From: Ostreococcus lucimarinus | Lineage: Eukaryota | Length of the DNA stretch: 64,000 nt | Reading direction: 5' to 3' (one strand) | Assembly (NCBI GenBank): GCA_000092065.1 | Contig: CP000596.1 | Part shown: positions 1 to 64,000 of the stretch, piece after piece | Layout of the letters: each line of letters starts with the position of its first letter | Position numbering within the stretch: position 1 is the stretch's first letter | Made by a program: the position numbers and the translations under genes | The notes under the pieces: model-generated | Seen by the model: the letters and a program-made list of their open reading frames with translations, nothing else | What the model was told of the DNA's origin: nothing | The model's database searches: none

Positions 1-652
1 TCAATATTCTCTTCGCCGGCGTCTGCGACGCAAATCGACTCTTGCGCGCCGATTTCGTCGTCGATTTCGTCGCGGCTGAAGCCTCCGAGCCGTCCTTCTT
101 CTCGCTCGAACGCGCGAACATCAACGCCAAACGCGGCGACCGACGCACGGGCGTCTTCACATCCTCGCTCTTCGGCGTCTTTGCCGCACTTCTAACTTTC
201 TTATCCGTGCTCGAACCCGTCACCACCTCCCGTCTCGGCGCGCCCAAGCGTCTCGGCGTCCGTCCCGGCGTCTCGCCGCCGCGTCTCGCCGCGCTCTTCA
301 TCCCCTCCCTCGGCGACGTCCGATCGACGTCCCCTCCCACTCCTCGATTCGCCGGATCGCTCAAAAAAGCCTGCGTCGCATCCGTGATGGCGACGACCGC
401 GGGCGCACGCCACGAATTCGCCGGCGCCGCGGCCGTTTTGCCGCGCGGCGTCGTCAGTCGCGTCGGCGCCTCGCTCTCGAAGTACGCCTCGCTCCCTTCA
501 TCATCCGACGCGTCGGCGTCGAAGTCGAAATATTTCGGAGCCTCGAATTCCCACCTACGGCGCGTTTCGCGCGCGACGCGCGTCGTCAGTCATCGTTCGG
601 CGTGGCTGTCGTTGGTCACCGTTTGAAAATCACCGCGGAACAGAAACGGCAT
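1..652 (-). CDS. Partial CDS truncated by the window start: unknown K/E/S-rich, probably nuclear protein. Putative exon 1 is MPFLFRGDFQT (ATG at 652..650). A short intron of about 65-80 nt follows, then an open frame running to position 1.
   Basis: The minus-strand frame is open from about 560 down to 1 and has GC-rich third codon positions and a varied amino-acid mix (KYFDFDADASDDEGSEAYFESEAP...KSEDVKTPVRRSPRLA). An ATG at 652, then a GTGACC donor, a CTGACG branch and an AG, resemble the other introns in this window. The opposite-strand ORF 42..626 has an antisense-like S/A/R/L composition. Confidence 0.3.
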
Positions 653-948
653 CGCGAGCGCGCGAGGACGCGCGCGCGATCGAGAAACGAGCTTCGACGC
701 GCGATTTACGACCGGGCACGCACTTGGTCTCGTCTCGCATGTCCGGGACGGGCGTCGTGGTGTGCGGCGCGGCGCGCGCGAGCGAGCGGGACGCGTCGGC
801 GCGGCGAGACCGCGGCGAAGTCGACGGCGCGTCGGCGAATCGCGCGTTACGAGAGAGCTAATGATTGTTACTACAACAAAACCGAGCGAGACGCGCGCGC
901 GTCCACGAAACGGCGCGGTGAGGCCGCGACGCCGGGACTCGAAGACGC

Positions 949-1838
949 TCACAAGAGTTCCATCTCGGCTTGCAGCGCCTTGAGTTCGGCTTCTTCGTCC
1001 GCGGCGATCGCGGGCGCCGGCACGGACGGCAACGGCACGCTCGGCATCGCGGGTTCTTCCTCCAACTCCCGGGCGAGCTCGGAATCGAGTAATTTGTCTT
1101 CGACGTCCAACGCGTCCAACTCGGCCAACTCCTCCTCCAGCTCGTCCTCGTCCAACTCCGCCGCGAACCCCACCGGTTGTCCCAACGCCTCCTGCACCTG
1201 CCGCATCTGTTCCGTCTGTTCGCTGATCGCATCCATCGTCGCGTCGACGTCCTCGATCTTCGTCTCCTTGACCATCCTTCGCATCGCGTCCGCCCCGCTT
1301 CGCAGCGCTCCGTACGTCTCGCTCGTCGCCTTCGATCCCTCCAGCATGATCACCTGTTCCTGCAGCTTCAACTGCGACGTCGCCAGCGCGTCTAACTGCG
1401 CTTCGTACAATTTTTTCTTCTTCAGGTGCTGCAGCGCTCGTCGTTTGTTTCCCTGTCGATTCGCCTCGCGCGCGTTCGCCAGCTCCTCCGCGATCTTTCT
1501 CGCCATGAGCGACTCCTTCTTCTCCAGCATCTCGAGCGTCTGTTCGTCGTGCGCGCGCCGCGTCCGTCAGTCTCCCGCGTCGCGTCGCGAAACCGCGCTC
1601 GCCGCTCGCCGCTCGCCGCCGTCGTCGCGCGCGCGTTCGCGCCGCGCGGCGACGCGTTCGCGACGGGATCTCGTCGCGAATGCGAACGCGACGACTCGAC
1701 CGCGCGCGTTCCATCGCGACGCACCGTCTTGATCCTGTCGATGGCGTCCATCGGGCTGTGCGCGCGCGAGTCCGAGGACGCGTTGGACGCGCTCGTCGTC
1801 GGGCTCGCGCGACCGTGGCCGAATAACTTGCGAAACAT
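949..1838 (-). CDS. SNF7: ESCRT-III subunit Snf7/CHMP4 (Vps32), two exons: complement(join(949..1539,1725..1838)).
   Basis: Exon 2 is the ORF 949..1530, which has the Snf7 core (KRRALQHLKKKKLYEAQL; GQPVGFAAELDEDELEEELAELD; VPLPSVP). Exon 1 is MFRKLFGHG...PMDAIDRIKT, the canonical Snf7 N-terminus. It ends at a GTGCGT donor. The 185-nt intron carries a CTGACGG branch point about 25 nt before a CAG acceptor. Spliced together, the exons give ETLEMLEKKESL, matching CHMP4 ETEEMLEKKQEFL. Confidence 0.8.
1540..1724 (-). other. Inferred spliceosomal intron of the SNF7 gene (185 nt).
   Basis: GTGCGT donor; CTGACGG branch point 25 nt upstream of AACAG|ACG. The splice restores the conserved Snf7 N-terminus. 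Confidence 0.7.
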
Positions 1839-1948
1839 GACGCGAGGGACGAGGAGTGCGGCGCGGCGGTGGGCACCGACGAGACGGCGACGCGAGACGA
1901 CGGAGAGAGATGACGCGCACGAAGAGATCACACGGCGCTCGCGATGAG

Positions 1949-4040
1949 TTACGAATTCATGCTATCCGCGAGGGCGTCGAAGGCGTTGCGAGCGACGACG
2001 GGGGCGGGTTCGGCGAGCTTGGGCGCGGGCGCGGCGCGCTCGCGAGGCGCGGGCGCCGATTTCTCGGCGGCGGCGGGCTTGTCCTTGGGCGCGGGTGTGT
2101 CCTTGGACTTGCCGTCCTTGCCGTCCTTGGGCTCTGGTCTGCCTTTGGCGAAGCGAAATTTGTCGTCGAGCTCGAGGGAGAGCTTGGTGAGCTCGAGTTC
2201 GAGGTCTTTGACGTCGTCGCCGGCGTCCTTGGCGGCTTGAATCTTCTCCTTGAGTTCCTTCTCCTCTTTGAACTCCTTGCGCTTGACCGCGCCGACGGAG
2301 CGCTTGAGATCTTCGGCTTGCCAATCGCGACCGGCTTCCTTGAGCGCCTCTTCGCGCGGGCGAGCGCCGCCGAAGAGCGAGCTCTTCGCCGCGGCGCCGA
2401 CGGGGGCGTCGGTGGAACGCTTTTGCAAGTTCAGTTTGGGCCTCGCGGCGCGCTCCTCGGGAGTCGCTTCGCGGAGTTCTTCCTCTTTGCGCGGGGCGAA
2501 CGAAGACTTGCGGCCCCATCTGTCGCCATCGGAATCTTTCGGTTCGTCGTATTGCTTGCGCTCGGTACGTTCGGGGTTTTCTTCCGAGCGAATCGGAATC
2601 GCTTCGCGCGGCTTGTCCTCGACGTACTTGACGTCTACGGGCTTAGCGCCACCGAAGAGCGAGCTTGAGCCCGCGCTCGCGCTCGTAGGAGCGGCTTCCG
2701 AGCGTGGTTTGAGCTGAAGCTTCGGGCGATCGCCTCGCGGAGCGTAACCATCATCCGACGGCGGCTCGGCGGCGGCGGTGCGAGAACGCAAAGAGCCCCA
2801 GTCGCGGTCGCGTTCTTCGCGCGGAGGTCGATCGTCGTATCGCGAATCACGCTCCGGTAACTGTTTTCTGTCTCTACTCCAGCTGTCGCTTTCATCCGCG
2901 CGCGACGGTCCGAGATCCTCACGCGGCGGCCGGTCTGCGAAATCGCCAAATCCCGGTCTGCGCTCCTCGCGGTCGCCGTAGCGATCGTCGCCGCCGCCGT
3001 AACGGTCGCCACCTCTCTCGGCGTAACGGTCGCCAAATCCTGTTGCACGCCTGTCGCCGCCGTAACGATCATCTTGCGGCGGCGCGCGACGGTCCGCGCC
3101 CCAGTTAGAGCTCGTATCCGCGCGAGAAGGACCTTGCTCTTCGCGAACCTCTCTGTCGCCATATTCACCGTCGCGGCGGTCGTCTCGATCGTACCGACCC
3201 GGACGACGCTCATCACTGCGATCACCGCCGCCGTAACGATCACCACCGCCGTAACGATCACCACCGCCGTAACGATCACCGCCTTGGTTGAATCCACCAC
3301 CGAGACCGACGCCTCCGTCGTCGTCCGGTCGCGAGCTCGGCCCACTCGGCAGCACGACGTCGTCGCCGCGTCCTCGACCGAACGCCGATCCACCGACTCG
3401 TCCCGGAGGCGCGTACGACGACCCACCCGACGCACCCGCGAATTCTGCGAGCGAAAGTTTCACCCCTTTCGTCTTCTTCTTCGGTTCCTTCACCTTGGCC
3501 GCCGCCCCGAGCGACGGAAACGCTCCGCTCGCGTCCGCTTCCGCCGCCTCCCCGCCGAGCGACGGGAACGCCTGCGCCGGCACCGCTAACGATTCCACTC
3601 CATCGTTTCCTTCCTTCGTCTGCGTGAATCGCGAAAGCGCGCGTCGTTCCGTCAGTGCGCGCTCGTTTTCGTCGAGTTTAGCTTTTAAAAATCGAGCCCA
3701 CGTCCGAGCCGCGATCTCCGCGCGAACCGTCTCGACCGCGCCGCGCCCTCGATCGCGCGCCTCGTCGCCCCGGCGTCTCGCGAACGATGCGCGCGCAATT
3801 TCTCCATCATCTCGCGCGCGAATCGCGCGCGCGCGCGCGTCGCGCGCGTCGCGGGCGACGCGCACGCGTCGCCCCACGGCGCCGCCATCGGTCGGGCGTC
3901 GTTCGATGCATTTCGCGCCGCCGACGCGCGCGCGACGCGTCGCGCGCGTCCGCGACGCGCGACGCGCGTCGTGAGGATTTTTCAATCGCGCGCTACGATC
4001 GTACCTGTGCGCTCCACGCGCTGGTCGTGCCCCAAGCCAT
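1949..4040 (-). CDS. EIF4B: Plant-type translation initiation factor eIF4B, two exons: complement(join(1949..3619,4005..4040)).
   Basis: The large exon has twin FPSL motifs followed by KKKTKGVKLSLAEF (Arabidopsis eIF4B has SFPSLKEA...KKKKMTLSEF). It also has DRYGGG repeats and a K/E-rich C-terminus. The mini exon MAWGTTSAWSAQ resembles plant eIF4B MSKPWGGIGAWA. GTACGA donor; the 385-nt intron has a CTGACGG branch 30 nt before CACGCAG|ACG. Confidence 0.75.
3620..4004 (-). other. Inferred spliceosomal intron of EIF4B (385 nt).
   Basis: GTACGA donor directly after a 12-codon first exon. CTGACGG branch point, then a CAG acceptor that restores the ORF frame at TKEGNDGVESL. Confidence 0.6.
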
Positions 4041-4200
4041 GTTTCGTTGTGCGGGACGATCGGCGCTGGGTCTTTACGCCGATGCCGGGCCGAAGGAGAG
4101 GCGCGGCGGCGAGGCGAGGCGAGGCACGCGAACCGATGTCAAATGAAGGTTTATTATGACAACTGATTATGAAAGATGGATGCGTGATGCGCGTGCGCGT

Positions 4201-6306
4201 TTAGGCGGCGGCGAAACCGAGCGCTTGGGCGATGTCGCGCTCGCTGGCGCTCTCGGCGGCGGCGATGATGTCGGCGGCTTCGATCGAGTCGTCCTCGGCG
4301 GCGTCTTCGGAATAGATGAGAGAGACGGCGCTGGAGGATTTGGAGTGGCGGCGCGCGGGCGAAGGCGCGAAGGCGTCCGAAGCGTCGCTTTGATTGCGCT
4401 CCAACATTTGAGCATACGAGCCGCGAGTGGCGAAATTGACGGTATTCCAACTTGGGACTCGGCCGCGGGAACCCATGCGGCCGCGACCGCGGAGGTTTTT
4501 GCGGAGGGAGGCGACGCACTCGTCGAGGACGAGTTCGATCCCGCACGCGTGCTCGATGGCGGCGAGTTGCGGCCAGATTTCTTTCTCGCCCATCGTCGCG
4601 GTTTCGAACAAGAACTCGCGCGTGGGATTGCTGGCGATGTGTGAAAATTGCTTCCACGTGTACCACATCACCGCCGTGGCGTCGCCCTCCCACTGTTGAC
4701 CGAAGAGTTTGAAGACATCGAAGACGTCGACGCCCGGAATCAAATCCAACACTTGTCGACAGCGATGTTTCCACTCGCTCTCGATGAAGTACGCCCAGAG
4801 GGCCAGCGCGCTTCCGCGCGATGTAAACCACCTTTTCACTCGCAACAGAGGGACGATGTGCGGATTCGTCTGCGACACGATGAAGTAATTGCAGTTGAAG
4901 AGTTCGCGCAAGTTGTCCATGGGCAGATCCGCCTCGAGACTACCATCGCGCCAGCGTCGCGGTCCGAGTTTTCCTTCTGGGAGCCACGGCACGAAGGCGC
5001 CGCTGCGAGATTTTGCCAACAATGGCTGCGGCGGGAACAACGAGGGAAACGCGCACGACGCCGCGACGGCTGACCAAAGCACGACGTGCGGCGACGTGAG
5101 ATAGTTTAACAGTCTCGGTTTTTCCCCAGTCGTCGTTGCACACACACACACACTCAGTATTCTGCCTCCACTTCGATCGTATGCCTCTTGAAAAGTCAAG
5201 TCGCCGAGTAACGCGCGGAGACAGCGCTGGAAAAAGTCAATGTCGTGCAACGCCCCGGTGCGCAAGTAGTGCTTCATCGCGCTCATCGAATCGTTGCCGC
5301 TGAAGAACGTCAAGTCTGGGAGCAAATCCCAAAAGTGCTCTTCGCTGAAGAACTCATCGAGCTCTTCCTGCGTGCGACTGCCGATAATGGCGGCGATGAT
5401 GGAGCCGACAGACGATCCGGCGAGCACGCGCGGGAGCAAATGTTTCCGATTCAACGCGCGCGCGACGCCGACGTGAAACGTTCCGAGCGTCCCTCCTCCG
5501 CTCATCATCAGCGCCGTGCGCCCGAAACAATGTCTCGTCTCTTGCAAAAACACCAGCTTTTCCTGAATCGTCACCGTTTCGTCCTGAGCGATGCTAAACA
5601 GCTGACTTTTCAGCTCGGCCATGTACTGGCGCACCGCCCGAGGCACCGCCGGCGGCTCGGCGTTCGATTTCGAAAACCGCACCTTACAATCGCTCTGCAA
5701 CGATCCCAAATTCCTCAAAATATCAGCTCTGAGCAAGAACATCATCTCTTCCACGTTCCCACTCGCGCGCTGCGCCTGCAACTGCCTCAACTGTTCATCG
5801 ATTAACTCGACGTCGTACGACCTCGACCCGCTTCCCCAACCGTCGCTCCGCGTCGTCGCCCGACCTCCCGCCTCCGCTCGCGCTTCTTCTTCCGCATCCT
5901 CGCGTTCGAGTTCCAACGCCGCGTCTTCAAACGCATCGTACGACGTCGCATCTCGCATTCGCGCTAAGATTTCCTTTCGTTTGCGTCCGTGTCGCCGTCG
6001 CGCCGCCGTCGCCGCCGTCCCGTCGCCTCGCGCCGCGAGATACCCCGTCCTCGTCACCGCCACCGCCACCGCGACGCACGCGACGACGCGCGCGTACATT
6101 TCGTACTCTTGTCTCATCCATCTCCCGCGTCCGGCGCGGACGTACGCGCCGTACGGCGTCCGCGACGGCGTCGCGCGCGCGGCTGTCCCCGTCAGCATCA
6201 GCATCGGCGACGACGTTTTCACGCTTCGCACCGTCTGCGCCACCGCGCGCGCGACGTCGCGCGCCGCGGACGCCGCGTAGGACACCCCTTCGTCGAACGC
6301 GCCCAT
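4201..6306 (-). CDS. SDP1: Patatin-domain triacylglycerol lipase of the SDP1/Tgl4 family.
   Basis: Patatin GXSXG nucleophile elbow LAGSSVGSIIAAI, a DUF3336-like N-terminal region and SDP1-like overall architecture. Start set at MGAFDEG (6306); the ORF extends further upstream into the shared promoter. Confidence 0.8.
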   Translation of the reverse strand: MGAFDEGVSYAASAARDVARAVAQTVRSVKTSSPMLMLTGTAARATPSRTPYGAYVRAGRGRWMRQEYEMYARVVACVAVAVAVTRTGYLAARGDGTAATAARRRHGRKRKEILARMRDATSYDAFEDAALELEREDAEEEARAEAGGRATTRSDGWGSGSRSYDVELIDEQLRQLQAQRASGNVEEMMFLLRADILRNLGSLQSDCKVRFSKSNAEPPAVPRAVRQYMAELKSQLFSIAQDETVTIQEKLVFLQETRHCFGRTALMMSGGGTLGTFHVGVARALNRKHLLPRVLAGSSVGSIIAAIIGSRTQEELDEFFSEEHFWDLLPDLTFFSGNDSMSAMKHYLRTGALHDIDFFQRCLRALLGDLTFQEAYDRSGGRILSVCVCATTTGEKPRLLNYLTSPHVVLWSAVAASCAFPSLFPPQPLLAKSRSGAFVPWLPEGKLGPRRWRDGSLEADLPMDNLRELFNCNYFIVSQTNPHIVPLLRVKRWFTSRGSALALWAYFIESEWKHRCRQVLDLIPGVDVFDVFKLFGQQWEGDATAVMWYTWKQFSHIASNPTREFLFETATMGEKEIWPQLAAIEHACGIELVLDECVASLRKNLRGRGRMGSRGRVPSWNTVNFATRGSYAQMLERNQSDASDAFAPSPARRHSKSSSAVSLIYSEDAAEDDSIEAADIIAAAESASERDIAQALGFAAA

Positions 6307-6517
6307 CGCGCGCGCTCGATTCGCGTCGCGCGACGCGCACTGCGGCGTAATCGCGCCGACGCCGACCGAAAGTTCGTTACGCGTCGGCACCTCAGACGAC
6401 GACGCGACGTCGCGCGCCGTTCGCGCGCGCCCGAACGTCGCGCGGCGGTGAGAAGAGACTCGCGCGCGCGTCGCGAGCGCGCGCGCGACGTCGAACGCGC
6501 CGCACCGCGCTCGAACG

Positions 6518-8152
6518 ATGGGAGATTCGCGCGACGTGGCGAATCGGCGGCTGGGACAAATCAACGATCACGTCCGCGGCGACGCGAAACGCGCGAACGG
6601 AGGCGCGAGAGCGGGCGGTGGCGATGGGTCGGACGCGCGAGCGACGCCGTCGGGGGGCGCGGGGGCGCTGCACGTGCGAGACTCGCGGACGGGGAAGGAG
6701 TATGAAATCGCGGTGTCGAGCGACGGCGCGGTGGACGCGTCGGCGTTTAAACAAATCACCGCGGGCGGCGATGGACGAGGTTTGGTGATGTACGATCCCG
6801 GATACATGAATACGGCGCCGTGTAAGTCGAAGATATCGTACATCGACGGCGAACGGGGGATTTTGAGGTATCGCGGGTACGCCATCGAGAGCTTGGCGAA
6901 ATCGTCGACGTATCTGGAGACGGCGTTCGCGTTGGTGTACGGAGATATGCCGAATGCGAGTCAGTTGATGGAGTGGGAACGGACGATTGCGAGGCATAGT
7001 GCGTTGCCGGTGCAGGTGGTGCACGCGATCGAGGCGTTGCCGCACGACGCGCATCCGATGGCGGTGATGCTCGCGGGGTTGAACTCGTTGAGCGCGATGC
7101 ACCCGGAGCAGAATCCAGCCATCGCGGGTGGGGCGATTTACAACTCTCACACCGTGCAGGATAAACAAATCGTGCGCATCATCGGCAAAATGACCACGCT
7201 CGCCGCGCACGCATATCATCGAAACACCGGGCGCTCGCCGGCGGCGCCGAATACGCGCATGTCGTACGCGGAGAATTTCTTGTACATGCTCGACGCCGGT
7301 TTGGACGCGCGGCATCGACCGCATCCGAAGCTCGCGAAGGCGCTGGACGTGATGTTTTTACTACACGCGGAGCACGAGATGAACTGTAGCACGGCGGCGT
7401 GCAGACACTTGGCATCGAGCGGGGTGGACGTGTTTTGCGCCGTGGCGGGCGCGGTGGGCGCGCTTTACGGGCCTCTGCACGGCGGCGCCAACGAAGCAGT
7501 GCTCAAGATGCTCGAACGGATCGGAAGCGTCGATAACATCCCGAGCTTTTTGGCCGGGGTGAAGGAAAAGCGATACGTGATGTTTGGTTTCGGACACCGC
7601 GTTTACAAGAACTTTGATCCTCGCGCGAAGATTATTCGCGACATCGCGAACGACGTCTTCGAGCTCGTCGGACGCGACCCGTTGATCGACATCGCCATCG
7701 AGCTCGAGAAGGCGGCGCGGGCGGACGAATACTTCGTCAAGCGTAAGCTTTACCCGAATGTAGACTTCTACAGCGGGCTGGTGTATCGCGCCATGGGGTT
7801 TCCCCCCGAATTTTTCACCGTGCTCTTCGCCATCCCGCGCGCGACGGGTTATCTTGCGCACTGGCGCGAGAGCTTAACGGACGCCGACAAGAAAATCATG
7901 CGCCCGCAGCAAATTTACCAAGGCGAATGGTTGCGAGATTACGAACCGATCGCCGCGCGCTCGCGCTCGCTCACCGACGCCATGGAGGATATTCAACCAT
8001 CCAACGCGGCGCGGCGCCGCATGGCTGGAGACCCGCCATCCGGCACGGCGTGGGTCGGGAAAGGCGTGGAAATGTCCACGCCGGCGTGGCAGTCGGGCGC
8101 GTCAGTCGGCGACGCGACGAGCGGCGTGGAGAACTATCTCGGACGAAAATGA
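6518..8152 (+). CDS. CSY: Citrate synthase, peroxisomal/glyoxysomal type, with a PTS2-like N-terminal nonapeptide.
   Basis: Citrate synthase signatures ([41 protein letters not shown]). The N-terminus [10 protein letters not shown] fits R-L-x5-H-[LV], the PTS2 pattern used by plant peroxisomal CSY2/CSY3. Confidence 0.9.
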
Positions 8153-8200
8153 ATTTACTGTAAATACTACACACACACATTTCTCGCTTAAAAGTATCCG

Positions 8201-9256
8201 TCAACGGTGACCCCTATCGATGCACTCTCGAGTGCCGAAGATGTTCGTCCGCCACCTCAAGCACGGCGCCGTTCCTCCGTTGATGGCGACCGTCCTCGAC
8301 AGATACATTCGCTCGCGCGCCCGGCGCGGATCGCACAAACCGCTTTGCAGTTCGAACTCAGTGCAAAACTGATAGACTTCCTCGAGATCAGGCTGACAGT
8401 ACGGCCAAGACAGCGGCGCGTTCATTCTCGAAATTCTTTCGCGGTACCACGAACCTCGATTTTCGTAAGTGCATCGTCGGAGCACCTCCTCGACCGAACA
8501 CGGTCTCACGAGCGTCGCGCACCGCATGTAATCGTCCAGAGCGGTCGGATTCCCTGGAAAGATTGTGGAGAACCACGTGAGCTGCTGCATCAACCTACCA
8601 ATCTCTCCTTGCGGCTCGAACATCACGCGCGAACCGTCCGCGTCGTACACGACGTACGCCTCGTTCGTAAACGCGACGAAATCAACCGGCGGGTACGCCG
8701 CGTCACCGACCCACGTCATCTCCAGCGCTCGCGCGTTCGCGATCCTCTCGAGATCGCTCTGAATGTCGTACGCGATCTCATCGAGCGTCTCGCGCATCGC
8801 GCCCGCGTCGGACGCGCTCGCCGACTCGATCAGGCTCAGCTCGAGCTTCGCCACCTCGCGTTCGACGTACTCGTCGTAGGACATCGTTCGCGCGCCCGAG
8901 TCGACGCCATCGCTCGCGCGCGCGAACTCGTCGTACCATCCCTCTCGCGCGTACCGCGCCTCGCCGTCGCCGTCGCCGTCGCTGTCGTAGCCGTAATCGT
9001 AATCGTAATCGTCGTCGCCCTCGTTTTTGCGAACCGTCGGCGTCGTCGCCTCGGGCGGTTGTTCGAACACGCGCACCGTTCGCGACCGCGCGGCGACGGA
9101 ATCGAGCGCGGACGCCTCCGCGAGCTCGCGCCCCAGCTCGGCCGCGATCGCGAGCGCCGCGAGCGCGCGTCGCATCGGCGCGACGCCGAGTGCGGCGGAG
9201 GCGAAGCGGCGTTTCGCCTCGCCTCGCGTCGACGAACACACCAACAGACGAATCAT
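8201..9256 (-). CDS. Hypothetical secreted or signal-anchored Cys-containing protein; start may be Met-28 (9175).
   Basis: Signal-peptide-like MRRALAALAIAAELG. An acidic DYDYDYGYDSDGDGDG tract. The C-terminal region has several Cys and Trp. No family recognised. Confidence 0.4.
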   Translation of the reverse strand: MIRLLVCSSTRGEAKRRFASAALGVAPMRRALAALAIAAELGRELAEASALDSVAARSRTVRVFEQPPEATTPTVRKNEGDDDYDYDYGYDSDGDGDGEARYAREGWYDEFARASDGVDSGARTMSYDEYVEREVAKLELSLIESASASDAGAMRETLDEIAYDIQSDLERIANARALEMTWVGDAAYPPVDFVAFTNEAYVVYDADGSRVMFEPQGEIGRLMQQLTWFSTIFPGNPTALDDYMRCATLVRPCSVEEVLRRCTYENRGSWYRERISRMNAPLSWPYCQPDLEEVYQFCTEFELQSGLCDPRRARERMYLSRTVAINGGTAPCLRWRTNIFGTRECIDRGHR

Positions 9257-9458
9257 CCCTCTTCACTGTATGCACACACCCGCATGTCCGACCAAAAGCA
9301 ACATTTCGACGCACGCCTCTATTTCATATACCGCAAAATCGCGCTCGAATGCGATACACGCGCGCGATAAACCCGCGCCGCGCGGATAACGCGACGCCGC
9401 CGACCGGCGCCGACGGCGCGCACAACGCCGCGCCTCGGATACCGCCGCGCCCGCGACG

Positions 9459-10106
9459 ATGACGACGACGATGCGCGCGCCCGCTCGACCGCGCGCCGCG
9501 CCGACGCCGCGTCGCGACGCCGCGCGCGCGCCGCGCCGCGCGTCGCGCGCGCGCGCGGGCGACGTGAACAAGCGCCAGGAAGACCTCGGCGGACTCGGCG
9601 GCGACATCGGCGCCCGCGATCCCACCGCGGGCGAGCTCGAGAGCAATTTCGGGACGTCCACGCTCGGACACGCGGACACCGATCACATCCTGCAGGTGCC
9701 GACGGCGATGGCGGAGATGATCATGCTGAAGAATAAAAAGTGCGCGCCGGGGGCGCAGGCGGAAAAGTTGGACTTTCAGGGGCAGGAGGTGCTGCGGAAG
9801 CAGGTGTGGGACTGGAAGATTCGCCCGGGACGAGGGAACTTCGAGTGCCTGCGTCGGGAGTTTCCGACGGCGGAGGGCGAGGCGGGGAGGCTGTGCGAAT
9901 TGATCGCGGGGACGGCGACGGCGGAGGGATGGGCGCCGGCGACGTGCGAGGCGACGAGCGGGAGCAAGGTGCTCGTGGAACTCGGGAGCGATGCGCTCAA
10001 GGGCGTGTGCACGAATGATTTCATTCTCGCGGCGAAGATCGATGCGAACGAGGAGGCGATGGGGATGTTGGTGAAGGAGGCACCCAAGGCGCGCAACTGG
10101 TTTTGA
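9459..10106 (+). CDS. Hypothetical protein with an Arg/Ala-rich N-terminal presequence that looks organellar.
   Basis: R/A/P-rich N-terminus followed by a globular region (LDFQGQEVLRKQVWDWKIRPGRGNFECL). No family confidently recognised. Confidence 0.4.
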   Translation: MTTTMRAPARPRAAPTPRRDAARAPRRASRARAGDVNKRQEDLGGLGGDIGARDPTAGELESNFGTSTLGHADTDHILQVPTAMAEMIMLKNKKCAPGAQAEKLDFQGQEVLRKQVWDWKIRPGRGNFECLRREFPTAEGEAGRLCELIAGTATAEGWAPATCEATSGSKVLVELGSDALKGVCTNDFILAAKIDANEEAMGMLVKEAPKARNWF

Positions 10107-10318
10107 GAACCCCTCGGCGAGGGGGGCGTTTTTTCGTAGCGCGCGTCGTAGCCTGCGTCGTCTCGCGTAGCGCGCGCGCGCGCGTTCGCGCGTTCGCGCG
10201 ATCCATCAATCAATCTAGCGTTACGAATCGTCTTCTAACACTCAGATTAATTACACTAATTACTACACAACTCGTACCACACGCGCATTCACGGCGACGC
10301 GCAACGCGGTTTCAAAAA

Positions 10319-12664
10319 TTACTCGTCGTCGTCGCCGTCGATTTGTGCCTCGCGAGCGATTTCGTCGTCCGATTCGAACAACGAACGGACCGCGGGAAGG
10401 AGTTTGGGGAGCGACGATAATCCGGCAAAATCGACGCTCATCAAATCGAACGCCACGGCCGTGCGCTCGGTGTAAGTCCCGTCAAAGATTGGGATTTTAG
10501 GGTATCGCTGCGAAAAATGCGTGAGAATGGTGCGATAGGCGCCGGCGTCGATGCCGGTTTGCACAGCCTCCTTGGTCGTCGAATGCCGCTTCTTCACGGC
10601 TTCTTCCTCCATACCGTTCTCGAACGTCGCTTCGTGGACGAGGAGCGTGGCGTCGCGCGCGGCCGCGACGAGACTCGGACACGGGCGAGTGTCACCAGAA
10701 TACACCATCGTCCATCCTCGCTTGCCGACGAGCTTGGCGCCGTACGCGTGCGCGCAGTGATGCACGGGTACGGCGACAATTTCGTCCAAATCTGATCCCA
10801 TGAGCGCGGTGCGCAGTCGCGCCACCTGTGGGCTCATCGTCTCGCTCGACCATTTATCCTGCGTCGTCTCGCTCAAGTCGATGAAATCACAGTGTAAGCG
10901 TTCGAGATCCTCGTAGTAGTCCAAGAAGCGGCGCAGCGCGCGAGGACCGACGACGGGAATGATTGGCGGCTCCACGCCGTCTCGACGAAAGATCTCGGCG
11001 CGAGCGGTGAGAATGCGCGGTAAACCGACGTGATGGTCGGCGTGAATGTGCGAGATCCACACCATTCTCATCTCTCGCAACTTTTCATCCACCGCGCTCG
11101 CGCCGAAGCGACGAATCATTTGCGCCAGCGATCCTTCGCCGGTGTCGAGCATGATGTTCCCTCGGTACCCTTCGCCGCCGAACTGCATGGAAAATCCCGA
11201 GACGTTGCGATACTTTGCCGGCACCGCAGATCCAGTGCCTAAGAATACGAGCTCGACGTCACCAGGTTTGAGCTTTCGCAAATATTCAGGCTCTGGAAGT
11301 TCCGCGCCCGGACGCGCCTCGGCGGACGGCGACGGCGGCGGGGTCGGTTTCATCGCCTCGTTCGCCAAGTCTATCGTCCTTTGCTCGATATCTCTACGAT
11401 GTACGAAGCCAGGCACGTATCTGGGCACCGCGCTCATGTCCGCTCCGGCGTTCTTCGTCGGAATCAGCGTAAACTTGAACATATTTTTCCCCGCCAAAGC
11501 GTTCGGGACGTCTGCGGGCACCCCGTCGCGCCGCTTGTCATCTTTTGAAGGCGACGGCGGGGGCGATCTCGGCACATTATTCTCTGGAAACACGGTCGCA
11601 CTGACTGCGTGCAGCCTGGCTTGAATTCTCGCCGACGACGCGAACACGGGAACGTCGTCCATGGCGTCGGAGTTGGCGAAGACGTGCGCCGCGTCTTTCG
11701 GCGCGCCGCCGAAGACGGATTTCACGAGCGCGGCGTACTCCTTCGTGGACACAATCGCCGCGCTGGCCAAGTGCACGACGACGCTCAAGTCTGATAGTTC
11801 GCCGAAGAGCTCGCCGCCGCGAGTCGTCGCCTCGCGCACGTGCGCCGTCGTGGGCGCGTCGAACACGACGACGCGCGGTCCCGGTTGCTCCGGTCCGACG
11901 CACATCTCCGGCGACACCACCGAACCGTCGTCCAGCGTGATCGACTCCCCCCGCACCAACCGCCCGCGCTGCGGCCCGTTCGGCACGCCTAATTCCACCG
12001 CCGCCCGCATGTCAAATTTTCCCGGTATCGCCGCCAACTTGACGTCGTAACTCGCCACCTCATCGCTCGCGTCCTCGTCCGCTCTCGCGCGCTTCGCCGC
12101 GCGTCCCACCGCCGAATCCGTCCCGTCGTCCCTCGTCTCCCCCCCGAGCACGACGGCCGATATCGCCACCTTGCCGTCGTCCGCGACGACGCTCCGCGCG
12201 CGCCTCGCCGCGCCTCGCGTCGTCAGTTCCACCGCGCGTCCGCTCCCGAACAGCGTCCGCACCGCCCGCGTCAGCGCGCGCAACCGCCCGTCCGGTCCGC
12301 ACACCTCGACGCGCCTTCGCTCGACGCCCGCGTCGAGCCCCCGCCGCGTCTCCGCCTCGTCGCTCATCGTGAGCAGCGTCCCGACCAACCCGCCCGCCGC
12401 GCGCGAGTCCGCGCGCGTCAGCAGCACCCGCTCGCATCGTTTCAGCGCCTTGACGCGTCGCTCGACGCACAATCGCTGAAATCCCTCGCCGACGTTGAAG
12501 ACGACGCGCGCGTCATCCGTGCACAGCAGCACCGACGCGCACGTCGCGTCGCGCGCGTCCGCGCCGGGGTGCAGCACCTGGACGTACGCGCCGCCGACGC
12601 GTCGCGCGCGCGACGGACCCGACATGCGCCGCGCGAGCGTCTCGACGACGCGCCGCGTCGACAT
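10319..12664 (-). CDS. TRZ: tRNase Z long form (RNase ZL / ELAC2-like tRNA 3' endonuclease).
   Basis: The C-terminal metallo-beta-lactamase domain has the HxHxDH motif (WISHIHADHHVGL) and a tRNase Z C-terminal region (HFSQRYPKIPIF). The N-terminal half is a degenerate pseudo-MBL domain, typical of ELAC2. Confidence 0.85.
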   Translation of the reverse strand: MSTRRVVETLARRMSGPSRARRVGGAYVQVLHPGADARDATCASVLLCTDDARVVFNVGEGFQRLCVERRVKALKRCERVLLTRADSRAAGGLVGTLLTMSDEAETRRGLDAGVERRRVEVCGPDGRLRALTRAVRTLFGSGRAVELTTRGAARRARSVVADDGKVAISAVVLGGETRDDGTDSAVGRAAKRARADEDASDEVASYDVKLAAIPGKFDMRAAVELGVPNGPQRGRLVRGESITLDDGSVVSPEMCVGPEQPGPRVVVFDAPTTAHVREATTRGGELFGELSDLSVVVHLASAAIVSTKEYAALVKSVFGGAPKDAAHVFANSDAMDDVPVFASSARIQARLHAVSATVFPENNVPRSPPPSPSKDDKRRDGVPADVPNALAGKNMFKFTLIPTKNAGADMSAVPRYVPGFVHRRDIEQRTIDLANEAMKPTPPPSPSAEARPGAELPEPEYLRKLKPGDVELVFLGTGSAVPAKYRNVSGFSMQFGGEGYRGNIMLDTGEGSLAQMIRRFGASAVDEKLREMRMVWISHIHADHHVGLPRILTARAEIFRRDGVEPPIIPVVGPRALRRFLDYYEDLERLHCDFIDLSETTQDKWSSETMSPQVARLRTALMGSDLDEIVAVPVHHCAHAYGAKLVGKRGWTMVYSGDTRPCPSLVAAARDATLLVHEATFENGMEEEAVKKRHSTTKEAVQTGIDAGAYRTILTHFSQRYPKIPIFDGTYTERTAVAFDLMSVDFAGLSSLPKLLPAVRSLFESDDEIAREAQIDGDDDE

Positions 12665-12706
12665 GTGACGAAGACGCGCGCGTCGCGACGCATCGCGACG
12701 CGCGCG

Positions 12707-13711
12707 ATGCGGCGCGCGCTCAGCGCGCGACGCACGAAGGCGCGCGCGGTGACGCCGCGCTGCGACGCGTCGCGCGTCGCGCGACTCGCGACGGGACGCG
12801 TCGTGTCGCGCGTCGGATTCGGCACCGCGGCGTGGGGCGACGAGACGCGCGGGTTCGGGACGCGCTACCGCGAGCGCGACCTCGCGGCGGCGCTATCGCG
12901 CGCGCTCGAGCGAGGCGTCACGTTCGTCGACACCGCGGAGACGTACGGGGCAAGCGCGCGGGCGTTCGAACAGGGCGCGGAGGAGATGGTGAGACGCGCG
13001 AGGACGACGGCGAGGCGAGACGACGCGCGAGACGACGCGTTCGTCGGAACGAAAGTGTTGACGGTGCCGTGGACGAACGTGAGCGCGGGAGGGGACGTGC
13101 GATCGACGACGAAGAGCTTGGTGGACGCGATCGAGGCGTCGGTGGGGAGGAACGGGGGGGAGGCGTACGATTTGGTGTCGATTCATTTTCCGTTTCCGAC
13201 GTGGACGCAGAGCGCGCTGTGCGACGCGCTCGCGGAGGCGACGGAGCGAGGGCTGTGTCGGGCGGTGGGGGTGAGTAATTACGACGTAAGGCAGATGACG
13301 GAGGCGCATGGGTTGTTGGCGAAGCGTGGGATCGCGTTGGCGACGAATCAGGTGAAATATTCCGTGCTCGATCGAGGCGCCGAAAAGAGCGGGGTGCTCG
13401 CCGCGGCGCGGGATTTAGACGTCGCCGTCGTGGCGTATTCGCCCTTGAGCGGTGGGGCGCTGCGGACGAGCGCGGACCCGGAGATTCGCACGTTGGACAA
13501 GTTGCTCGAGTTCATCGGCGCCGTCAACGGTGGTTGGACGTCGGCGCAGGTGGCGTTGAACTATCTCGTCCGCAAGGGCGCGATTCCGATTCCGAGTTGT
13601 ACGAGCGTCGCGCGCGCCGACGCCATCGCGGACGTCCTCGAATTCGAGCTCGGCGTCGAAGACATCGAGACTATCGATGAAAAAATGGATTACATCGAAC
13701 GCAAGTCGTGA
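12707..13711 (+). CDS. Aldo/keto reductase family oxidoreductase, probably organelle-targeted.
   Basis: AKR signatures (GFGTAAWGD, VTFVDTAETYG, VGVSNY, AYSPLSGG). Start taken at MRRALSARR (12707). The ORF extends upstream but would overlap the tRNase Z start. Confidence 0.8.
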   Translation: MRRALSARRTKARAVTPRCDASRVARLATGRVVSRVGFGTAAWGDETRGFGTRYRERDLAAALSRALERGVTFVDTAETYGASARAFEQGAEEMVRRARTTARRDDARDDAFVGTKVLTVPWTNVSAGGDVRSTTKSLVDAIEASVGRNGGEAYDLVSIHFPFPTWTQSALCDALAEATERGLCRAVGVSNYDVRQMTEAHGLLAKRGIALATNQVKYSVLDRGAEKSGVLAAARDLDVAVVAYSPLSGGALRTSADPEIRTLDKLLEFIGAVNGGWTSAQVALNYLVRKGAIPIPSCTSVARADAIADVLEFELGVEDIETIDEKMDYIERKS

Positions 13712-13810
13712 CGGTGAATATTTTGCGCTCGTTCGTTTTTTAGCTTTTTAAATCGCGTTGTTTTTGTACATGAAATTTCGTCTCAATCGAATTCGTCGAC
13801 GACGCCTTCG

Positions 13811-15289
13811 TCACGCGCAGTGCATTCGCGACACCGCGGCGGATAACCCCGTGCTCGATTTCTCTAGGTCGCCCAACGGACTGCGTCGCTCGATGAGTTC
13901 GTCGAAACTCATCTCCACGGTTTCGCCGTCGAACGCGCGCGGCGAATTTCCTTCCGAGCCTTGGAGGTAATCGAGCAGCTTTGCGCCGCCGGTTTGCGCG
14001 TGAATCGCTTCGCGGCCGCCTTCGTCGAGCGCGAGCACACTCAGCACACTGAGCGCGTCGTCGCGCGACGTGGCGCACCCTTCGCGCGCGAGCGCCATCA
14101 GTCGCGCGGTGACTCGATTCGTCATGTGCTCGCGGTTGCTCGGTTGCCACGCGAGCGCCCACAGCGCGAGCGCCGCGTCCGCCGCGGCGGGCTCGAGACT
14201 GTGCCGAAGCTCCAGGAGCGAGCTCAAAAGATCAATCATATCGTGAAAAAAATTCAGCCCACCGAGCGAGGACGCGGTGCCGTTCGCGTTCGCGAGCTTT
14301 TCCGCCATCGTCAACTCTTCGCGATCGCGGCGCGCCGAGGCCGAGTCCGAGTCCGAGTACCACCCGTCGTTCTGCGTCGTTCCGTTCATCGCCGACGCGC
14401 CGGCGTCGACGCCCGCGACGCTTCGCAGCGCGGCGAGCGACGCGTTGCGCTGTCGCTCCCCGCCCAGCGCGGCGGTGACGAGCGGTAACACCGCGCCGCA
14501 TCGCGCCACCGCCCTTCGGCCCGTCGCGCCCGAGCTCGCGATTCTTCCGAGCGCCGCGCTCGCCTCCCCGTGCGCCACCGTCGCCTCGCTCATCAGCACC
14601 TCCACCACGCTTCGCACCGCGGACTCCGTCGTCAAATCTAGCGCGCTCGGATCGCTCGAGATCGGAAACAGCGCCCTCGAATCGTACGCATCGCTTCGTC
14701 CGCTCAACCGCCGCAGCGCGTCCGCCGCGAATCGCGCCGTCTCGCTCGCCTCTCCCGTCTCCTCGCTCGCCGCTCGCGCGCACGCCTCGCTCAAATTTCC
14801 CAACACTCCGGACCTTATCATCATCTGGCACACGTCCGACGAGCTCGCCATCGCGCCCAGCGCTCTCGCCGCGTCCGCGCTCGTCCGTCCCGCGCCGTCT
14901 TCGTCCCGCAGCCTTTGCGCCAGCGCCGGGACGGCGCCCGCGCGCGCCGCGCGCCGCAGCGCGTCGTCGTTCGCCTTCAGCAGCGACAGCGCTCGAAGCG
15001 CGCCGACCTTGTCTTGCAACCCGACGTTTCGGACGACGACGGAGATGAGCGCGACGAGCATGGCGCCGCGCGGCGTCTTCGTGAACGGCGCGGCGGGACC
15101 TTCGGCGTCGACGCACAGGTTTCGGAGTTGGCGCACGGCGTCGGCGCCGTCCGGCGTCGACGCGCGCGCGCGCTGGACGAGGGCGTCGAGCGCGCGCGCG
15201 TCGTCCGTCATGTCGAGTCGACCCCGTCGACGCGCCGCGGTGACGTCGCGGGCGTCGAGGAGTGACGCGTCCACGCGAGTGGCGAGCAA
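13811..15289 (-). CDS. Hypothetical armadillo/HEAT-repeat-like protein.
   Basis: Repeated helical A/L-rich units (e.g. GAVPALAQRLRDED, GVLGNLSEACARAA). No catalytic motif. Confidence 0.4.
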   Translation of the reverse strand: MLATRVDASLLDARDVTAARRRGRLDMTDDARALDALVQRARASTPDGADAVRQLRNLCVDAEGPAAPFTKTPRGAMLVALISVVVRNVGLQDKVGALRALSLLKANDDALRRAARAGAVPALAQRLRDEDGAGRTSADAARALGAMASSSDVCQMMIRSGVLGNLSEACARAASEETGEASETARFAADALRRLSGRSDAYDSRALFPISSDPSALDLTTESAVRSVVEVLMSEATVAHGEASAALGRIASSGATGRRAVARCGAVLPLVTAALGGERQRNASLAALRSVAGVDAGASAMNGTTQNDGWYSDSDSASARRDREELTMAEKLANANGTASSLGGLNFFHDMIDLLSSLLELRHSLEPAAADAALALWALAWQPSNREHMTNRVTARLMALAREGCATSRDDALSVLSVLALDEGGREAIHAQTGGAKLLDYLQGSEGNSPRAFDGETVEMSFDELIERRSPLGDLEKSSTGLSAAVSRMHCA

Positions 15290-15404
15290 GGGCGACTCGG
15301 CGACTCATATTTTACAAAAGAATTGCGCTACGCTCGCGACGAGCGATGCGGGCGTCGTCGCGGTGCGTCGTCCAGATCGACCGCGCGCGGTTGACCTTCG
15401 TTAT

Positions 15405-16377
15405 TTACGTCTCGTCCGCGGTCAAGTTGGCGTTCTTGTAGTTGACGGCGTATTCGCGAATGTTGCCGACGATGAAAAACGCGCCGCAGATGCGCACGGT
15501 GCGCGCGAAACCACCCTTGTATAACGCGCGAATACCGCCCGTTTTGTACGTTTCAGACAGAGCGTGCGTGGCGGAGGTGAATTTGGAGCCGCTCAAATCG
15601 CTCTGCATGAGCGTCTTCGACGTGTCGATCGGGTGCGTGAGGCCCGCGGCGAAGGTGCCCGCGAGCGACGCGCCCAGGACGCTCGAGGCGAAATCGCCCA
15701 AATTCGGTTGCGCTTCCTTGATCTTGTTCGTCAGCACCGGTCCGAGACCGAGGTATCCCGCGGTGTAGATGCTCTCGCGCGCCGCGCACGACACCGTCCC
15801 TCGCCACATCTTCGCGAGACCTCCTTGTTTCACGACGGCGGCCACCGTCCCCCCCGGACCGAGGCCCATCTTTTGCTGTTGAATCACCGTCAAATCCACC
15901 GGCGAGTACAGCGCGCTCGACACCGCCCCCGCCGCCATGGCGCATCCAATTTGCTCCGCGTCGCTCATTCCTCGCTCACCGTTCGTGATGACGCGCTCGA
16001 TCGCCCCATTCACCGCCACCTGCGCCGCGGTGATGGGCGCCAGCGACGCCGCGTTCGCGAAGACGCCGCGGTACCATCCCGCGATCGACCGCGGCAGCGC
16101 TCTCGAGTCCTGCACGCAGATCTTAAACGTGATCAGCGGCACTGCGCGCGATTCGATCGCGGTCCCGTCAGTCTCCGCGCCGTCGTCGTCATCCGTCACA
16201 TCGCGCGACCGCCGTTATCCATTACATTAATCACATCGCGTCACTCGACCATCATCGCGCGTCTCGCGCCGTCGCCTCGCCTCGATCGTCGCACGCACTC
16301 TGCACGCACGTCTCCACGATCCCCCCGAACGCGCCCACGGCGAGATTCTCCGCGTCCGACAGCGGGACGCGCGCCAT
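15405..16377 (-). CDS. Mitochondrial carrier family (SLC25) protein, two exons: complement(join(15405..16141,16299..16377)).
   Basis: Three Px[DE]xx[KR] carrier signatures (PLITFKICVQ, PVDLTVIQQQ, PIDTSKTLMQ). Exon 1 MARVPLSDAENLAVGAFGGIVETCVQ supplies the missing first transmembrane helix. GTGCGT donor; the 157-nt intron has a CTGACGG branch 25 nt before CGCGCAG. Confidence 0.75.
16142..16298 (-). other. Inferred spliceosomal intron of the mitochondrial carrier gene (157 nt).
   Basis: GTGCGT donor, CTGACGG branch, CAG acceptor. The splice joins GIVETCVQ to MPLITFKICVQ, recreating the carrier helix 1 plus signature. Confidence 0.65.
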
Positions 16378-16635
16378 GACGACCGCGCGACGCGTTTTCG
16401 CGCGTCTCCCCGTCGCGCGCAAGGCCCCTTGCCGCGACGCGATGGTCGATCGCGATGTTCGATCGATCGAGCGCGACGTCGACGCGAACCTCGATCGAGG
16501 TTCGCGTCGCGGCCGTCGATCGACGCGGTGAGGTTCGCGCGATCGACGGCGTGGGCGTCGATCGACGCCGGCGTCGACCGACGGCGGCGGCGGCGCGCGC
16601 GCGGCGACAGTGCGCGCGCGCGAATCCCGATCGCG

Positions 16636-18270
16636 ATGTCGACGACGACGACGACGACGCGCGCGAGGGAGGGAAAGGCGCGGAAGCGCGACGCGGCGCG
16701 GGAGACGGAGACGGACGAGGCGCGCGCGCGACGTCGCGCGGCGAAGAAGGCGAAGAAGGCGAAGAGGGCGACGTCGGCGGCGACCGACGCGAGGGCGACG
16801 GCGGGGTCGGAGAGCGCGTCGATCGAGGCGCCGAAGACGCCGACGCTGAAACGAATCGCGTCCAAGGAAGACTTTCGAAGGGAACACGCGATCGAGATTC
16901 GGAACGCGTGCGAGAGGACGCGGGATTTGGAACCGTTTACGACGTTCGACGAGGCGGCGTTTCCGAAACCGCTGCGAGCGGCGCTGAAAGCGCAGGGATA
17001 CGACGCGCCGACGCCGATTCAGGCGGAAGCGTGGCCGATATTGCTGAAGGGGAAGGATGTGGTGGCGATCGCGAAGACGGGGTCGGGGAAGACGTGTGGG
17101 TTTTTGTTGCCGGCGCTGGCGAGCATCGTGGCGAGAGGATCGCAAAAGGCGCCGGAGATGCAGTTGCTCGATGGACGATGGCGTCCGGGGGCGGTGACGC
17201 CGACGGTCATCGTGTTAGCGCCAACGCGGGAGTTGGCGATTCAAATCCACGACGAGTGCGCGAAGTTTTGCCCCGCCGCGGGGTGCCGCTCGGCGGTGCT
17301 CTACGGCGGCGCCGCCAAGGGCGATCAGTTGCGCGCGTTGCGTTCGGGCGCCGACGTCGTCGTCGCCACGCCCGGGCGATTGAACGATTTTCTTGAACCA
17401 CCCCCGGGATTCACCGCGCCCGTGAGCGCGGTGAAGGCGTCGTACGTCGTCCTCGACGAGGCGGATCGAATGTTGGACATGGGATTTGAGCCGCAGATTA
17501 AAAAGATTTTCAAGCTCTGCCCGTCGGCGCGTCAGACGGTGATGTTCACCGCGACGTGGCCGAAAGCGGTGCAAAAGATTGCAGACTCTTTCACGACGAA
17601 GCCGATTCACATTCAAATCGGTAGCGGCGGCGATAAACTCACGGCGAATAAGTCGATTACGCAAACCGTCGAAGTACTCGAGGAGGAGGAAAAGTTTGAC
17701 CGTTGCGTCGCCATCCTGAAGAAGGAGCTCGGTAAGGACGACACGTGCATTATGTTTGCCGGCACAAAGCGTCGATGCGATTTTTTGGACCGCAGATTGA
17801 AGCAGTCTGGGTTTTCCTCCGCCGGCGCTATTCACGGCGACAAGGACCAATACGAGCGCGAGATGGTCCTCGACAACTTTCGTCGCGGTCGTGGCAATAT
17901 TCTCGTCGCCACTGACGTCGCTGCGCGTGGTTTAGACATTCCTGGCGTCGCAGCGGTTCTCGTGTACGATTTTCCGCTCCAAGTGGAGGATTACGTGCAC
18001 AGAATCGGTCGCACCGGACGCGCCGGGAAGGAGGGCAAGGCGTTCACCTTCTTCACTAAAGATAACCGTGGCGCCGCAAACGAGCTCATCGATATCCTCC
18101 AAGGAGCCGGACAAACCGTACCTTTGGCGCTCCAAGCGATGCAGCGCAAGGGCGGCGGCGGCGGAGGCGGCCGCGGTTGGTCGGGCGGCCGAGGCCGAGG
18201 CGGCGGCCGAGGCCGAGGCGGCGGTCGAGGAGGCGGCGGCAGATTCTCGCGCGGCAACAAAAAGTGGTGA
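16636..18270 (+). CDS. DBP2: DEAD-box ATP-dependent RNA helicase (DDX5/Dbp2-like) with a C-terminal RGG/GAR tail.
   Basis: Q motif and motif I (PTPIQAEAWPILLKGKDVVAIAKTGSGKT), DEAD (VLDEADRM), SAT (TATWP) and HRIGRTGRAG. The terminal GGGRGRGGGRGRGGGRGGGG tract is typical of the p68/Dbp2 subfamily. Start at MSTTTTTT (16636). Confidence 0.9.
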   Translation: MSTTTTTTRAREGKARKRDAARETETDEARARRRAAKKAKKAKRATSAATDARATAGSESASIEAPKTPTLKRIASKEDFRREHAIEIRNACERTRDLEPFTTFDEAAFPKPLRAALKAQGYDAPTPIQAEAWPILLKGKDVVAIAKTGSGKTCGFLLPALASIVARGSQKAPEMQLLDGRWRPGAVTPTVIVLAPTRELAIQIHDECAKFCPAAGCRSAVLYGGAAKGDQLRALRSGADVVVATPGRLNDFLEPPPGFTAPVSAVKASYVVLDEADRMLDMGFEPQIKKIFKLCPSARQTVMFTATWPKAVQKIADSFTTKPIHIQIGSGGDKLTANKSITQTVEVLEEEEKFDRCVAILKKELGKDDTCIMFAGTKRRCDFLDRRLKQSGFSSAGAIHGDKDQYEREMVLDNFRRGRGNILVATDVAARGLDIPGVAAVLVYDFPLQVEDYVHRIGRTGRAGKEGKAFTFFTKDNRGAANELIDILQGAGQTVPLALQAMQRKGGGGGGGRGWSGGRGRGGGRGRGGGRGGGGRFSRGNKKW

Positions 18271-18416
18271 TCGTCTTCGCGTCCCATTCATTCCGCATTA
18301 TTATATTCGTGTATTGAAATCGTAGTGTATTCGTTCCGCTCGAGAAACGGCGTCGCTCTTCGGCCGCTTCGACCTCGCCCCGGCGCCGTCCCCACAATCG
18401 GACGCGTCGGTCCGTC

Positions 18417-21400
18417 ATGCGCGCCGAAGCCGCGTCGCACGCGACAGCGCGAGAGCACATCGTGCGCGCGCGTCCACACCGCGCGCGTCGAGCGCCGGCG
18501 CGCACAGCTGCGCCATCGTCGTCGCGAATTCGTTCCGTGCGCGAGCCCAACTTGGATAGCGCAGACCGCGAAGAAATCGCCTCAAACGACGCGCTCAGGC
18601 GCGCTCGCGGCGAGACGAGCACGTCGAACGATGACGAGTCAACGATCGCGTCGTTTGTCGCGAGCGCAGGGGCTCGAGAGACGATAGATTTAGGCGCGCG
18701 CGCGTCGTTGGCTGCTGGATGGGACGCTCTGGCGAGACGAGTGCGAGACGCGCGGCGAGACGCCGATCGAATGCCGGCGTGCAAGTTTGACAGCGGGTGC
18801 TTGCGGTTCGTGATCGATGTGCCGCGAGACGCGCGGGCGCTGCGATGGGTGAGCGAGGTGAGCGGGAAGGTGAGGAGTGGAACGCCGGCGTTTTATTGGT
18901 CGCCACGAGCGAAGACGGCGAGCGGAAGCGCGGTGGGCAAGGGCGGATCAGCGTCGAAGGAGACGGCGATGGAAACGACGAGGAGTGATAAGTTGGATTT
19001 TGACGCCGCACGCGGGTCGCGCGCGGGTTTTGGGTCGTGCGCGACGTGGACGGACGCAGGGAACGAGGACGAGACGTCATTTCGGCGGCGCATCGCTTCG
19101 ATGCGGAGGTTTCTAAGCGAGCATAAAGACGCTCGTGCGGGGTCTCGAGTGTATGGCGCCGGAAGGTTCGATCCTGGTCGCGCGCCCGAGGAGGAGTGGG
19201 CGTCGTTCGGGACGCATTATTTCTTTTTGCCCACGCTCGAAGTCGTGGAGGGCGTCAAGAGCGCCACGTTGACGGTTTCCGTGGCGTGGGACGCGCGCGG
19301 TGAAGAAAACTGCGGTCCATCGGCCAAGTCACTCGTCCAAGCGCTTGATGATGCGTGCGAGACGCTCAAGCGCTCAATGGGTGTCGAAAAGAGTTCAAAC
19401 AAGGCGTTACCCCCGGGCGCGGCGCACGTCGTCGACCGTGCGCTGGTGCCCGATCAAGACGGATGGTCCAAAGACGTGTCCTCCGTCATCAGCCGCATTA
19501 GAGTATCGCGAGCATCCGTGAGCGCTAGCGTGCGGGACAAAGAGGATGCCTGGATCGACTTAGGGAGCAGCTTTGACGAATCAGATTCGCCAGATGTGCG
19601 AACGGCGTTAGAATCGCTTGGTCGCGCGGCTGGAGTCGAAGCCCCGAGCGCGGTTCTCGATCAATTCGAAGCGATGACGATGGCCATGGATGGCGGACTG
19701 TACAAAGATGACTCAACAATGGAGGGCATGGTCGACGCTTTGCTTCTCGGCGGTGAAACCGTCGATCCGTTACGAAAAGTCGTCTTGGCGCGGAGAAGCA
19801 AGCTCAACCTGAACACGCCTGTGGATACTTTTGCCTTGGTCTCGAGGCTGCAATCTCGAGATCCAGATGCGTATCAATTCGTTTTAAGACACCCCAACGG
19901 TGAGACCTTCCTAGGTTCGACGCCTGAGCGCTTGTTCTTATGTCAAGGGGGTCGCGCGGTGAGTGAAGCCGTGGCTGGCACGCGCGCCAGAGGCGCCGAC
20001 GACGGTGAAGACGCGGCTTTGGCGTATGACATGCTTCTGTCGCCCAAGGAGCACGAAGAGTTTGCAATCGTGCGTGAAGAAGTTCGTCGTGCACTGGGCG
20101 ATGTCGCCGACGGTGGAAATGATGGCGTGGAAGTTGAGCTTGAAAAAGGTATCTTGCGCAACGTTACCGTGCAACATTTATACTCGCGTCTCTCTGCGCC
20201 CTTGGCCAGCGGCAAGACAGAGGCTGATTTACTCGATGCGCTGCATCCCACGCCCGCGGTGTGTGGATACCCGCGCAAAGCTGCGCTAGACACGCTTCGT
20301 GCGGTGGAGTCGTTCGATCGCGGACTTTACTCGGGACCGCTCGGGTGGATAAGCGCGGATGGCGCTGAATTCGCCGTCGCCATTCGTTCAGCGCTGGTGC
20401 ACCCCGACGGTGATGAGGTGTCTTTGTACGCGGGCGTCGGTGTCGTCGGTTCCGCCAACGCGCAATCCGAATGGCACGAATTGAACTTGAAGACAAAACC
20501 CCTCGAGTCACTTCTTGCGCCGGTGACACCGCTCGCGAGCTTGCCAAATCCCAACGCAGCGTGGGCAACGATATTGATCGGTGAGCTCGTACGCGGCGGC
20601 GTGACGACATTCTGTATCGCTCCTGGAAGTCGTTCGACGCCTCTCGCACTTGCGGCTGAGAAACACGTCGAAGCAAACGTGGTCGTGTGTATTGACGAAC
20701 GTTCTCTTGGGTTTTATGCATTGGGATACGCAAAAGGCGCGGCCCAGCCCGCTGCGGTGATTTGCAGCAGCGGCACGGCTGTGGCTAATTTACTGCCATC
20801 CGTCGTCGAAGCGTCAGAAAGCTCAACCCCGTTATTATTACTCACCGCAGATCGACCGTATGAGTTGCGCCACACTGGTGCGAATCAAACGATTGACCAG
20901 GTGAAAATTTTTGGTTCGTACGCTCGATTCAACGCCGACTTGGCTCCACCCGGAGACGGCGCGCCTGCGCGCGCCTGCGCCACCATGGCTGCGACGGCGC
21001 TTCGATATTTGAGAGGAACGAACCCTGGACCGGTGCACCTAAACTGTGCTTTTCGCGAACCGCTCGGTCCGCAACGTGTGGACTGGGACTCAGCGGCTGC
21101 GCTTAAGGGGTTGGAGAAATGGGAAGAGTCGTCGACGCAGTTCACCATTGGCAATGCCACCGCAGGAACGATGCACGACGGCGGCGCCTGGCAAGCAGCG
21201 CTATCTCAAATCGCAAACGCTAAGCGCGGATTGCTAGTAGTTGGAAGTGGCTCGTCTGCAGCGGACTCAATCGCGGCGACTGCGATCGCTAAAACGCTGG
21301 GCTGGGCTGTCGCCGCCGACGCCACGAGCGGTATTCGCGTGGGCGCGGGTGAGGATGAATCCGTGCGTAAGATTCCTATGATCGATTACGTATTGGTGGA

Positions 21401-24400
21401 ACCGAGTGCGCATGATGCGTTGAGACCGGATGTTATCCTGCAAATTGGTGCCCGTTTGACGTCCAAGAGGCTATGCCAGTTCCTTGAAGCGAGCGCGATT
21501 GAGAATAATGCTGAGTGGATCGTCGTTGAGCCGACTCCGAACCGAGTGGATCCGGCGCATTGTGTGAGTGTTCGAGTTGAATCGTCCATCGGATACGCTT
21601 TGGAAGTTTTGGAGAGCGCGCTAAGTCACGAGAGCGGTTACGACACGAGTGACTCAAAAACATCATGCATCGCCTTTGCCGAGCGCGCCGTCGCTGTCGG
21701 CGCCGCAGTCGCACGCGAAGCCGCGATGGCCCTCAACGACATCACCGCCAACGAAGGTATGTCCGAGATGGCTGTCGCGATCGCCATCAGCGAGGGTCTA
21801 CCTGATTCTATGGGTTTCTTCTTGGGTAACTCCATGCCCATCCGCGATGTCGACGCATTCAGTGGAATCAAAGAATTCTCCGAAGGTTTAAATTTTGATC
21901 GTGAAGACTGCGCGACGTCGGCGTACGGAATTCCCGTCACGGCGAATCGAGGCGCGAGTGGTATTGACGGTGTGATATCTTCAGCCGCGGGATATGCTGC
22001 AGGCCTTGGACATCCGGTTACACTCATCATCGGCGATGTGTCGTTTCAGCATGATTCCAATGGACTACTGTTCCTTCGCGAGCGTCCCGGTCAACCACCG
22101 GTGACGGTCGTCGTCGTCAATAATGGCGGCGGTGGAATTTTCAATTTTTTACCCGTCGCCTCGCAGGTTGACGATAAGTCGTTCAATCGTTTGTTTGCCA
22201 CACCGCCGGATGTGTCCAGAAGAGGACTGTGCGAGGCTCATCGCGTCGCCTATGCGCATCCAACGTCGGTTAGTGAGTTCGGTGAGGCGCTCAGCGCTGC
22301 GTGGAACGAAAATCGTCACAGCGTCATCGAAGTGACCACGTCCCGCGCTCGAAATTTGATTCAGCACAAGTTAGTGCAGCGGCGATGTGCACGAGCCGCA
22401 CGACAAGCCCTTGAGCTAACGACTACGTCGACGTCAAAGACGATTCAGAGTATTGAAGTGGCTTCGTTCTCACTTCCTCTGAAGAAACCCACTACAGCGA
22501 ATGCGTCATCGACGACACGGGACGGATGGCTTCTGAAGGTCACCCTGAGCGATGGTGTCGTCGGTTACGGTGAGTGTTCTCCTCTGGATGGACTTCATCG
22601 CGAATCGTACGAAGAGAGCGGCGCGCAACTTTCCGTCGTCGCTTCGCTCATGAACAGCATGGAAGTTCCTACGAATGTTGCTCTGCTCAACGGCGCCTTT
22701 GCAGCCTGGATTGAAGATTGCGTCGGCGTGCGCTCGACGAGCGAGTTGTTTCCCACTGTTCGATTTGCGTTGGAGTCAGCAATTGCGAACGCGCTCGCCG
22801 CAAGCGAAGGCAAGACGCTTTCTCGCGTCATGACTGGCGACGAGGTGATGAACTCCGTCTCTGTGAATGGACTCGTTGACGCGACGACTGATGTCGCCGC
22901 TGCGCGCCGCGAAGCGCGCGCGCTCGTGGACGCCGGTTATACCTGTTTAAAAGTCAAAGTGGCTCGGGGTCTTGGTAGTGATGGCGCTCGAGCAGACGCG
23001 GAACGACTCGCTCAGATTCGAGACGAAGTCGGTCCCAGCGTCGCGCTCCGTGCTGATGCGAACAGGCGTTGGGATTTGACGGAAGCGCTCGATTTCGGCG
23101 CGCGAGCGCAAGAACTCAACGTGGGTTTGCAGTACGTCGAAGAACCCACTCGTGCGGCACATGAAGTCGCGGCGTTCCATTTCACCACCGGCATAGCCGT
23201 GGCTTTGGACGAGACCATCGACGACATTCTTTGCGAGTCTTCAAGCTTGGCCGAGGCAAGCGCAGCGATTTCACGCGTTGCGGATCAGTCCACAGGTATC
23301 GTAGCTGTGGTGCTCAAACCATCCGTCATTGGAGGTTTAGAAGCGACGTCTTTAATTGCGCGCATCGCAATGTCTCGAGGTGTCCGGCCCGTGATTTCTA
23401 GCGCGTTCGAAAGTGGCATTGGATTAAACGTCAGCGCTCACCTCGCGGCGACGCTCGACGATGTTTTGGCTCGTGAGATTCAAGCAGCCAGAGACTCTTT
23501 GGTGACGGGCGACGACACCGAGCGTCCGAACACGCTGGATATAAAACCTTTGATTTTGGCTTTAGACGCGCAACCAACATCGCACGGCCTAGGAACGGCG
23601 TCCTGGTTTGACGGCGACGTGATGTTCCCCGAAGTCGTCCCCGTCCGGAAAGGAAGCGACGGGATGTCCATACACTTACTCGAAGATACCGACAAGACTA
23701 AACGTCAGACATCAGTGGTATCCATGTTCCAGGATGTTTCGAAGCGTTGGGGTGAAGATTCCACAATCACGGTTGAAACATCGAATGGAATTTACGAGGT
23801 ACAGTGCGTCGAGCGCACTCCAAGCGGAGGCAACTCGAGCGGCGAAACGATCGTACTATTGCATGGATTCATGGGATCGAGCGAAGATTGGGATATCGTT
23901 GCCCGCGGTCTGACCGTTCGTAATAACGCTCGAGTGATCGCAATCGATTTGCCCGCTCACGGACGAACGACGTGTACGCCGCATCGAGGGAAATCCATGC
24001 GCGATTGCCTGCGCGTGGAAGCCATGCGAGATGTAGTCGCCGCAGCGATGACCAAGCTCGGATGTCCCAACGAATGTACGCACGTTGTCGCTTATAGCAT
24101 GGGTGCACGCATTGCACTTACTCTCGACGAATCAAGTCTGAAGTCTATCGTCTCCATCGGCGGTTCTCCGGGATTGTGCGGGGAAGACGCGCGAGTCGCG
24201 CGGGTCGCTCAGGACGACGACTTAGCCGCCGCTTTACTCAAGGGTGATGATGCGCGTGAGTTCGCCAAAGTTTGGTATCGACGAGGTTTGTTCTCTACTC
24301 TCGTCGCTCATCCACGATTCGGTGGCGTCAATGGGCTCGCCGAACGTCGCGGATCAGTCATTGGGACGAACGCAGAGGCGCTCGCTGCGTGCCTCGCCGC

Positions 24401-24656
24401 CGCCTCACCCGGACGTCAAATCGAGGGTTGGTCGACGCTTTGTCGTCTTCGCGGTAAGCTCACGATGATCGTGGGCGACAAGGATGAAAAGTTCAAATCG
24501 ATATCGCGCAAGATGCAAGACGCCATGAGTGAAGGGGTGGTAGACGCGGCGCCGTGCAAAGTATTTATCGTTCCTCGATGCGGACACGCGGCGCATTTGG
24601 AAGCGCCTGAGTCCGTCGTCGCGCGCGTTCTCGAGGCAATCGACGCGCAGCAGTAG
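18417..24656 (+). CDS. PHYLLO: PHYLLO tetramodular phylloquinone-biosynthesis protein: MenF (isochorismate synthase), MenD (SEPHCHC synthase), MenC (o-succinylbenzoate synthase) and MenH (alpha/beta hydrolase) in one 2079-aa ORF.
   Basis: The N-terminal chorismate-binding domain appears complete (PERLF, GTRARG, HPTPAVCGYP, GLYSGPLGW, AGVGVVGSANAQSEW). A TPP-dependent MenD core follows (WATILIGELVRGGVTTFCIAPGSRSTPL, GDVSFQHD). Then an enolase-superfamily MenC (KVKVARG, LDETI), and an alpha/beta hydrolase module with VLLHGFMGS. The module order matches the plant/algal PHYLLO locus. Confidence 0.9.
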   Translation: MRAEAASHATAREHIVRARPHRARRAPARTAAPSSSRIRSVREPNLDSADREEIASNDALRRARGETSTSNDDESTIASFVASAGARETIDLGARASLAAGWDALARRVRDARRDADRMPACKFDSGCLRFVIDVPRDARALRWVSEVSGKVRSGTPAFYWSPRAKTASGSAVGKGGSASKETAMETTRSDKLDFDAARGSRAGFGSCATWTDAGNEDETSFRRRIASMRRFLSEHKDARAGSRVYGAGRFDPGRAPEEEWASFGTHYFFLPTLEVVEGVKSATLTVSVAWDARGEENCGPSAKSLVQALDDACETLKRSMGVEKSSNKALPPGAAHVVDRALVPDQDGWSKDVSSVISRIRVSRASVSASVRDKEDAWIDLGSSFDESDSPDVRTALESLGRAAGVEAPSAVLDQFEAMTMAMDGGLYKDDSTMEGMVDALLLGGETVDPLRKVVLARRSKLNLNTPVDTFALVSRLQSRDPDAYQFVLRHPNGETFLGSTPERLFLCQGGRAVSEAVAGTRARGADDGEDAALAYDMLLSPKEHEEFAIVREEVRRALGDVADGGNDGVEVELEKGILRNVTVQHLYSRLSAPLASGKTEADLLDALHPTPAVCGYPRKAALDTLRAVESFDRGLYSGPLGWISADGAEFAVAIRSALVHPDGDEVSLYAGVGVVGSANAQSEWHELNLKTKPLESLLAPVTPLASLPNPNAAWATILIGELVRGGVTTFCIAPGSRSTPLALAAEKHVEANVVVCIDERSLGFYALGYAKGAAQPAAVICSSGTAVANLLPSVVEASESSTPLLLLTADRPYELRHTGANQTIDQVKIFGSYARFNADLAPPGDGAPARACATMAATALRYLRGTNPGPVHLNCAFREPLGPQRVDWDSAAALKGLEKWEESSTQFTIGNATAGTMHDGGAWQAALSQIANAKRGLLVVGSGSSAADSIAATAIAKTLGWAVAADATSGIRVGAGEDESVRKIPMIDYVLVEPSAHDALRPDVILQIGARLTSKRLCQFLEASAIENNAEWIVVEPTPNRVDPAHCVSVRVESSIGYALEVLESALSHESGYDTSDSKTSCIAFAERAVAVGAAVAREAAMALNDITANEGMSEMAVAIAISEGLPDSMGFFLGNSMPIRDVDAFSGIKEFSEGLNFDREDCATSAYGIPVTANRGASGIDGVISSAAGYAAGLGHPVTLIIGDVSFQHDSNGLLFLRERPGQPPVTVVVVNNGGGGIFNFLPVASQVDDKSFNRLFATPPDVSRRGLCEAHRVAYAHPTSVSEFGEALSAAWNENRHSVIEVTTSRARNLIQHKLVQRRCARAARQALELTTTSTSKTIQSIEVASFSLPLKKPTTANASSTTRDGWLLKVTLSDGVVGYGECSPLDGLHRESYEESGAQLSVVASLMNSMEVPTNVALLNGAFAAWIEDCVGVRSTSELFPTVRFALESAIANALAASEGKTLSRVMTGDEVMNSVSVNGLVDATTDVAAARREARALVDAGYTCLKVKVARGLGSDGARADAERLAQIRDEVGPSVALRADANRRWDLTEALDFGARAQELNVGLQYVEEPTRAAHEVAAFHFTTGIAVALDETIDDILCESSSLAEASAAISRVADQSTGIVAVVLKPSVIGGLEATSLIARIAMSRGVRPVISSAFESGIGLNVSAHLAATLDDVLAREIQAARDSLVTGDDTERPNTLDIKPLILALDAQPTSHGLGTASWFDGDVMFPEVVPVRKGSDGMSIHLLEDTDKTKRQTSVVSMFQDVSKRWGEDSTITVETSNGIYEVQCVERTPSGGNSSGETIVLLHGFMGSSEDWDIVARGLTVRNNARVIAIDLPAHGRTTCTPHRGKSMRDCLRVEAMRDVVAAAMTKLGCPNECTHVVAYSMGARIALTLDESSLKSIVSIGGSPGLCGEDARVARVAQDDDLAAALLKGDDAREFAKVWYRRGLFSTLVAHPRFGGVNGLAERRGSVIGTNAEALAACLAAASPGRQIEGWSTLCRLRGKLTMIVGDKDEKFKSISRKMQDAMSEGVVDAAPCKVFIVPRCGHAAHLEAPESVVARVLEAIDAQQ

Positions 24657-24746
24657 AAATTAGCTCATAGTTGGGATTTGAATTAAGTGATGACCATTAA
24701 ATCACGGTCGGTAAAGTAATGAATCGACTCGGCGCGCGAGCGATTT

Positions 24747-25470
24747 TTAATCCTTCTTCCCGAACAAGGAGAACGGGTTGAATTTCTTGCCCTCGAGCGG
24801 ATCCTTCATCTTAACAGGGCCCTTGGACATAGACTTCGCGAAGCGGCTCGTGCCGCCCACCGTCTTGTTCAACGCCGCGGTCTTCTTCGCCATCTCCTTG
24901 CGCTTCGCCTCGGCCTTCACCGCCGCCGCCTTCTTCGCTTCAGCCGCCTTCGCCGCCGCCGCCTTGCTCTTCTCCGCGAGCGCCTTGGACTTGGCCTTCG
25001 CGTCCTCGGCCTTCTTGCGCGCGGCTTCTTGGTTCTTCTTCATCATCTCACGGCGGTTGGACGTGTCGATGGTCTTACCAGCCTGTGGTTATCTCGCGAA
25101 TCGTTCGCGTCAGTCAGTCCTCGGCTCGCGCTCGAAAAGATCTTCCCCAGGGTGTCCCGCGCGGGACTGATCTTGACCATATCCAGGGCGCCCGCGTCGC
25201 CGCGCGAGCCCTTCGCGGCGGTCTCGTGCAAATACGCGAGGCGGCACGAAACCTTCGCGCCGTGCGCGCGCGCGTGAGCGACGCTGACACCGCGATCGCG
25301 CGCGCGCGTCGCACGAATTCCGCTCGACGCGTCGAGTGGATAAAGAGCGCGCGAGAGACCAGACGACGCGCGCCGCGCACCTTGACGACGAGACCGCGGC
25401 GCTGCGACTTGGCGGGCTTAGTCGCCGTGAGCGCGCGGGGGGCGGTGATCTTGGACGACAGGGCGAACAT
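24747..25470 (-). CDS. Small Lys/Ala-rich protein with a transit-peptide-like N-terminus, two exons: complement(join(24747..25082,25381..25470)).
   Basis: Exon 1 is MFALSSKITAPRALTATKPAKSQRRGLVVK and ends at a GTGCGC donor. The 298-nt intron has a CTGACTGACG branch 25 nt before CCACAG. Exon 2 AGKTIDTSNRREMMKKNQEAARKKAEDAKAKSK... is K/A-rich and ends KFNPFSLFGKKD. The identity is not recognised; the intron assignment is moderate confidence. Confidence 0.4.
25083..25380 (-). other. Inferred spliceosomal intron of the K/A-rich protein gene (298 nt).
   Basis: GTGCGC donor after codon 30. CTGACTGACG branch, CCACAG acceptor. Confidence 0.45.
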
Positions 25471-25482
25471 AGCGATGACGAG

Positions 25483-25540
25483 GGTGGGAGAGTGCGGCTC
25501 CAGGGACGAGGTGGGAGAGTGCGGCTCCAGGGACGAGATG
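25483..25540. repeat. Tandem duplication of a 27-28 bp unit (GGTGGGAGAGTGCGGCTCCAGGGACGAG x2).
   Basis: Read directly from the sequence. It lies in the short spacer between the CTNNBL1 3' end and the downstream gene's 5' end. Confidence 0.9.
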
Positions 25541-25570
25541 GTTGAGCCATCGGGCTCGAGCGCGTAGATA

Positions 25571-27337
25571 TTAACTTTGCTCGCGTTCGCCGGGGGCGTA
25601 CGGTAAGACGCTGAGAATGGCGCGCACGGTGCCTTCACGCGCAGAATCGCCGGCGGAATCGCCGACGTGATGCGCGTGTTGGCGGAGGATGTCGCGCAAA
25701 TCAGATAACGCGATGGCGTTTTGCGAGGCGTCGAGGTAGAGCCGGCGCATGATCGGCGCGTGGTCGGTTGCCCAGAGGTGGGCGAAGACCAACGTGAGGT
25801 GCTCGAGGGTGGCCAAACCGGCGTCAAGCTTTTGAAGATACTCTTCCTCTTCGGTGAGATCGATGCCGAGATCTTCGTCGACGTTTTCCAGACGCGCTTG
25901 CTCCGCGCTCACGCGTTTGGCGAATTCCACCCAAAGCTCTACGAGTCGGTCACACTTGGCGTAGTCTTGTTCGACGAATTTCGCGCAAAGCCTGTCGCGG
26001 CGATCGGTGTTGTCGACGTGCTTGAACAGCGAGCAGATGACGCTGCTCGAACGCGTTTGTTGCTCGAGCGCGGCTTCGTTACCGAACGTCTTGCGAACCG
26101 CTTTCGCGTTGCGTCCCATAAAGATGGAGAACAAACTCTTCAACCCGAGACCGTCTATGAAGCGATTACACGCGTCTTTGTTCCCGCTCAACACGTAATC
26201 CAAACACTTCAGCGCAGGAAGTGACGCAAAGCTCGTCTTTTTTGCGTCCCCGCGCGTTCCATTAAGCAATATTAACATGAGTTCAACGCCCTCAAACTCG
26301 ACAAATTGCGCCTTGTTCTCGGGAACCATGGCGACGGCGCATATAGCATCAAATAAATTTTCAACGAGCTCCTTTTCGCCGTCGTCCTCGGGCTCACGCT
26401 TCTTATACGCCGATGCCGCTTGTAATAGGCTCTCTAAACCATTCATATCCACGCACTGCTTGCGACATTTCGCGCTGCTTTGTAAAATGATGGCTAAAAT
26501 TTCCGAAGCGTACAGCTTGTTTTGATCGACGTCACGCTTCTTCTCAACGCGTTTCAAAAGCCATTTCAACAGGTCGGTTTCCTCGCAAAACCCTTCTAGC
26601 GCCTTATTACTAGACTCTCCGCTCGCATCATCGACTTGAGTGCCCATGATTTCGCCTAAGTTCTCCACGATGCCCAACACCGACGACACCGCGTTCGACG
26701 TCTCGCTCGACGTCGCCTTTAGTTTACCACTCGCGTCCTCAAACCGTGTCAACGCCGCGTACAGCGCTTGATACCCACCGCTCTCACGCAGTGCAGTCGC
26801 CAGCGCCTTTCCTCCGTTTTCATCGCTCTCTACTGCGTCCGAATCCGTGAGTTCTCTCAAAACCTCCAACGCGTCGGCGACGACGTCCTCATTTTCGTGT
26901 CCCAACACCGCCACCATGCTAGGCACTGCGTTCAACTTCACCAACTCTTCGTACAACTCGGGCGCGCTCGCGAGTGTCCCCAATCGTTTCACTTCGCAAT
27001 CCAGCTCGATCTCGCTCTCTGCGAATTTTCGAGGTTCGTTTCCGTATTTCGCCCGCGCCTTGACGTTCTCCGCGTACGCGCGCTCAAACGCCAACACCAA
27101 CCTTCGCACGTGTTTCGCGTCGATCGCGCCCGCGGAGCCGTCACCATCGTTAGTGACGTCGTCGTTCGTCACTCCGGCGCGCGTTTCGGCCTGCGCGAGC
27201 AAGTCCTCGGCAGTGCGCGACGTCGGTTCACTCGGACGGTCGAAGAATGACTCGTCGAGGATTGGACGCCGCGAAGCGCGCTCGTCCTCTTCTGCGGCTT
27301 CGTCTCCGCCGTGGTCCCGGGAACGCTTGTTCGACAT
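25571..27337 (-). CDS. CTNNBL1: Beta-catenin-like protein 1 (CTNNBL1/NAP, DUF1716), a Prp19-complex-associated splicing factor.
   Basis: Close matches to human CTNNBL1 blocks: KLYASEILAIILQ, LKWLLKRV, FIDGLGLKSLFSIFM, LQKLDAGLATLEHL. Start set at MSNKRSRDH (27337). The ORF extends to 27484. Confidence 0.8.
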   Translation of the reverse strand: MSNKRSRDHGGDEAAEEDERASRRPILDESFFDRPSEPTSRTAEDLLAQAETRAGVTNDDVTNDGDGSAGAIDAKHVRRLVLAFERAYAENVKARAKYGNEPRKFAESEIELDCEVKRLGTLASAPELYEELVKLNAVPSMVAVLGHENEDVVADALEVLRELTDSDAVESDENGGKALATALRESGGYQALYAALTRFEDASGKLKATSSETSNAVSSVLGIVENLGEIMGTQVDDASGESSNKALEGFCEETDLLKWLLKRVEKKRDVDQNKLYASEILAIILQSSAKCRKQCVDMNGLESLLQAASAYKKREPEDDGEKELVENLFDAICAVAMVPENKAQFVEFEGVELMLILLNGTRGDAKKTSFASLPALKCLDYVLSGNKDACNRFIDGLGLKSLFSIFMGRNAKAVRKTFGNEAALEQQTRSSSVICSLFKHVDNTDRRDRLCAKFVEQDYAKCDRLVELWVEFAKRVSAEQARLENVDEDLGIDLTEEEEYLQKLDAGLATLEHLTLVFAHLWATDHAPIMRRLYLDASQNAIALSDLRDILRQHAHHVGDSAGDSAREGTVRAILSVLPYAPGEREQS

Positions 27338-27509
27338 CGTGGGTGTGCCGATTAAAGCGGCGCGAAACGGATCCACGGTCGAGGACGCGCGTCGGGTTCT
27401 GCGGCGGCGGCGGCTCGGGCGCGGGCGCGGGCGCCGGCTACGGCACCGGCAAACGAAATGTTTCAGTGCTGTTTTTGATATCACGATGGTTTAAAAAAAT
27501 GAATGCTAC

Positions 27510-29852
27510 TTAGAATACACGCGAGTGCGCCGTGGCGACGCGAGCGAAAGCTGAGGGCGCGCGAGGAGATTTGCTGAAATTTCGACGCTTGCTGCCTGCG
27601 CCGCCTGGGCGCGGTTTAGGAGCGCGGTTCGGTGCCAAAGACGACGCCGCGCCGTTGGCATCGTTCGTTTTGATGCTGATATCGCTCGTAGATTTCGCGT
27701 CATCTACACGACCAACGCCACGACGCTCGCTACGCCACTTTTGCAGTCGCTCGTCCAACGCGCTTCGAGTCTTGCCGACGGTGTGCTGTCGCGAGTGAGT
27801 TCGTCCTTCGGCGATCTCGCTGTCGAATCGCGCGAACGCGTCGTTATCGCAACCCCAGCGCCGCATAACATCACCGACGTCACCATCAAACTTTCTGAGC
27901 TCGTAAACGCTGCGCTTGTCGAGAATCTCGAATTGAGAGTCAGGGATGGTTTTCGAGCGCCACTCGGTGAGCTCTTCTTCACTCGCGAAGTCGCGCGTGT
28001 CCAAATCCTTAGGGTCGTACACGGCGTGACGCCAAAACAATACAGGGGAAGCCAACGTCCGCAGCATCTCTTCGTCTTCGGTGAGCAGATTGTCCGCGCT
28101 CGCTCGCGCCACCGCCGCTTCGAGCGTGGGCAAGCAAATGGGATCCGTGTGCACGTGTTGCTTGGCGGTGTGCAAGTGATGCAAATGCATGCGATTGAGC
28201 TCCTTCACCTCTTGACGCATTTCATCCATGGACATATACTCTCCAGTGTCGGGGTGAATGATGTATCCTTCGTCGTCAGTGTATCTAGAGTACTTTGAAA
28301 ATTGTGCGTTGGATGGCACTACCTCGGCGAAGCCGGGATCCGCAGCCGTGAGCGAGTTTTGCAACGCGTTCTCCATCGGGGAGACGTGAATGCGATGATT
28401 GATGCACTGCGGACAGTAGTCCAGCGCAAACAGTTCCCGTATGGGCGATCCAGGGTCGACGAGCTGGCGAACATTTTTCGATATCTGCGCCCTACCGCCT
28501 CGGGGAATCACGGCGAGCGAGTACGCCAAGGGCGTGATCGGTCGCAAATTGTAAAAACTCGCCTCCGCGCGCTTGAGATCGCGGAGCGGGTCGCATGAGA
28601 CGTCATACTCGTCACCAATTGACGCAAAATCCATCATATCCGGTCCTTGCGTATACGTGTAAAAGCTAAAGTCGGTACATTCTCCTTGGTAGTACATGTT
28701 GAGCATCCACTCGATGCCGTACAAGTAGTCGTACACGCGCTTCTTCTTGACGTCATTCTGAGCGGGGTTAGAAGAACTTGCCAGCGCATTACTTGCCGAT
28801 TTTGCCGCATACGATGTATCGGCAAGTTTCAAGGACAGTTGCTTTAAGAACGCCCAATTCACCGAAGTTTGAATTCCCGTCGCGCTCTTTTGCTTCTTTT
28901 TATATCCGGCGCCATCCGGCTTTGCTTGTGCGCTTAGCTCTTGATTTGCAGGCATCGGAAAGAGCGGATCATCGCGATAGAGATAAGTACCTCGCATTTC
29001 CAAGTATGCTTTCCAGCTCGTCTTCGCCCCGAGCTTGCTGCCGGTGATGTAATCGTTCCCCATCATCGCCGACAACCCGATGAAGTCGCGTCTGGCGCTG
29101 TCGAGCGACGCACCCTTCGGTAACGATTGCAGCAGCAACTGATCAAACAGCCGCGCGCTGAAAACTACGTTTCCACTCAAAACGTACACCTGAAACTCCT
29201 CGTTTGACGCGTATCGCGTCTTTTGACCTTGCCCGAAGAGCGTCATCGCGAGCAACAACGCGTCGCTGTCCTCCGTCACGATGCAGTGCGAGTGCCCTTG
29301 AAACCGTGGGTTCTGCAATCGCTGTTGAATCGACTTGACGAGTTTAATCTCCCCCTCTCCCGCCACGCGCATACTCGATATCTCGTACAGCACGTTATCA
29401 GCCGGCGAACCCGCGTGATCGCGTCGCAACATCCTCCGCGCCACGTAATACTCCAACGCCCTGTCAATTTTCAGCGCCAACACGCTCCCCGGCGTGATTC
29501 CAATCTTCAACAGCTTGCTCATATCATCGCTCAGCGGCGTCGCCGCCCCCGCACTCAGTCGAATCCTCCGTCGTCTCTGCGTGATCGTCTTCGCCATCGG
29601 TGCCGGTCCATCCAGCGCCAACGTCACGCTGTGCCTCGGGTTCGTCTTCGTCAACCTGTTATCCAGCAGCGTGAACAACTTTTTAAAAAACGACCGCTCG
29701 CTGTTCGTGTTGTGCGCCGCGACGTGCAGAAGATTGTTCACGTCCACGTACACGTGATCGTACCGCTTCGGCCGCCGTTTGTGTCGTCCTCCGCGCAGGA
29801 ACGCGCCGTTGAATTCGCGTTGGAGGTATTTGTTATACCCAGTGATGCCCAT
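27510..29852 (-). CDS. Divergent XRN-family 5'-3' exoribonuclease-like protein.
   Basis: N-terminus MGITGYNKYL (compare XRN MGVPAFYRWL). YVDVNNLLHVAAH corresponds to XRN DMNGIIH. LALDGPAPMAKTITQRRRR matches ALDGVAPRAKMNQQRSRR. The GEGEIKL motif and HCIVTEDSDALLLAM are also present. It is shorter and more divergent than canonical XRN2/3/4. Start at MGITG (29852). Confidence 0.65.
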   Translation of the reverse strand: MGITGYNKYLQREFNGAFLRGGRHKRRPKRYDHVYVDVNNLLHVAAHNTNSERSFFKKLFTLLDNRLTKTNPRHSVTLALDGPAPMAKTITQRRRRIRLSAGAATPLSDDMSKLLKIGITPGSVLALKIDRALEYYVARRMLRRDHAGSPADNVLYEISSMRVAGEGEIKLVKSIQQRLQNPRFQGHSHCIVTEDSDALLLAMTLFGQGQKTRYASNEEFQVYVLSGNVVFSARLFDQLLLQSLPKGASLDSARRDFIGLSAMMGNDYITGSKLGAKTSWKAYLEMRGTYLYRDDPLFPMPANQELSAQAKPDGAGYKKKQKSATGIQTSVNWAFLKQLSLKLADTSYAAKSASNALASSSNPAQNDVKKKRVYDYLYGIEWMLNMYYQGECTDFSFYTYTQGPDMMDFASIGDEYDVSCDPLRDLKRAEASFYNLRPITPLAYSLAVIPRGGRAQISKNVRQLVDPGSPIRELFALDYCPQCINHRIHVSPMENALQNSLTAADPGFAEVVPSNAQFSKYSRYTDDEGYIIHPDTGEYMSMDEMRQEVKELNRMHLHHLHTAKQHVHTDPICLPTLEAAVARASADNLLTEDEEMLRTLASPVLFWRHAVYDPKDLDTRDFASEEELTEWRSKTIPDSQFEILDKRSVYELRKFDGDVGDVMRRWGCDNDAFARFDSEIAEGRTHSRQHTVGKTRSALDERLQKWRSERRGVGRVDDAKSTSDISIKTNDANGAASSLAPNRAPKPRPGGAGSKRRNFSKSPRAPSAFARVATAHSRVF

Positions 29853-30059
29853 GATTCTTCGCAAACGTTCGAGCGCGCGCGCGCGTCCGCGTCGTCGCGC
29901 GTCGACGCGCCGACCCTTCACGCGCGTCGCGTTCGCATGCGATTCGAGAGCCTCCGACGGCGCGCGGCGCGGTGACGCGGCGCGCGCGAGTGTGACGGCC
30001 CGCCTCGGTCTCGGCCCGACGAACGCCTCGGCCCGACAAAACGTCGCGCGGCGCGCGCG

Positions 30060-30923
30060 ATGCGCGCGCGCGCGGACGTCGCGCGCGTCCGCGCGCACCG
30101 CGCGAGCGCGCGAGCGCGGACGACGACGACGGCGACGACGAGGCGGCCGTCGCGCGCGCGCGCGGCGGCGAAAACCTCCGGTGCGGCGACGGCCAAGGCT
30201 GAGCGCCTGGACGCGCTGCTGTCGCGACTCGGGCTGACGTCGCGCGCCGACGCGGCGAGATTCATCGCCGAACGCGTCGTCACGACGGACGGCGCGCGGG
30301 CGACGGAACGCGCGACGAGCGGGAAACTCAAGGCGCGGGCGGCGGACGTGCGCGTCGACGGCGAGACGCTCGAAGACGTCGACGGATTGCTAATCGTGAT
30401 GCACAAGGCGCGAGGGGTGGTGTGCTCGCACGATGTCAGAGAAGGGACGAGCGTGTACGATGCGCTGCCGGAGCGCTGGCGCCGCCGGAAGCCGTCGATC
30501 GAGAGCGTCGGACGGTTGGACAAAGATACGAGCGGGTTGTTGTTGCTCACCGACGACGGCGCGCTCGTACACGCGCTCACGACGCCGAAGAAGGAGATTG
30601 GCAAGTGGTACAGGGTGAAAACTGACAGACCGATACCGCGAGACGCCGTCGAGGTGTTCGCGAGCGGCGAGTTGACGCTCGACGGCGAGACGAGGGCGTG
30701 CAAGCCCGCAGTCTGTGAATTAATGGACGACGAAACAGAAGCGCGCTTACGGTTGACTGAGGGCAAGTTTCATCAGGTGAAGAGAATGTTTGCGTTTTTC
30801 GGGTGCACGGTGATAGGGCTGCATCGAGAATCGTTCGGGTCGCTGACGCTCGAGAGAGCTGGAGTCTCGGAGCCGGGAGACTTCAAGACGCTTCCGTTAG
30901 ATTTCGACTTTAGCGAAGAGTGA
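30060..30923 (+). CDS. RsuA/RluB-family pseudouridine synthase with an S4 domain and an organellar-type presequence.
   Basis: S4-like LDALLSRLGLTSRADAARFI. Catalytic GRLDKDTSGLLLLTDDG. The C-terminal FHQVKRM is typical of RsuA-family enzymes. Confidence 0.75.
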   Translation: MRARADVARVRAHRASARARTTTTATTRRPSRARAAAKTSGAATAKAERLDALLSRLGLTSRADAARFIAERVVTTDGARATERATSGKLKARAADVRVDGETLEDVDGLLIVMHKARGVVCSHDVREGTSVYDALPERWRRRKPSIESVGRLDKDTSGLLLLTDDGALVHALTTPKKEIGKWYRVKTDRPIPRDAVEVFASGELTLDGETRACKPAVCELMDDETEARLRLTEGKFHQVKRMFAFFGCTVIGLHRESFGSLTLERAGVSEPGDFKTLPLDFDFSEE

Positions 30924-31018
30924 TGACGCAAACGATGTTCTCTAGTTCAGATGTGTGTATTGTAAAACCGTGTTGTTAATAGTAGTGTAAAACAGTAGTA
31001 CGACGTATCGGTAACGCC

Positions 31019-32485
31019 TTAAATGACCGGGCCTCCCGGCATGTGGAACTCATCGGCGAAGGCTTCAACCTCTGCTCTGAGCGCGGCGATGGCCGGGACG
31101 TCGTTTTCGTCCAAGTACGCCTTGAAGTCCTTCAACTTACCACCCTCCGTCTTCTTCTTGATATCGATCGCGATTTGGACGCCTTGGTCGATAAGATTGG
31201 CGACGCGAACGAAGTCAGCCTCCGTCATGCCGCGCGTCGTCATCGCAGGGCTTCCAATACGAATGCCACCAGGAATCAGCGCCGAGGTGTCGCCCGGAAC
31301 TGAGTTCTTATTGAGGGTGATGTGAGACAAGTCAAGGATCTTCTCCACGCGCGCACCATCCACGCCCTTCGGGCGCAAGTCGCACAAGATCAAGTGGTTG
31401 TCCGTGCCGCCGGAGACGAGCGTGTAGCCGAGTTCCATCAAGCGGTTGGCCATGGCGGCGCAGTTCTTGATGACTTGCTCTTGATACTTCACGAAGCCCG
31501 GAGTTTGAGCTTGCTTCAACGCCACGGCCAACGCGCCGATAGTGTGGTTGTGCGGACCACCTTGGAGACCAGGGAAAACCGCCGAGTTGATGGCTTGCTC
31601 GTACTCTTTCTTGTAAAAGATCATACCCCCACGCGGACCTCGAAGAGACTTGTGCGTGGTCGTGGTGACGATGTCAGCGTACTCGAACGGATCGTCCGCG
31701 AGTTTCGCGGCGACCAGACCAGAGATGTGCGCCATGTCAGCCATCAGGTACGCGCCGACATTGTCGCAAATCTCGCGCATGCGCTTGTAATCAAAATTAC
31801 GAGCGTACGCCGAGGCGCCGGCGATGATCATCTTCGGTCGGAACAACATCGCATTCTCCTCGAGCTTGTCGTAATCGACCAATCCAGTGGCTTCGTTCAA
31901 ACGGTACGGCATGGATTCAAAGTACACGGACGTGGCGGAGATCTTCTTCTTCGGCGTGTAAAACCCGTGCGTGAGGTGACCGCCGTGCGGCAAGTCCAAA
32001 CCCATGATGCGTTCATGCGGTTGCAACATCGCCGTGTACACGCAAAAGTTCGCCGGAGAACCAGAAAGCACTTGCACATTCACACCCCATTCCGCCGGGT
32101 TCAATCGATACGCGCTCAACGCACGGTTTTGGCACAAGCGCTCCGTCTCGTCGATGAACTCGTTCCCACCGTAATACCGCTGTCCCGGCAAGCCTTCCGA
32201 GTATTTGTTCGTCAAGCACGACCCATTGACCTCCATCACCGCCTTGGACGTAAAGTTTTCGCTCGCGATGAGCTCCAATCCAAGTCTTTGTCGCTTCTTT
32301 TCCTTCAACAGAATCGAGTACAGTTCCGCGTCCAGCGTCTCCACGCCTTCGTCCTCGAACGGCGCCGGCTTGGCGCTTCGCGTCATCCGCGCCGCTCGGT
32401 TTCGTCGCGTCTTCCCGGACGTTGTCGACGACGAAGACGTCCATCGCGCATTCGTCAGCGTCGTTCGAGGCGCGACGGCGTACAT
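31019..32485 (-). CDS. SHMT: Serine hydroxymethyltransferase with an N-terminal presequence.
   Basis: SHMT blocks [38 protein letters not shown] and [17 protein letters not shown] (PLP-Lys region). Confidence 0.9.
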
Positions 32486-32831
32486 CTTGCGCTGAAGCGA
32501 GTGCGTTCAAGTCGCACGGCGGCGAATTTCAAATTCGAACTCGACGACGACGACGACGACTGCGCGGCGCGCGGGACGAAGCGAGCGCGCGGGACGACTC
32601 GAGCGCGTTTCGATCGGTTGGCGTCGTTCGCGTGCGTGCGCGCGAGGACGACTCAGCGACGTGGAACGCGCGAGGAAGTGCGGCGCGGCGGCACACTTGG
32701 GGTTTTTTGAATCACGCGACTATACTAGTCTAAGCGACGACGACACGATGTGAGCTAAGATCGCCACGAATGCTAACGGGGAGGGCGGGGATGGGCGTGT
32801 GATAAATGTGCGCGATTACGCGCGCACGACC

Positions 32832-35423
32832 TCACGCACGCATAGCTTTGAGCTGGTTGTAACGGATGAGAATGGCGTCGAGCGAGCGTCCCTCGCATGC
32901 GGCGCCGGGCTTGAGGAGACTTTCGAACGGTTCGTTGAAAGCAGCGCAGGCAATGAGGGCGTTATCCTGAACTTGGGTGAAAGGGTTGCGAACGACCGGA
33001 TCGTCCTCGCATTCCGAATCGGATAGGTCGTCGCGTTCCATGCCGAATCGCCGCCGCAACGGGACGTCGTCGGCGTCGGAATCCGATGCGGAGTCCGCGA
33101 TTTCTTCTCGCACGACGGTATTTTTACGTTTGCCGCGCGCAGTCGCGGCTGATTTAGGCCCGCGATTTACGGTCTGAGACGTTCGACCGGAGCTTGCGTT
33201 CTCGTGATCTCGCCAACGCTTGTGCACAGCAAACGGAACGCGGTCTTTCAAGCGCGAACACACAAAATCCCACAATTTTTTGTCATACTTGCCCAGATCT
33301 CTCGCGTTTGCGCTCTTCCATTCGACTTCGTTCAACGCTCGCTCGATGATATTGATCTCGTTTTCATCCAGCGCTCGCGTGGCGTGGTCGTACTCTCTCC
33401 GCACAGCGATTCCAATTTCCGTGTTCGCGTACATTTGCGCCTTTCGCAGTTGCAGCGCTCGCTCGCGTATGTTGGTTGGCTTGGCGTTCACGAGGAGCTG
33501 CGTCGCGATCGTGCGCCAGTCAGAACTGTAGCGGCGGATGCCCAATACTATCAACCACTCCTCGGCAGGAGTGAAGATGTCGTGTTTCGATCTCGCCTTC
33601 AACTTGTGCCGAACCAGCGGCGACAGCGGCGCAGCCCCGATGAGAAGGCTCGGATCAGGAGATATTTCCGGTAAGAACCGCTTCGTCAACTCGAAGACTT
33701 CGCGTGGCACCGGTTGCCACACGTAAAGATCACGTTCGAGTTCAGCTCGATTTCGCCCAAGCCTCACTGGTATAATGCGTTTCGTCACAGGATCTTTAAT
33801 GTGCTTGTCCGCTTCAAGTTTGTCGTACATGTCCATCACTTCAGTCCACGTCTTCGCGTGCGGTCTAAACAAATCATCCACTCGTACGTGTTGCTCTGAA
33901 TTCGGTGCGAAAGCTGCGTTTGATGTCGCGTCGTGGGTCATCTCAAACATTTGCACCGGATTTCTCCACAACCTCGGCGGCGGCGCGAAAGCGAGTCTGC
34001 TCATTGCGTGCACGAAATTGAACGCACATCGAAGAGGTGCGCAATCAAGAACAGTTTGCACGCCTCGCTTTTCCGTGCACACGTGCCAAGGCGCGTCATC
34101 GCCGCCGTATAGCGATTTAGCGTGCCTCTTTCTTTTCACGTCGCGCAGGCGCCTATCTTGCAACACTCCCGCGCGTTGCAAAATTGTGATGTTCACGAGT
34201 GTCGCGCTAGTCACTTCCACGAGATCTTCTCTCGTGGCACACACGCTATACGTTTGGAACAATAGTTGCGTGTGTTGGTGTATCTGTTTCGCGAGCGTCT
34301 TAAACTGCGCTGATGTCATCGACGACAATTTTTCGATCACCTTGTGATTTTTTTGAAGCAACTGTCGGCTCCTTTTTCGCTTCTCTCGCAGCGTTTTACC
34401 ATCGCCCGTGCGATCGCTTGGTTCGCTGATTCGGTCAGATCGTCGCACGATTGACGGTGGTGCGCTCGCATCGCCTCGTCTGATCGCATCTAAGCGTTCT
34501 CTACGCAGAATGTACTCGTATTCTGCAGCTCTGGGATTTTCGTCGGCGTAATCGTCGTCGTTCTCATCGTCTTCGTCCTCGTCTTCGTTCGCGTTCGTCC
34601 CGCGCCCCGAGGCTGATTGCTGGTGTAAATCGCCAAATTCAACACTCGCATCATTCAGTGTCGCCAGAAAACGATCGTACTCGGCCCCATCATCGAGCCA
34701 ATCGTACTCTGGCTCGGCGTCTGGCAACGCGAGCTCGAGCTCAGCCAACTCGCGCTCCTCTATCGTCCCCGTCTTCGCCCGCGTACGCCGCGCGATGGCG
34801 TTCAACAACATCTCCTCGTCGTCGTCGTCGTCGAAGAATCCATCGAACCCTAAATCTACTGCCGCCCCCGCCGCGCGCTTCGCCGGCGAGTTCCCCAACG
34901 ACGCCGCGCCCCTGGAATCGTCGTCGAAAACCGACGCAAACGCCGCGTTCGCCGCCCCTCCCCGTCGCCGTCTACCACCACCAGGCGCCCACTGCGCCGC
35001 GCGCGCGGCATCTGTGCCACTGAAACGCATCATCTGCATCGTGCCCATCCCCCTGCGCGGCGATCCCGCGTCAACCTCGCTCGCCGCTTCCACCACGGCG
35101 TCGAAGTCTTCGTCCTCCAGCGACACATCACTATCGCTCTCCGTGTCCTCTAAATACTCGCGCACCGGTCGCGCCAGCGCGCGCGCGTCGTCGTCGTCAT
35201 CGACTCCGTCGCTCTCGTCGCTCTCGTCGCCTAAAGACCCGTCCTCGCTCGCGCTCTCGTCGTTGAATTCCCAATCCAAACTCCCGAGCGCGGGACCGGG
35301 TCGGTAGTCTTCGTCGTCTAAATCGTCGTCGGAATCGATCGCCAGCGCGTCGAGGGTCGGATTGACGCGCGTCGTGTTCGTCGTCTTCGATTTCCCGCGC
35401 GGCGAGCGCGCGGGAGAGTCCAT
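32832..35423 (-). CDS. Large acidic nuclear protein with SANT/Myb-like domain(s). Function unknown.
   Basis: Myb/SANT-like tryptophan spacing in FTPAEEWLIVLGIRRYSSDWRTIATQLLVNAKPTNIRERALQL, with a second weaker unit. Long D/E-rich tracts. Start guessed at MDSPARSPRGK (35423). The ORF extends to 35525. Confidence 0.4.
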   Translation of the reverse strand: MDSPARSPRGKSKTTNTTRVNPTLDALAIDSDDDLDDEDYRPGPALGSLDWEFNDESASEDGSLGDESDESDGVDDDDDARALARPVREYLEDTESDSDVSLEDEDFDAVVEAASEVDAGSPRRGMGTMQMMRFSGTDAARAAQWAPGGGRRRRGGAANAAFASVFDDDSRGAASLGNSPAKRAAGAAVDLGFDGFFDDDDDEEMLLNAIARRTRAKTGTIEERELAELELALPDAEPEYDWLDDGAEYDRFLATLNDASVEFGDLHQQSASGRGTNANEDEDEDDENDDDYADENPRAAEYEYILRRERLDAIRRGDASAPPSIVRRSDRISEPSDRTGDGKTLREKRKRSRQLLQKNHKVIEKLSSMTSAQFKTLAKQIHQHTQLLFQTYSVCATREDLVEVTSATLVNITILQRAGVLQDRRLRDVKRKRHAKSLYGGDDAPWHVCTEKRGVQTVLDCAPLRCAFNFVHAMSRLAFAPPPRLWRNPVQMFEMTHDATSNAAFAPNSEQHVRVDDLFRPHAKTWTEVMDMYDKLEADKHIKDPVTKRIIPVRLGRNRAELERDLYVWQPVPREVFELTKRFLPEISPDPSLLIGAAPLSPLVRHKLKARSKHDIFTPAEEWLIVLGIRRYSSDWRTIATQLLVNAKPTNIRERALQLRKAQMYANTEIGIAVRREYDHATRALDENEINIIERALNEVEWKSANARDLGKYDKKLWDFVCSRLKDRVPFAVHKRWRDHENASSGRTSQTVNRGPKSAATARGKRKNTVVREEIADSASDSDADDVPLRRRFGMERDDLSDSECEDDPVVRNPFTQVQDNALIACAAFNEPFESLLKPGAACEGRSLDAILIRYNQLKAMRA

Positions 35424-35553
35424 CGCGACGACGAGTGCGGATGAGCGCGAGCGGCGAGCTGTCGCGTTTGAATTCGACTCAACAAGAGGCGCCGCGTCGA
35501 CGTGGGAATGATTGATGTGATACAACTACATACAGCGCAACGCGTACGAGGGA

Positions 35554-36336
35554 CTAAACTAATAGCACGCCGTTGACGCAACCGTCGTTCTCGGGGTTGT
35601 TCGTGATTTGTGCGTACTTCCCCCAGACGACTTTGCCTCCCGGCGTGACGAGACCGAGCTCGCTCACGTTGACCTCGATAATCGTCCCTTTGGTGAGCAC
35701 ACCCAAAGACGAATACATCGGGCCGTTCGGGTTCTTCTTGACGCCTAAAATTTCCAGCTGAAACGTCGCCTTGAGCTCGGGATGGGTGATGTGTGCCTTG
35801 GTGAAACGCAAACCGCTCGGTCGAATGAAGCGTTCGTACTTCGGCGGCTTTCTCGTGAATCCCGGACCGACGAACGTGGCCTTTGTGATCATGCGCTTCC
35901 ACGACTTTTTCATTCGTTTCCCGCTTCGCATGACTTTGAACATCTCGTCCTCCGCCACCGGTCGCACCTTGGGCAAAGGCACCTCCCACTTCCCCGCCTT
36001 TTCCTTTCGCTTTTGCTTCACCGTGTTCGACAGCACCTTCGCCCTGGACGTCTGCTCGCGATCCATCAAATACGCCGGTATCGCCCCCGGTTGCGCCTTT
36101 TCTTCCACCTTGTGCTTATTATTCCGTTCACTGTGCGAATTAATCGTCTTCTTCATCTCCACCTTCTCCTTGTGTCGCTTCTTCGCGTACAGCTTCGCCT
36201 TGAGTCCTATCAACTTCTTCGCCACCTGGCTCCGTTTATGCGGCTCGCGCGCCTCCTTCTTCCGCGTCCGCTCCTCATGATCCAATCGCTTCCCGTACCG
36301 TTTCTGGAACAGCTCGATGTGTTCATTCTGCGGCAT
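35554..36336 (-). CDS. NSA2: Ribosome biogenesis protein NSA2 (TINP1).
   Basis: Full-length, highly conserved NSA2: [31 protein letters not shown]...[24 protein letters not shown]...[63 protein letters not shown]. Confidence 0.92.
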
Positions 36337-36371
36337 CTCGCGTCGCGCTCGACGCGATTCGCGTCCTCGTT

Positions 36372-36412
36372 CCTCGTCGAATCAATCGAATCCAATCCAA
36401 TCAAATCCAATC
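36372..36412. repeat. Imperfect (A)ATC(C) microsatellite (gaatcaatcgaatccaatccaatcaaatccaatc).
   Basis: Read directly. It lies just upstream of the NSA2 start codon. Confidence 0.8.
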
Positions 36413-36693
36413 GACGCCGTCCCGTCGCCTCGCCGCCGCCGCCGAATCCCGTCCTCTTCACCGTCCGTCCTCGTCGTTCACGCGTCGCGTCGGTCGTTCG
36501 CGCGCCGGTCGCGCGCGCGTCGATCGCGGTCGACGCCTTCTCGCCGGACCCGCCCGCGTCTTCGCCCCGCGCGCCGTCGCGGTCGCGTCGTCGTCGTCGT
36601 CGTCGTCGCGTCGCGCACTGAAGGCGCGGCGACGGCGACGACGCCCGCGTCGTCGATGTCGTGTGGGTAAACAGTGCGAGATCGGCGGTCGGT

Positions 36694-36870
36694 CGCGAGG
36701 GCGTCGGCGCGGCCCCGATGTCGCCTCGCGAGGGCGTCGGCGTGTAAACCCTCGTTCTTTTTGTTCCTTCACTTCGTATCTTTTATTATACACAGTGTAC
36801 CTGAAACTTTCTACTCGGCGCGGCCCCGATTTCGCCTCGCGAGGGCGTCGGCGCGGCCCCGATCGACGCG
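36694..36870. repeat. GC-rich 33-bp tandem repeat (about 3.5 units of CGCGAGGGCGTCGGCGCGGCCCCGATNTCGCCT). A 64-bp AT-rich island (36743..36806) containing TATTATA interrupts one unit.
   Basis: Read directly. The AT-rich insert splits a repeat unit precisely between CGCGAGGGCGTCGGCG and CGCGGCCCCGAT. Confidence 0.85.
36743..36806. promoter_or_regulatory. AT-rich island with a TATA-like element (ttttattatacacag) in the NSA2 / RER-like divergent intergenic region. Candidate core promoter, or an insertion footprint.
   Basis: It is the only AT-rich stretch in a ~700-bp GC-rich divergent intergenic region. TATTATA at about 36783. The orientation is ambiguous. Confidence 0.3.
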
Positions 36871-37101
36871 CGACGATCGACGCCCGACGACGACGACGGC
36901 GCATCGCGACGCGCGCGCGCGCGAGCGCTCGAGACCGTCGAAAGGCGCGGCGACCGATCGCGTCCCGACCGAGGGCGACGCGCGAGACGCGCGCGCGACT
37001 GCACGCGACCGCGACCGCGATCGCGCCGAGTCCGAGGACCGACGCGTTGACGCGCGCGCGAGGAGCGCGCGAGGGCGAGGAGGGCGCGCGCGCGAGGCGC
37101 G

Positions 37102-38460
37102 ATGGAGCGAGCGATGACGCGCGCGACGGCGAGCGGGCGCGCGACGGCGTCGCGAACGATGATGGATCGCGGGACGCGCGGGACGCGAACGCGAACGCGA
37201 ACGCGAACGCGAACGCGAGCGACGCTCGGAGGGACGCGCGGACGCGAACGGGGACGGGCGATGGGCGTCGAGCGAGGATACGAGCGCGAGTGGGGATGGA
37301 CGCGGGTCGTCGAGCGCGCGAGCGAAAGAGGGAGGAGGACGACGCGAACGGCGCGAGCCGCCGCGCTCGGGGACGACGGCGGGTCGAGCGGCGCGGGATC
37401 GAGCGGGAACGGCGGGAAAGGCGGTGATGGCGACGGCGGAGGCGAGGATGGGGGGGAGAACGATGATGACGACGACGACGACGACGTCGTCGCGCGCGAT
37501 CTCGATCAGCGGAGCAGCGCGGAGGAGGTGAAGTCGACGTGCGAGCGAAACGGGTTGGAAGTGCCGCGGGATTTGCTGGACGCGGACGGGGGGACGATGC
37601 GGTCGGACACGCTCAATTTGTACGTCAAGTACTCCAAGGTTAGTGTTTTAGCGTTCTTGATGAACACGTTTCCCGCGGTGCGGGATCGCATGTTGGCTGA
37701 TCCTCGGTTCGCGTTTAAGCTCTTCGTGGAAACCGGGGCGGACGCGGCGATGAATACGGCGATGGAGATTAAACAGCGGGGCGAAACGTTTTGGGATGAG
37801 TTTGAGTTCTTCGCGTGCGATCAAATCGCCGCGTTCGCGGTGAACACGGCGATTTTGACGATTTGTTCGCCCGCCATCGTGCTCGGGAACACCACTCGAT
37901 CGATGCGCAAGCTCGGCGAGCTGAGCGCCAAAGCCAACGGCGCGACCAAGTTGTGGTACCAGACTCGCAAATACATCGGCAAGCTGCCGCCGAACGTGTT
38001 CATGCTCGATCCCAAGCTCGGGTTGATGGCGAAACTCGCGCGCGGTGGCGCCACAATCGTCGCGAGGGGGGGACAGATCTTCTTCGTATCCACCCTGTGC
38101 GGCACCGTCGGTCAGGCGACGGCGAACAGTTTGATGATGTTGCGCCGAGCCGCGGGCAAGGACAAGTACAGCAAGGCGTACGCCGAGTCCATCGACGATT
38201 CCGTGGACCCGCCCGTGTTGGACACGGGCTTGCTCTGGGGACGCTTCATGTGCTTTTCGGCCAACATTCGTCAGCAGCTCGTCATCGGCGGCGAACGCGC
38301 GGTGGAGCAATTCGCGCGCGGAAATCGCCGCCTGACGAACGGCGCCACGATCGCGTTTCGAGTGTTCAACAACATCAAGAGTGGGAGTGATTTCAACGAT
38401 TTCGTCATAGGGCAGGCGATCGCTGAGGCGGCGCGTAGAAACGGAGGCATACCGAGCTAA
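37102..38460 (+). CDS. RER: RETICULATA-related (RER, DUF3411) chloroplast envelope protein.
   Basis: Strong matches to Arabidopsis RER-family blocks. RMLADPRFAFKLFVE matches MLADPSFLFKVGTE. KQRGETFWDEFEFFACD matches VQKRGEDFWSEFELYAAD. LWGRFMCFSANIRQQLVIGGERAVEQ matches ALWGVFLGLSSNARYQIINGLERVVE. The N-terminus has a (GCGAAC)n-encoded TRTRTR tract and a poly-Asp tract. Confidence 0.8.
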   Translation: MERAMTRATASGRATASRTMMDRGTRGTRTRTRTRTRTRATLGGTRGRERGRAMGVERGYEREWGWTRVVERASERGRRTTRTARAAALGDDGGSSGAGSSGNGGKGGDGDGGGEDGGENDDDDDDDDVVARDLDQRSSAEEVKSTCERNGLEVPRDLLDADGGTMRSDTLNLYVKYSKVSVLAFLMNTFPAVRDRMLADPRFAFKLFVETGADAAMNTAMEIKQRGETFWDEFEFFACDQIAAFAVNTAILTICSPAIVLGNTTRSMRKLGELSAKANGATKLWYQTRKYIGKLPPNVFMLDPKLGLMAKLARGGATIVARGGQIFFVSTLCGTVGQATANSLMMLRRAAGKDKYSKAYAESIDDSVDPPVLDTGLLWGRFMCFSANIRQQLVIGGERAVEQFARGNRRLTNGATIAFRVFNNIKSGSDFNDFVIGQAIAEAARRNGGIPS

Positions 38461-38513
38461 TATTATTTTTAGGACGCCGTTGTAACATCGATATTGATTG
38501 ATATCGCGCTTCT

Positions 38514-39641
38514 TCACGAGTCGGCCTCCAAGGGCGCCGGCGCGGGCAAAGTTCCTTCGCGATCGATGAATGGACGAATCTTCGGCGGCGCTCGCGCGGG
38601 CTTGGGCAAGCCGCGCGGAAATTTCTCCGGCTGCAACAACGCGCGCAACCCGAGGCGATTGTAATGCACTCGCGTCACGCTCCCGCCCGCGCGTTCGATG
38701 ATTTCCTTCGCCTTGGCGCTCGCGCGCGACACCTCCAATCGCACCTTTATGAACGCATCATCCGCGCCCTCGGCGTCGTCTCCGAGCGCGCCCGCTAAAA
38801 TTTTCACCCCATGCTTAATTTTCCTGTTCGACAACCCCGCGTCGACGAAATCCTTCATCGTCAACACGCGCGGATTTTCGTAGTCGTACTCCCCGAATCG
38901 TCCCGCCTCGACGTGCGCTCGCAGCGCGTTCAAATTCACCACATCAAACGTCATCGCGTGCGGATTATGCGCGCCGCGTTTCGGCAGCGTCAATCGCAGC
39001 GGCGTTTGTCCGCCCTCAAACCCGAGCCTCGGCCCCCCTCCGCTTCGCGCCTTCTGTCCCTTGTGCCCTCGCCCGCTCGTCTTCCCCTTCCCGCTCCCGA
39101 CGCCTCGCCCCACGCGTTTACGATTTTTCCTCGCCCCGTCCACGTCTCGCAGCGCGTTCAGCGCCAGCACGCCCCCGGTGTCGTGTTCGATCACAGTTCC
39201 CGGTCCCCGGACGACGCCCACGTCCGCGGCGTCGTAGAAATCAAATCCTCGCGTCTCGTCGTCCCGCGGCGGCGCCGCGCCGCCCTCGGCGAACCCTCGC
39301 GCGCGCGTCGGCGTCGTCGCCGCGCGCGTCGATCGCGCGCCGCGGTCGCGCGAACCATCGCGCGAATACCGCGTCGCCGTCGTCGCGTTCGACGACGCCG
39401 CGCGGTGCGTCGCGCGGTGCGTCGCGTCGTCGACGCGCGCCGTCGTCGTCGTCGTCGTCGTCGTCGTCTCGCGCGCGATCGACGCGCGCGCGACGCGCGA
39501 CGCCGCGAGCGCGCGTCGCGTCGTCGCGCGAAGCATCGTCGTCGAGCGCGACGCGCGCGCCGTTCGTCGCGCGTCGCCCGGCGCGCGTCGTCGAGTGGCG
39601 CCGACGTCGCGGCGCGTCACATCGCGGCGTCGCGGCGTCAT
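38514..39641 (-). CDS. RPL15: Organellar ribosomal protein uL15 (bacterial-type L15) with a long N-terminal extension.
   Basis: Conserved uL15 core [52 protein letters not shown]. The N-terminal extension has a (ACG)n-encoded poly-Thr run. The true start may be [10 protein letters not shown] (about 39536). Confidence 0.8.
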
Positions 39642-40935
39642 GGCGACGGCGCCGCGCGCGCGTCTCGCCGCGCGCGTCGATCGCGCGACGACGCGTCGCG
39701 CGGTGACGCCGCGACGTCGGCGACGCGCGCCGCGGCGTCGCGCGCGCGCGCTCGCGCCCGCGGCGTCGGCGTTCGCCGTGCCGTTCGCCGTGCTCGCGGC
39801 GGCGTCGCTCGGACGCGTCGTCGCGTCGCGAACGCGCGTCGGACGCGCGGCGACCGCGCCCGTGTGCGCGATGGCGTTCGGCGCCGCGTTCGCCGCGATC
39901 GGCGCGCTGCCGAGCGACGGCGCGCGCGGCGTCGCGGAGGCGCAAAAGATGTGCGCGTTCGCCGCGACGCCGATGACGCTCCTGCGAGCGAACGCGCGCG
40001 CGGGAGGGACGAGAAGAAGGACGCGCGCGATGGCGCGAGCGTTCGTCGTCGCGGCGATCGGGAGCGCTTTCGGCGCGGTGTTCGGGGCGCGCGGCGCGAG
40101 CGCGGCGTTCGGGGGGGCGTTTAGTTGGAAACTCGCCGCGGCGCTGGCGGCGAAAAACGTCGGCGGTGGATTGAATTACGTCGCCGTGGCGACGACGCTG
40201 GGGATGGATGGCGAAGAATTCGTCGCGGGACTGTGCGTCGATAACGCGATGGCGCTGGCGTACTTTCCGTTCATTTCGTGGTTGGCGCGACGCGAGGGCG
40301 AGCGAGGAAGCGGCGACGCGGCGGACGACGAGGACGACGCCGAGCGCGAGCGCGAGGCGACGACGGAGCGCGAGGCCGAGGACGCGGACGGCGCGGCGGC
40401 GCGCTCGGGCGCGGACGACGCGTTGTCGGCGTTCTTCGTCGCCGTCGGCTTCCTCGCCGCGGGCGAGCTCGTCGCTCGCCTCGTGGGCCAACCCGACGCC
40501 GTGCTCCCGATGGCGACGGTTTTCACCGTCGTTTTCGCGACTTTGGCGCCGAAACGCGCGGCGTCGCTCGCCGTCGCCGCGGAACCGCTCGCGAACGCGA
40601 TGCTCTTCGTGTTCTTCGTCGCCGCCGGCGCCGCGGGCGGCGTTTTGAGCGCTTCCACGTTTGCGCGATACGCCAACGTCTTCGTCTTCTCATTCATCCT
40701 GTACGCCGTCCATCTCGCCTTTGTATTCGTCGGCATTCGCGTCGACGCCGATCGCCGTCGCGAGTACGTCCTCGCGAGCAACGCCAGCATCGGCGGTCCC
40801 GCCACCGTGGCTTCGCTCGCCGACGCCGTCGGTTGGCGTTCGTTACGCGCGCCGGCAGTTTTAATCGCCACGCTCGCGAATTCCATCGCGACATTTCTAG
40901 GCTTAGCGCTCGCCGCAGTCCTTCGTAGTTCGTAG
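39595..40935 (+). CDS. DUF819-family multi-pass membrane protein (plastid envelope type). Start probably MATAPRAR (about 39640).
   Basis: Hydrophobic multi-helix protein with DUF819-like blocks ([40 protein letters not shown]; [19 protein letters not shown]). R/A-rich presequence. Confidence 0.65.
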
Positions 40936-41120
40936 TCCGTAGTCGCCGTAGTCCTTTTTTCCCGCAATATCCACAAATTCCACAGGTGCGGGCACAATTT
41001 TCTCCGTCTCAGAAATGTTTGCGAGGACGTCCAGTCACCACCGCCACGCCCCGCCATCGTCACTCGGCGTCGCGCGCCATGGACTCTCCCGCGCGCGCGA
41101 ACGCGTACGGGAACACCGGG

Positions 41121-41547
41121 ATGGAGACCGAAGTGAGACAGTTAAAGGTACGGCGCGAACGCGACGCGACGCGACGCGACGCGACGCGACACGACGACGA
41201 CGATCGCGACGAAGACGTCGAAATCAAAATCGAAATCAAATCGCGCACTGACGCCGAAACATCGCCGACTCGCGTCCGCGCAGGATCATCAACAAACGCG
41301 CGAAGAGTTGCTCAATCGCGTGCACGCGCTGAAGACAGAACTTCAGGATTGGCGGTATAAGATGGATAATCAGGTGAAGAATTACAAGGGCGAGTTGGCG
41401 AGTCTCAAGGAGACGTTGTCGAGCGAAGTGCAAGCGCTGAGGAAAGAATTAGAAGAGACGAGCGATCGGTTGAAGCGGTCGATCGTGAGCACAAGTAGCG
41501 TGAGTACCGGACATTCACCGGGATTGCATCGATTACCGCCGCCGTGA
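41121..41547 (+). CDS. Small coiled-coil protein, two exons: join(41121..41147,41284..41547). Function unknown.
   Basis: Exon 1 METEVRQLK ends at a GTACGG donor. The 136-nt intron has a CTGACG branch about 33 nt before CGCGCAG. Exon 2 continues the frame: DHQQTREELLNRVHALKTELQDWRYKMDNQVKNYKGELASLKETL... Third-position GC is lower than in neighbouring genes, so confidence is moderate. Confidence 0.45.
41148..41283 (+). other. Inferred spliceosomal intron (136 nt) of the small coiled-coil gene.
   Basis: GTACGG donor, CTGACG branch, CAG acceptor. The splice joins two ORF fragments that lie in different frames. Confidence 0.45.
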
Positions 41548-41673
41548 GCGCGCGGCGCCGGCGGAGCGCAAGTCGCGCGTTTGTATTATCATCGACAGAT
41601 GTGTTAGTTTTCGGAGAGTTGAAGTTTTTTTTGGCCGAGTCAACGCGAGGATGGAACGGCAGAGGGCGACGCG

Positions 41674-41988
41674 ATGGCGGTGGCGCAACGAGTGTCGGTG
41701 GACGAAGCGCTGAAACGCGTCGTGTCGCACGCAGATGTGGTCGGCGCGGGTATCATGACGTCGCGCGGCGCGCTCGTCGAGCGGCGCGGCGCCTTCTCCG
41801 ACGCGGACGCGCGCACGAGTTGCCGCCTAGTCGCAGTCGCGTCGCACGCGATCATCTCAGGAAGCGGTGGCGGTATCGATGATAATGACGATGGGATCGA
41901 GATGGTTCGCGCGCGGCGAGGCGCGTGCGAGCTCGTCGTCGCGAGGTGCGGCGGCGTCGTCATCGCCGCGCGAGCGGCGTCCACGTGA
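41674..41988 (+). CDS. Roadblock/LC7 (Robl) domain protein (dynein light chain roadblock / LAMTOR2-like).
   Basis: About 100 aa with the Robl_LC7 pattern: N-terminal MAVAQRVSVDEALKRVVSHADVVGAGIMTSRG and C-terminal IEMVRARRGACELVVARCGGVVIAA. The latter matches the roadblock motif [27 protein letters not shown]. Confidence 0.55.
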   Translation: MAVAQRVSVDEALKRVVSHADVVGAGIMTSRGALVERRGAFSDADARTSCRLVAVASHAIISGSGGGIDDNDDGIEMVRARRGACELVVARCGGVVIAARAAST

Positions 41989-42011
41989 CATCACAACGCG
42001 ACTCGCTCCAC

Positions 42012-42587
42012 ATGATATCACTCACGTGCAAGCATCACAAACCGCACTCGCAACAATCGCAACGCCACCGACGCTCGAAAAGCCATCGATCGCGCACTTC
42101 GCGGGCGTCGTCGTCCACCCCTGGACCGACGCCCCACAGCGACGCAACGTCTTCCGGCGAGCACTTCGGCGCGTTGAGTCACGACGAACGCGTCAGCATC
42201 TTGGGCGAAGCCATCATCGATTCTGGCGCGCTCGTGTTCACGAAGAGTCACAGTGGAAGGTACACGTGCGTTGACAATGCGTTTCTCAAAGCGTTTGGGT
42301 TCGAAAAGTCCGAAGATGTCGTCGGACTCACCGACGACGAGGTGATCGAGAAGATTCTTGCGAGCGGGAAAACATTTCACCACTCGTACCGAGGCGAGTC
42401 GGTGACCGATCTTCCGCGAATTTGGAAAGAGAACGACGATCTCGTGCAGCACAACAACCGAACGATGTGGTTCAAGGAGCGCGCGTTGTTGAGCGGTGGC
42501 GAAGACACCAAGCTTCACGAATTTGTCGTGATGAAATCGCCCTTCGCGGGTGGAGTCCTCGGCGTCGCGGTGCCCGCTGGAATTTGA
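42012..42587 (+). CDS. Small PAS-domain protein; N-terminus uncertain.
   Basis: PAS-fold pattern (ILGEAIIDSGALVFTKSHSGRYTCVDNAFLKAFGFEKSEDVVGLTDDEV...NRTMWFKERALL). The first ATG lies only 24 bp after the Roadblock stop, so the gene structure is uncertain. Confidence 0.45.
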   Translation: MISLTCKHHKPHSQQSQRHRRSKSHRSRTSRASSSTPGPTPHSDATSSGEHFGALSHDERVSILGEAIIDSGALVFTKSHSGRYTCVDNAFLKAFGFEKSEDVVGLTDDEVIEKILASGKTFHHSYRGESVTDLPRIWKENDDLVQHNNRTMWFKERALLSGGEDTKLHEFVVMKSPFAGGVLGVAVPAGI

Positions 42588-42611
42588 TAGACGACGCGCC
42601 GCCGATCTCGA

Positions 42612-42695
42612 TCAAGACCACAATGACTTAGACCAAGACCACGATGATTTAGACCAAGACCACAATGACTTAGACCAAGACCACGATGATTTAGC
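42612..42695. repeat. 21-bp minisatellite, 4 units (GACCAAGACCAC[A/G]ATGA[C/T]TTA).
   Basis: Read directly. It sits in the convergent 3' region between the PAS gene and the ChaC gene. Confidence 0.9.
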
Positions 42696-42886
42696 GTTCT
42701 TCGATGCGCGCGCGCTCTTGTTAGAATTACTTTCTTTACCTAATCTATTGTTTCATCACGCGCTTCTTCCCGTCCCGCGTTTCGACTAACGCGAAATGGG
42801 AAATAACCAAAGTTTTATCGCTCGCATAAGGATCGACGGGTCTTCCCTGTGTCTCCACCGCTGTCCTGGCGACTGTCGCCAACAAT

Positions 42887-43468
42887 CTAGTCCCCGCGAA
42901 TCGCGCGCACGCTCGCCTCAAGCGCGTACAACTCTTCGTCTTCGATACCTAACCCCCGCAAAGCCTCGCACAGGTTGTATAAATATTCGGAATTTTCTCC
43001 AGACGGACCGCGCGCTGCAGCGATTTGCTCGGCTACATCGCTCGCGTCTCCGAGCCAGTTCAAGTTAGTCGTCGCCGGCGTCGCGATATACGTTACCGCG
43101 TTTCTTATCACCGGCACCGCGTTCGCGTCATCGACGTCGTATAAATCCATCTCAATCCTCTCGTCGTACTGTTTTTCTCGTATTTCCAGGTTCTCCAGCA
43201 CCGCCTCTCGGTCCTCTGCGCGAACTTCGTACGCGACGCCCCAGCACGCGACGTCCTCCGAGCAACGCTCTAACGTCGCCGTGCGCCCGGGCGCCGCGGG
43301 CGTTCCTCGATGGTCGGTGCTTCCTTGATAAAACCGTCGCCGAAACCCTCGCGCGCACACGGGCGCGATCGAGCGCGCGTACTCGAAGCCCGTGCGCCAC
43401 ACTATCGAACCGTATCCGAAGACCCATAACGATTCGTTCGCGCGCGTCGACAGCGGCGCGCGAGGCAT
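42887..43468 (-). CDS. CHAC: ChaC-family gamma-glutamyl cyclotransferase (glutathione-specific).
   Basis: Only the C-terminal 193 codons of the 561-aa ORF are genic: MPRAPLSTRANESLWVFGYGSIVWRTGF (ChaC signature LWVFGYGSLMW) ...YLYNLCEALRGLG. The rest of that ORF is antisense to the neighbouring rpiA-like gene. Confidence 0.8.
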   Translation of the reverse strand: MPRAPLSTRANESLWVFGYGSIVWRTGFEYARSIAPVCARGFRRRFYQGSTDHRGTPAAPGRTATLERCSEDVACWGVAYEVRAEDREAVLENLEIREKQYDERIEMDLYDVDDANAVPVIRNAVTYIATPATTNLNWLGDASDVAEQIAAARGPSGENSEYLYNLCEALRGLGIEDEELYALEASVRAIRGD

Positions 43469-43628
43469 GATGCCCACGTCGTGGTCTCGCGGCACGCGTT
43501 TCGCGCTCGAGCTCGCGCTGGCGACAGATCGGGCGCGATGCGCGTTCGACGCGCGCATCGCGAGCGAAGAAGCGAGGCGAACACTGGCGCGGCAGACGAC
43601 GACGCGTCGACGCTCGGCCACGCTCGCG

Positions 43629-44645
43629 ATGGCGCGCGCGACGGCGACGGCGCGCGCGACGGCGACGCGGAACGGCGCGCCGCGCGTCGTCGCGCGCGCG
43701 CGAGCGACGGCGCGCGCGGGCGCGGTGACGCGGCGCGCGAACGACGCTCGGGCGGCGAGGGCGGCGACGCTGAGGACGCGCGCGCGACGCGAGCGAACGC
43801 GCGCGCGCGCGAGCGACGCGCGCGTGGATGAATCCGACGATAGCTTCGCGTCCGCGAGCCTGTCGGCGGCGATCGCGCAGCGGGCGCTGATGATGATCGA
43901 ATCCAACGCCGTCGTGGGGTTGTCGCGGGGCGAACACGCGAGCGAGCTGGCGCGACGGTTGGCGGAGGCGCTGGAAAGCGGTGCGCTGGAGAACGTGAAA
44001 GTGGTGGCGCTCGAACCGTTGGCGGCGAAGGAATGCGCGGTGAACGGGCTAGAGATGCGATCGATCGATGAGGTGCGAGCGATCGACGTGACGTTCGCGC
44101 AGCCGAGCGAGTGCGCGGTGGTGGTGACGAACGGGCAGAAATCCATCGCGAGCGTGTTCGGACGAGAGACGACGCCGGTACAACCAGATATCGAACGCGC
44201 GAAGGCGGCAATGAAAAAGAGCGTCAAGGTGGTGCTGTTGAAGGAGCTTTTCGTGGATAAGATTGGCGGGTCCATCCCCATCGTTGTCGAGGCGGAAAAT
44301 TGGGAAGAACACGCGGAGGAGTTGGATGATTTATTTTTGGGCGACGCCGAGGTGTGGAGGCGAGGTGCGACGTTTGACGCGAACCCAAGAGGAGGGAAGA
44401 ACCCGTACGTCAGCGCCGACGGCTCGCACACGCTGTTAGACTTGCGATTTGAAGATCCCATCAACAGCGGTCGCTGGGAGTGCGGTTTGATGCTCGACGG
44501 CAAACCGTGCGGGCCGTACGAGTTACAATACGCGTTGGAAAACGATGTCGAAGGCGTGTTGGCGCATGGCATCTACACCCAAGCCGATGTCGTGATAACG
44601 TTGAATCCGGACACGTTAGAAGCGGTGACGATCGAACGCGATTAA
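43629..44645 (+). CDS. Ribose-5-phosphate isomerase A-like protein with substituted active-site/phosphate-binding motifs and a plastid-type presequence.
   Basis: RpiA-like fold. The C-terminus TFDANPRGGKNPYVSADGSHTLLDLRFEDPI...GVLAHGIYTQADVVI resembles RpiA ...PFVTDNGNYILDCHF..IEDP...GVVETGLF...ADVVIV. The canonical GLGTGST loop reads GLSRGEHAS. The DGADE region reads DVTFAQPSE. Confidence 0.6.
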   Translation: MARATATARATATRNGAPRVVARARATARAGAVTRRANDARAARAATLRTRARRERTRARASDARVDESDDSFASASLSAAIAQRALMMIESNAVVGLSRGEHASELARRLAEALESGALENVKVVALEPLAAKECAVNGLEMRSIDEVRAIDVTFAQPSECAVVVTNGQKSIASVFGRETTPVQPDIERAKAAMKKSVKVVLLKELFVDKIGGSIPIVVEAENWEEHAEELDDLFLGDAEVWRRGATFDANPRGGKNPYVSADGSHTLLDLRFEDPINSGRWECGLMLDGKPCGPYELQYALENDVEGVLAHGIYTQADVVITLNPDTLEAVTIERD

Positions 44646-44743
44646 CGCTTTAGACACTAGACGCCGAATAATTTGACTGCATTCATTCATCAAATCGCTA
44701 TTACTAAGCTAGCTAACGCAACGCATTTTCATCGATGCGCTGT

Positions 44744-47005
44744 TCAATCTCTCGCCAATACCTCGTCGCAATACGTCGAGAACATCTGAGTCTCCGCAAA
44801 CGCTCGCATGAACGATCTGTCTTGGCCTTGAAACGTGGCGAGGAACGAATCCTTGAGCAAAATTGTCACCTTTCCTTCGCCTCCTTCGTTCACGTCTGTG
44901 ATGGAATGATAACGTATGCTCGCGACGAGCGAGTTTAAATACGCACGCCACGCGTTGAGGAACTCGCGCGCCGCGTTGATCGCCTCTTGAGACGGGTCGA
45001 TGACTGGTCGCTTCTTGTGATTGACGGACGCCTCCACGATGGCTTCGTGAAGGGGGTGAAGATTGCGCACGAGATCCTTCATTCTCGGCAAACGCAACGG
45101 CTTACCCTCCCACTGTACCTTTACGTCGTCTTTGTACACGTTGATTCGAGTCAGATGATTCGTTCTGTTACGCAAATCGCTCGTTTTGTGCTGAACGCCG
45201 CACACAAACGGCACCGGCGCGTCGAGAAAATCAACCATGTGTTGCGGCAAGATTGGCAGAAAGAGCGACTGCCACCCGAATGGACGAAGCATTGGAATGA
45301 GCGCAAGAGAAACAGCGCTCAACTCGCCCAAGTTGTTACTAAACACCACGACTTGCTTTTCGAGCAAGACCGCGGTGAGAAGAGAGATGACATTTTCCAA
45401 ACTCAAACTGCAGCACAAGCTCACGACGGCCCATCCCTGAAGGTGAAATGCTTCTTCGGCTGGAGATATTCGCGCACTCTCCGGTAAGCCGACGATATTC
45501 GTATCTAACTGCGATGAAGCGCGCTCGGAAGGCACCGGTCGTCGAAATCGAATCGGTTTCACGCCGACGCTCGGAACGAACTCGCCGCTCGCGTCGCCCA
45601 AATCCGGGACGCGACACTGACTGTAATTTTCTAAAATTTTCATCGCTTCGTTCCCATCGCTTGATGACGGTGGTGATCGCACCCACTGGTCGCCATCGTT
45701 TCCTTCGTCGTCTGGCATCAAGTCGTGCATGTTCTGTTTGATTCGTTCGACCCGTTCCATGCCCAGGACGTGCGACAACACCTCGTAGTGCGTTTCAAAA
45801 AACGGCACCTTGCTCAAGATACAGTAACATCGCGGCGCGACTTCGATGTAGCGATGCTTCAAAGGTCGCGCCTCTCGTGAAGGCGAATCTTTCGCGCCGT
45901 ACGCATCCACCGCCGGCGCTCCCCGAAGATGCTGCACGATGGGCGGCGGTTGATGTAAGACTTCTGTGACGTACGCGCACACTCCGTACATGGGCGTGTT
46001 GTCGCTGGTTTGGACTTGAAAAACGAAAACCTGATCGTCGCCGTCGGTGTACGTCGTGCCGCACATGATTTCTTGCAACTTGCTCATACTCGGCGTGCGT
46101 TCGAGCAAACGCGGCTCGACGCCGTGCGGGAAACAAAACGCCGCCACTTCGTCCACGGCGAAATTCGGCGACGCTTCGCCGCCAGGATAATGAAACAACA
46201 CCGATGCTTTGTACGTTTCCCCAGCTGTACCTCGATACGCGCGCAGTTTGCGCGGATCGGTGATGGCGACGTCATCTGCCACACCGCTCGATCGCGCCTC
46301 TCGCGCCGCCGAAGCCGAGTCCGCCACCACGCGCACCTCCGCGCTCGGCTCCAATCCGCACACTAAAAACGCCTCCATCGTTTTCAACTTTTCCGGCACC
46401 CCACTCGCGGGCGTTCCCGACACACTCAACTTCCCCATCACGTCTAAATCTGCGCTCGAGCTCGCCGCGCGCTGGTCGCGCAACCACCGCCGTTTCTCCG
46501 CGGTCAGCTGTTCGGGATTGAACCACGCCGCGTGCGTGACGAACGCGTCGGGCGTCGTGTCGACGAACTCGTCCTCGTCCTCGTCCTCGTCCGAGGACGA
46601 CGAGCAAGCCGTACTCATCGCCGTCGGCGTCGCGCGCGACGCGTCGTCCATCACTAAATCATCGCTCGAACGGTCGCTCGTCGTCGCGTCCGCCTCGCCT
46701 CGCGCCGCGGTTCCCGAAAACGTCCGGTGCAGCGCATCGGCGAACCATCCCCCTCGACGCCACGTTGATCCTGATTCTGCGTCCGCGGGCGCGCTCTGCG
46801 CCCGCGCGAGTCTGCCTTCGACGTCGTCGCTCGTGATTTCTCGCGGCGCATCCTTTGCGTCGAGAGACGAGCTCGAGCGGTGATGATTGGCGACTATTTG
46901 TATGCCATCGACGACGAGCACGCCGCCCGTCGCGCGCGCGCGCGCGGCGTTCGCGTCGAACGCGTCGCGCGCGTCGTCCGCGTCGCCGGACGCGGGCCGC
47001 GGCAT
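44744..47005 (-). CDS. DENN-domain protein (Rab GEF-like; uDENN-DENN-dDENN).
   Basis: uDENN/DENN blocks FLVCGLEP, RCYCILSKVPFFETHYEVL and LSLENVISLLTAVLLEKQVVVFSNNLGELS, plus an LIPMLRPFGWQ-type segment. Confidence 0.8.
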   Translation of the reverse strand: MPRPASGDADDARDAFDANAARARATGGVLVVDGIQIVANHHRSSSSLDAKDAPREITSDDVEGRLARAQSAPADAESGSTWRRGGWFADALHRTFSGTAARGEADATTSDRSSDDLVMDDASRATPTAMSTACSSSSDEDEDEDEFVDTTPDAFVTHAAWFNPEQLTAEKRRWLRDQRAASSSADLDVMGKLSVSGTPASGVPEKLKTMEAFLVCGLEPSAEVRVVADSASAAREARSSGVADDVAITDPRKLRAYRGTAGETYKASVLFHYPGGEASPNFAVDEVAAFCFPHGVEPRLLERTPSMSKLQEIMCGTTYTDGDDQVFVFQVQTSDNTPMYGVCAYVTEVLHQPPPIVQHLRGAPAVDAYGAKDSPSREARPLKHRYIEVAPRCYCILSKVPFFETHYEVLSHVLGMERVERIKQNMHDLMPDDEGNDGDQWVRSPPSSSDGNEAMKILENYSQCRVPDLGDASGEFVPSVGVKPIRFRRPVPSERASSQLDTNIVGLPESARISPAEEAFHLQGWAVVSLCCSLSLENVISLLTAVLLEKQVVVFSNNLGELSAVSLALIPMLRPFGWQSLFLPILPQHMVDFLDAPVPFVCGVQHKTSDLRNRTNHLTRINVYKDDVKVQWEGKPLRLPRMKDLVRNLHPLHEAIVEASVNHKKRPVIDPSQEAINAAREFLNAWRAYLNSLVASIRYHSITDVNEGGEGKVTILLKDSFLATFQGQDRSFMRAFAETQMFSTYCDEVLARD

Positions 47006-47154
47006 CGCGCGCGTCCGCGAGTGACGCCGAACGCGAACGCGCGTCGGACATTCGTCGCGGCGACGCGCGAGGTGACGCGCGCGCGCGCGCGCTCAAACTT
47101 TAAATTTTTTCATTCGTATTTCATGTCAACGCGCGTCGCGATGCGGGCGAGAAA

Positions 47155-47780
47155 TCACGCGCTCGCGTCCGCGGACGGCGCGGCGTCCTTGGCGACGCCC
47201 GTGGAACCGAATCCGCCGGCGCCGCGCGCCGTGTCGTCCAAGTCGTCGCATTCGACGACTTCCGGCGTGAGAATTTGTTCGAGGATCAACTGCGCCACGC
47301 GATCGCCCTTCTTCACCTCGAAGTCTTCGTCGCCGTGGTTGAACAAAATCACCCCGACGTTGCCGCGGTAGTCGTAATCCACCACCCCCGCGCCGACGTC
47401 GATGAACTTTTTCCACGCCAAGCCCGATCGCGGGGCGACGCGCGCGTACGTCCCGAGCGGAATCGCGATCGACAGGTCTGTCTTCACCAATTCTTTCCCA
47501 CGCGCCGGCACGACGCAATCGTGCGCGCTGCGACATTCGCGATCGCGTCGTCTCGTCAGTCGCCGAAAATTCAAATTTCCCTCACCCTTCGCGCGCGCGC
47601 GCGTCGGCGTTCCCTTCGTCGCTCGTCCAACGACGCGGGCGGCCTTTCGCCCGCGCGAGACGCGGGAAAAATCGCGCTTTCGCACCTCGCCAGATCGTAT
47701 CCCGCCGCGCCTTCGCTCCCTCGCGTCGGCATCGTCGCGTCGTCGCTCAGTCGCTTCACGCGCAGCGCCGCGGACGCCAT
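47155..47780 (-). CDS. DUT: dUTP pyrophosphatase (dUTPase), two exons: complement(join(47155..47527,47686..47780)).
   Basis: Exon 1 is [31 protein letters not shown] (dUTPase motifs 1-2) and ends AG|GTGCGA. The 158-nt intron has a CTGACG branch 26 nt before TGTCGCAG. Exon 2 is [38 protein letters not shown]...[17 protein letters not shown]...GDRVAQLI...[10 protein letters not shown] (motifs 3-5). Confidence 0.85.
47528..47685 (-). other. Inferred spliceosomal intron of DUT (158 nt).
   Basis: The two halves of a complete dUTPase lie in different frames. They are joined exactly by GTGCGA...CTGACG...CAG. Confidence 0.75.
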
Positions 47781-47982
47781 CGTTCGCGCGCGTTTTCGTT
47801 CGTGCGTCGTCGCGCGCGTCGTCGTCGCGCTTCGGCGTGCGAGGCGCGCGAGGATGCGATGCGTCGCGCGCGTCGTCGCGCGAAGCGGTCGCGTCGCGTC
47901 GAGTCGCGTCGCGCGATGGCGACGCCGATCGGTCGTCGCTCGACCGTCCGCACTCGGTCGCGCGACGCGAGCGACGACGCGG

Positions 47983-50139
47983 ATGACGACGACGACGACG
48001 ACGACGGGGTCCGCGCCCGCGGGGTTCGCGCGACGCGTCAAGCGCGCGCTCGGCGTGCGCCTGAGCGACGTCGTGGGGACGACGACGACGACGCGCGACG
48101 GCGAAGACGACGCGGGCGGCGACGGCGACGAGGGCGATGGCGAGGGCGGGACGACGCGCGCGCGATCGGTGGACCTGGCGACGTGCGCGCGAGCGCTGAG
48201 CGAGATACTGCCGCTCGGCGCGCACGGAGCGACGACGTCGTCGGTGAACCTGCGGGCGACGGTGGAACGGCGCGGGTTGGCGCTCAACGAAAGATTTCTC
48301 GACGAATCCATGCGAGCGCGAACGAAACTGAGTCAAGTGGAGGCGACGTTAGAGGCGTTGGACGGCGCGCGAGAACGCATGCGAACGGCGCTGGAGACTT
48401 CGAAACAAAAGACGTCGTCGCTGTTGAGAGAAACCGCGCGGGCGAAGGAGGAGTTGAGCGTCATCGAATCGAGACGCGAGCTCGTGAACTCGTTCGCCGT
48501 CGATTTTCAGTTGACCAAGGCGCACGTGGACGCGCTGACGACGGTGGAGAACGCGAGCGGGGAGAACACCGAGGGCGCATCCACCGCGGCGACGGCGGCG
48601 CCGACGCTTCCGTCGGTGTTTTTTCAAGCGCTCGAGCGCGTCAAGGTGATTCAAGGCAACTGCGCAAAGTTGGCCAACACCGATCAACAGCGCGCCGGTT
48701 TAGAACTGATGGACGTCATGACGTCGTACATGGAAACGGCGCACGAAAAAATGCGTCGCTGGGTCGTCGCGAAGTGTCGCTTACTCGCCGAAGAAGACGA
48801 TTTCGTCACCGAGGGCGACGAGCGCGCCCTGCGCAAAGCGATGAGCGCGTTGCGCTTACGTCCGACGTTATTCAAGGCTTGCGTGGAAGAGGTGACGCGT
48901 ACGCGTCACAACGCGCTGTTTCGTCGATTCATCACCGCTCTCACGCGCGGTGGCGCGGGGACGAAACCGATAGAAGTGCACGCGCACGACCCGTTGCGGT
49001 ACGCGGGCGACATGTTGAGCTGGGTGCATCAAGCCGTCGCAGGAGAAAAGGAATTTTGCGGTGTGATTTTCACGGACGAAGCGATTGAAGGCGACCAAGA
49101 CGCGTTCGATCCGTCGAAGGAGATGCTGTCGAAAGTTTTCGACGCCATCTGTAGACCTCTAAAGGTTCGAGTTGAGCAGATTCTCGCGAGCGCGAGCGCG
49201 CTGGAGGGCGGCGTGATGACGGCGTACAAGTTGGCAAACTTGTTGCCGTTTTATCGCAATCTACTCGGAGAATTGCTCGAACGCGACGCAACGATCACAA
49301 AAACCGTGAGCGATTTGTGCGAGAGCGCGAAGACGTCGTTCGCGGACGCGGTGGCGCAACACGGCGCTAAATATAGGAAACTTTCGCTCGCGCCGAACGC
49401 GCTCGCGGGCGAAGACGCGTTCTCGCCTCCTGCGGTATTGCGCGAGGGCGTGGCGAGCGCGATCGAGCTTCTCGAATCCGTCGCAACTTCGTCGAGCACG
49501 GCGAGCGGCTCGGACGCCGAAGCGCGCGAACTTTTGGCGTTGGGCGTGAACGGAGTCATCGATCCAATCGTCGGCGCCGTCGAAGCCGCGGCGTCTCGCG
49601 CGACGGAACAAGCGCGAAGCGTCATAGGCTCGAGCGGACCGAAGTGGTCGGGACACGCGTTCGCGCTCAACTGCTTGCACGCCATACGTGAGCCTCTGCG
49701 TTCGCACGCCGTGGCTGCGGCGAAAGTGGACGAACTCTCTCGCGCCATCGCGAAGAGGGTGAGCGACGTCGCCGACGGCGAAGCTGGAACGTTGCTCGCG
49801 TCGTGCGGTCTGAACGACGCGCTCGAATTGGTGGTTTTGTATCAAGAGCAACACGGCGCGGGTGACTCCGTCATGGCGAAAGATCCCGCGTTGCAGATTG
49901 ACAAGCTCGCCTCGGCGCTCTCGACGCTCGTCGATTCGGCGGGAACGAACGCTCCGGAGTTTAACGAGATTCAAGCTCCTTCGATGCGAGGCGACGTCGT
50001 TTCGCGATACAACGACAAGTTGATCGAAGCGTACACGCGAGTGTACGCCGCGATTTTGAACCCGTCTTCAGGATACGGCTCGGACGCGCGTTCAAAGGTT
50101 CGCCACGGCCCCGCCGCGTTGAGCACCGTACTCGGTTAA
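47983..50139 (+). CDS. COG6: Conserved oligomeric Golgi complex subunit 6 (COG6).
   Basis: Multiple blocks align to human COG6. [34 protein letters not shown] matches [75 protein letters not shown] matches [53 protein letters not shown] matches VCRPLKVRIEQVI. Start at MTTTTTTT (47983) or MRCV (47854). Confidence 0.85.
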
Positions 50140-50248
50140 ATGCGTGCGAAACGGGAGAGCGGCGACAAGCATCGCGTGCGTTCGTTTCTTCAATTCTTAG
50201 TACTGTATAATACATCGCTATCGACCTCATCTCACTCTCGCCCGACGA

Positions 50249-51889
50249 TCACCTCGGTCCTCCGCGTTCCGCGTCCTCGTCAAACGTCGCGGGGATCAAG
50301 TCTTCTTGAAACGCGCCGCGAAAATTGCCGCTCAAAAACTCACTGAACCAATTTCTCGAAGCACCGGTGCGCGTTCGGCTCGATGTGCCGAATTCACCTT
50401 CGAATCCATCTCGAAACGCTTCGCTGAAAGCGTCTTCGGCGCCGTCGCTCGGCCAACTTTGCTCATCTTCAACCTCGAAAAAGTCATCGGCGCGCGCCGA
50501 AGCGTTCGACGACGACGCACTTGTCGTCCCCAGCCACTCGTCAAACGATACGTCCGCTGAGTAAGGTTTCTCCTGGACTTTTGCCGTCGTCGCTGTCGTC
50601 GTCGTCGAATCCACGTCCTTCGTCAAGGCATCAACATCGATGATTCGCACGAGACCCCCGCCCTCGTCCTCCGCAGACGGCGGGCGGTTCGACGCGCGCG
50701 TTTGCGAGAAGTCGACCTCGGCGACGTCGTCTTCGAAATCAAAGTCACCAGCGTTGAGATTGAATGCTTTTTTGAACTCATCCAACGCTTCGTCGCCCCA
50801 CTGGCGAACTTCGACGGTGACATCTTGCGCCGCGCGAAACGCCTCCTTCGCCTTTAAACGATCTCCAAACGCCTCACTAAAAACTTCCGCACCGCGCTCG
50901 AACGCCTTGGCGTCGAATGCGTCGAACGCGCCGTCGCCATAGATGTCTTCGTACTCAAAATCCGCCGATCGTCGTTTCCGCTCGCGCGCCGCCGCGCGCC
51001 GTCGCTCGTCGAAATCTTCTCGCCGCCGACGCCCTCGCGGCGTCGAATCCGTGGCGTACTCGTACATTCCAGCCGCTCGACCCTTCGCGTCGGCTCCGTC
51101 GTCGTTCCCTAGAGCCACGGCCAAGCACAGCACAGCACCGATGACGACAACGCCGTAAATCAATCGACTCGCCGACAACAGCGCGAAGGCACCCCATCCG
51201 CACGCCACGATGAAACGTATGACGTACATCGGCACCGAGCGCGGCAGTAACACATCCAGCGCGCGCGTGAACGCCTCGCTCACGTTCGTCAGCGCCACAT
51301 ACGCGAGTTTCAGTATGTTTGCGCTCATCTCAAAACCTGACCCACGATCGCGCGCGTCTCTCGTCCTCGACGGCTCGTATTCGTCGCGTTCGTCGAACTC
51401 GTCGCCGCCGCGTCTCCCTCGCGCGCGTCCCGAAAAGTCAAAGTCACCTCGCTCGCGTCCTTCGCCGAATCGTCCGCGCGGTGCGCGCTCGAACACGTCG
51501 AAGTCGCCTTCGTCCCACGACGCGTACGAACTGCTCGTCCCCGTCGACGACGACGCTCTCGCGCGCGCGTTCTCTTTCCGAATGGGCGCGCGCGTTGACA
51601 ACGGGCGCATGACGACGACGCGGGTCGTCGCTCGCGCGACGCCGCGCGCGACGCCGCGCGCGGGCGCGCGCGCGCGGTGTCGCGACGCCGATAACATCGT
51701 CGTCGCGCGCGCGGTCGACATGACGCGACACGCGTCGCAGAGTCGCGTCGGCTCGGCGCGCGTCGCAGAGTCGGCGCGGACGACGTCGCCAGACGACGGC
51801 GCGCGACGCGACGATCGCGAGGAGCCGTGGAATCGAGACCGCGTCCATCGCGCGCGTCGACGGTGATGTCCGAACGCGTCGACGCGCAC
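50249..51889 (-). CDS. Hypothetical acidic protein with one or two transmembrane segments and an R/A-rich N-terminus.
   Basis: Hydrophobic block MYVIRFIVACGWGAFALLSASRLIYGVVVIGAVLCLAVAL, followed by a D/E/F-rich region (DFDFEDDVAEVDF). No family recognised. Confidence 0.4.
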   Translation of the reverse strand: MRVDAFGHHRRRARWTRSRFHGSSRSSRRAPSSGDVVRADSATRAEPTRLCDACRVMSTARATTMLSASRHRARAPARGVARGVARATTRVVVMRPLSTRAPIRKENARARASSSTGTSSSYASWDEGDFDVFERAPRGRFGEGRERGDFDFSGRARGRRGGDEFDERDEYEPSRTRDARDRGSGFEMSANILKLAYVALTNVSEAFTRALDVLLPRSVPMYVIRFIVACGWGAFALLSASRLIYGVVVIGAVLCLAVALGNDDGADAKGRAAGMYEYATDSTPRGRRRREDFDERRRAAARERKRRSADFEYEDIYGDGAFDAFDAKAFERGAEVFSEAFGDRLKAKEAFRAAQDVTVEVRQWGDEALDEFKKAFNLNAGDFDFEDDVAEVDFSQTRASNRPPSAEDEGGGLVRIIDVDALTKDVDSTTTTATTAKVQEKPYSADVSFDEWLGTTSASSSNASARADDFFEVEDEQSWPSDGAEDAFSEAFRDGFEGEFGTSSRTRTGASRNWFSEFLSGNFRGAFQEDLIPATFDEDAERGGPR

Positions 51890-52066
51890 GCGCGCGCGAC
51901 GACGACGACGGGCGGCGCGGACGCGAGCGGCGGCGGCTTTTCGAAGAAGATTCTCGGGTTAAAGGTGCGCGCGACGCGACGAGACGGGACTCGGGGAACG
52001 GCGAACGCGTCGAAGACTCGCGCCGACGCGTTGACTGACGGCGCGGGCGACGTCGGGGCGTAGTTT

Positions 52067-52510
52067 ATGCAAAGAGCGAAGGAGAAGGAACGACGCGAGG
52101 ACGACGCGAGCGCGAGCGCGGCGCTGATACCGGCGAATAAAAACGCGGTGGACGATCGACCGGAACCGGCGATATTCGCCAAGAATAGAGCGTTGATTAA
52201 TTTGCCGAAAATTCGCAAGAAGGAGGACGCCGCGGCGGAGGTGCCGTTCAACGGTTTAGGGCGCATTTCGTTTGGCGGCGCAAATCCAGAGGTGGAACTC
52301 GCGCACGAGAAGTTGAAGGAGCAACGAAGACAGTTGAAGGCGTTGAAACAGGCGCGCGCGAGTAACGATGCAGATGTGGCGGATGATGAGATGGCTGCGG
52401 CGGCGTTCGCGGCGAAGAAATCGAAAAAGAAGCGAACGGCGGGGAGCGATTTTGGCTTCGTCAAGCCGCCCGCGCTCGATTCGAAAAAGCAAAAGAAAGG
52501 ACAACATTAG
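52067..52510 (+). CDS. MPP6: Small basic protein resembling the exosome cofactor MPP6 (M-phase phosphoprotein 6).
   Basis: GRISFGGANPEVELAHEKL parallels human MPP6 GRMSFRGFNPEVEKL. A K/R-rich C-terminus and an MQR..-type N-terminus also fit. The match is weak but specific. Confidence 0.45.
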   Translation: MQRAKEKERREDDASASAALIPANKNAVDDRPEPAIFAKNRALINLPKIRKKEDAAAEVPFNGLGRISFGGANPEVELAHEKLKEQRRQLKALKQARASNDADVADDEMAAAAFAAKKSKKKRTAGSDFGFVKPPALDSKKQKKGQH

Positions 52511-52599
52511 CGACGCGCAGTCAGTCTTGTAGCAAGAGATCCATTCATATTTGAACTCAATTTCATTCGTTCGTTTACAACACAAAGACGTCGCCGCTG

Positions 52600-54309
52600 T
52601 TAATCAAACATGCGAGAGTCGGAGGGCGGTTGGAGCTGCACGATGCTCGGCATTTCGGTGCCAAAGTACCTGTCGCCGAACTCACCGACGCCAGGAAGAA
52701 CCTTGTTATCATCGCTCAATCCTGCATCGACCTCTGACGTGATGACCTTCATGCGCGGGTATCTCGTGCACAGGTGGTGCACGCCTTGAGTGGACGCGAT
52801 GACGGTGAGGAAGAGAATTTTCTCCTCTTGCACGCCGCGCTCGAGGAGCAAATCGATCGCCGATTGTGCGCTCACGCCCGTGGCTAAAATAGGGTCCAGC
52901 AACAGCACATAGCGATCGGCGATGTCGTGCGGAAGTTTTTCGTAATGGATTCGCGAGTTGTACATCACCGGAGAAGACAAGTCACCCGAGGCGCTCGCTT
53001 GGCGCGCTATCATCCCATCCTTGTCGCGACGCTCGATGAGCAATTTCCCAATTTTGATCCCTTTGCAACACGCGCGCAAAGCATTCTCCATAGCCTCTCC
53101 CGATCGAATGATGGAAACCCCGCAAAGCTTGCTGCAAAACGTGACGCCCTTGTACTGGTCGCCCGTCGGCGTGAGGACGACTTGCTCGCTAAACGGCAAG
53201 TGTCCCAACCCATGTTCGACGACGAGACGAATGATGCGGTCGCTGTAAAAGACGAAATCGCTTCTATTTACCCGGCGATCGCGTATGATGGTGTGCATGC
53301 CTCTGATTTGGAACTGCGGCGGCAAAACCACCAAGTTGCGATAAATGCGCCGCAAATCATTTTGGCCGAGCTTTGTTCGAATGTGCTGGACGATGAGATC
53401 GATGGCCACCGTGTTCTCTCCTTGCGCCCACGGAATGATGACATCGGCATATTTCTTGCTCGGCGACACAAAGGTGTCGAACATCGGCTTCACGAACGTC
53501 GTGTATTGTGTGATGACGCCATCGACGCTTCGTCCTCTATCCACGGTGTCTCGCTTCAACCGCCTCGCCAATCTCAAATCATCGTCCGTGTCCACGAACA
53601 CTTTCATGTGGCACATCGCTCGAATCTCTTCCATCGCCAACACTAGAATGCCCTCGATGATGATCACATCGCCGCTCTCGATGTGAATCTTTTCGTCGCT
53701 TCGCGAGTGCGTCACGAAGTCGTACACCGGAATGTCCACCGACTGTCGAAGCATCAACTTTTGCAGCACTTCCACCAAGTACTTCGTGTCGATCGCATCT
53801 GGGTGATCGAAATTATACGCCCCCACATTTTCGTGCTCGTACGCCGTGAGCGGGCGATAAAACGAATCCTGCGCTATCAACACCACGCGTTGCTCTTGCA
53901 AGTTTTGCATGATGAGATCACACACCGTCGTCTTCCCACTCGCCGTCCCACCGGCGACGCCGATCAGAAACGGTTCGCGATTACCGCCGCATCGACTGAC
54001 GCGTTCATCGAACTCGGTGACGTACTTGCCATTCGTTCCCCGTCTCGCCTTGCCAGCGCTGCAGTTGTTTTCGAGCATCTTCGTGAAATACTTGGTCGGG
54101 CTCCCGACCTCGGGCGAGTGTTCGAAGTGCGCGGGTGAGTGCGCACCGTTCCCGCCGTTCGGGTTCAGCTTGCTCACCGCCGCGTGAGGCGGCGAGGACG
54201 GCTCGGGGAGACGCGTCGGAGGAAGATTTTGATTTCGAGTCGACACGTTATCGTCGCTCGCGATCACGAGCCGGTCGAGAGCGCCGGAGACGGCGCCGGT
54301 GGAAGGCAT
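52600..54309 (-). CDS. UKL: Uridine kinase-like protein: uridine/cytidine kinase domain fused to a uracil phosphoribosyltransferase domain (UKL).
   Basis: P-loop EPFLIGVAGGTASGKTTVCDLI with the downstream uridine kinase fold, plus a C-terminal UPRT domain. This is the plant UKL architecture. Start at MPSTGAV (54309). Confidence 0.85.
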   Translation of the reverse strand: MPSTGAVSGALDRLVIASDDNVSTRNQNLPPTRLPEPSSPPHAAVSKLNPNGGNGAHSPAHFEHSPEVGSPTKYFTKMLENNCSAGKARRGTNGKYVTEFDERVSRCGGNREPFLIGVAGGTASGKTTVCDLIMQNLQEQRVVLIAQDSFYRPLTAYEHENVGAYNFDHPDAIDTKYLVEVLQKLMLRQSVDIPVYDFVTHSRSDEKIHIESGDVIIIEGILVLAMEEIRAMCHMKVFVDTDDDLRLARRLKRDTVDRGRSVDGVITQYTTFVKPMFDTFVSPSKKYADVIIPWAQGENTVAIDLIVQHIRTKLGQNDLRRIYRNLVVLPPQFQIRGMHTIIRDRRVNRSDFVFYSDRIIRLVVEHGLGHLPFSEQVVLTPTGDQYKGVTFCSKLCGVSIIRSGEAMENALRACCKGIKIGKLLIERRDKDGMIARQASASGDLSSPVMYNSRIHYEKLPHDIADRYVLLLDPILATGVSAQSAIDLLLERGVQEEKILFLTVIASTQGVHHLCTRYPRMKVITSEVDAGLSDDNKVLPGVGEFGDRYFGTEMPSIVQLQPPSDSRMFD

Positions 54310-54523
54310 CCGTGCGCTCACGGCTTCCGTTCGCGCGCGCGGGCGGCGTGTGAGTCGGGCGTCGGTAACGGCGTTGGTGACGGCGCGTTCGAGAGGCGAG
54401 CTCTGCGGTGTCGCTTCGCGTTCGCGCGTTCGGAAAACTAAAACTACCTGACTACGTGCTACCTCGCTAACGCGCCCGCCGCGGCGCCGCCTATGTGTTA
54501 TGTGATATCGCGTCGCGCGTCCG

Positions 54524-55501
54524 TTAATCGAATTCAATCTTCGCAGCGACTGGAAGATGGTCGCTCGGGTGTCCGGTGTTCGGCAAGCCTTCGCCGAGAG
54601 TGTCTCGCGCGGGCTGTTCATCCACGGCGACGACACGAACACCGGATGACAGAAACACATAATCAATGCACGCAGTGAAACTCGGCGTGACGTTCGTGAA
54701 CTGTGGTTCTCGTCCATTCGAGACAGACGTGAAAGCCGCGTTCATCGCGCCGTACACGTCGCTTTGCGGATCCGAGTTGAAATCGCCGCCGATGATGACG
54801 TGCACGGGACGCCCTTCGGCTCGAATTAGCGCCTCGTCGCGAAACTTGACGCACTCGGCGATCAACATTTTCGCCTGCGCGAGCTTTACGTCGGCACATT
54901 CCGGATCCCAGTACAGGTGAGTCGACGCGAAGACGACGAGCGCGCCGTCTTTGATTCGCCGAAGCAGCGTTAAATTCCCCACGCAGTCTCGCAAGTACCG
55001 TCGACGCGCCTCGTTTTCGTTCGTTTCGTCGTTCGCATCGTCTCGGCCGTACAAATCGTAGCCGATATCGTTGTATTCCAAATTCCGCGAATCTTCCAAA
55101 GCGAACGTCGACGCGCGCCACGCCACGCAGCTTCCATCCTTTTTCGCGTTACTCTTCTTCGTCCGCTGCACGTACCGCGACTCGTACCCGTGTTCGCGCA
55201 ACCAAGACTTCCATCGCGCGTCGTTCTCTTCGCTCGGCTCGTACCCATCGAGCTCTTGAAGCGCCATTAAGTCGGCGTCGAGCGCGAGTAGTTTTTTCTG
55301 TACATTCGCGCGGCGCGCTTTCGACTTCATCAGCGCGCGCGGCGTCCACGGAAACCACGCGCTCTTGGCGTATACTTGCGCGAGGATGTTGTATGTGACG
55401 ACTCGAACGCTCGTCGCCGCGGCGGCGTTTTGCGCCATTTTTGTCGCGCACGCGCGCGCGCCTTCAAGTGTCGTTGGTGCTGTTTCGCGCTTCGCTCGCA
55501 A
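54524..55501 (-). CDS. Endonuclease/exonuclease/phosphatase (EEP) family protein, CCR4/nocturnin/angel-like deadenylase.
   Basis: VRVVTYNILAQVYAK...LMALQELD N-terminal EEP motifs and a C-terminal SDHLPV motif. Confidence 0.7.
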   Translation of the reverse strand: MRAKRETAPTTLEGARACATKMAQNAAAATSVRVVTYNILAQVYAKSAWFPWTPRALMKSKARRANVQKKLLALDADLMALQELDGYEPSEENDARWKSWLREHGYESRYVQRTKKSNAKKDGSCVAWRASTFALEDSRNLEYNDIGYDLYGRDDANDETNENEARRRYLRDCVGNLTLLRRIKDGALVVFASTHLYWDPECADVKLAQAKMLIAECVKFRDEALIRAEGRPVHVIIGGDFNSDPQSDVYGAMNAAFTSVSNGREPQFTNVTPSFTACIDYVFLSSGVRVVAVDEQPARDTLGEGLPNTGHPSDHLPVAAKIEFD

Positions 55502-55550
55502 TCATTCACTATTGTTTACAATGCTACTGTACCGTGTAGGCGATCTATCG

Positions 55551-57083
55551 TTATCGCACGCACTTCTCTTCGAATAATTCCTGCACTCGGTGCTGCAACG
55601 CGCGGTCGATGTCCAACTTTGCTTGCGTCGTGATGGATGGGTGCACGAGCCACGCCGAGTCTACGTTTTGTAAGACGTAGTGGTCGATGATGGTGTCGTC
55701 CGTTCCAGTGAACAACACGGAGATCAACTCATCGTACGCTGTGTTATGCAGCAAATACATGTCGCTCGACCTCAAATCGCACCCACCGGCGTTTAGGCGA
55801 CACAGTTGCCCCTCGGCGCGCGTGTTGACGCAGTGACACTGCGTCGGGCACACCAAATCGTCGCGAGTGGCTGTGGTGACTTCCACCATCCCACCAGTCG
55901 ATGACTTTTTAATCTCAAACTTTTCAAATAAGTGCGGCCGCACCGACGGACGAATCAATTTCCACGCCGGCGGTCCTCCGCCACCCGAGCCGAGCTTCAC
56001 GCGCCCCAAACTCGCCGACTCGCCTTCGAATTCGCCGCCGATGAGCGTCAAGAGGTCAGCTTCGGTCTCGGAATGTACCTCGACGTCGGCGTTGACTACA
56101 GCATCCTCCTCCATGACGGTAATATGCTCAAATCCGTTTTCCTTCGCGTGCTTCGCGATCATCCCGTGCGACATGGACACGCGGGTGTAATGAGATTTGT
56201 ACCAAACGCCCGTCGACGCAGCCGTGCACCTGTCCAGCACCTTGCCGCTCACGCATGTCGCCTTGCCTTCAAATTCTTTCGGCACGCGAATCGTGGTGTT
56301 TACGGACGCGCAATTCTGCGTCGTCAATATATAAATTTGATCCGTGGCGGCGATGACGCGATTGATAGGGGTGTCATTCGATGCTTCCGCGATCGCGGGG
56401 GTGAACGCCACTTCGCACAGCATGTCTGAGAGCGAGCTCAGATGTATGTGTCGTCTCGCGCGCGCCTGTGGCGTCTCACCAGCAAACATCAGTGCGGCCA
56501 CGCACGCACACGCACACATGACCATCGTTATTGCGCTCCATCTCGCGCGTTTCAGTGGCTGAACCCATCGCCGAGACTCGCGCCCCAGCGTTTCGCTTGG
56601 CGCGGCTTCGGCGCCTCCTCGCGCCTCCTCGCGCCGCGACGTGGTCGCGAACGACGTCGCGGCGACGTATCGCTCGCCACCAGCGAACAAAGAAGCCACG
56701 CTCATCGCTCGTTCGCCCTCTGTGGTTCGTTTCGTCGTCCCGAGCAGCGACTCGGTCTCGTCCAACTCTCGAGCCAACGCTTCGAGCATCTCTTGCCTGG
56801 ACACGTCCACCTTACCAGTCGGCGTCGGACGGCGAACAATCGCCGCGGACGCCTCGCGCGCGCTCTCACGCTCGTGTTCTTTCGTTTCTCTCGCCCGCAC
56901 GTCGCTCACATCGCGCGAGTTCACGATCGACGCCTCCGCGAACGCGGTAACACCATCGGACGTCGTCGCGACGGCGTCGCGCGCACTTTCGAGCGTCGCC
57001 TCGAGCGCGCGTGCGCGGGACGTGCCGGCGTCAACATCGCGCGCTTTCGCGTTCGCGATCGCGTTCGCGTTCGCGCGTGACAT
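55551..57083 (-). CDS. Hypothetical type II membrane protein with a C-terminal globular domain, possibly a glycosyltransferase-like fold.
   Basis: Single hydrophobic anchor ITMVMCACACVAALMFA after an acidic N-terminal region. The C-terminal domain has conserved Cys and an EEDAV-type acidic motif. No confident family. Confidence 0.35.
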   Translation of the reverse strand: MSRANANAIANAKARDVDAGTSRARALEATLESARDAVATTSDGVTAFAEASIVNSRDVSDVRARETKEHERESAREASAAIVRRPTPTGKVDVSRQEMLEALARELDETESLLGTTKRTTEGERAMSVASLFAGGERYVAATSFATTSRREEARGGAEAAPSETLGRESRRWVQPLKRARWSAITMVMCACACVAALMFAGETPQARARRHIHLSSLSDMLCEVAFTPAIAEASNDTPINRVIAATDQIYILTTQNCASVNTTIRVPKEFEGKATCVSGKVLDRCTAASTGVWYKSHYTRVSMSHGMIAKHAKENGFEHITVMEEDAVVNADVEVHSETEADLLTLIGGEFEGESASLGRVKLGSGGGGPPAWKLIRPSVRPHLFEKFEIKKSSTGGMVEVTTATRDDLVCPTQCHCVNTRAEGQLCRLNAGGCDLRSSDMYLLHNTAYDELISVLFTGTDDTIIDHYVLQNVDSAWLVHPSITTQAKLDIDRALQHRVQELFEEKCVR

Positions 57084-57231
57084 CGAGAGCCGTCGACGCG
57101 GTCTGCCGAATCTGGGTGTTCACTGCGCCGAATCACGGTGTTCACTGCCCTGCGGGTGTTCGCGCCTAGGGTTGGGGCGCGTCTTGAGCGGTGCGTACGC
57201 ATAGTTACATGTGTAAAGAATTCATAAATGA

Positions 57232-58059
57232 TCACTTCCCGTCGATCGGGGCGATGACGGAGTCGTCGAAGACGGGTAAATCTGGGAGTCGGATCGTCGG
57301 CACGACGGCTTCGTCTTCGTCCGCGGGCAACGCGTACGGCGTCTCTTCGGCGCACATGTCGACGAAGAGTTTGTGCCAACGCGCGTCGGCGGTGATTTCG
57401 GGATGGAACGACGTCGCGAGTAACTTTCCTTGTCTCACCGCGACGACGACTTCGTTCAAGCCCTCGTCCGCGGTCCCGACGAGTTTTTGTTTCTTCGCCT
57501 CCGGGAGCGCGTACTTCGCGAGCACCTCGACGTCGGGCCCGCACGACGTGATGGCGGGCGCGCGAATGAACACCGCCCGGAACGGCGCGTCGTCGTCGCC
57601 GTTCGACGTCGTCGCCGTCCACGGAATCATGCATTCAAACGAATCGATCTGTGACCCGAAAAAGTTTCTATTCACCCCGACGTCCAAGCCGCCGAGAAGC
57701 TCTTGTCCGCCTTCCTTGCCCCCTCGCTCGAGGCGTTCGGCTAAGAAAATCAACCCCGCGCACGTCCCCCACACGCACCTCCCGCTCGCCTGGAACGCTC
57801 GCAACGGTTCGAACAGCCCGAACCTTCGCGCGATGTTCGCCATCGTCGTCGACTCCCCCCCCGGAATGATTAAACCTCGCACGTCGCGCAGGTGACACCC
57901 CTTGCGCACCTCCACCGCGCGCGCGCGCGGGTGCGCCTTGCGCACGAGCGCGGCGTGCTCGCGGAACGAGCCCTGAATCGCGAGCACGCCGATCAAGACG
58001 TCGCGCGCGTCGTCGTCGTCGGCATCCGTCATGGCGATGTGCTCCCACGACCCGCTCAT
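57232..58059 (-). CDS. PDX2: Pyridoxal 5'-phosphate synthase glutaminase subunit PdxT/PDX2.
   Basis: Class I glutamine amidotransferase with the PdxT-specific motifs GVLAIQGSFREH and IIPGGESTTM, catalytic Cys in GTCAG, and FHPE. Confidence 0.85.
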   Translation of the reverse strand: MSGSWEHIAMTDADDDDARDVLIGVLAIQGSFREHAALVRKAHPRARAVEVRKGCHLRDVRGLIIPGGESTTMANIARRFGLFEPLRAFQASGRCVWGTCAGLIFLAERLERGGKEGGQELLGGLDVGVNRNFFGSQIDSFECMIPWTATTSNGDDDAPFRAVFIRAPAITSCGPDVEVLAKYALPEAKKQKLVGTADEGLNEVVVAVRQGKLLATSFHPEITADARWHKLFVDMCAEETPYALPADEDEAVVPTIRLPDLPVFDDSVIAPIDGK

Positions 58060-58194
58060 GCGCGACGCGCGATGCCGGCGTCGAGGGCGGCGGTTCGACG
58101 TCACGCGCGACGCGGGCTCGATCGGCGAGACCGCGACGACACGGACACGGATTTTTTGTACGCTCTGGACGCCGGAAGCGCGATGGAGTGATGG

Positions 58195-60297
58195 ATGGAT
58201 GTCGTCGCGGTGTTGCGCGCGTCCGCGTCACACCGCCGCGTTCGAGCGCCGCGTCGCGCGCGTCGTCGTCGCAGACGTCGTCGTCGTCGTCGCATGCCGT
58301 GGCGCGCCGGCGCGCCGCGGTGCTTCGGCCGCCGCGCGCGCGCGTCGTCGAGAGATATCTTCGGCGATGTCGACGCGAACGGGACGTCGCGCAAATCGTC
58401 GACGTCGACGTCGACGGGATCGGGGGGAACGGTGATCGTGTACGGGCTCAGCGCGGATCCACCGACGGACGTCGGCGGCCACGGGAGCGTGGTGCGGGCG
58501 TTACGGGCGTGCGAAGGCGTGGACGAGGTGCGCGTGACGCCGGTGTACGCGCACGCGTACGCGGAGAAGAGACTCGCGACGACGTCGTACGAGGCGCGAG
58601 TGGAGATGTGCGCGCTGGCGTTCGAGGGAGCGGTGATGGACAGCGACGCTGACGTCGGTAAACACGCGACGCTGGCGCCCGCGGGATCGAGAGGCGTCTC
58701 CGCGAGCGACGACGACGCGGGCGAGACGAGCGCGGCGGGGACGAAGGCGGCGCGCTTGGTCGTGTCTCGGGCAGAATACAGAGCTTCGCTCGAGCACAGA
58801 GGAGGCTTGGCGAACACCAAACCTGGATCCACGGCGGCATTGATGGACGTGCTTCGGCGCGAGCAACCGGATACGACTTTCATTATTTGCGTCGGCGAGG
58901 ACGCGTTTGACGATTTAATCAGCGGGAAGTGGTTCAGAGGTGAAGACTTGTTGCGCGACTACGCGTTCATTGTCGCACCACGACACGGATATGAATCGCG
59001 TCGTGAGCGAAATTTTGGCGCGAGTGGACACGTCACGCGAGACATTCGCAGCGTCTCCTGGTTGGAGGCGCACGTCACCGCGCCGGCGGGCGCGCCGGTG
59101 TCCTCGACCATGATTCGACGCGCGTTAGAGCAGAGGCAAGAGTGCGAGACTGCGGAGCAATTGTTGCAAGATTGCGCTCCCACTCGAGCGCTTCATCCCG
59201 ACGTTTTGCAGTACATCGTCGACAAAGAGCTCTACGTCGCCGATGAGTTCCAAGACGCCGTCGGCGACGACCTGGACTCAGATGCGGACGCCGACGCGCC
59301 GTCCACGCCGACGAAAGATTTGGGGTATTTAGGTCGAAAGTTTGCGGGCATGACAACGGAGCCGAGTGCGTATTTTAGCCGAGACAAGTCGTTCACCGAC
59401 GCAAAGGACAGGCACGGCTTGCTCACCGAATCGCGCCCGCTCATCGGCAAGGAAGTCGACGTACACGAGCACATCAAAGCCGCGGTTCCTCGCGACGAAT
59501 TTACGTCGTTCAAGGCGTTGCCGTACGAGCTCTTCGATCGCGCGATACGCACCGAGCTTCAGAACCATCCGCCCGGCAAATGGAATGCTGATAAAGCAAA
59601 AAAGTACGCGTTCATGTCGGCGGAACGCGTGCGCGTCGTGTTGCAGTGGCGCAAGGACAACAAGGTTGACGAATTGCTCACTGGTGGCATATTGCCATAT
59701 TCAGACTGCATGTACACGAATTGGCCCGCGTTCGTGCACGGTCAAGACTCGTACGGACACCCCGTGTTGTGTGAGCATCCGAGCGCCGTGAAGCCAGACG
59801 CTTTGAAGGCGCGCATGACCGTCGACGAAATAATGCGGCACAGGATTCAAGTGATGGAGACGTTGGAGTTCATGAAATCGACCTCCCAGCGCGCGCACAC
59901 GGTCTACAAGCACATCTGCGTGATTGACTTGGAAGGGGTCACGATGTCGCTGTTCACGGGTGACGTGAAATCGTTTCTGACCGAGTTTGTCAAGCTTTTG
60001 ACGCATCGCTACACCGATTCGTTGCACCTGATGTATCTCGTGAACACGCCGGTGGTCTTCCGCGTCATGTGGGCGATGCTAATGCCGTTACTGTCGACGA
60101 CGACAAAGTCGAAAATTTTCATGTTTGGCGTAGGACCCAACCAAAGTAAGAAACTCGCAAAGCAGCTCGCACGACACGGGATAGGGCAGGAATGCGTTCC
60201 GCCGTGCGCGGGTGGAACGCACAAAGGAACGAGGATGGACGAATACATTCGAGAAGCTGTTACGCTGCACAAGCGTTTGAACGAGCACGTCAAGTAG
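58195..60297 (+). CDS. Single 700-aa ORF: NadD-like nicotinate/nicotinamide mononucleotide adenylyltransferase domain fused to a C-terminal CRAL-TRIO (Sec14-like) lipid-binding domain.
   Basis: The N-terminal half has a nucleotidyltransferase signature region (IVYGLSADPPTDVGGH) and the NadD C-terminal motif SSTMIRRAL...LQYIVDKELY. An acidic linker of about 70 aa follows. Then a CRAL-TRIO N-domain (KALPYELFDRAIRTEL...KAKKYAFMSAERVRVVLQWRKDNKVDELL) and a lipid-binding domain. There is no in-frame stop between the halves. Confidence 0.65.
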   Translation: MDVVAVLRASASHRRVRAPRRARRRRRRRRRRRMPWRAGAPRCFGRRARASSRDIFGDVDANGTSRKSSTSTSTGSGGTVIVYGLSADPPTDVGGHGSVVRALRACEGVDEVRVTPVYAHAYAEKRLATTSYEARVEMCALAFEGAVMDSDADVGKHATLAPAGSRGVSASDDDAGETSAAGTKAARLVVSRAEYRASLEHRGGLANTKPGSTAALMDVLRREQPDTTFIICVGEDAFDDLISGKWFRGEDLLRDYAFIVAPRHGYESRRERNFGASGHVTRDIRSVSWLEAHVTAPAGAPVSSTMIRRALEQRQECETAEQLLQDCAPTRALHPDVLQYIVDKELYVADEFQDAVGDDLDSDADADAPSTPTKDLGYLGRKFAGMTTEPSAYFSRDKSFTDAKDRHGLLTESRPLIGKEVDVHEHIKAAVPRDEFTSFKALPYELFDRAIRTELQNHPPGKWNADKAKKYAFMSAERVRVVLQWRKDNKVDELLTGGILPYSDCMYTNWPAFVHGQDSYGHPVLCEHPSAVKPDALKARMTVDEIMRHRIQVMETLEFMKSTSQRAHTVYKHICVIDLEGVTMSLFTGDVKSFLTEFVKLLTHRYTDSLHLMYLVNTPVVFRVMWAMLMPLLSTTTKSKIFMFGVGPNQSKKLAKQLARHGIGQECVPPCAGGTHKGTRMDEYIREAVTLHKRLNEHVK

Positions 60298-60391
60298 TAC
60301 TAGCGACGTAGCGCCGAATCACGTAATCGTGATTCGGTTGTAACAACAACATCGGGACACATGAGCACAAATCATCTCATCAGTTTCACCG

Positions 60392-61588
60392 CTATGTTCC
60401 TATTCGCCTACGCACTAAATCGGGACCGCGAGCGCGCAATTCGTGTACGTCCTTCACGCCGAGCAAACCCATCGCGCGTTTCGTCTCGCTCGTGAGTATT
60501 TCAAACGCTTTGTTTACGCCCGCGCCTTCGCCCGCGGCGAGACCGTACAAGTACGCCTTACCCACCCCCACGGCATTCGCTCCGAGAGCGAGAGCCTTGA
60601 CGACATCGACGCCACGCATGATGCCACCGTCGTAAATCACCTCCGCTTCCTCGCCGACGGCTTCGCGGATGGACGACAAGACGTCAATGGGCGCGACGGC
60701 GCTCTCCAACTGTCGAGCGCCGTGCGACGTCACCCACACCGCGTCGTACCCAATATCTCGAGCGCGCACCGCGTCGTCGGGACGCAGAATCCCTTTCATC
60801 GCCATCGGACCATCCCACTGCGCGCGAAACCACTCGGCGTCTTTCCAATCAAACGCAGCGTCGAACTGTTTTGTCGCAAATTCTGCGATTGGCAGCGCGT
60901 CTCTGAGCAAACCGTCGCGCTTCAAATCGCGAATGAGCGCGTACTCGATGCGCTGTGATATGAGATATTCAAGCGTCCACCTCGGCGCCGCGAGAGCTGC
61001 GAGAGTTGTCCGTAAAGAGTGTTTGGGCGGTACACTGAATGAGTTTCGCACGTCTCGCTCCCGATTTCCGAACCACGTCAAGTCCGTCGTCAACGCGACT
61101 GACGAGAATCCAGCCTCCTTGGCGCTCGCCAAGACGTCTCGCATCAGCTCTCGATCTTTCCACACGTACACCTGGAACATTTTCCGATCGGCTTTCAACG
61201 TCGCGACGCCCTCCGCGATGTCTCGCGGAGAGCGGGTGCCGAGAGTGCTCAACGCAAATACTCTGTTGCTCGTCGAGCACGCCTCGGCGGTCGCCAACTC
61301 GCCGCGCCGCGGTGCCCATAACGCGTGACCGGCGGTCGGCGATGGGAAAATGCACTCCGTGTTCGTGTGTCCTAAAAACGACGTCTCGAGCGACACGTCG
61401 TCGACGCCGCGACACGTCGACGGGTGAAACTCTAATTCATCGAACGCCGCGCTCGCGCGACGCAGCGCCTTCTCATCGTCCGCACCGCCATCTAAATAGT
61501 CGAACGCGAACGAAGGTTGGACCTTGCGCGCGAGCGCGCGCAAGTCTCGCGCGTTCAAGCACGCGCGCAGCGCTTTGGACGACGCCAT
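60392..61588 (-). CDS. GOX: FMN-dependent (S)-2-hydroxy-acid oxidase/dehydrogenase (glycolate oxidase / L-lactate dehydrogenase LldD family).
   Basis: FAFDYLDGGADDE substrate-entry motif, catalytic TSHGARQLE (SNHGARQLD) and the C-terminal GANAVGVGKAYLYGLA. Start at MASSKAL (61588). The ORF extends to 61909. Confidence 0.85.
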   Translation of the reverse strand: MASSKALRACLNARDLRALARKVQPSFAFDYLDGGADDEKALRRASAAFDELEFHPSTCRGVDDVSLETSFLGHTNTECIFPSPTAGHALWAPRRGELATAEACSTSNRVFALSTLGTRSPRDIAEGVATLKADRKMFQVYVWKDRELMRDVLASAKEAGFSSVALTTDLTWFGNRERDVRNSFSVPPKHSLRTTLAALAAPRWTLEYLISQRIEYALIRDLKRDGLLRDALPIAEFATKQFDAAFDWKDAEWFRAQWDGPMAMKGILRPDDAVRARDIGYDAVWVTSHGARQLESAVAPIDVLSSIREAVGEEAEVIYDGGIMRGVDVVKALALGANAVGVGKAYLYGLAAGEGAGVNKAFEILTSETKRAMGLLGVKDVHELRARGPDLVRRRIGT

Positions 61589-61632
61589 GCGACGGCGTGT
61601 GTCGCCAGTGTTCGCCTCGCTTCGAGCGACGC

Positions 61633-63564
61633 ATGCGCGCCGACGCCCGCGACGCCGGCGACGACGACGCGTCGGCGACGTCTTCCAAAGGTGCGGGGGG
61701 CGAACTCGAGCTCGATGGCGCGGGAGGAGCACTGGAAGACTTGAGAACGAAGCTGCACGAGGCCGAACGCGCGGCGCGCGAGAGCGAGCTCGTGGCTCGG
61801 TCGAAGGTTTCAAAGGCGTTCGAGCGGTTGAAGGACGCCGACGCCGCGGCGAACGAGGAACGCGAGCGAGCGGCAAAGCTCGAGCGCGAGCTCGAGCGAG
61901 TGAAGGCATCGTGCGAAGAAACGAGCGAAGCGCTTCAAGCGGCGAACATAAAGGTGAGCGTACTCACCGCTCAAGTCGCGGCTCTCGCCGACGAACCGAC
62001 GTCGCCGTCCAACGCCAAGGCGAAGAAAGGAAAGGCCAAGACAAAGTCGAAGCCTTCAGACGCGACTGTTGATGTGGCGATGGTGAATTCAATGCTCACC
62101 TCGGCGAATGAAAAGCTGAAGCACGAAACCGAAGCGCACGAAGCGTCAAAGCGCGCGACGGCGTCGCTCGAAGAAGAAATCAAGCGTCTGAAACCGCTCG
62201 CGCAGATGACGGAGACGATGAGAGCAGATCTTACGTGTGCAGTCGCGGAAGCGAATGAGGCGAAATCAAACGCTGAAAATTGGAAAAAGCTGGTAGACTC
62301 TAAAGAACAATCGTCGGGTGTGAACGAAAGAAAGCTTCGCGAGGCGTTGACGCGACTCAACACGGAATTGCACGAGGCGAAGGAAAAAGTTCGCGCGCTC
62401 GAAGTCGCCAACGAAGACGCTATGCGCACCGGCACGATGTTGCAGCAGCAAGCCGTGGAAGCTGGCGAGCGCATCACTCGAAGTCTCCGAAGTCGTCTCG
62501 ACGAGGTAAACGATGAAATGAGCGAACTGAAGAGGAGAGAAGCCGTAGCCGCGGCTGAAGGCCACGCGGCGTCCGAGGCGATTCGCCGAGCCGCAAAATT
62601 TGAAGAGGAACTCAAGCGTGCGAAACATCGCCTCGCGGACGCAGAAATGGCTCTCGTAGACAGTGAGTCAGCTGTCAAGGCGTTACAGTTTCAGCTCGAT
62701 TTGAGCGGAGAATCCACGTATCGCGACGACTCGAGCGTGCGACGCGAAACGCGTTTGCGAAACGAGCTCGAGGAGACGATCGCTCACGCCGCAAAATCGA
62801 GCGCTGAGATTGAACGCCTCGGCGATATCGTTAAAAAGTTAGATGACGAGCTCACGACGGCTCGCGAAGTCGTAAAACGGCTCACTGAAGAAAACAACTC
62901 GCTCATCAATCGCGTCGACGCGGCGGAAAAGAAGAACGAGATTCATTCCCTCCTCGGCGCGACGAGCGCGAAGCACGAAGACTTGGAATTGCTCCAAACG
63001 ACGGCGAGTAAAGTGGACTTGATCGTGGCTGAAAATCAGCGATTAGCGTCTGAATGTAAGGCGGCGCACACCGCGCTGAAGACCGCAGAGGACACGGCGA
63101 GGACGGCGAAGTCGGCGCTGGCGAGCGAACGCGAAGAATTCGAAGTGTGGAGGCGCAAGGCGAGGGAAATAATCGATTCCAAAGACCGCGAGATTGATCG
63201 TATACGCGCCCGCGGAGATGATAAGCAACCGCCTCCCAAGTCGACGCCGACAGCAATGCTCAAGCGCAAAGGCGGCGCCGAGGACGACGCTTCGTACATC
63301 AAGGCGGTGTTACTGCAATTCCTCGGCGAAGAGGAATGGGAGGTGCAGCAAAACTTGCTCCCCACCGTTATCGCGCTGTGTGGCGGTACATCGGAAGATT
63401 TGCGGAAAATTCAAGCGAATCGCGCTAATTTAGAACCGACGTTCGTGCACTCGACCGAAGTAGCAATCTCGAAATCTCTGGAGCAGGGCGCGATGACTGT
63501 CGCGTCGACGGCGAATTCTTTCACCGAGAGCATCGGTTTGGGGCGATTTTTTTCGAGCGCGTGA
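61633..63564 (+). CDS. Coiled-coil golgin with a C-terminal GRIP domain.
   Basis: About 600 aa of heptad-rich coiled coil. It ends in a GRIP-domain consensus YIKAVLLQFLGEEEWEVQQNLLPTV (compare [FY]LKNVLLQF[LM]). It is the last gene before the telomere. Confidence 0.7.
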   Translation: MRADARDAGDDDASATSSKGAGGELELDGAGGALEDLRTKLHEAERAARESELVARSKVSKAFERLKDADAAANEERERAAKLERELERVKASCEETSEALQAANIKVSVLTAQVAALADEPTSPSNAKAKKGKAKTKSKPSDATVDVAMVNSMLTSANEKLKHETEAHEASKRATASLEEEIKRLKPLAQMTETMRADLTCAVAEANEAKSNAENWKKLVDSKEQSSGVNERKLREALTRLNTELHEAKEKVRALEVANEDAMRTGTMLQQQAVEAGERITRSLRSRLDEVNDEMSELKRREAVAAAEGHAASEAIRRAAKFEEELKRAKHRLADAEMALVDSESAVKALQFQLDLSGESTYRDDSSVRRETRLRNELEETIAHAAKSSAEIERLGDIVKKLDDELTTAREVVKRLTEENNSLINRVDAAEKKNEIHSLLGATSAKHEDLELLQTTASKVDLIVAENQRLASECKAAHTALKTAEDTARTAKSALASEREEFEVWRRKAREIIDSKDREIDRIRARGDDKQPPPKSTPTAMLKRKGGAEDDASYIKAVLLQFLGEEEWEVQQNLLPTVIALCGGTSEDLRKIQANRANLEPTFVHSTEVAISKSLEQGAMTVASTANSFTESIGLGRFFSSA

Positions 63565-63595
63565 CGAAACAATAGATTAGGTAGAAGATGGCAAG

Positions 63596-63750
63596 AAATA
63601 GAAGATGTAAAATGCAAAGCGACCCACACGCACGCATCGCCGTCGCCGTCCCTGGTAAACCACACGGGGATCGCAAATGCGACCGCGGGCTAAAAATAGA
63701 AGAAACAGGAATGCAAAGCGATTCACTTACGTCGCCGTCGCCGTCCCCGC
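63596..63750. repeat. Subtelomeric imperfect direct repeat: two copies of about 57 bp (AAATAGAAGA...AATGCAAAGCGA...CGCCGTCGCCGTCCC) spaced about 97 bp apart.
   Basis: Read directly: 63596..63653 and 63693..63750. Confidence 0.8.
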
Positions 63751-63803
63751 GTCGTCTCCCAGCGCGCGTCGCCGCACTCGCCTCCCTGAAAATACGGTTA
63801 GAA

Positions 63804-64000
63804 TTTAGGGTTTTGGGTTTAGGGTTTTTGGGTTTAGGGTTTAGGGTTTAGGGTTTAGGGTTTAGGGTTTAGGGTTTAGGGTTTAGGGTTTAGGGTTTAG
63901 GGTTTAGGGTTTAGGGTTTAGGGTTTAGGGTTTAGGGTTTAGGGTTTAGGGTTTAGGGTTTAGGGTTTAGGGTTTAGGGTTTAGGGTTTAGGGTTTAGGG
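63804..64000 (+). repeat. Telomere: (TTTAGGG)n running to the window end. The proximal units are degenerate (TTTTGGG, TTTTTGGG).
   Basis: About 27 perfect heptamers from about 63832 onward. The G-rich strand is 5'->3' toward the terminus, as expected for a right chromosome end. Arabidopsis-type repeat, as in green algae. Confidence 0.95.

Follow-up and report, generated by a model that had tools for sequence, protein, structure and literature searches.

Conserved 5'-proximal introns with uniform splice signals in an intron-poor region of the Ostreococcus lucimarinus genome

The six introns predicted near the 5' ends of genes in a 64,000-nt stretch of contig CP000596.1 (hereafter, the window) are all real and represent the ordinary spliceosomal type found in the nuclear genome of Ostreococcus lucimarinus. 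The window has exact matches to proteins of O. lucimarinus CCE9901 and belongs to a 428,333-bp record. On this 428-kb chromosome, and with a window GC content of 62% (range 54–69%), the introns are not part of the intron-rich, low-GC half of chromosome 2. We consider it highly probable that they are canonical U2-type (major) introns of the intron-poor part of the genome. Two further introns of the same build were found in MPP6 and in the gene of an unnamed basic protein. The members of the original list of six stand, but the list was not complete, and the MPP6 intron (99 nt) falls outside the range given for it. The eight introns and their exons are as follows, with the spacing between branch and acceptor given in nt.

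555–723, minus strand: intron of the unnamed basic protein gene, 169 nt, GTGCGT donor, GACTGACG branch, TAG acceptor, phase 2
724–740, minus strand: its exon 1, 17 nt (MRDET plus 2 nt); exon 2 is 554–1 and continues off the window
1540–1724, minus strand: SNF7/CHMP4 intron, 185 nt, GTGCGT...GACTGACG...27 nt...CAG, phase 0
1725–1838, minus strand: SNF7 exon 1, 38 codons; exon 2 is 949–1539
3620–4004, minus strand: eIF4B intron, 385 nt, GTACGA...CACTGACG...32 nt...CAG, phase 0
4005–4040, minus strand: eIF4B exon 1, 12 codons, MAWGTTSAWSAQ; exon 2 is 1949–3619
16142–16298, minus strand: mitochondrial carrier intron, 157 nt, GTGCGT...GACTGACG...26 nt...CAG, phase 1
16299–16377, minus strand: mitochondrial carrier exon 1, 79 nt; exon 2 is 15405–16141
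25083–25380, minus strand: K/A-rich protein intron, 298 nt, GTGCGC...GACTGACTGACG...27 nt...CAG, phase 0
25381–25470, minus strand: K/A-rich protein exon 1, 30 codons; exon 2 is 24747–25082
41148–41283, plus strand: intron of the small coiled-coil gene, 136 nt, GTACGG...CACTGACG...32 nt...CAG, phase 0
41121–41147, plus strand: coiled-coil exon 1, 9 codons; exon 2 is 41284–41547
47528–47685, minus strand: dUTPase intron, 158 nt, GTGCGA...GACTGACG...28 nt...CAG, phase 2
47686–47780, minus strand: dUTPase exon 1, 95 nt; exon 2 is 47155–47527
51965–52063, plus strand: MPP6 intron, 99 nt, GTGCGC...GACTGACG...25 nt...TAG, phase 0
51866–51964, plus strand: MPP6 exon 1, 33 codons; exon 2 is 52064–52510

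The window sequence and ORF reconstruction place the first six introns at the predicted positions, all with GT..AG boundaries, and the central reading of uniform, yeast-like signals in 5'-proximal introns is supported. The GT[AG]CG donor claimed for every case is present in 6/6 and in the two additions (8/8); GTGCG is found in six of the eight, GTGCGT in three, and GTGCGTG in two. The branch motif had been described as CTGAC(G), 22–33 nt before the acceptor. It is really ACTGACG in 6/6 and in all eight, extending to GACTGACG in six (four of the first six), and the distance from the branch A to the acceptor G is 25–32 nt overall and 26–32 nt in the first six. Every acceptor is YAG: CAG in the first six, where the predicted alternative AAG does not occur, and TAG in MPP6 and the unnamed basic protein. 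The introns start within the first 17–114 nt of the CDS, range from 99 to 385 nt (mean 198 nt), and have a GC content of 63–76%; the ranges claimed for the six (136–385 nt, within the first 120 nt, first exons of 9–38 codons) hold. Approximately eight of the 40 window genes bear an intron, and none has more than one.

This architecture was searched for with a strict scan (GTRCG 60–400 nt upstream, then ACTGACG, then YAG 25–32 nt past the branch A), which gave 8 sites in the window versus a mean of 0.92 expected (200 dinucleotide shuffles, maximum 6). The sites are exactly the eight introns and nothing else in the window, each in the sense orientation, directly 5' of a coding ORF, and in the correct phase. 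The full architecture is enriched; ACTGACG by itself is not (15 matches in the window versus 10.8 expected), and its other seven matches are coding or antisense. The match at 61098 (plus strand) is antisense to the FMN_dh gene, and that at 12221 (minus strand) is within the open tRNase Z ORF. A weaker scan (GTRCG, CTGAC, and the first AG) yielded 118 candidate pairs, mostly in coding ORFs, and was replaced by the strict scan as unspecific.

U12-type introns have an [AG]TATCCTT donor and a TCCTTAAC branch near the 3' end; the window introns, with GT[AG]CG donors and ACTGACG branches, do not belong to this type. The pattern found here was already published in 2008; it was correctly read, and it is not new. 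For EST-confirmed introns outside chromosome 2 of O. lucimarinus, Irimia & Roy (2008; PLoS Genet 4:e1000148, PMC2483917) reported ACTGAC in 87%, GACTGACG in 66.5%, and the 5' consensus GTGCGTG. These introns, with a mean length of ~190 nt, have the same donor, branch motif, and constrained branch-to-acceptor distance, and nothing essential is different in the window set. Lanier et al. (2008; PMC2367439) gave a mean intron of 188 bp and introns in 265 of 1670 EST clusters, and GYGCGY donors with a standard U1 have been described across Mamiellales (bioRxiv 10.1101/2022.06.08.495308). The small introns in the low-GC half of Ostreococcus chromosome 2 are GT-AG spliceosomal introns of the same genome, but they are dense and weakly marked (GTRNGT; ~5% share the branch hexamer), whereas the window is intron-poor. 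Introns of the Saccharomyces cerevisiae type are likewise at most one per gene and 5'-proximal, with near-invariant donor and branch sequences and constrained spacing between the branch and the 3' splice site. They differ in using GUAUGU and UACUAAC instead of GUGCGU and ACUGACG, and the window introns are very GC-rich. Since the S. cerevisiae lineage is unrelated to Ostreococcus, the shared pattern is convergent.

Removal from mRNA was seen in cDNA contigs for three of the eight introns, and we infer it for the other five. The SNF7 intron is exactly absent from contigs L004–L006, the K/A-rich intron is exactly absent from six transcript-type contigs (L015–L020), and the coiled-coil intron is absent from eight cDNA contigs (L007–L014). 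The cDNA comparison proposed with the original prediction confirmed exact junctions for these three genes; the eIF4B contigs are unspliced. The contigs derive from cDNA, as shown by an A22 tail foreign to the genome (the poly(A) tail of L005 is not genome-encoded), the complement of a template-switch oligo, and an Illumina adapter, pointing to SMART-type libraries. They are otherwise colinear with the genome, and no window gene contains a broken ORF.

That the six genes need splicing is borne out by cDNA, reference models, Pfam, and the N-termini of homologues. Pfam coverage reaches the N-terminus solely after splicing for Snf7, eIF-4B, dUTPase, and MPP6. The spliced SNF7 product (234 aa) has an exact copy in the protein collection (P0001), and its match to the Snf7 profile begins at position 2 instead of 8. 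In the mitochondrial carrier, splicing raises the Mito_carr score from 79.4 to 88.0 bits, and the 271-aa product is identical to XP_001422053.1. The spliced dUTPase (155 aa) equals XP_001422063.1, matches positions 2–129 of 129 of the Pfam profile (158 bits), and has a junction that agrees with the Micromonas commoda protein. The ORF 47126–47536 (minus strand) was rejected as the dUTPase because it is in the wrong frame and without a Pfam match. For MPP6, the profile match begins at 2 instead of 12 and scores 63.8 bits, up from 48.9. The K/A-rich product of 141 aa has exact copies (P0018 and P0032). In its intron, the splice skips a GAG that precedes the acceptor by 10 nt.

In all seven orthologous comparisons, made with three other Ostreococcus-like loci (L021–L023), the intron is present at the same codon and phase. 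L021 has the SNF7 intron (190 nt) at the same codon, the eIF4B intron (386 nt) after the same 12th codon, and the intron of the unnamed basic protein at the same phase and position. L022 shares the introns of the coiled-coil gene and MPP6 (..GLK|FM..) at the same codon, and the position and phase of the dUTPase intron (GYDL(A/S)-S|A) are identical in L022 and L023. The intron interiors are near the shuffled baseline (identity 0.65–0.66 versus 0.55–0.59); the lineages agree in intron position and roughly in length (385 versus 386 nt, 185 versus 190 nt), but not in sequence. Identical positions with diverged interiors fit old introns and do not fit recent insertions. The introns are old and were inherited vertically; none is a copy of a mobile introner.

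We propose that transcription of each gene runs from a short initial coding exon across a GC-rich intron of 99–385 nt into the main exon. The spliceosome would read the species-typical 5' site GU(G/A)CG, the near-invariant branch (G/C)ACUGACG, and the first suitable YAG at a set spacing of approximately 25–32 nt, with the A of ACUGACG as the predicted branch adenosine. The introns have no evident polypyrimidine tract, so that the 3' end is probably defined chiefly by the branch site, through its strength and spacing. Such uniform signals are known from other intron-poor genomes as a syndrome, here convergent with that of yeast.

Most likely, the clustering at 5' ends is what remained when introns were lost with a 3' bias, by recombination with reverse-transcribed mRNA, in the course of genome streamlining, and the retention of some introns may bring an expression benefit. 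A different cause, bearing on the 5' bias and not on the identity of the elements, is that selection keeps the introns near the promoter as expression enhancers or regulated-retention switches, and that they are not a passive remnant of loss. The conservation of position and approximate length without sequence would suit this explanation, as would the retention of the eIF4B intron in three cDNA contigs. Lanier et al. (2008, PMC2367439) also found a positive correlation between the presence of introns and expression in O. lucimarinus, but it is weak (R about 0.09), and the intron-bearing window genes are a functional mix in which high expression is not obvious. We regard selection as a possible but rather unlikely cause of the 5' position.

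Much less probable is that some first exons are non-coding, translation starting downstream, with the motifs arising by chance or in 5'-UTRs and the transcripts unspliced. This question concerns especially eIF4B and the unnamed basic protein. Contigs L004–L006 carry the boundary of the eIF4B intron and exon 2 unspliced, entering exon 2 from inside the intron, and the intron of the unnamed basic protein is retained in L004. In the same three contigs, SNF7 is spliced next to the unspliced eIF4B intron. Prokaryote-style gene callers return ORFs without exon 1. Junction 24-mers for eIF4B and dUTPase had no matches in the JGI metagenome/metatranscriptome collection, and exact look-ups had none for spliced eIF4B (as 568 or 562 aa), for MPP6, or for the unnamed protein at full length. 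A homologous-protein search with the eIF4B N-terminus gave one uninformative match. However, the long eIF4B ORF has its first in-frame ATG only three codons before the stop. Exon 1 supplies Pfam positions 4–26 (the eIF-4B profile starts at 4 instead of 27) and restores an N-terminus that agrees with homologues found by HMMER search, which begin MAW(G/A)..AW(A/S)xQ. Both introns show the complete consensus architecture, which occurs nowhere in the window but at the eight listed introns, and both are used in the annotation of the L021 genome, where the eIF4B product (P0141) is spliced at this site and the gene of the basic protein starts at the same exon-1 ATG. For these two genes we infer splicing, the cDNA contigs showing the unspliced path; as a conjecture, these contigs could have arisen if the assembly clipped very short first exons at the contig tips. 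The eIF4B intron is open in the reading frame of exon 2. The unnamed basic protein has the N-terminal motif WEFEAPKYFDF; the name "TPX2-like" for this protein (1–740) was dropped, as the full-length product has no Pfam match.

It is extremely improbable that the introns form a repeated introner family of recent transposon-like insertions as in Micromonas pusilla, although the relatives M. pusilla and M. commoda carry introner elements, the IE-C class of RCC299 has the same GACTGACG branch motif (PMC3879977), and a few intron pairs align above dinucleotide shuffles (z up to 4.7). The original prediction saw no such family by eye, and the all-against-all alignment that it called for came out negative: the eight introns, compared with one another and with the window, share only CG-rich low complexity, namely (CGCGAC)n or GCGCGC, which also matches coding and intergenic DNA window-wide. 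Terminal inverted repeats and target-site duplications are absent from the introns (end-to-end local scores of 6–13 over 55 nt; junction direct repeats of 3–6), and their lengths are spread over 99–385 nt. The Micromonas elements (IE-A/B/D in CCMP1545; IE-C/ABC-IE in RCC299) belong to the same order, Mamiellales, and have similar lengths, but they show high identity over hundreds to thousands of copies and presence/absence between close lineages. The window introns have no shared interior sequence, and the seven orthologous introns at identical positions, with interiors diverged to near the random baseline, show no presence/absence between lineages.

Hidden introns had also been suspected at the starts of the SDP1 lipase and the SANT protein. 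These suggestions were not supported: the ATG-start ORF of the SANT protein is the reference XP_001422058.1, gene calls on hundreds of contigs give the same ATG-start ORF for SDP1 (701 aa), and no set of donor, branch, and acceptor lies upstream of either gene. A candidate internal intron at the overlap of the UK/UPRT and Exo_endo_phos ORFs (54524–54741) was rejected, as in L022 the two orthologues are distinct genes lying 225 nt apart. Internal introns with non-consensus signals may exist, but the unbroken ORFs and the colinear cDNA contigs speak against them. Rfam gave no matches at the gathering threshold on the whole window, and hence no intron-hosted snoRNAs or snRNA genes at that threshold.

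The main value lies in the fact that a genome property already in the literature was found again, correctly and without tools, and the new value is limited to a few gene-model corrections. On the hundreds of marine metagenome contigs covering this region, prokaryote-style calls cut off the N-termini of SNF7, eIF4B, the carrier, dUTPase, and MPP6. At least two of the eight introns are absent from the reference models: exon 1 is missing from the curated MPP6 (XP_001421933.1, 147 aa, is exon 2 alone) and from the K/A-rich protein (XP_001422054.1, just 98 aa). No deposited reference protein is identical to the spliced product reconstructed here for SNF7, eIF4B, or the unnamed basic protein. First exons of 5–38 codons may be missed systematically in the O. 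lucimarinus reference annotation, and promoter-proximal introns may be kept by selection as expression or retention switches; both readings are doubtful. If the first holds, published figures underestimate both the proportion of genes with an intron and the strength of the 5' bias. The consensus scan (GTRCG ... ACTGACG ... 25–32 nt ... YAG) could serve to correct gene models of Ostreococcus, in genomes as well as metagenomes. In the coiled-coil gene, the 96-aa product is XP_001421929.1, and an in-frame upstream ATG at 41079 gives an alternative exon 1 of 23 codons; a 110-aa version is called on the cDNA contigs.

The six introns that the original prediction had placed at the 5' ends of genes (SNF7, eIF4B, the mitochondrial carrier, the K/A-rich protein, the small coiled-coil gene and dUTPase) were all confirmed when the DNA preceding each truncated ORF was inspected. 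Two more of like build were added, in MPP6 and in the gene of an unnamed basic protein. The observation stands, with this small extension, and its interpretation is right. All eight introns lie close to the 5' end of the CDS, as had been claimed, within its first 17–114 nt (first 1–21%).

Introns at gene 5' ends in the window
555-723, minus strand: unnamed basic protein intron, 169 nt, first exon 17 nt (newly added)
1540-1724, minus strand: SNF7 intron, 185 nt, first exon 38 codons
3620-4004, minus strand: eIF4B intron, 385 nt, first exon 12 codons
16142-16298, minus strand: mitochondrial carrier intron, 157 nt, first exon 79 nt
25083-25380, minus strand: K/A-rich protein intron, 298 nt, first exon 30 codons
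41148-41283, plus strand: small coiled-coil gene intron, 136 nt, first exon 9 codons
47528-47685, minus strand: dUTPase intron, 158 nt, first exon 95 nt
51965-52063, plus strand: MPP6 intron, 99 nt, first exon 33 codons (newly added)

The uniform donor GT[AG]CG described originally holds in all eight. ACTGACG is present in each intron and GACTGACG in six, the distance from the branch A to the acceptor G is 25–32 nt, and the acceptor is CAG in six and TAG in two. The introns have a GC content of 63–76%, and a polypyrimidine tract is absent from all eight (pyrimidines make up 35–60% of the last 20 nt). In the window-wide search that had been suggested for the branch motif, the heptamer ACTGACG by itself was not enriched (15 vs 10.8 expected), but the full donor-branch-acceptor architecture was, with 8 occurrences vs 0.92 ± 0.96 expected (200 dinucleotide shuffles, maximum 6). 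A strict scan (GTRCG 60–400 nt upstream, ACTGACG, YAG 25–32 nt after the branch A) matched exactly the eight introns.

At the protein level, splicing brings Pfam matches out to the profile start.

Pfam matches of unspliced and spliced products
Snf7: profile start 8 unspliced, 2 spliced; 126.2 and 130.8 bits
eIF-4B: profile start 27 unspliced, 4 spliced; 54.4 and 58.6 bits
MPP6: profile start 12 unspliced, 2 spliced; 48.9 and 63.8 bits
Mito_carr: 79.4 bits unspliced, 88.0 bits spliced
dUTPase: spliced product covers profile 2–129 of 129; 158.3 bits

The spliced carrier, 96-aa coiled-coil and dUTPase products were identical to reference models by exact look-up. In the eIF4B ORF, the first in-frame ATG lies only three codons before the stop. 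An index-free HMMER search, queried with the N-terminus of the spliced product, retrieved eIF4B homologues that begin with MAW(G/A)..(G/N)AW(A/S)xQV and whose own residue 1 pairs with query residue 1.

Public sequencing runs supplied short contigs that encode exact copies of the spliced SNF7 (234 aa), K/A-rich (141 aa) and longer coiled-coil (110 aa) products. When aligned to the window, these contigs precisely lack the SNF7 intron (L004–L006), the coiled-coil intron (L007–L014, eight runs) or the K/A-rich intron (L015–L020, six samples), and over the rest of their length they match the genome colinearly at 99.4–100% identity. L005 carries a terminal 22 A after window position ~847, ~100 nt beyond the SNF7 stop; the genome has CGCGCG at this point. 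L009–L011 terminate in CCC(C)GTACTCTGCGTTGATACC, which differs from the genome and is complementary to the SMART template-switching/PCR oligo, and L012 begins with an Illumina adapter. This A tail, oligo complement and adapter show that the contigs are cDNA; the intron-less ones therefore provide direct transcript evidence for three of the eight introns (SNF7, coiled-coil and K/A-rich), as the transcript alignment proposed with the original prediction was meant to seek. The SNF7 poly(A) site lies at window ~847 (minus strand), ~100 nt past the stop codon, and the ChaC-like gene on the minus strand has its mRNA 5' end at 43585, as marked by a template-switch junction. Neighbouring genes are fused in cDNA contigs, implying overlapping or read-through transcripts.

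L004–L006 begin within the eIF4B intron and run through its acceptor unspliced, although the SNF7 intron is removed in the same contigs, and L004 also keeps the unnamed basic protein's intron (555–723). The exon-exon junctions of eIF4B and dUTPase had no match in the JGI collection. These unspliced paths could come from retained introns, or from assembly, as an artefact of the very short first exons; we conjecture that simplification of the assembly graph may have clipped such short 5' exons. Splicing of eIF4B and the unnamed gene is suggested by signals, homology and conservation rather than by transcripts. The GGDRYG repeat in eIF4B exon 2 (window ~3200–3260, minus strand) has one unit fewer in L004 (562 aa vs 568 aa) than in the window; either the repeat number is polymorphic or the assembly has collapsed a unit.

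An annotated locus (L021), reached through the eIF4B homologue P0141, lies on scaffold KZ155790.1 (424 kb) of NCBI assembly GCA_002158475.1 and has the same gene order as the window: citrate synthase, SDP1, eIF4B, SNF7 and the unnamed protein. Its eIF4B intron (386 nt; GTGCGT...GACTGACG...TAG) follows the same 12th codon, its SNF7 intron (190 nt) lies at the same codon (..DRIK(R)|TLEMLEKKE), and its unnamed-gene intron (151 nt) has the same phase, directly before WEFTAPKYF. The annotated gene starts at this locus are the exon-1 ATGs. Intron interiors of the window and L021 share an identity of 0.65–0.66 vs 0.55–0.59 for shuffles; neighbouring exons share 0.69–0.86. In two metagenome scaffolds of other Ostreococcus-like lineages (L022 and L023), the dUTPase intron is kept in position and phase, and L022 also keeps the MPP6 (..GLK|FM..) and coiled-coil (..QLR|EHQQTREE) introns. 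The splice signals of L022 are looser, with donors GTATGC and GTGGGT, a branch-to-acceptor distance of 36–50 nt and a CT-rich tract. Gene order differs by lineage: dUTPase adjoins MPP6 in L022 (8600–10500) and L023 (8200–10400), but is separated from it by COG6 and one other gene in the window (47100–52600). In the natural dUTPase allele P0156 (12 ENA contigs), the intron is 1 nt longer than that at 47528–47685 (minus strand); exon 1, intron and exon 2 consequently form one open 208-aa frame, so that ORF callers give a dUTPase that is 'unspliced' and carries an insert of 53 residues.

Membership in an introner family had been judged unsupported by eye, and the all-against-all check was likewise negative. 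Comparing the eight introns with each other and with the whole window returned nothing beyond low-complexity (CGCGAC)n and GCGCGC matches, which fall also in coding and intergenic DNA. Pairwise local scores of the interiors had a mean z of 0.8 vs dinucleotide shuffles, and the best pair (z = 4.7) was a CG-rich microsatellite-like stretch. Neither terminal inverted repeats nor junction duplications were found at the eight introns. Taken with the positional conservation and the divergence of the interiors, this sequence comparison excludes recent introner insertion for these eight introns.

Introns at gene 5' ends are an already known phenomenon. Mourier and Jeffares reportedly described in 2003 a concentration of remaining introns in 5' gene portions, and our literature search found no paper quantifying this bias for Ostreococcus specifically. 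The remaining introns of reduced genomes gather in the 5' portions of genes (review PMC3488318). Irimia and Roy (2008) analysed 560 EST-confirmed O. lucimarinus introns and found, outside chromosome 2, ACTGAC in 87.2%, GACTGACG in 66.5% and an atypical 5' splice site consensus GTGCGTG; in their reading, intron-poor genomes converge on strong, yeast-like signals (PMC2483917). A GYGCGY donor preference extends across Mamiellales with U1 snRNA unchanged (2022 preprint, 10.1101/2022.06.08.495308). Verhelst et al. (2013) name introns of this kind 'canonical Ostreococcus introns' and set them against Micromonas introner elements (PMC3879977). The window figures (mean intron 198 nt, ~8 of 40 genes with an intron) match those of Lanier et al. 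(2008), namely a mean of 188 bp and introns in 265 of 1670 expressed gene clusters (PMC2367439).

The new content is confined to gene-model corrections for exon 1 of MPP6 and the K/A-rich gene, and to short first exons lost from metagenome calls. The reference lacks exon 1 of MPP6 (window 51866–52510, plus strand; XP_001421933.1, 147 aa vs 181 aa spliced) and of the K/A-rich gene (24747–25470, minus strand; XP_001422054.1, 98 aa vs 141 aa in cDNA contigs). The suggestion that similar introns truncate the SDP1 lipase and the SANT protein did not hold: the SANT/Myb ORF from the first ATG (863 aa) equals XP_001422058.1, the corresponding 701-aa SDP1 form is called on >300 contigs, and motif scans of the window gave no consensus intron upstream of either. 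By Pfam coverage, no other window gene has a missing N-terminus.

Pfam scans indicated ~40 genes in the window, and exact look-ups identified proteins of O. lucimarinus CCE9901, namely citrate synthase (XP_001421921.1), the MC-family transporter (XP_001422053.1) and dUTPase (XP_001422063.1), among others. Hundreds of marine metagenome contigs carry the region at ~99.5% identity. The GC content is 54–69%, and long ORFs are crowded on both strands; between 38514 and 44650, real genes are overlapped by long antisense ORFs on both strands, including one at 40176–41141 (minus strand) that faces DUF819, and ribose-5-phosphate isomerase is likewise faced by the first 380 codons of the 'ChaC' ORF. Long antisense ORFs are typical of GC-rich DNA and a trap in ORF-based calling. 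One continuous ORF of 2079 aa (18417–24656, plus strand) joins Chorismate_bind, TPP-enzyme, MR_MLE and alpha/beta-hydrolase domains and is a fusion of the PHYLLO type (MenF/MenD/MenC/MenH) that serves phylloquinone synthesis; the identical protein occurs in 389 assembly-collection blocks. Just upstream of the K/A-rich gene (25505–25514), the window shows a small indel or tandem-repeat difference from all transcript-type contigs, at which the BLAST alignment is split.

Follow-up and report, generated by a model that had tools for sequence, protein, structure and literature searches.

Two genes that diverge from a short spacer in the 64 000-nucleotide stretch of DNA analysed here (the window) encode relatives of enzymes that belong to one pathway in Arabidopsis, where SDP1 begins the hydrolysis of triacylglycerol (TAG), i.e. 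the breakdown of the stored lipid, and CSY2/3 are needed to export the carbon of β-oxidation. The arrangement raises the questions of whether a lipase and a citrate synthase (CS) are switched on together from a shared promoter in this alga and whether the CS is directed to peroxisomes at all. The account that we favour, with a probability of roughly 0.7, is an ordinary one: divergent genes for an SDP1 lipase and a peroxisomal-type CS, lying in a conserved block, with a near-canonical PTS2 on the CS and a spacing that comes from genome compaction.

The lipase and citrate synthase genes

The gene for the SDP1/TGL-family patatin-domain TAG lipase occupies 4201..6306 on the minus strand; it is a single exon without introns and encodes 701 residues from its first ATG (6306), the coordinates including the stop codon. 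Pfam places a DUF3336 domain, which is characteristic of the N-terminal part of SDP1/Tgl3-5 lipases, at residues 108–259 (5530..5985, minus strand; PF11815, E 1.3e-15), followed by a Patatin domain at residues 266–463 (4918..5511, minus strand; PF01734, E 1.5e-25), which is the domain order of SDP1/Tgl3-5 TAG lipases. Within the Patatin domain, SGGGTLG (5482-5502) corresponds to the oxyanion hole, GSSVG (5404-5418) is the nucleophile elbow and RDGSLE (4933-4950) contains the catalytic Asp; all three, on the minus strand, align with the same motifs of Camelina SDP1, so that both the Ser-Asp dyad and the oxyanion hole are present. Protein alignment gave 40% identity to Camelina SDP1 over 659 residues, and identities to plant SDP1 proteins lie at 41-46%; a metagenome protein (P0238) is 100% identical to the lipase.

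The DUF3336 and Patatin architecture is that of Arabidopsis SDP1 and yeast Tgl3/4/5, with the GGG oxyanion hole, the GSSVG nucleophile and the DGS Asp all kept, but the putative TAG lipase found here is shorter (701 versus about 825 residues), has a short C-terminal tail and begins with a GC-rich segment of ∼100 residues that is poorly conserved, as is also seen on comparing Ostreococcus lineages with one another. Should translation instead begin at the following ATG in frame (a Met near residue 35), the gap to the CS gene would be roughly 310 bp. By its sequence the lipase is an orthologue of plant SDP1; among the algae, Chlamydomonas LIP4 and Phaeodactylum Tgl1 are orthologues of the SDP1/Tgl lipases.

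The CS gene, at 6518..8152 on the plus strand, is likewise a single exon (544 residues, stop included in the coordinates), and the same frame contains a stop 23 codons before its ATG. The Citrate_synt catalytic domain covers residues 95–464 (6800..7909, plus strand; Pfam, E 4e-129) and contains the His/His/Asp catalytic motifs in full: HAEHE (7364-7378), GFGHRVYK (7586-7609) and NVDFYSG (7757-7777), all on the plus strand. The best match of solved structure is the peroxisomal Arabidopsis CSY3 (673 bits, E 2e-201), whereas the mitochondrial CSY4 scores only 97 bits (E 1e-26). The top named matches are peroxisomal or glyoxysomal enzymes, and the nearest named relatives are from O. tauri, O. mediterraneus and Bathycoccus prasinos. 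The protein is 59-66% identical to Arabidopsis CSY2/CSY3, pumpkin glyoxysomal CS and Chlamydomonas CIS2, and it is, judged from these comparisons, an orthologue of the plant and algal peroxisomal enzymes (CSY2/3, CIS2). It differs from them in an additional 40-residue C-terminal extension that is specific to the Mamiellales (residues 505–544, 8030..8149, plus strand), which has a conserved GDATSGVE motif and lacks a PTS1 tripeptide. Targeting by a PTS1 on this extension was considered and rejected, as none of the Mamiellales C-termini compared ends in an [SA]-[KR]-[LMI]-like tripeptide. The first-pass annotation had described the locus as an SDP1-type lipase and a peroxisomal-type CS with divergent starts at 6306 and 6518; both open reading frames were verified at these positions, and the alignments bear out both assignments.

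The N-terminal nonapeptide and the destination of the citrate synthase

Residues 11–19 of the CS (6548..6574, plus strand) read RLGQINDHV and align with the RLAVLSAHL-type PTS2 of plant and chlorophyte orthologues, including those of CSY2/CSY3, pumpkin glyoxysomal CS and CIS2, at the homologous N-terminal position; theirs end in Leu, whereas the sequence here ends in Val (RLx5HV). The canonical motif is [RK]-[LVI]-x5-[HQ]-[LAF] (PMC7710942). Compared with this motif within the first 40 residues, and with a hydrophobic residue asked for at position 5, the nonapeptide agrees at positions 1, 2, 5 and 8 and departs from it at position 9, so that it is not a canonical PTS2. The stricter consensus patterns of Petriv (2004) and Reumann are not matched by it either. 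A looser motif, R-[LIV]-x5-[HQ]-[LIVAF], occurred in the first 40 residues of only one of ∼81 non-CS open reading frames at Mamiellales loci, and the match is thus unlikely to be due to chance.

A comparison of 17 Mamiellales lineages shows which positions are held. Position 1 is Arg in all 17, position 2 is Val or Leu, position 5 is Leu, Val, Ile or Phe, position 8 is His or Gln in 14 of the 17 and position 9 is Val or Leu; positions 3, 4, 6 and 7 and both flanks are free to vary. Conservation confined to positions 1, 2, 5, 8 and 9 suggests a working signal. The Bathycoccus orthologues have Thr or Ser at position 8, so at least one genus may have a relaxed signal or none. The proposal that RLGQINDHV fits the PTS2 nonapeptide is thus upheld as to its homologous position and the constraint on these five residues, but with Val at position 9 lying outside the canonical motif the fit is a loose one.

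A second CS bears on where this one might go. Scanning metagenome DNA for the mitochondrial-type motif DHEGGNVSAH and then searching at the protein level brought up a different CS, of the mitochondrial type, in O. tauri and in Micromonas-like contigs, that is, in relatives and not in the window's own genome. The O. tauri-annotated protein (P0386) is encoded on a different, 835-kb contig, and two Micromonas-like open reading frames (L042 and L030) bear presequences. The mitochondrial-type enzyme has no acidic residue in its first 40 positions and a presequence-like N-terminus, versus six acidic residues in the CS of the window. A TCA-cycle CS, Od05g01850, is named in a transcriptome paper on RCC809 (PMC10662239). 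The idea that the window enzyme is the sole CS of the alga, and hence mitochondrial, was rejected in view of the separate mitochondrial-type enzyme on the O. tauri and Micromonas-like contigs.

It could still be that the nonapeptide is a relic, with the CS cytosolic or targeted elsewhere and its link to lipid mobilization nominal only. Such a reading would account for the Asn at position 6 and the Val at position 9, both outside the published consensus patterns (PMC7710942), for the loss of His/Gln at position 8 in Bathycoccus, for the Cys-containing processing motif of plant PTS2 proteins being absent from the N-terminus of the CS in this lineage, and for a lineage-specific C-terminal extension. 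We regard it as quite improbable, however. Five positions are fixed or conservatively replaced while the remainder drifts, which is the pattern that the helix face of a functional PTS2 predicts. An N-terminus with six acidic residues does not resemble a transit peptide for mitochondria or plastids, and the separate CS has a typical presequence. The form RLx5HV is itself listed as a likely, although unvalidated, PTS2 variant and has been proposed to be functional in stramenopiles (PMC7710942). The receptor may also be at hand: PEX7 is given as absent from three other species of a set that includes O. tauri, implying that O. tauri retains it (PMC8172628).

The spacer and the conservation of gene order

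The two ATGs are separated by a 211 bp spacer (6307..6517, unstranded) with a GC content of 75% and 30 CpG per 100 nt, in which the promoters and 5′ UTRs of both genes presumably lie. Divergent ATG-to-ATG gaps in the window measure 42, 135, 195, 202, 207, 211, 358, 667, 848 and 954 bp; 211 bp is close to their median and is thus ordinary. In its short common upstream region and opposite orientations the pair resembles other divergent pairs of compact genomes such as those of yeast and the Mamiellales, with about ten in the window itself, and differs from them in that its products share one pathway and that it is kept across three genera.

As had been suggested for checking, the pairing was sought in related genomes over ∼18 kb around each orthologue, and it was found in all eight of the Mamiellales lineages examined (five Ostreococcus, Bathycoccus and two Micromonas-like), always head-to-head. 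The lipase and CS genes are not linked in Chloropicon or Coccomyxa. The pair belongs to a larger block, in which at least seven genes are collinear (Snf7, eIF4B, SDP1, CS, an unknown gene, Pterin-4a and tRNase Z), so that it is not the pair in particular that has been conserved; collinear gene order is common among the genomes of the Mamiellales (PMC3491373, PMC6731263). Selection on a functionally linked pair would equally lead to its retention in every Mamiellales lineage sampled.

The first-pass annotation had gone further and proposed, from adjacency and nothing else, a bidirectional promoter and co-regulation. Spelled out, this would be a selected lipid-mobilization module in which the spacer activates TAG lipolysis jointly with the synthesis of citrate in peroxisomes, with triggers such as darkness or nutrient resupply, and in which the coupling preserves the adjacency. 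The shared Arabidopsis pathway of SDP1 and CSY2/3 and the divergent pair in three genera, without an exception in orientation, are what such a module would lead one to expect. It would also be expected to leave a mark on the spacer, but the eight orthologous spacers range from 211 to 660 bp and cannot be aligned, and a search of them for shared 7-9-mers returned only CGCGCG-type and other CG-rich low-complexity words. Nor does the order of the two genes stand out against that of their functionally unrelated neighbours eIF4B, Pterin-4a, tRNase Z and Snf7, which is kept just as well, and the linkage does not extend to Chloropicon or Coccomyxa. [quoted passage not shown] We found no report in the literature of co-expression or localization for either gene, and neither is named in the supplementary data of the O. 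tauri diel microarray paper or of the PEX survey. With a gap that is the norm for the window, a spacer conserved in neither length nor sequence and neighbours that are equally conserved, the proposal is not supported as it was put: the case for co-regulation of SDP1 and CS is weak, co-regulation itself is possible, and a selected module of this kind is unlikely. The other genes of the window were screened for a peroxisomal or lipid-catabolic role and none has a clear annotation of this kind; a partial gene of the mitochondrial-carrier family and a CRAL/TRIO-domain gene are also present.

A probable plant-like route in the Mamiellales

The reading that we prefer is that the locus holds two ordinary nuclear genes, each a single exon, that are transcribed divergently in a green picoalga of the Ostreococcus type (Mamiellales). 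The CS would most probably be imported into peroxisomes through PEX7, by means of an N-terminal PTS2 that is close to canonical and has the form typical of the lineage, R-[VL]-x2-[LIV]-x2-[HQ]-V, and would there condense the acetyl-CoA of β-oxidation with oxaloacetate, a step that we infer. The head-to-head arrangement is probably at least as old as the common ancestor of Ostreococcus, Bathycoccus and Micromonas and would have been carried along as part of the collinear block, with the 211 bp spacing arising from genome compaction and not from a specialized bidirectional promoter. Taken together, the two are known enzymes in an ordinary pairing, and a functional link between them is plausible.

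A more ambitious picture, which we consider doubtful, combines a Mamiellales-wide, selected SDP1-CS unit co-expressed from one compact control region with a lineage PTS2 variant R-V-x5-H-V and a Bathycoccus form R-V-x5-[TS]-[VL]. If true, the co-regulation would be a rare example, for a free-living eukaryotic alga, of metabolic genes conserved as a pair and would offer a compact dual promoter for engineering picoalgal lipid turnover, and the Bathycoccus form would point to a broadened PEX7 specificity or to relocation of the enzyme. A conserved R-[VL]-x5-[HQ]-V signal would widen the accepted PTS2 motif and improve the prediction of peroxisomal proteomes in prasinophytes. At present, the locus mainly confirms, as far as sequence comparison can, that a plant-like pathway leading from TAG lipolysis to citrate in the peroxisome has been kept in the Mamiellales, a predicted part of which is a dedicated peroxisomal-type CS alongside the mitochondrial one.

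Divergent lipase and citrate synthase genes

The window has a GC content of ~63%, is dense in genes and contains essentially no introns. The lipase ORF (701 amino acids) is on the minus strand; its first ATG is at 6306 and its stop at 4201, and a Pfam search places a DUF3336 domain (residues 108–259) N-terminal of a Patatin domain (residues 266–463). The citrate synthase ORF lies on the plus strand (6518–8152; 544 amino acids; Citrate_synt match, E = 4e-129). The ATGs of these divergent ORFs are 211 bp apart, and the first-pass annotation located and described the pair correctly. The start of the citrate synthase is fixed by an in-frame stop 23 codons upstream. The sole uncertain point in the gene models is the start of the lipase, whose N-terminal ~100 residues are hardly conserved among Ostreococcus lineages; if it began at the next in-frame ATG the gap would be ~310 bp. 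Two short (CA)n microsatellites are present, one within the lipase coding sequence (5138–5155, encoding a VCVC stretch) and one directly past the citrate synthase stop codon (8168–8180). Elsewhere in the window, a 2079-residue ORF (18417–24656, plus strand) joins chorismate-binding (MenF-like), TPP-enzyme (MenD), enolase-superfamily (MenC) and α/β-hydrolase (MenH) modules; it is a PHYLLO-type phylloquinone-biosynthesis fusion that includes the MenF-like module.

Over ~75–80% of its length the lipase has 41–46% identity to plant proteins with an SDP1 annotation, and it has 40% identity to Camelina SDP1 in a pairwise alignment of 659 amino acids. The glycine-rich oxyanion hole (SGGGTLG), the nucleophile elbow (GSSVG) and the catalytic aspartate (RDGSLE) are all in register with the Camelina protein. 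The name SDP1-type triacylglycerol lipase, already proposed from the sequence, is justified at the sequence level.

A peroxisomal-type citrate synthase

The citrate synthase is identical to one metagenome protein and has 83–85% identity to four other Ostreococcus-level clusters (members of two carry the annotations O. tauri and O. mediterraneus), 66–76% to Micromonas-like and Mantoniella proteins and 68% to Bathycoccus prasinos; the window therefore derives from an Ostreococcus-type alga within the Mamiellales. Among solved structures the enzyme matches Arabidopsis 'Citrate synthase 3, peroxisomal' best (E = 2e-201), scoring 673 bits, compared with just 97 bits for 'Citrate synthase 4, mitochondrial', which supports the earlier description of it as of the peroxisomal type. 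We scanned metagenome contigs for a mitochondrial-type enzyme using the motif DHEGGNVSAH in GC-rich codons and obtained GC-rich intronless ORFs with ~60% identity to what we take to be the sequence of Arabidopsis CSY4. One of these, used as query in a protein search, matched an entry labelled 'Citrate synthase active site, partial [Ostreococcus tauri]'. Its 835-kb contig is distinct from the 411-kb chromosome-17 contig with the O. tauri orthologue of the window enzyme, so that the peroxisomal-type enzyme is not the only citrate synthase in this lineage. A transcriptome paper on RCC809 names a chromosome-5 gene as the citrate synthase of the TCA cycle (PMC10662239). The mitochondrial-type protein begins with a typical presequence with no acidic residues in its first 40 amino acids, against six in the window enzyme. 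The window enzyme is therefore a peroxisomal-type paralogue, and the lineage has a mitochondrial citrate synthase as well.

Peroxisomal-type citrate synthases of Mamiellales carry a C-terminal extension of 40–80 residues (8030–8149, plus strand, residues 505–544 here; also in the relatives P0002, P0011, P0012, P0015 and P0022), which other green-lineage CSY2/3-type enzymes lack. It terminates in a conserved P-A-[WF]-x-[SG]-G-x-x-[VA]-G-[DE]-x-x-S-G-[VIM]-[ED], and none of the Mamiellales extensions ends in a PTS1 tripeptide.

The nonapeptide RLGQINDHV (6548–6574, residues 11–19) lines up with PTS2 signals such as RLAVLSAHL, RLAALQRHL and RLAVLSRQL in the orthologues from land plants and chlorophytes. 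The canonical signal is [RK]-[LVI]-x5-[HQ]-[LAF], with a hydrophobic position 5 and within the first 40 residues; RLx5HV is listed as a likely but unvalidated variant (PMC7710942). RLGQINDHV agrees with the canonical signal at positions 1, 2, 5 and 8 but has Val at position 9; the PTS2 assignment in the first-pass annotation is right in essence, though the signal is non-canonical. The strongest evidence for it comes from 17 non-redundant Mamiellales citrate synthase N-termini: all 17 begin the nonapeptide with Arg and have Val or Leu at position 2; Leu, Val, Ile or Phe stands at position 5, His or Gln at position 8 in 14 of the 17, and Val or Leu at position 9. Variation is free at positions 3, 4, 6 and 7 and on either flank. 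This is the pattern that would be expected of a functional PTS2. A loose form of the motif occurs in one of ~81 other ORFs at the loci bearing the citrate synthase. Starts of the enzyme differ between gene callers in metagenome contigs, with GTG or upstream-ATG extensions of 12–29 residues (P0006 and P0165; compare position 6001 in the O. tauri locus L014 with 6001–6037 in L015); in every alternative model the nonapeptide stays within the first 40–46 residues. The PTS2 receptor PEX7 is probably present, since a comparative survey that took in O. tauri reports it as missing in three other species only (PMC8172628).

Against a PTS2 stand the unvalidated terminal Val, the absence of the plant-type Cys processing motif from the N-termini of this lineage, and Thr or Ser at position 8 in the three Bathycoccus lineages (RVAHFSRTV, RVEHLSRSV and RVANLSRTL; proteins P0022, from B. 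prasinos loci L005–L007, P0017 and P0021), a genus that may have relaxed the signal or lost it. On balance, we consider peroxisomal targeting of the window enzyme probable (roughly 0.8).

Gene order and the spacer

The divergent pair is found in all five Ostreococcus lineages (O. tauri reference included), in each of three B. prasinos genomes and in two Micromonas-like lineages, with gaps of 211, 265, 359, ~285, 498, 374, 636 and 660 bp. It is absent from Chloropicon primus, in which a vacuolar-sorting-receptor-like gene and an acetyltransferase flank SDP1, and from Coccomyxa viridis, in which the two genes are on separate contigs. This distribution makes the head-to-head arrangement a trait of the Mamiellales, and an old one. 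Using tblastn, Snf7, eIF4B, SDP1, citrate synthase, a 351-residue gene, Pterin-4a dehydratase and tRNase Z were found to be collinear, with identical orientations, across Ostreococcus, Bathycoccus and Micromonas, and published comparisons report that colinearity is common among chromosomes of Mamiellales (PMC3491373, PMC6731263). Conservation does not appear to be specific to the pair, which is retained no better than its functionally unrelated neighbours. The 351-residue gene (8201–9256, minus strand; no Pfam match) lies tail-to-tail with the citrate synthase, only 48 bp from its stop, and adjoins it at every Ostreococcus, Bathycoccus and Micromonas-like locus. In Bathycoccus locus L005 a 1153-residue copper amine oxidase call (9782–13537), perhaps an insertion or a fused gene model, lies between citrate synthase and Pterin-4a dehydratase and overlaps the orthologue of the 351-residue gene.

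The first-pass annotation had suggested co-regulation from a shared bidirectional promoter. The spacer (6307–6517) has a GC content of 75% and, at 30 CpG per 100 nt, is twice as rich in CpG as the citrate synthase coding sequence. Its length is close to the median of the ten divergent gaps in the window counted from crude gene calls (42, 135, 195, 202, 207, 211, 358, 667, 848 and 954 bp). Between orthologous spacers the length differs threefold and no alignment is possible, and no k-mers are common to most of them except CGCGCG-type low-complexity words; long runs of this type occur in the spacer and similar ones in the intergenic region 3800–3980. PMC2850359 cites phylogenetic footprinting that suggested bidirectional regulatory elements to be rarer in Ostreococcus than in yeast. 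We found no expression data in the literature that name either gene. The one argument leading from adjacency to co-regulation is that the two products are functionally related, and we regard co-regulation as unlikely.

The enzyme assignments are sound at the level of sequence. Both proteins are new members of known families, in a genomic arrangement that is conserved but unexceptional. The terminal-Val form of PTS2 typical of Mamiellales, the deviation at position 8 in Bathycoccus and the conserved C-terminal extension of the citrate synthase are of at least as much interest as the pairing itself.

Follow-up and report, generated by a model that had tools for sequence, protein, structure and literature searches.

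The segment of the 64,000-nt window between positions 18,417 and 24,656 on the plus strand is, with high confidence, the nuclear PHYLLO gene of Ostreococcus lucimarinus, encoding one four-module polypeptide of 2079 aa which is probably imported into the plastid. It forms a single ATG-initiated ORF of 2079 codons with no internal stops, as established from the ORF listing and the translation, and the Pfam and NCBIfam modules all lie in one frame, so that the intronless MenF-MenD-MenC-MenH arrangement proposed in the sequence-only reading was recovered in full. Chance could not plausibly account for an ORF this long that also contains four enzyme domains scoring above threshold. The features of the locus are as follows.

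18417–24656, plus strand: complete PHYLLO CDS, 2079 codons and a TAG stop, no intron needed, identical product in 389 assembly blocks
18417–18701, plus strand: N-terminal extension (aa 1–95), putative plastid transit peptide and variable linker, from composition
18702–19454, plus strand: MenF N-terminal half (aa ~96–346), from the family profile to AtICS1 and TIGR00543
19455–19766, plus strand: clade-specific insertion of ~105 residues between the MenF halves (aa ~347–450), from the profile alignment to AtICS1
19767–20531, plus strand: predicted chorismate-binding catalytic half of MenF (aa ~451–705), from Pfam, NCBIfam, structure matches and residue mapping
20532–22421, plus strand: predicted MenD, ThDP-dependent SEPHCHC synthase (aa ~706–1335), from TIGR00173, matches to MenD structures in the PDB and residue mapping
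22422–23651, plus strand: predicted MenC, o-succinylbenzoate synthase of the enolase superfamily (aa ~1336–1745), from Pfam, NCBIfam, residue mapping and the family alignment
23652–23783, plus strand: MenC-MenH linker (aa ~1746–1789), variable in the family alignment
23784–24653, plus strand: predicted MenH, SHCHC synthase of the alpha/beta-hydrolase type (aa ~1790–2079), from Pfam, NCBIfam and residue mapping

The ATG at 18417 is the earliest in-frame start available and lies 146 nt downstream of the stop of a DEAD-box helicase gene. Met1 is also the sole in-frame Met before the family-conserved block, which begins near aa 87, the next one being at aa 119. Arg, Ala and Ser are abundant among the first 40 residues (25% R+K, 5% D+E, 28% Ala, 17% S+T), and an acidic stretch comes next; this composition resembles that of a transit peptide and suggests plastid import as the probable fate of the protein. 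Every family member possesses such an extension, with poor sequence conservation in the family alignment.

The MenF module looks complete and catalytically competent. Its N-terminal half is matched by TIGR00543 (profile positions 2–104, E = 4.8e-6) and, in the family profile, by residues 45–252 of the solved Arabidopsis ICS1 chain (AtICS1, 8w6v; E = 5e-17), while the C-terminal half contains a Pfam Chorismate_bind domain at aa 452–692 (227 bits, profile positions 21–257 of 257). With 287 bits, the isochorismate synthase model TIGR00543 exceeds its cutoff of 224.75. The AtICS1 chain is matched over residues 45–252 and 257–508 with an E-value of 1.5e-91, and by this alignment the module is full length apart from the ~105-residue insertion. 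The comparisons with AtICS1 were made by a profile-to-PDB sequence search, which replaced an AlphaFold2 model of aa 90–705 built from a 10-sequence family alignment (mean pLDDT 39, pTM 0.34) that was too poor for a fold search. The E. coli MenF residues K190, E240, E284, A344, R387 and E416 correspond to K454, E504, E548, A614, R657 and E688, all of which are invariant in 12 homologues; by this mapping K454 would be the general base, E504 the general acid, and E548 and E688 the Mg2+ ligands. At the sequence level, both halves, the Lys base, the Glu acid and the two Mg2+-binding Glu of an isochorismate synthase are thus present, which bears out the earlier claim of a full chorismate-binding MenF module retaining its C-terminal catalytic residues. 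The two peptides quoted in support of that claim, HPTPAVCGYP and AGVGVVGSANAQSEW, are found at aa 610–619 and aa 672–686, respectively.

It is very unlikely that the module is a degenerate inactive remnant with isochorismate supplied by a separate ICS gene, even though a non-functional MenF remnant is what angiosperm PHYLLO carries (PMC2412073, PMC5299476). The chorismate-binding domain extends to the last position of the Pfam model, TIGR00543 is over its curated cutoff, the N-terminal half is present too, and the family shows no variation at the general base and acid, the two Mg2+ ligands or R657. Less probable still is that the module represents a salicylate, anthranilate or aminodeoxychorismate synthase serving another pathway. 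The chorismate-binding fold is common to all of these enzymes and weak matches to their models do appear, but isochorismate synthases head the list of matches (AtICS1, Yersinia and E. coli MenF, TIGR00543). The salicylate synthase model TIGR03494, whose cutoff is 325, reaches only 86, and neither the TrpE nor the PabB models come anywhere near their own cutoffs. K454 supplies the general-base Lys that is characteristic of ICS, and MenF is fused to MenD, whose substrate is isochorismate. Ala at the position of MenF A344, here A614, is what we take to be the ICS state, and it likewise argues against a different synthase.

[quoted passage not shown] Solved-structure homologues were found for the MenF, MenD and MenC modules. 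MenD is matched by TIGR00173 at aa 716–1195 (400 bits against a cutoff of 244) and by MenD structures in the PDB with E-values from 1e-67 to 1e-85; it retains E761, assigned to ThDP activation, the substrate-binding residues R739, R813, R1143 and R1178 according to the E. coli mapping, and the Mg2+/ThDP motif GDVS...NN with D1207 and N1236. The MenC module contains MenC_N and MR_MLE_C domains at aa 1346–1695 (MR_MLE_C, 91.5 bits), with the putative acid/base residues K1512-x-K1514 and K1634 and the metal ligands D1547, E1575 and D1598. A pairwise MAFFT alignment placed E. coli MenC K133 at D1527, a local misalignment over an insertion; the HMMER and family alignments give the KxK motif as K1512/K1514, with K133 corresponding to K1514. 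MenH is recognized by TIGR03695 and Abhydrolase_6 at aa 1810–2075, with S1894-D2023-H2057 as the counterpart of the E. coli triad S86, D210 and H232; R1898 and W1953 are likewise retained. Against the NCBIfam equivalog cutoffs, which are calibrated on bacteria, MenC falls narrowly below (TIGR01927, 127.6 vs 130.55) and MenH reaches 147.6 vs 208.55, yet TIGR03695 is the best-scoring hydrolase model for the latter. The TIGR03695 cutoff is also missed by the PHYLLO of Citrus (156.4) and by Chlorokybus (176.2), while Citrus passes the MenC cutoff (132.9).

A word-indexed homology search returned 21 close relatives and no plants, whereas an exhaustive HMMER search reached other lineages and led to a census of 43 long relatives, in which Citrus, Nymphaea, Stephania, Selaginella, Chlorokybus, Picocystis and Chloropicon served as plant and algal stand-ins for Arabidopsis and Chlamydomonas PHYLLO. 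The matches include the Selaginella protein XP_002986213.2, annotated as ‘protein PHYLLO, chloroplastic’ (E = 2.9e-216), as well as proteins named ‘protein PHYLLO’ in Citrus and ‘PHYLLO protein’ in Nymphaea. The MenF C-terminus is intact and fused to MenD in the green algae Picocystis and Chloropicon, in Chlorokybus and in Selaginella, while its coverage is zero in Citrus sinensis KAH9772169.1, Nymphaea thermarum KAF3773187.1 and Stephania KAK9105308.1. This distribution points to the intact form as ancestral, in agreement with the sequence-only reading, which had taken it for the ancestral algal state. The loss of the MenF C-terminus that it asserted for Arabidopsis PHYLLO is supported through these three angiosperms and by PMC5299476. 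Its description of the fusion as a hallmark of plastid-bearing eukaryotes has to allow for one known exception, the Cyanidiales, in which the men genes are separate and plastid-encoded (PMC2412073).

The PHYLLO genes of O. lucimarinus, O. tauri and Chlamydomonas reinhardtii (Cre16.g659050) are the same gene, being nuclear, arranged F-D-C-H and provided with a full chorismate-binding MenF; only the Ostreococcus/Mamiellophyceae-like versions carry the MenF insertion, and otherwise there is no substantive difference among them. Angiosperm PHYLLO (Arabidopsis At1g68890, Citrus, Nymphaea, Stephania) has orthologous MenD, MenC and MenH in the same order as Ostreococcus, but it is devoid of the chorismate-binding half, with ICS activity provided by the separate genes ICS1 and ICS2 (PMC5299476), whereas the Ostreococcus MenF is intact and fused. 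In stramenopiles (diatoms and the Nannochloropsis oceanica cluster P0094) the protein is likewise a fusion, menFDHC(+duf), with an intact MenF C-terminus directly joined to MenD, although the order is F-D-H-C instead of F-D-C-H, as also seen in PMC2412073. The men operon of E. coli K-12 (menF-menD-menH-menB-menC-menE) encodes counterparts of all four modules, with identical catalytic residues and 24–34% identity per module, but there, as in the plastid men clusters of Cyanidiales, the genes are separate with no fusion, and the E. coli product is menaquinone.

The gene models available for the locus disagree with its full extent. The O. lucimarinus CCE9901 model XP_001421925.1 is 100% identical to the PHYLLO product across all of its 259 aa. 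This identity is the basis of the species assignment and, together with the eukaryotic housekeeping genes flanking the locus (eIF4B, COG6, DENN, CTNNBL and XRN), places it in the nucleus of a plastid-bearing eukaryote. The locus is apparently represented among the GenBank O. lucimarinus proteins by this 259-aa ‘partial predicted protein’, and pipelines relying on that annotation would overlook the complete four-module enzyme. That an assembly or sequencing error joined adjacent men genes whose true modules are out of frame or separated by stops, as the short GenBank model and the 1835-aa versions of the product in JGI/IMG might suggest, is effectively refuted, since independent assemblies (TARA, JGI, ENA, Logan) contain the exact 2079-aa product, flanked by the same genes, in 389 blocks, the same unbroken fusion is found in relatives at 41–75% identity, and the MenF C-terminus is joined directly to MenD in 40 of the 43 long representatives of other lineages. 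The modules do not fall into different frames, the outcome that the sequence-only reading had named as fatal to its proposal.

Given the predicted activities of the four modules, the protein would convert chorismate into o-succinylbenzoate, which makes up the first four steps of the synthesis of phylloquinone (vitamin K1) for photosystem I. MenF would form isochorismate from chorismate in a Mg2+-dependent reaction, K454 serving to activate water and E504 as the acid, after which MenD would add a succinic-semialdehyde unit from 2-oxoglutarate via thiamine diphosphate to give SEPHCHC. Elimination of pyruvate by the Ser1894-Asp2023-His2057 triad of MenH would yield SHCHC, and MenC would dehydrate the latter to o-succinylbenzoate using K1514/K1634 and Mg2+ coordinated by D1547, E1575 and D1598. 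The modules are ordered F-D-C-H, as opposed to the reaction order F-D-H-C. A single unprocessed protein, as well as any substrate channelling, is what we infer. The pathway roles of the PHYLLO enzymes have been described previously (PMC5299476, PMC6189191), and PHYLLO was shown to be needed for phylloquinone synthesis and PSI function in Arabidopsis and Chlamydomonas (PMC5299476).

PHYLLO with an intact MenF was already known in green algae, this species included, from work published in 2006–2008, and our finding restates it. The gene is a textbook case of an endosymbiotic operon that became fused and later underwent fission in higher plants, and the menFDCH architecture was reportedly described by Gross et al. 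in 2006. Gross et al. (2008; PMC2412073) list PHYLLO menFDCH in both O. lucimarinus and O. tauri, and the contrast between the Arabidopsis and Chlamydomonas MenF is stated in PMC5299476. The significance of the locus is accordingly small beyond its correct annotation.

The insertion in MenF maps between AtICS1 residues 252 and 257. It contains a conserved motif R-x2-L-x2-LGRAAGVEAP and is seen only in the close Ostreococcus/Mamiellophyceae-like set (P0001–P0062); no discussion of it was found. There is a small chance that it is a functional addition defining a structurally distinct PHYLLO subclass and not a neutral surface loop, in which case it might act, for example, as an inter-module docking or regulatory element.

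Within the 64,000-nt window there are no other men genes beyond the PHYLLO locus and no tRNAs. The absence of introns is ordinary at this locus, as nearly all its neighbours in the window are single long ORFs as well. Three antisense ORFs overlap the locus on the minus strand (18086–18784, 18595–19080 and 20164–20733), and their richness in Arg, Pro and Ser is what would be expected from off-frame translation of GC-rich coding DNA.

PHYLLO, the fused MenF-MenD-MenC-MenH gene, is an ORF of 2079 aa at window 18417..24656 (+), with an ATG start and zero internal stops, exactly where the sequence-only reading had placed it, and both peptides cited in that reading were found (HPTPAVCGYP at aa 610-619 and AGVGVVGSANAQSEW at aa 672-686). 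The claimed four-module fusion is borne out by Pfam and NCBIfam domains, which lie in a single frame:

aa 452-692, MenF (isochorismate synthase): Chorismate_bind, 227 bits; TIGR00543, 287 bits (cutoff 224.75)
aa 716-1195, MenD: TIGR00173, 400 bits (cutoff 244), and three TPP_enzyme domains
aa 1346-1695, MenC: MenC_N and MR_MLE_C; TIGR01927, 127.6 bits (cutoff 130.55)
aa 1810-2075, MenH: Abhydrolase_6/1; TIGR03695, 147.6 bits (cutoff 208.55)

Relatives of solved structure were found for MenD (E = 1e-85), MenF (Arabidopsis ICS1, E = 1e-67) and MenC (E = 1e-17). The MenC and MenH modules score below the NCBIfam equivalog cutoffs, which we attribute to the bacterial calibration of these thresholds; the MenH cutoff is likewise missed by the Citrus “protein PHYLLO” and the Chlorokybus homologue, both of which pass the MenC cutoff.

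The Pfam domain spans only the C-terminal half of the MenF module. The family MenF-region profile aligns in two pieces with the solved Arabidopsis ICS1 (8w6v), chain residues 45-252 corresponding to profile positions 29-257 (E = 5e-17) and residues 257-508 to positions 363-619 (E = 1e-71), and the N-terminal slice is also matched by TIGR00543 positions 2-104. By these profile matches both halves of the module are present, in line with the full MenF module claimed earlier. The two pieces are separated by an insertion which AtICS1 lacks:

window 19455-19766 (+), aa ~347-450: MenF insertion of ~105 residues, between ICS1 residues 252 and 257

It carries the motif R-x2-L-x2-LGRAAGVEAP, whose looser form R-x2-L-x2-LG(R/K)xxG(V/L)EAP is invariant in 12 homologues. 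A regex search found the motif only in a close Ostreococcus/Mamiellophyceae-like set and not in PHYLLO of Chlorokybus, Selaginella, Picocystis, Chloropicon or the Nannochloropsis type. The AlphaFold model of the MenF module has a mean pLDDT of 39, too low for use.

Each enzyme of the E. coli K-12 men operon was aligned to the matching PHYLLO module, with residue roles which we take to be those known from published structures. The catalytic residues are kept in all four modules, including those of the MenF C-terminus (K454, E504, E548, R657, E688) on which the claim of an intact MenF depends:

MenF: E. coli K190, E240, E284, H318, A344, R387, E416; PHYLLO K454, E504, E548, H587, A614, R657, E688
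MenD: E. coli S32, R33, E55, R107, N117, Q118, K292, S391, R395, R413, I418, D442, N469, G471, F475, L478; same residue at every position in PHYLLO
MenC: E. coli D161, E190, D213, K235; PHYLLO D1547, E1575, D1598, K1634
MenH: E. coli S86, D210, H232; PHYLLO S1894, D2023, H2057
MenH, further: E. coli Y85, R90, R124, W147, R168; PHYLLO Y1893, R1898, R1929, W1953, R1978

E. coli MenC K133, misplaced by the pairwise alignment, corresponds to K1514 within CLKVKVARG according to the HMMER and family alignments. Every catalytic position is invariant across the 12-sequence homologue alignment (46-75% identity).

An exhaustive HMMER search was performed with PHYLLO aa 100-1299, and module content was scored in the 43 matches of at least 1500 aa (MenF-C, chorismate-binding C-terminal half of MenF):

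F-D-C-H, intact MenF-C: Picocystis, Chloropicon, the basal streptophyte Chlorokybus, the lycophyte Selaginella (RefSeq “protein PHYLLO, chloroplastic”)
F-D-H-C: Nannochloropsis cluster and ~20 further representatives
D-C-H, zero MenF-C coverage: Citrus “protein PHYLLO”, Nymphaea “PHYLLO protein”, Stephania

The pattern across these groups supports an intact MenF module as the ancestral state and its loss as a land-plant event. The F-D-H-C fusions, with Nannochloropsis oceanica as the named member, have the module order published for diatoms and show that this alternative is widespread in metagenomes. In Selaginella moellendorffii, XP_002986213.2 (RefSeq, 1877 aa) has an intact MenF C-terminus joined to MenD (coverage 0.95). 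In older models the locus is divided between two proteins, an ICS of 507 aa (EFJ12745.1) and one of 1298 aa (EFJ12744.1). One reading is that MenF fission took place after the lycophytes had split off, a later date than the “early in vascular plant evolution” given by PMC2412073; the other is that adjacent genes have been merged in the RefSeq model.

PHYLLO was retrieved from O. lucimarinus and O. tauri by Gross et al. 2008, with menFDCH in green algae and moss, menF5'DCH in higher plants and menFDHC-duf in diatoms (PMC2412073). Arabidopsis PHYLLO lacks the chorismate-binding C-terminus, as had been claimed, and Chlamydomonas has a full MENF domain (PMC5299476). In view of these accounts the sequence-only interpretation is correct but restates published knowledge; the feature is confirmed and already known, its interpretation is supported, and the only loose ends at the locus are the incomplete gene model in GenBank and the clade-specific MenF insertion. 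The pathway and compartment scheme is given in PMC6189191. PHYLLO would be one plastid-targeted polypeptide, its activity, localisation and single-chain status all being predicted, in which MenF would convert chorismate to isochorismate, MenD (with ThDP and 2-oxoglutarate) isochorismate to SEPHCHC, MenH SEPHCHC to SHCHC and MenC SHCHC to o-succinylbenzoate; the downstream steps fall to separate enzymes, MenE, MenB, MenA and MenG, whose genes lie elsewhere.

The sole NCBI protein found for the locus, XP_001421925.1/ABP00219.1 from Ostreococcus lucimarinus CCE9901 (“predicted protein, partial”, 259 aa), covers the MenF catalytic half only and is 100% identical to PHYLLO aa 438-696 (window 19728-20504). 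The 2079-codon gene appears to be under-called in the reference annotation. JGI/IMG versions of the product have 1835 aa and 2079 aa. Independent assemblies (TARA, JGI, ENA, Logan) contribute 389 blocks in which exactly this 2079-aa product is indexed, with identical synteny at 6/6 places shown; the modules thus do not fall into different frames on resequencing.

PHYLLO is surrounded by eukaryotic housekeeping genes (eIF4B, patatin, citrate synthase, tRNase Z, DEAD-box helicase, CTNNBL, XRN, SHMT, RETICULATA, ChaC, DENN, COG6, uridine kinase/UPRT, CRAL-TRIO), and neither a second men gene nor a tRNA was found in the 64-kb window. Pfam gives no match at E <= 1e-5 for five long ORFs of 492-897 aa:

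13814-15289 (-)
32835-35525 (-)
50252-51889 (-)
55554-57083 (-)
61039-63561 (+)

They need not all be real genes, since some of them are overlapped by long ORFs on the other strand. The genes flanking PHYLLO are:

16429-18270 (+): DEAD-box helicase with an Arg-rich N-terminal part and a Gly/Arg-rich (RGG) C-terminal tail
24747-25046 (-): small Lys/Ala-rich ORF of 99 aa, converging on the PHYLLO 3' end, with no Pfam hit on record

The TTG start listed for the helicase is probably not the true one. The PHYLLO ATG, 146 nt past the helicase stop, is the earliest possible in-frame start and the sole in-frame Met before the family-conserved block (beginning near aa 87), the next Met being at aa 119. 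The stop is TAG, followed by an AT-rich tail and the small converging gene. Immediately upstream of the latter, minus-strand ...ccacag|GCTGG resembles a splice acceptor, and the 99-aa ORF may have a 5' intron.

Follow-up and report, generated by a model that had tools for sequence, protein, structure and literature searches.

An RPI4-type paralogue of ribose-5-phosphate isomerase A in Ostreococcus lucimarinus with a degenerate active site and a conserved small-domain motif: a candidate pseudoenzyme

The 64,000-nucleotide window of Ostreococcus lucimarinus contig CP000596.1 (the whole stretch of DNA analyzed here) contains a gene whose product is best explained as an RPI4 orthologue that has kept the RpiA fold and acts as a non-catalytic binding module, that is, as a pseudoenzyme (probability roughly 0.6). 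In the alignments, every catalytic residue of RpiA is replaced in the Ostreococcus clade. Judged by residue conservation, constraint on the family sits on an acidic motif and neighbouring loops of the small domain and not on the old substrate cleft. The first-pass annotation of this DNA had put the gene forward as a candidate pseudoenzyme or neofunctionalised RpiA paralogue, a proposal upheld by the replacement of four catalytic residues, a confidently predicted RpiA fold and purifying selection. The features of the locus are collected in Table 1.

Table 1. Features of the RPI4-type gene and its ChaC neighbour (positions in the window)
Feature	Position	Strand	Description	Basis
RPI4-type RpiA paralogue, whole CDS	43629..44645	+	338 aa plus stop; intron-free reading suffices	ORF listing
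N-terminal presequence, residues 1-66	43629..43826	+	Ala/Arg/Thr-rich; presumed organellar transit peptide	Composition
Helix alpha-1, residues 68-87	43830..43889	+		AF2 helix at residues 8-27 of the modelled part; 6zxt alignment
Degenerate phosphate loop GLSRGEHAS	43917..43943	+	GLGTGSTAA in canonical RpiA; between model strand 1 and helix 2	HMMER alignments
Degenerate DGADE segment DVTFAQPSE	44085..44111	+	Aligned under DVAIDGADE	HMMER alignments
Degenerate KGxGGxxxxEK segment VFGRETTPVQPDIERAK	44154..44204	+	Model loop, then helix at residues 128-137 of the modelled part	Profile alignments
Family signature WEEHAEELDDLFLGDAEVWRRG	44301..44366	+	Helix h5 and next strand, small domain	Conservation over 55 non-redundant members
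NPRGGKNPYVSADGSHTLLDLRF	44382..44450	+	Counterpart of canonical G-x-P-Y-V-T-D-N-G-N-x-I-V-D-L segment	
RWECGLMLDGKPCGPY	44472..44519	+	16-residue insertion	Gap in BLASTP to Linum RPI4 and against 6zxt; chlorophyte alignment
GVLAHG	44553..44570	+	Counterpart of canonical GVV(D/E)HG(L/I)F strand	
ChaC-family gene	42887..43471	-	194 aa	PF04752, E=6e-47
Divergent intergenic spacer	43472..43628	.	157 bp; presumed bidirectional promoter and 5' UTRs, shared with ChaC	

The reading frame starts with an ATG and is open without interruption to its end. As this start codon, 338 amino acids and a stop fill the interval exactly, the stretch delimited by the first-pass annotation is precisely the coding sequence. 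The protein is collinear with 50 homologues and is identical (100% over 251 aa) to O. lucimarinus XP_001421931, a deposited gene model that is truncated, begins at Met88 and leaves out helix alpha-1. We rejected the deposited start because it removes this helix, which is confidently modelled and, together with DESDD, conserved in orthologues. A longer upstream start at an ATG near position 43467, of the kind called by prokaryote-style metagenome gene finders, was likewise rejected, since it would overlap the ChaC start codon head-to-head. UniProt (A4S9G7) and IMG calls on marine metagenomes carry the automatic name ribose-5-phosphate isomerase. Within the window, no canonical RpiA was found by tblastn, nor were any tRNA or Rfam matches found.

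The first 66 residues include 23 Ala, 19 Arg and 9 Thr, have a pI of 12 and contain no acidic residue before position 39. They are encoded by a GC-rich cryptic repeat (TRF repeat at 43626-43824). N-terminal extensions are present in orthologues as well, and their letters are not conserved. The composition is consistent with an organellar transit peptide, and plastid-like targeting is plausible. A plastid-like presequence also agrees with literature predictions for the Arabidopsis and Chlamydomonas proteins.

Profile searches indicate that the homology to RpiA is real, though weak at the sequence level. The protein matches Pfam Rib_5-P_isom_A (E=2.5e-7; 30.9 bits against a cut-off of 26), its best phmmer match in the PDB is Chlamydomonas RPI1 (6zxt, E=3.6e-4), and a profile of the RPI4 family matches 6zxt with E=1e-22. 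These matches bear out the collinearity with RpiA noted from the letters alone. The order of elements is that of canonical RpiA (EC 5.3.1.6; Chlamydomonas RPI1 and E. coli RpiA), and several canonical features are kept, namely the G and R of KGRGG, the Glu of DGADE, the GG-S-x-P segment, PYV..DG...DL.F and GV..HG. Within the family, P, G, P, G, D and F of the NPRGGKNPYVSADGSHTLLDLRF segment are conserved, as are G and V of GVLAHG (0.95-0.96). Identity to the canonical enzymes is nevertheless only 16-21%, all their catalytic and phosphate-binding side chains are replaced in Ostreococcus, and they lack the acidic h5 motif. Neither equivalog cut-off is reached, with 26.6 bits against 126.4 for TIGR00021 and 31.8 bits against 192 for NF001924. 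The protein is not an RpiA equivalog and passes only the permissive Pfam domain threshold. The AF2 model predicts with confidence that the complete two-domain RpiA fold is kept.

HMMER alignments place VVGLSRGEHAS under VVGLGTGSTAA and DVTFAQPSE under DVAIDGADE, and reproduce both degenerate motifs of the first-pass annotation, the phosphate loop and the DGADE segment. The AF2 model runs through strand 1, a loop and a helix, and another strand ends at the DGADE position; this order agrees with the alignments and confirms the register of the losses. The change from GTGST to SRGEH replaces Ser/Thr and one Gly. Between DGADE and AQPSE, Ala takes the place of Asp81 and Ser that of Asp84; the last Glu is retained (catalytic residues in E. 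coli numbering are Asp81, Asp84, Lys94 and Glu103; those of Chlamydomonas RPI1 are Asp115 and Glu137). Beyond these two motifs, Lys94 and Glu103 are lost as well: KGRGGA-----LLREK reads FGRETTPVQPDIERAK, with Phe and Ala at the respective positions. The segment also holds a five-residue insertion of the PVQPD type, which almost every chlorophyte and prasinophyte member has and land-plant RPI4 lacks. The position of the phosphate ligand Lys7 of E. coli is a Ser, and in the Ostreococcus clade a Glu occupies the position of the phosphate-binding Ser and the Lys121 equivalent is gone. In profile and structural alignments, none of the catalytic positions holds an Asp, Glu or Lys, and the phosphate loop does not turn up at another place in the protein. 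Such substitutions make it very probable that isomerase activity has been lost, and the protein almost certainly does not interconvert ribose 5-phosphate and ribulose 5-phosphate.

Sequence comparison points with high probability to membership in the RPI4 family of the Viridiplantae, not to a peculiarity of one genome. In BLASTP, the Linum protein named 'ribose-5-phosphate isomerase 4, chloroplastic' scores 103 bits (E=1e-30, 32% identity) against 49 bits for canonical algal RpiA, and a neighbour-joining tree splits the RPI4 family from canonical RpiA with a bootstrap of 100/100. Named members (Arabidopsis and Linum RPI4, Chlorella, Pleodorina, Tetraselmis, Pyramimonas, Prasinoderma) belong to the green lineage throughout and range from Prasinoderma to angiosperms. 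The existence of MMETSP or Trinity transcripts for members indicates that the family is expressed. No prokaryotic relative with the signature was found among 185,579 bacterial and archaeal genomes, where 293 pattern matches included no homologue. The gene is an ancient nucleus-encoded duplicate of RpiA whose product is probably targeted to the plastid. Longer family members carry unrelated extra domains, once each (Metallophos, alpha/beta hydrolase and a TPT fragment); as Rosetta-stone clues to function these were rejected as uninformative, and they probably derive from merged gene models.

The Ostreococcus clade is the most degenerate of the family. Land-plant RPI4, such as Arabidopsis At5g44520, shares the N-terminal extension and the signature in the form WxxxAEE(L/I)DDxFLGDAEVWRR, and it too lacks Asp81 and Lys94. 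However, it keeps GLGSG, the Asp84 equivalent (NDADV) and the Glu103-Lys pair (IQEK), all of which are lost in Ostreococcus. The chlorophyte PxQP(D/Q) loop insertion is absent from land-plant RPI4, as is the 16-residue RWECGLMLDGKPCGPY, which is present in the aligned chlorophyte members and missing from canonical RpiA too. The Pleodorina starrii protein (P0059) has the signature and, unlike Ostreococcus, retains GLGPG and ADADQ; through it, Chlamydomonas RPI2 (Cre07.g314600) is probably to be counted as a volvocine member of the family. The glycine-rich loop and an Asp at the Asp84 position are kept by 80% of the members. As most members outside the Ostreococcus clade retain GxG(S/T)G and the Asp84 equivalent, the ancestral protein may still have bound a phosphorylated ligand.

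The signature WEEHAEELDDLFLGDAEVWRRG is common to Linum RPI4 and all 55 non-redundant members and absent from canonical RpiA. It is a near-invariant acidic motif, WEExAEELDDxFLGDAEVWRR (with variants, WEExAEE(L/I)DDxFLGDAE(V/I)WRR), with 8 acidic residues among its 22, in a protein whose mature part has a pI of 4.5. Over the 55 members, mean conservation is 0.78 for the motif, 0.37 for the former active-site positions and 0.43 for the whole protein. D173, R184 and, outside the signature segment, D211 are 100% conserved; D174, R185, W165 and A180 reach 98%, and E170 96%. The many invariant charged residues are also compatible with a new catalytic or metal site.

Preservation of the canonical homodimer interface was considered as the reason for the motif and judged insufficient. 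When 33 interface residues of Chlamydomonas RPI1 were mapped onto the Ostreococcus protein, the positions that contact h5 in the canonical dimer turned out to be unconserved (0.29 for the 3-10 helix, 0.32 for h4), so that the motif is not simply a retained homodimer contact.

The Ostreococcus gene is held by purifying selection. The reading frame is intact in every orthologue, and dN/dS among orthologues is 0.10-0.23, with dS near saturation. The values come from the more distant orthologues, as near-identical contigs, with 2 nucleotide differences, were uninformative.

The divergent ChaC gene, placed about 160 bp away in the first-pass annotation, was identified as such (PF04752, minus strand, 157 bp between the start codons). 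It adjoins the RPI4-type gene only in the near-identical contigs L001-L004. At the orthologous loci L005-L010 the pairing is absent; it is missing at 73%, 68% and 49% protein identity and at a more distant Mamiellophyceae-type family member. The only recurrently syntenic neighbour is the downstream DENN gene. A functional link to ChaC was rejected, since the adjacency is not conserved; in this compact genome the pairing carries no functional signal and looks incidental.

For a non-catalytic RPI4, the pattern of conservation suggests, though at somewhat less than even odds, a protein-binding or regulatory mode of action. The acidic conserved surface of the small domain would be the docking site for a conserved and probably basic plastid partner, such as another enzyme of the Calvin-Benson or pentose-phosphate pathway or a regulator. 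In one variant, the dead RpiA copy would regulate or scaffold the enzymes of these pathways, for example as a heterodimer with an active RPI beside its catalytic helix h4. Alternatively, the surface may build a specialised oligomer. The more general proposition, that RPI4 is a universal plastid component of the green lineage and that its motif is either a docking surface or a new metal-dependent active site, is more doubtful still. If true, the stripped Ostreococcus protein would be the cleanest natural 'separation-of-function' form, with a role independent of the RpiA cleft.

Among the other explanations, a neofunctionalised enzyme fares best, although we consider it rather unlikely. The acidic and Arg residues of the small domain would then form a new active site, which might span an oligomer interface and use a divalent metal, for a substrate other than ribose 5-phosphate, and the old cleft would be vestigial. 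Catalytic sites typically show the kind of invariance seen in residues such as D173, R184 and D211 across the green lineage, selection has maintained the family since the base of the Viridiplantae, and the gene is retained in the very small Ostreococcus genome. Yet the signature matches no known catalytic motif, none of the homologues has a documented activity, the domain fusions are inconsistent and indicate no pathway, and the small domain of canonical RpiA serves oligomerisation and has no catalytic role (PMC7589169). Moreover, in PMC6660741 the Arabidopsis rpi4 mutant is reported to have no phenotype and RPI4 is said to be a protein that 'may have a different biochemical function'.

Less probable than a new enzyme is a ligand sensor, in which a sugar phosphate or small anion would be bound in the former cleft without turnover and the signal passed on via the small domain. 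Precedents are the DeoR-C/SorC sensor domains and the regulatory alpha, beta and delta subunits of eIF2B, non-catalytic members of the NagB/RpiA/CoA-transferase superfamily; they are, however, distant structural relatives over the large domain only (133-170 aligned residues) and lack the RPI4 small domain and signature. The loop and Asp84 equivalent kept by 80% of the family and the Glu103-Lys pair of land-plant members would suit such a function. The SRGEH loop of the Ostreococcus clade, with Glu in place of the phosphate-binding Ser and the Lys7 and Lys121 equivalents gone, speaks against it. In addition, conservation in the cleft falls below the protein mean, which makes a ligand common to the whole family unlikely.

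That the protein is a working ribose-5-phosphate isomerase with non-canonical residues, as its database name implies, is very improbable. The fold is present and the Pfam gathering threshold is passed, but Asp81, Asp84, Lys94, Glu103, Lys7 and the loop Ser/Thr are replaced by Ala, Ser, Phe, Ala, Ser and Glu/His, the scores are about one fifth of the equivalog cut-offs, and even the less degenerate Arabidopsis RPI4 is judged unlikely to be an RPI in PMC6660741. A decaying pseudogene or spurious ORF, which the high GC content might suggest since it yields long spurious ORFs on both strands (such as a 561-aa minus-strand ORF over this gene), is effectively refuted by the intact frame and low dN/dS in orthologues, a signature invariant from Prasinoderma to flowering plants, the confident fold prediction and orthologous transcripts.

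Published accounts of the divergence of Arabidopsis RPI4 go back to 2009, and the present finding is not new in kind: Arabidopsis RPI4 lacks two of three catalytic residues, as stated in PMC6660741 (citing Xiong et al. 2009). Chlamydomonas RPI2 has a predicted chloroplast location and low expression, with transcripts 16- to 199-fold below those of RPI1 (PMC7589169). On the function of RPI4 and RPI2, the literature found comprises only expression lists and the statements in PMC6660741 and PMC7589169. Our analysis adds the near-invariant motif, the drifting active site, the Ostreococcus clade as the most degenerate form, and purifying selection.

Because the automatic name designates an almost certainly inactive protein, metabolic reconstructions of picoalgae would count an inactive enzyme. 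The shift of constraint from the substrate cleft to the acidic motif of the small domain provides a concrete site to mutate, and the Ostreococcus clade, lacking residual catalytic residues, is a good form in which to test the motif. From the deepest-branching green algae to flowering plants, the green lineage has retained a dead RpiA copy, and selection preserves it even in Ostreococcus, whose genome is among the smallest of any free-living eukaryote; this long conservation points to a plastid function other than those assigned so far.

The RPI4-like gene, whose coordinates in the first-pass annotation correspond exactly to the coding sequence including its stop codon in the ORF listing, starts at the first ATG lying clear of the divergent ChaC gene. 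When its product is considered alone, similarity to canonical ribose-5-phosphate isomerase A (RpiA) is weak: the Pfam Rib_5-P_isom_A model scores 30.9 bits (cut-off 26), and the best PDB match is Chlamydomonas RPI1 (CrRPI1; 6zxt) at E=3.6e-4. A profile of 22 homologs matches 6zxt unambiguously (E=1e-22). An AlphaFold2 model of residues 61-338, built on 48 homologs, has a pLDDT of 90.5 and a pTM of 0.88, and its best 35 Foldseek matches in the PDB are all RpiA, with target-normalised TM scores of 0.76-0.87 except for one partial E. coli chain (0.67). Two curated RpiA equivalog models gave 26.6 bits against a cut-off of 126.4 and 31.8 against 192, that is, about one fifth of the cut-off or less.

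The substituted phosphate-loop and DGADE readings of the first-pass annotation are reproduced in all HMMER alignments, none of which places canonical residues elsewhere in the protein, and replacement extends further, to the KGRGG segment. The catalytic residues of 6zxt, D115 and E137 (PMC7589169), correspond to E. coli Asp81 and Glu103, both of which are Ala here; moreover, Asp84 is replaced by Ser, Lys94 by Phe, the phosphate ligand Lys7 by Ser, and the Ser/Thr of the phosphate loop by Glu/His. The alignment register is independently supported by the modelled secondary structure (numbering of the modelled part), in which a loop separates strand 35-38 from helix 42-57, the DGADE position closes strand 92-97, and strand 110-116 leads through a loop into helix 128-137. 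The protein is thus shown to have the RpiA fold without the RpiA catalytic or phosphate-binding residues.

Features of the RPI4-like locus and its surroundings
Feature	Coordinates	Strand	Remarks
Tandem repeat	42613-42694		perfect 42 bp x 2 (21-bp unit x 3.9, 90-100% matches)
ChaC gene	42887-43471	-	PF04752, E=6e-47
Antisense ORF	42887-44572	-	561 aa
Presequence repeat	43626-43824		GC-rich, cryptic, degenerate; period ~18, 65% matches
RPI4-like gene	43629-44645	+	338 aa
Phosphate loop	43917-43943	+	canonical GLGTGSTAA, here GLSRGEHAS
DGADE segment	44085-44111	+	canonical DVAIDGADE, here DVTFAQPSE
KGRGG segment	44154-44204	+	canonical VKGRGGA-----LLREK, here VFGRETTPVQPDIERAK
Family signature	44301-44366		WEExAEELDDxFLGDAEVWRR
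DENN-domain gene	44744-47005	-	753 aa; convergent with the RPI4-like gene, 98 bp between stop codons

A homolog search recovered 51 relatives, including a Linum 'Probable ribose-5-phosphate isomerase 4, chloroplastic', which scores 103 bits in BLASTP (E=1e-30) against 49 bits for a canonical algal RpiA; an exhaustive profile search yielded 260 cluster representatives at E<=1e-10. All organism-named members belong to the green lineage (Ostreococcus lucimarinus, Mantoniella, Chlorella vulgaris, C. variabilis, Pleodorina, Tetraselmis, Pyramimonas parkeae, Prasinoderma singulare, and Linum), and none of the 185,579 prokaryotic genomes scanned with the family signature yielded a relative, limiting the family, as judged from these searches, to the green lineage. 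In a neighbour-joining tree, the family's split from canonical RpiA is recovered in 100/100 bootstraps. Its internal order, with Prasinoderma basal, a streptophyte cluster, and a Mamiellophyceae-type cluster (94/100), roughly follows green-lineage phylogeny and therefore indicates an ancient, vertically inherited RpiA paralog. Two other representatives from the profile search, P0174 and P0185, are intermediate RpiA-like proteins that keep DGADA or SGADE, with loops that are degenerate in part (VSGRD / LISGGG). The RPI4 signature is missing from both; they fall among canonical RpiA in the tree and may represent other, independent divergent lineages.

Arabidopsis RPI4 (At5g44520) is credited with a putative plastid transit peptide, the loss of two of the three catalytic residues, and a possibly different biochemical function, and its mutant with no observable phenotype, in the part of Andriotis and Smith (PMC6660741) that cites Xiong et al. 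2009. Land-plant members fit the published description, since their NDADV and IGRR motifs have lost Asp81 and Lys94, Asp84 being retained. In Chlamydomonas, a second, weakly expressed, chloroplast-predicted isomerase, RPI2, has been described (PMC7589169); judging from the Pleodorina protein, it probably represents the family among volvocine algae. The literature searched held no functional study of RPI4 or RPI2. Across the family, the second glycine of the loop is G in 80% and the Asp84 position Asp in 80%, and land-plant members, in contrast to the Ostreococcus-type clade (100/100), retain the Glu103-Lys pair. That clade has QPSE in all members and SRG(E/D)H in most; it is the most degenerate RPI4 branch, the loop glycine, Asp84, and Glu103-Lys also being lost there. 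The protein adds a maximally degenerate member to a family that is already recognised but uncharacterised.

Canonical RpiA has no counterpart of the near-invariant family signature. Among 55 members with <70% mutual identity, mean conservation is 0.78 for this motif, 0.43 for the whole protein, and 0.37 for ten former active-site positions; D173, R184, and D211 are conserved in 100%, D174, R185, W165, and A180 in 98%, and E170 in 96%. These alignment values show that the family as a whole is constrained at an acidic/basic motif of the small domain, the constraint having moved there from the large-domain cleft. The motif's counterpart, helix h5, belongs to the CrRPI1 homodimer interface together with the TDNGN loop and strand s10 (PMC7589169). 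With all 33 interface residues mapped onto the protein, the elements that would face h5 in a canonical dimer proved unconserved in the RPI4 family (3-10 helix, 0.29; h4, 0.32), so that simple preservation of this dimer does not account for motif invariance.

Residues 1-66 (23 Ala, 19 Arg, 9 Thr; first acidic residue at position 39) have a pI of 12, compared with 4.5 beyond, and differ among aligned orthologs, which fits a putative organellar transit peptide. Since they are encoded by a degenerate GC-rich repeat of GCG/ACG codons, slippage of low-complexity DNA is suggested as a possible source or expansion of transit-peptide-like extensions in O. lucimarinus. Over 251 residues, the protein matches O. 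lucimarinus CCE9901 XP_001421931 (UniProt A4S9G7) at 100% identity. That 251-aa model starts at Met88 (~43890), omitting the presequence and helix alpha-1, yet this helix is kept in orthologs (DESDD segment plus helix) and modelled with high confidence. Prokaryote-style callers stretch the ORFs on metagenome contigs upstream to 391-392 aa, into the ChaC start. An antisense minus-strand ORF covers most of the gene and runs on into ChaC, which accounts for no more than the C-terminal 194 aa of this ORF; the remainder is spurious and of the high-GC type.

As annotated, ChaC is divergent and close, with start codons 157 bp apart. Metagenome contigs at 99% identity share the order uL15, DUF819, ChaC, RPI4-like, DENN, dUTPase, COG6. 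ChaC is, however, absent beside orthologs of 73%, 68%, and 49% protein identity and beside a Mamiellophyceae-type member that is more distant; the pairing is accordingly a by-product of genome compactness. Unlike ChaC, the DENN gene recurs downstream in Mamiellophyceae-type loci, adjacent in two (L005, L006) and a few genes off in a third (L009). Multi-domain family members revealed no recurrent domain fusion. The tandem repeat lies between an upstream plus-strand ORF (end 42587) and the ChaC 3' end, and on the plus strand reads as DLDQDH(N/D)D repeats. No tRNA genes (1-64000), Rfam families at threshold, or canonical RpiA gene were found in the 64-kb window.

The protein very probably does not isomerise R5P and may act through its small-domain surface; its likeliest role would be that of a binding or regulatory module whose conserved plastid partner is probably basic, or else that of a specialised oligomer. 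Alternatively, a new active site could consist of invariant Asp, Glu, and Arg residues. A ligand sensor, by analogy with DeoR-C and eIF2B relatives, is weakened by the degenerate phosphate loop, and residual RPI activity is very unlikely. A pseudogene is excluded: dN/dS among orthologs of the Ostreococcus-type clade is 0.10-0.23 (dS near saturation) and ortholog transcripts exist, showing purifying selection, not decay. With fold kept, catalytic residues replaced, and selection acting, the pseudoenzyme or neofunctionalised paralog proposed in the first-pass annotation is supported. The case is useful for annotation correction and provides a starting point for finding the role of RPI4.
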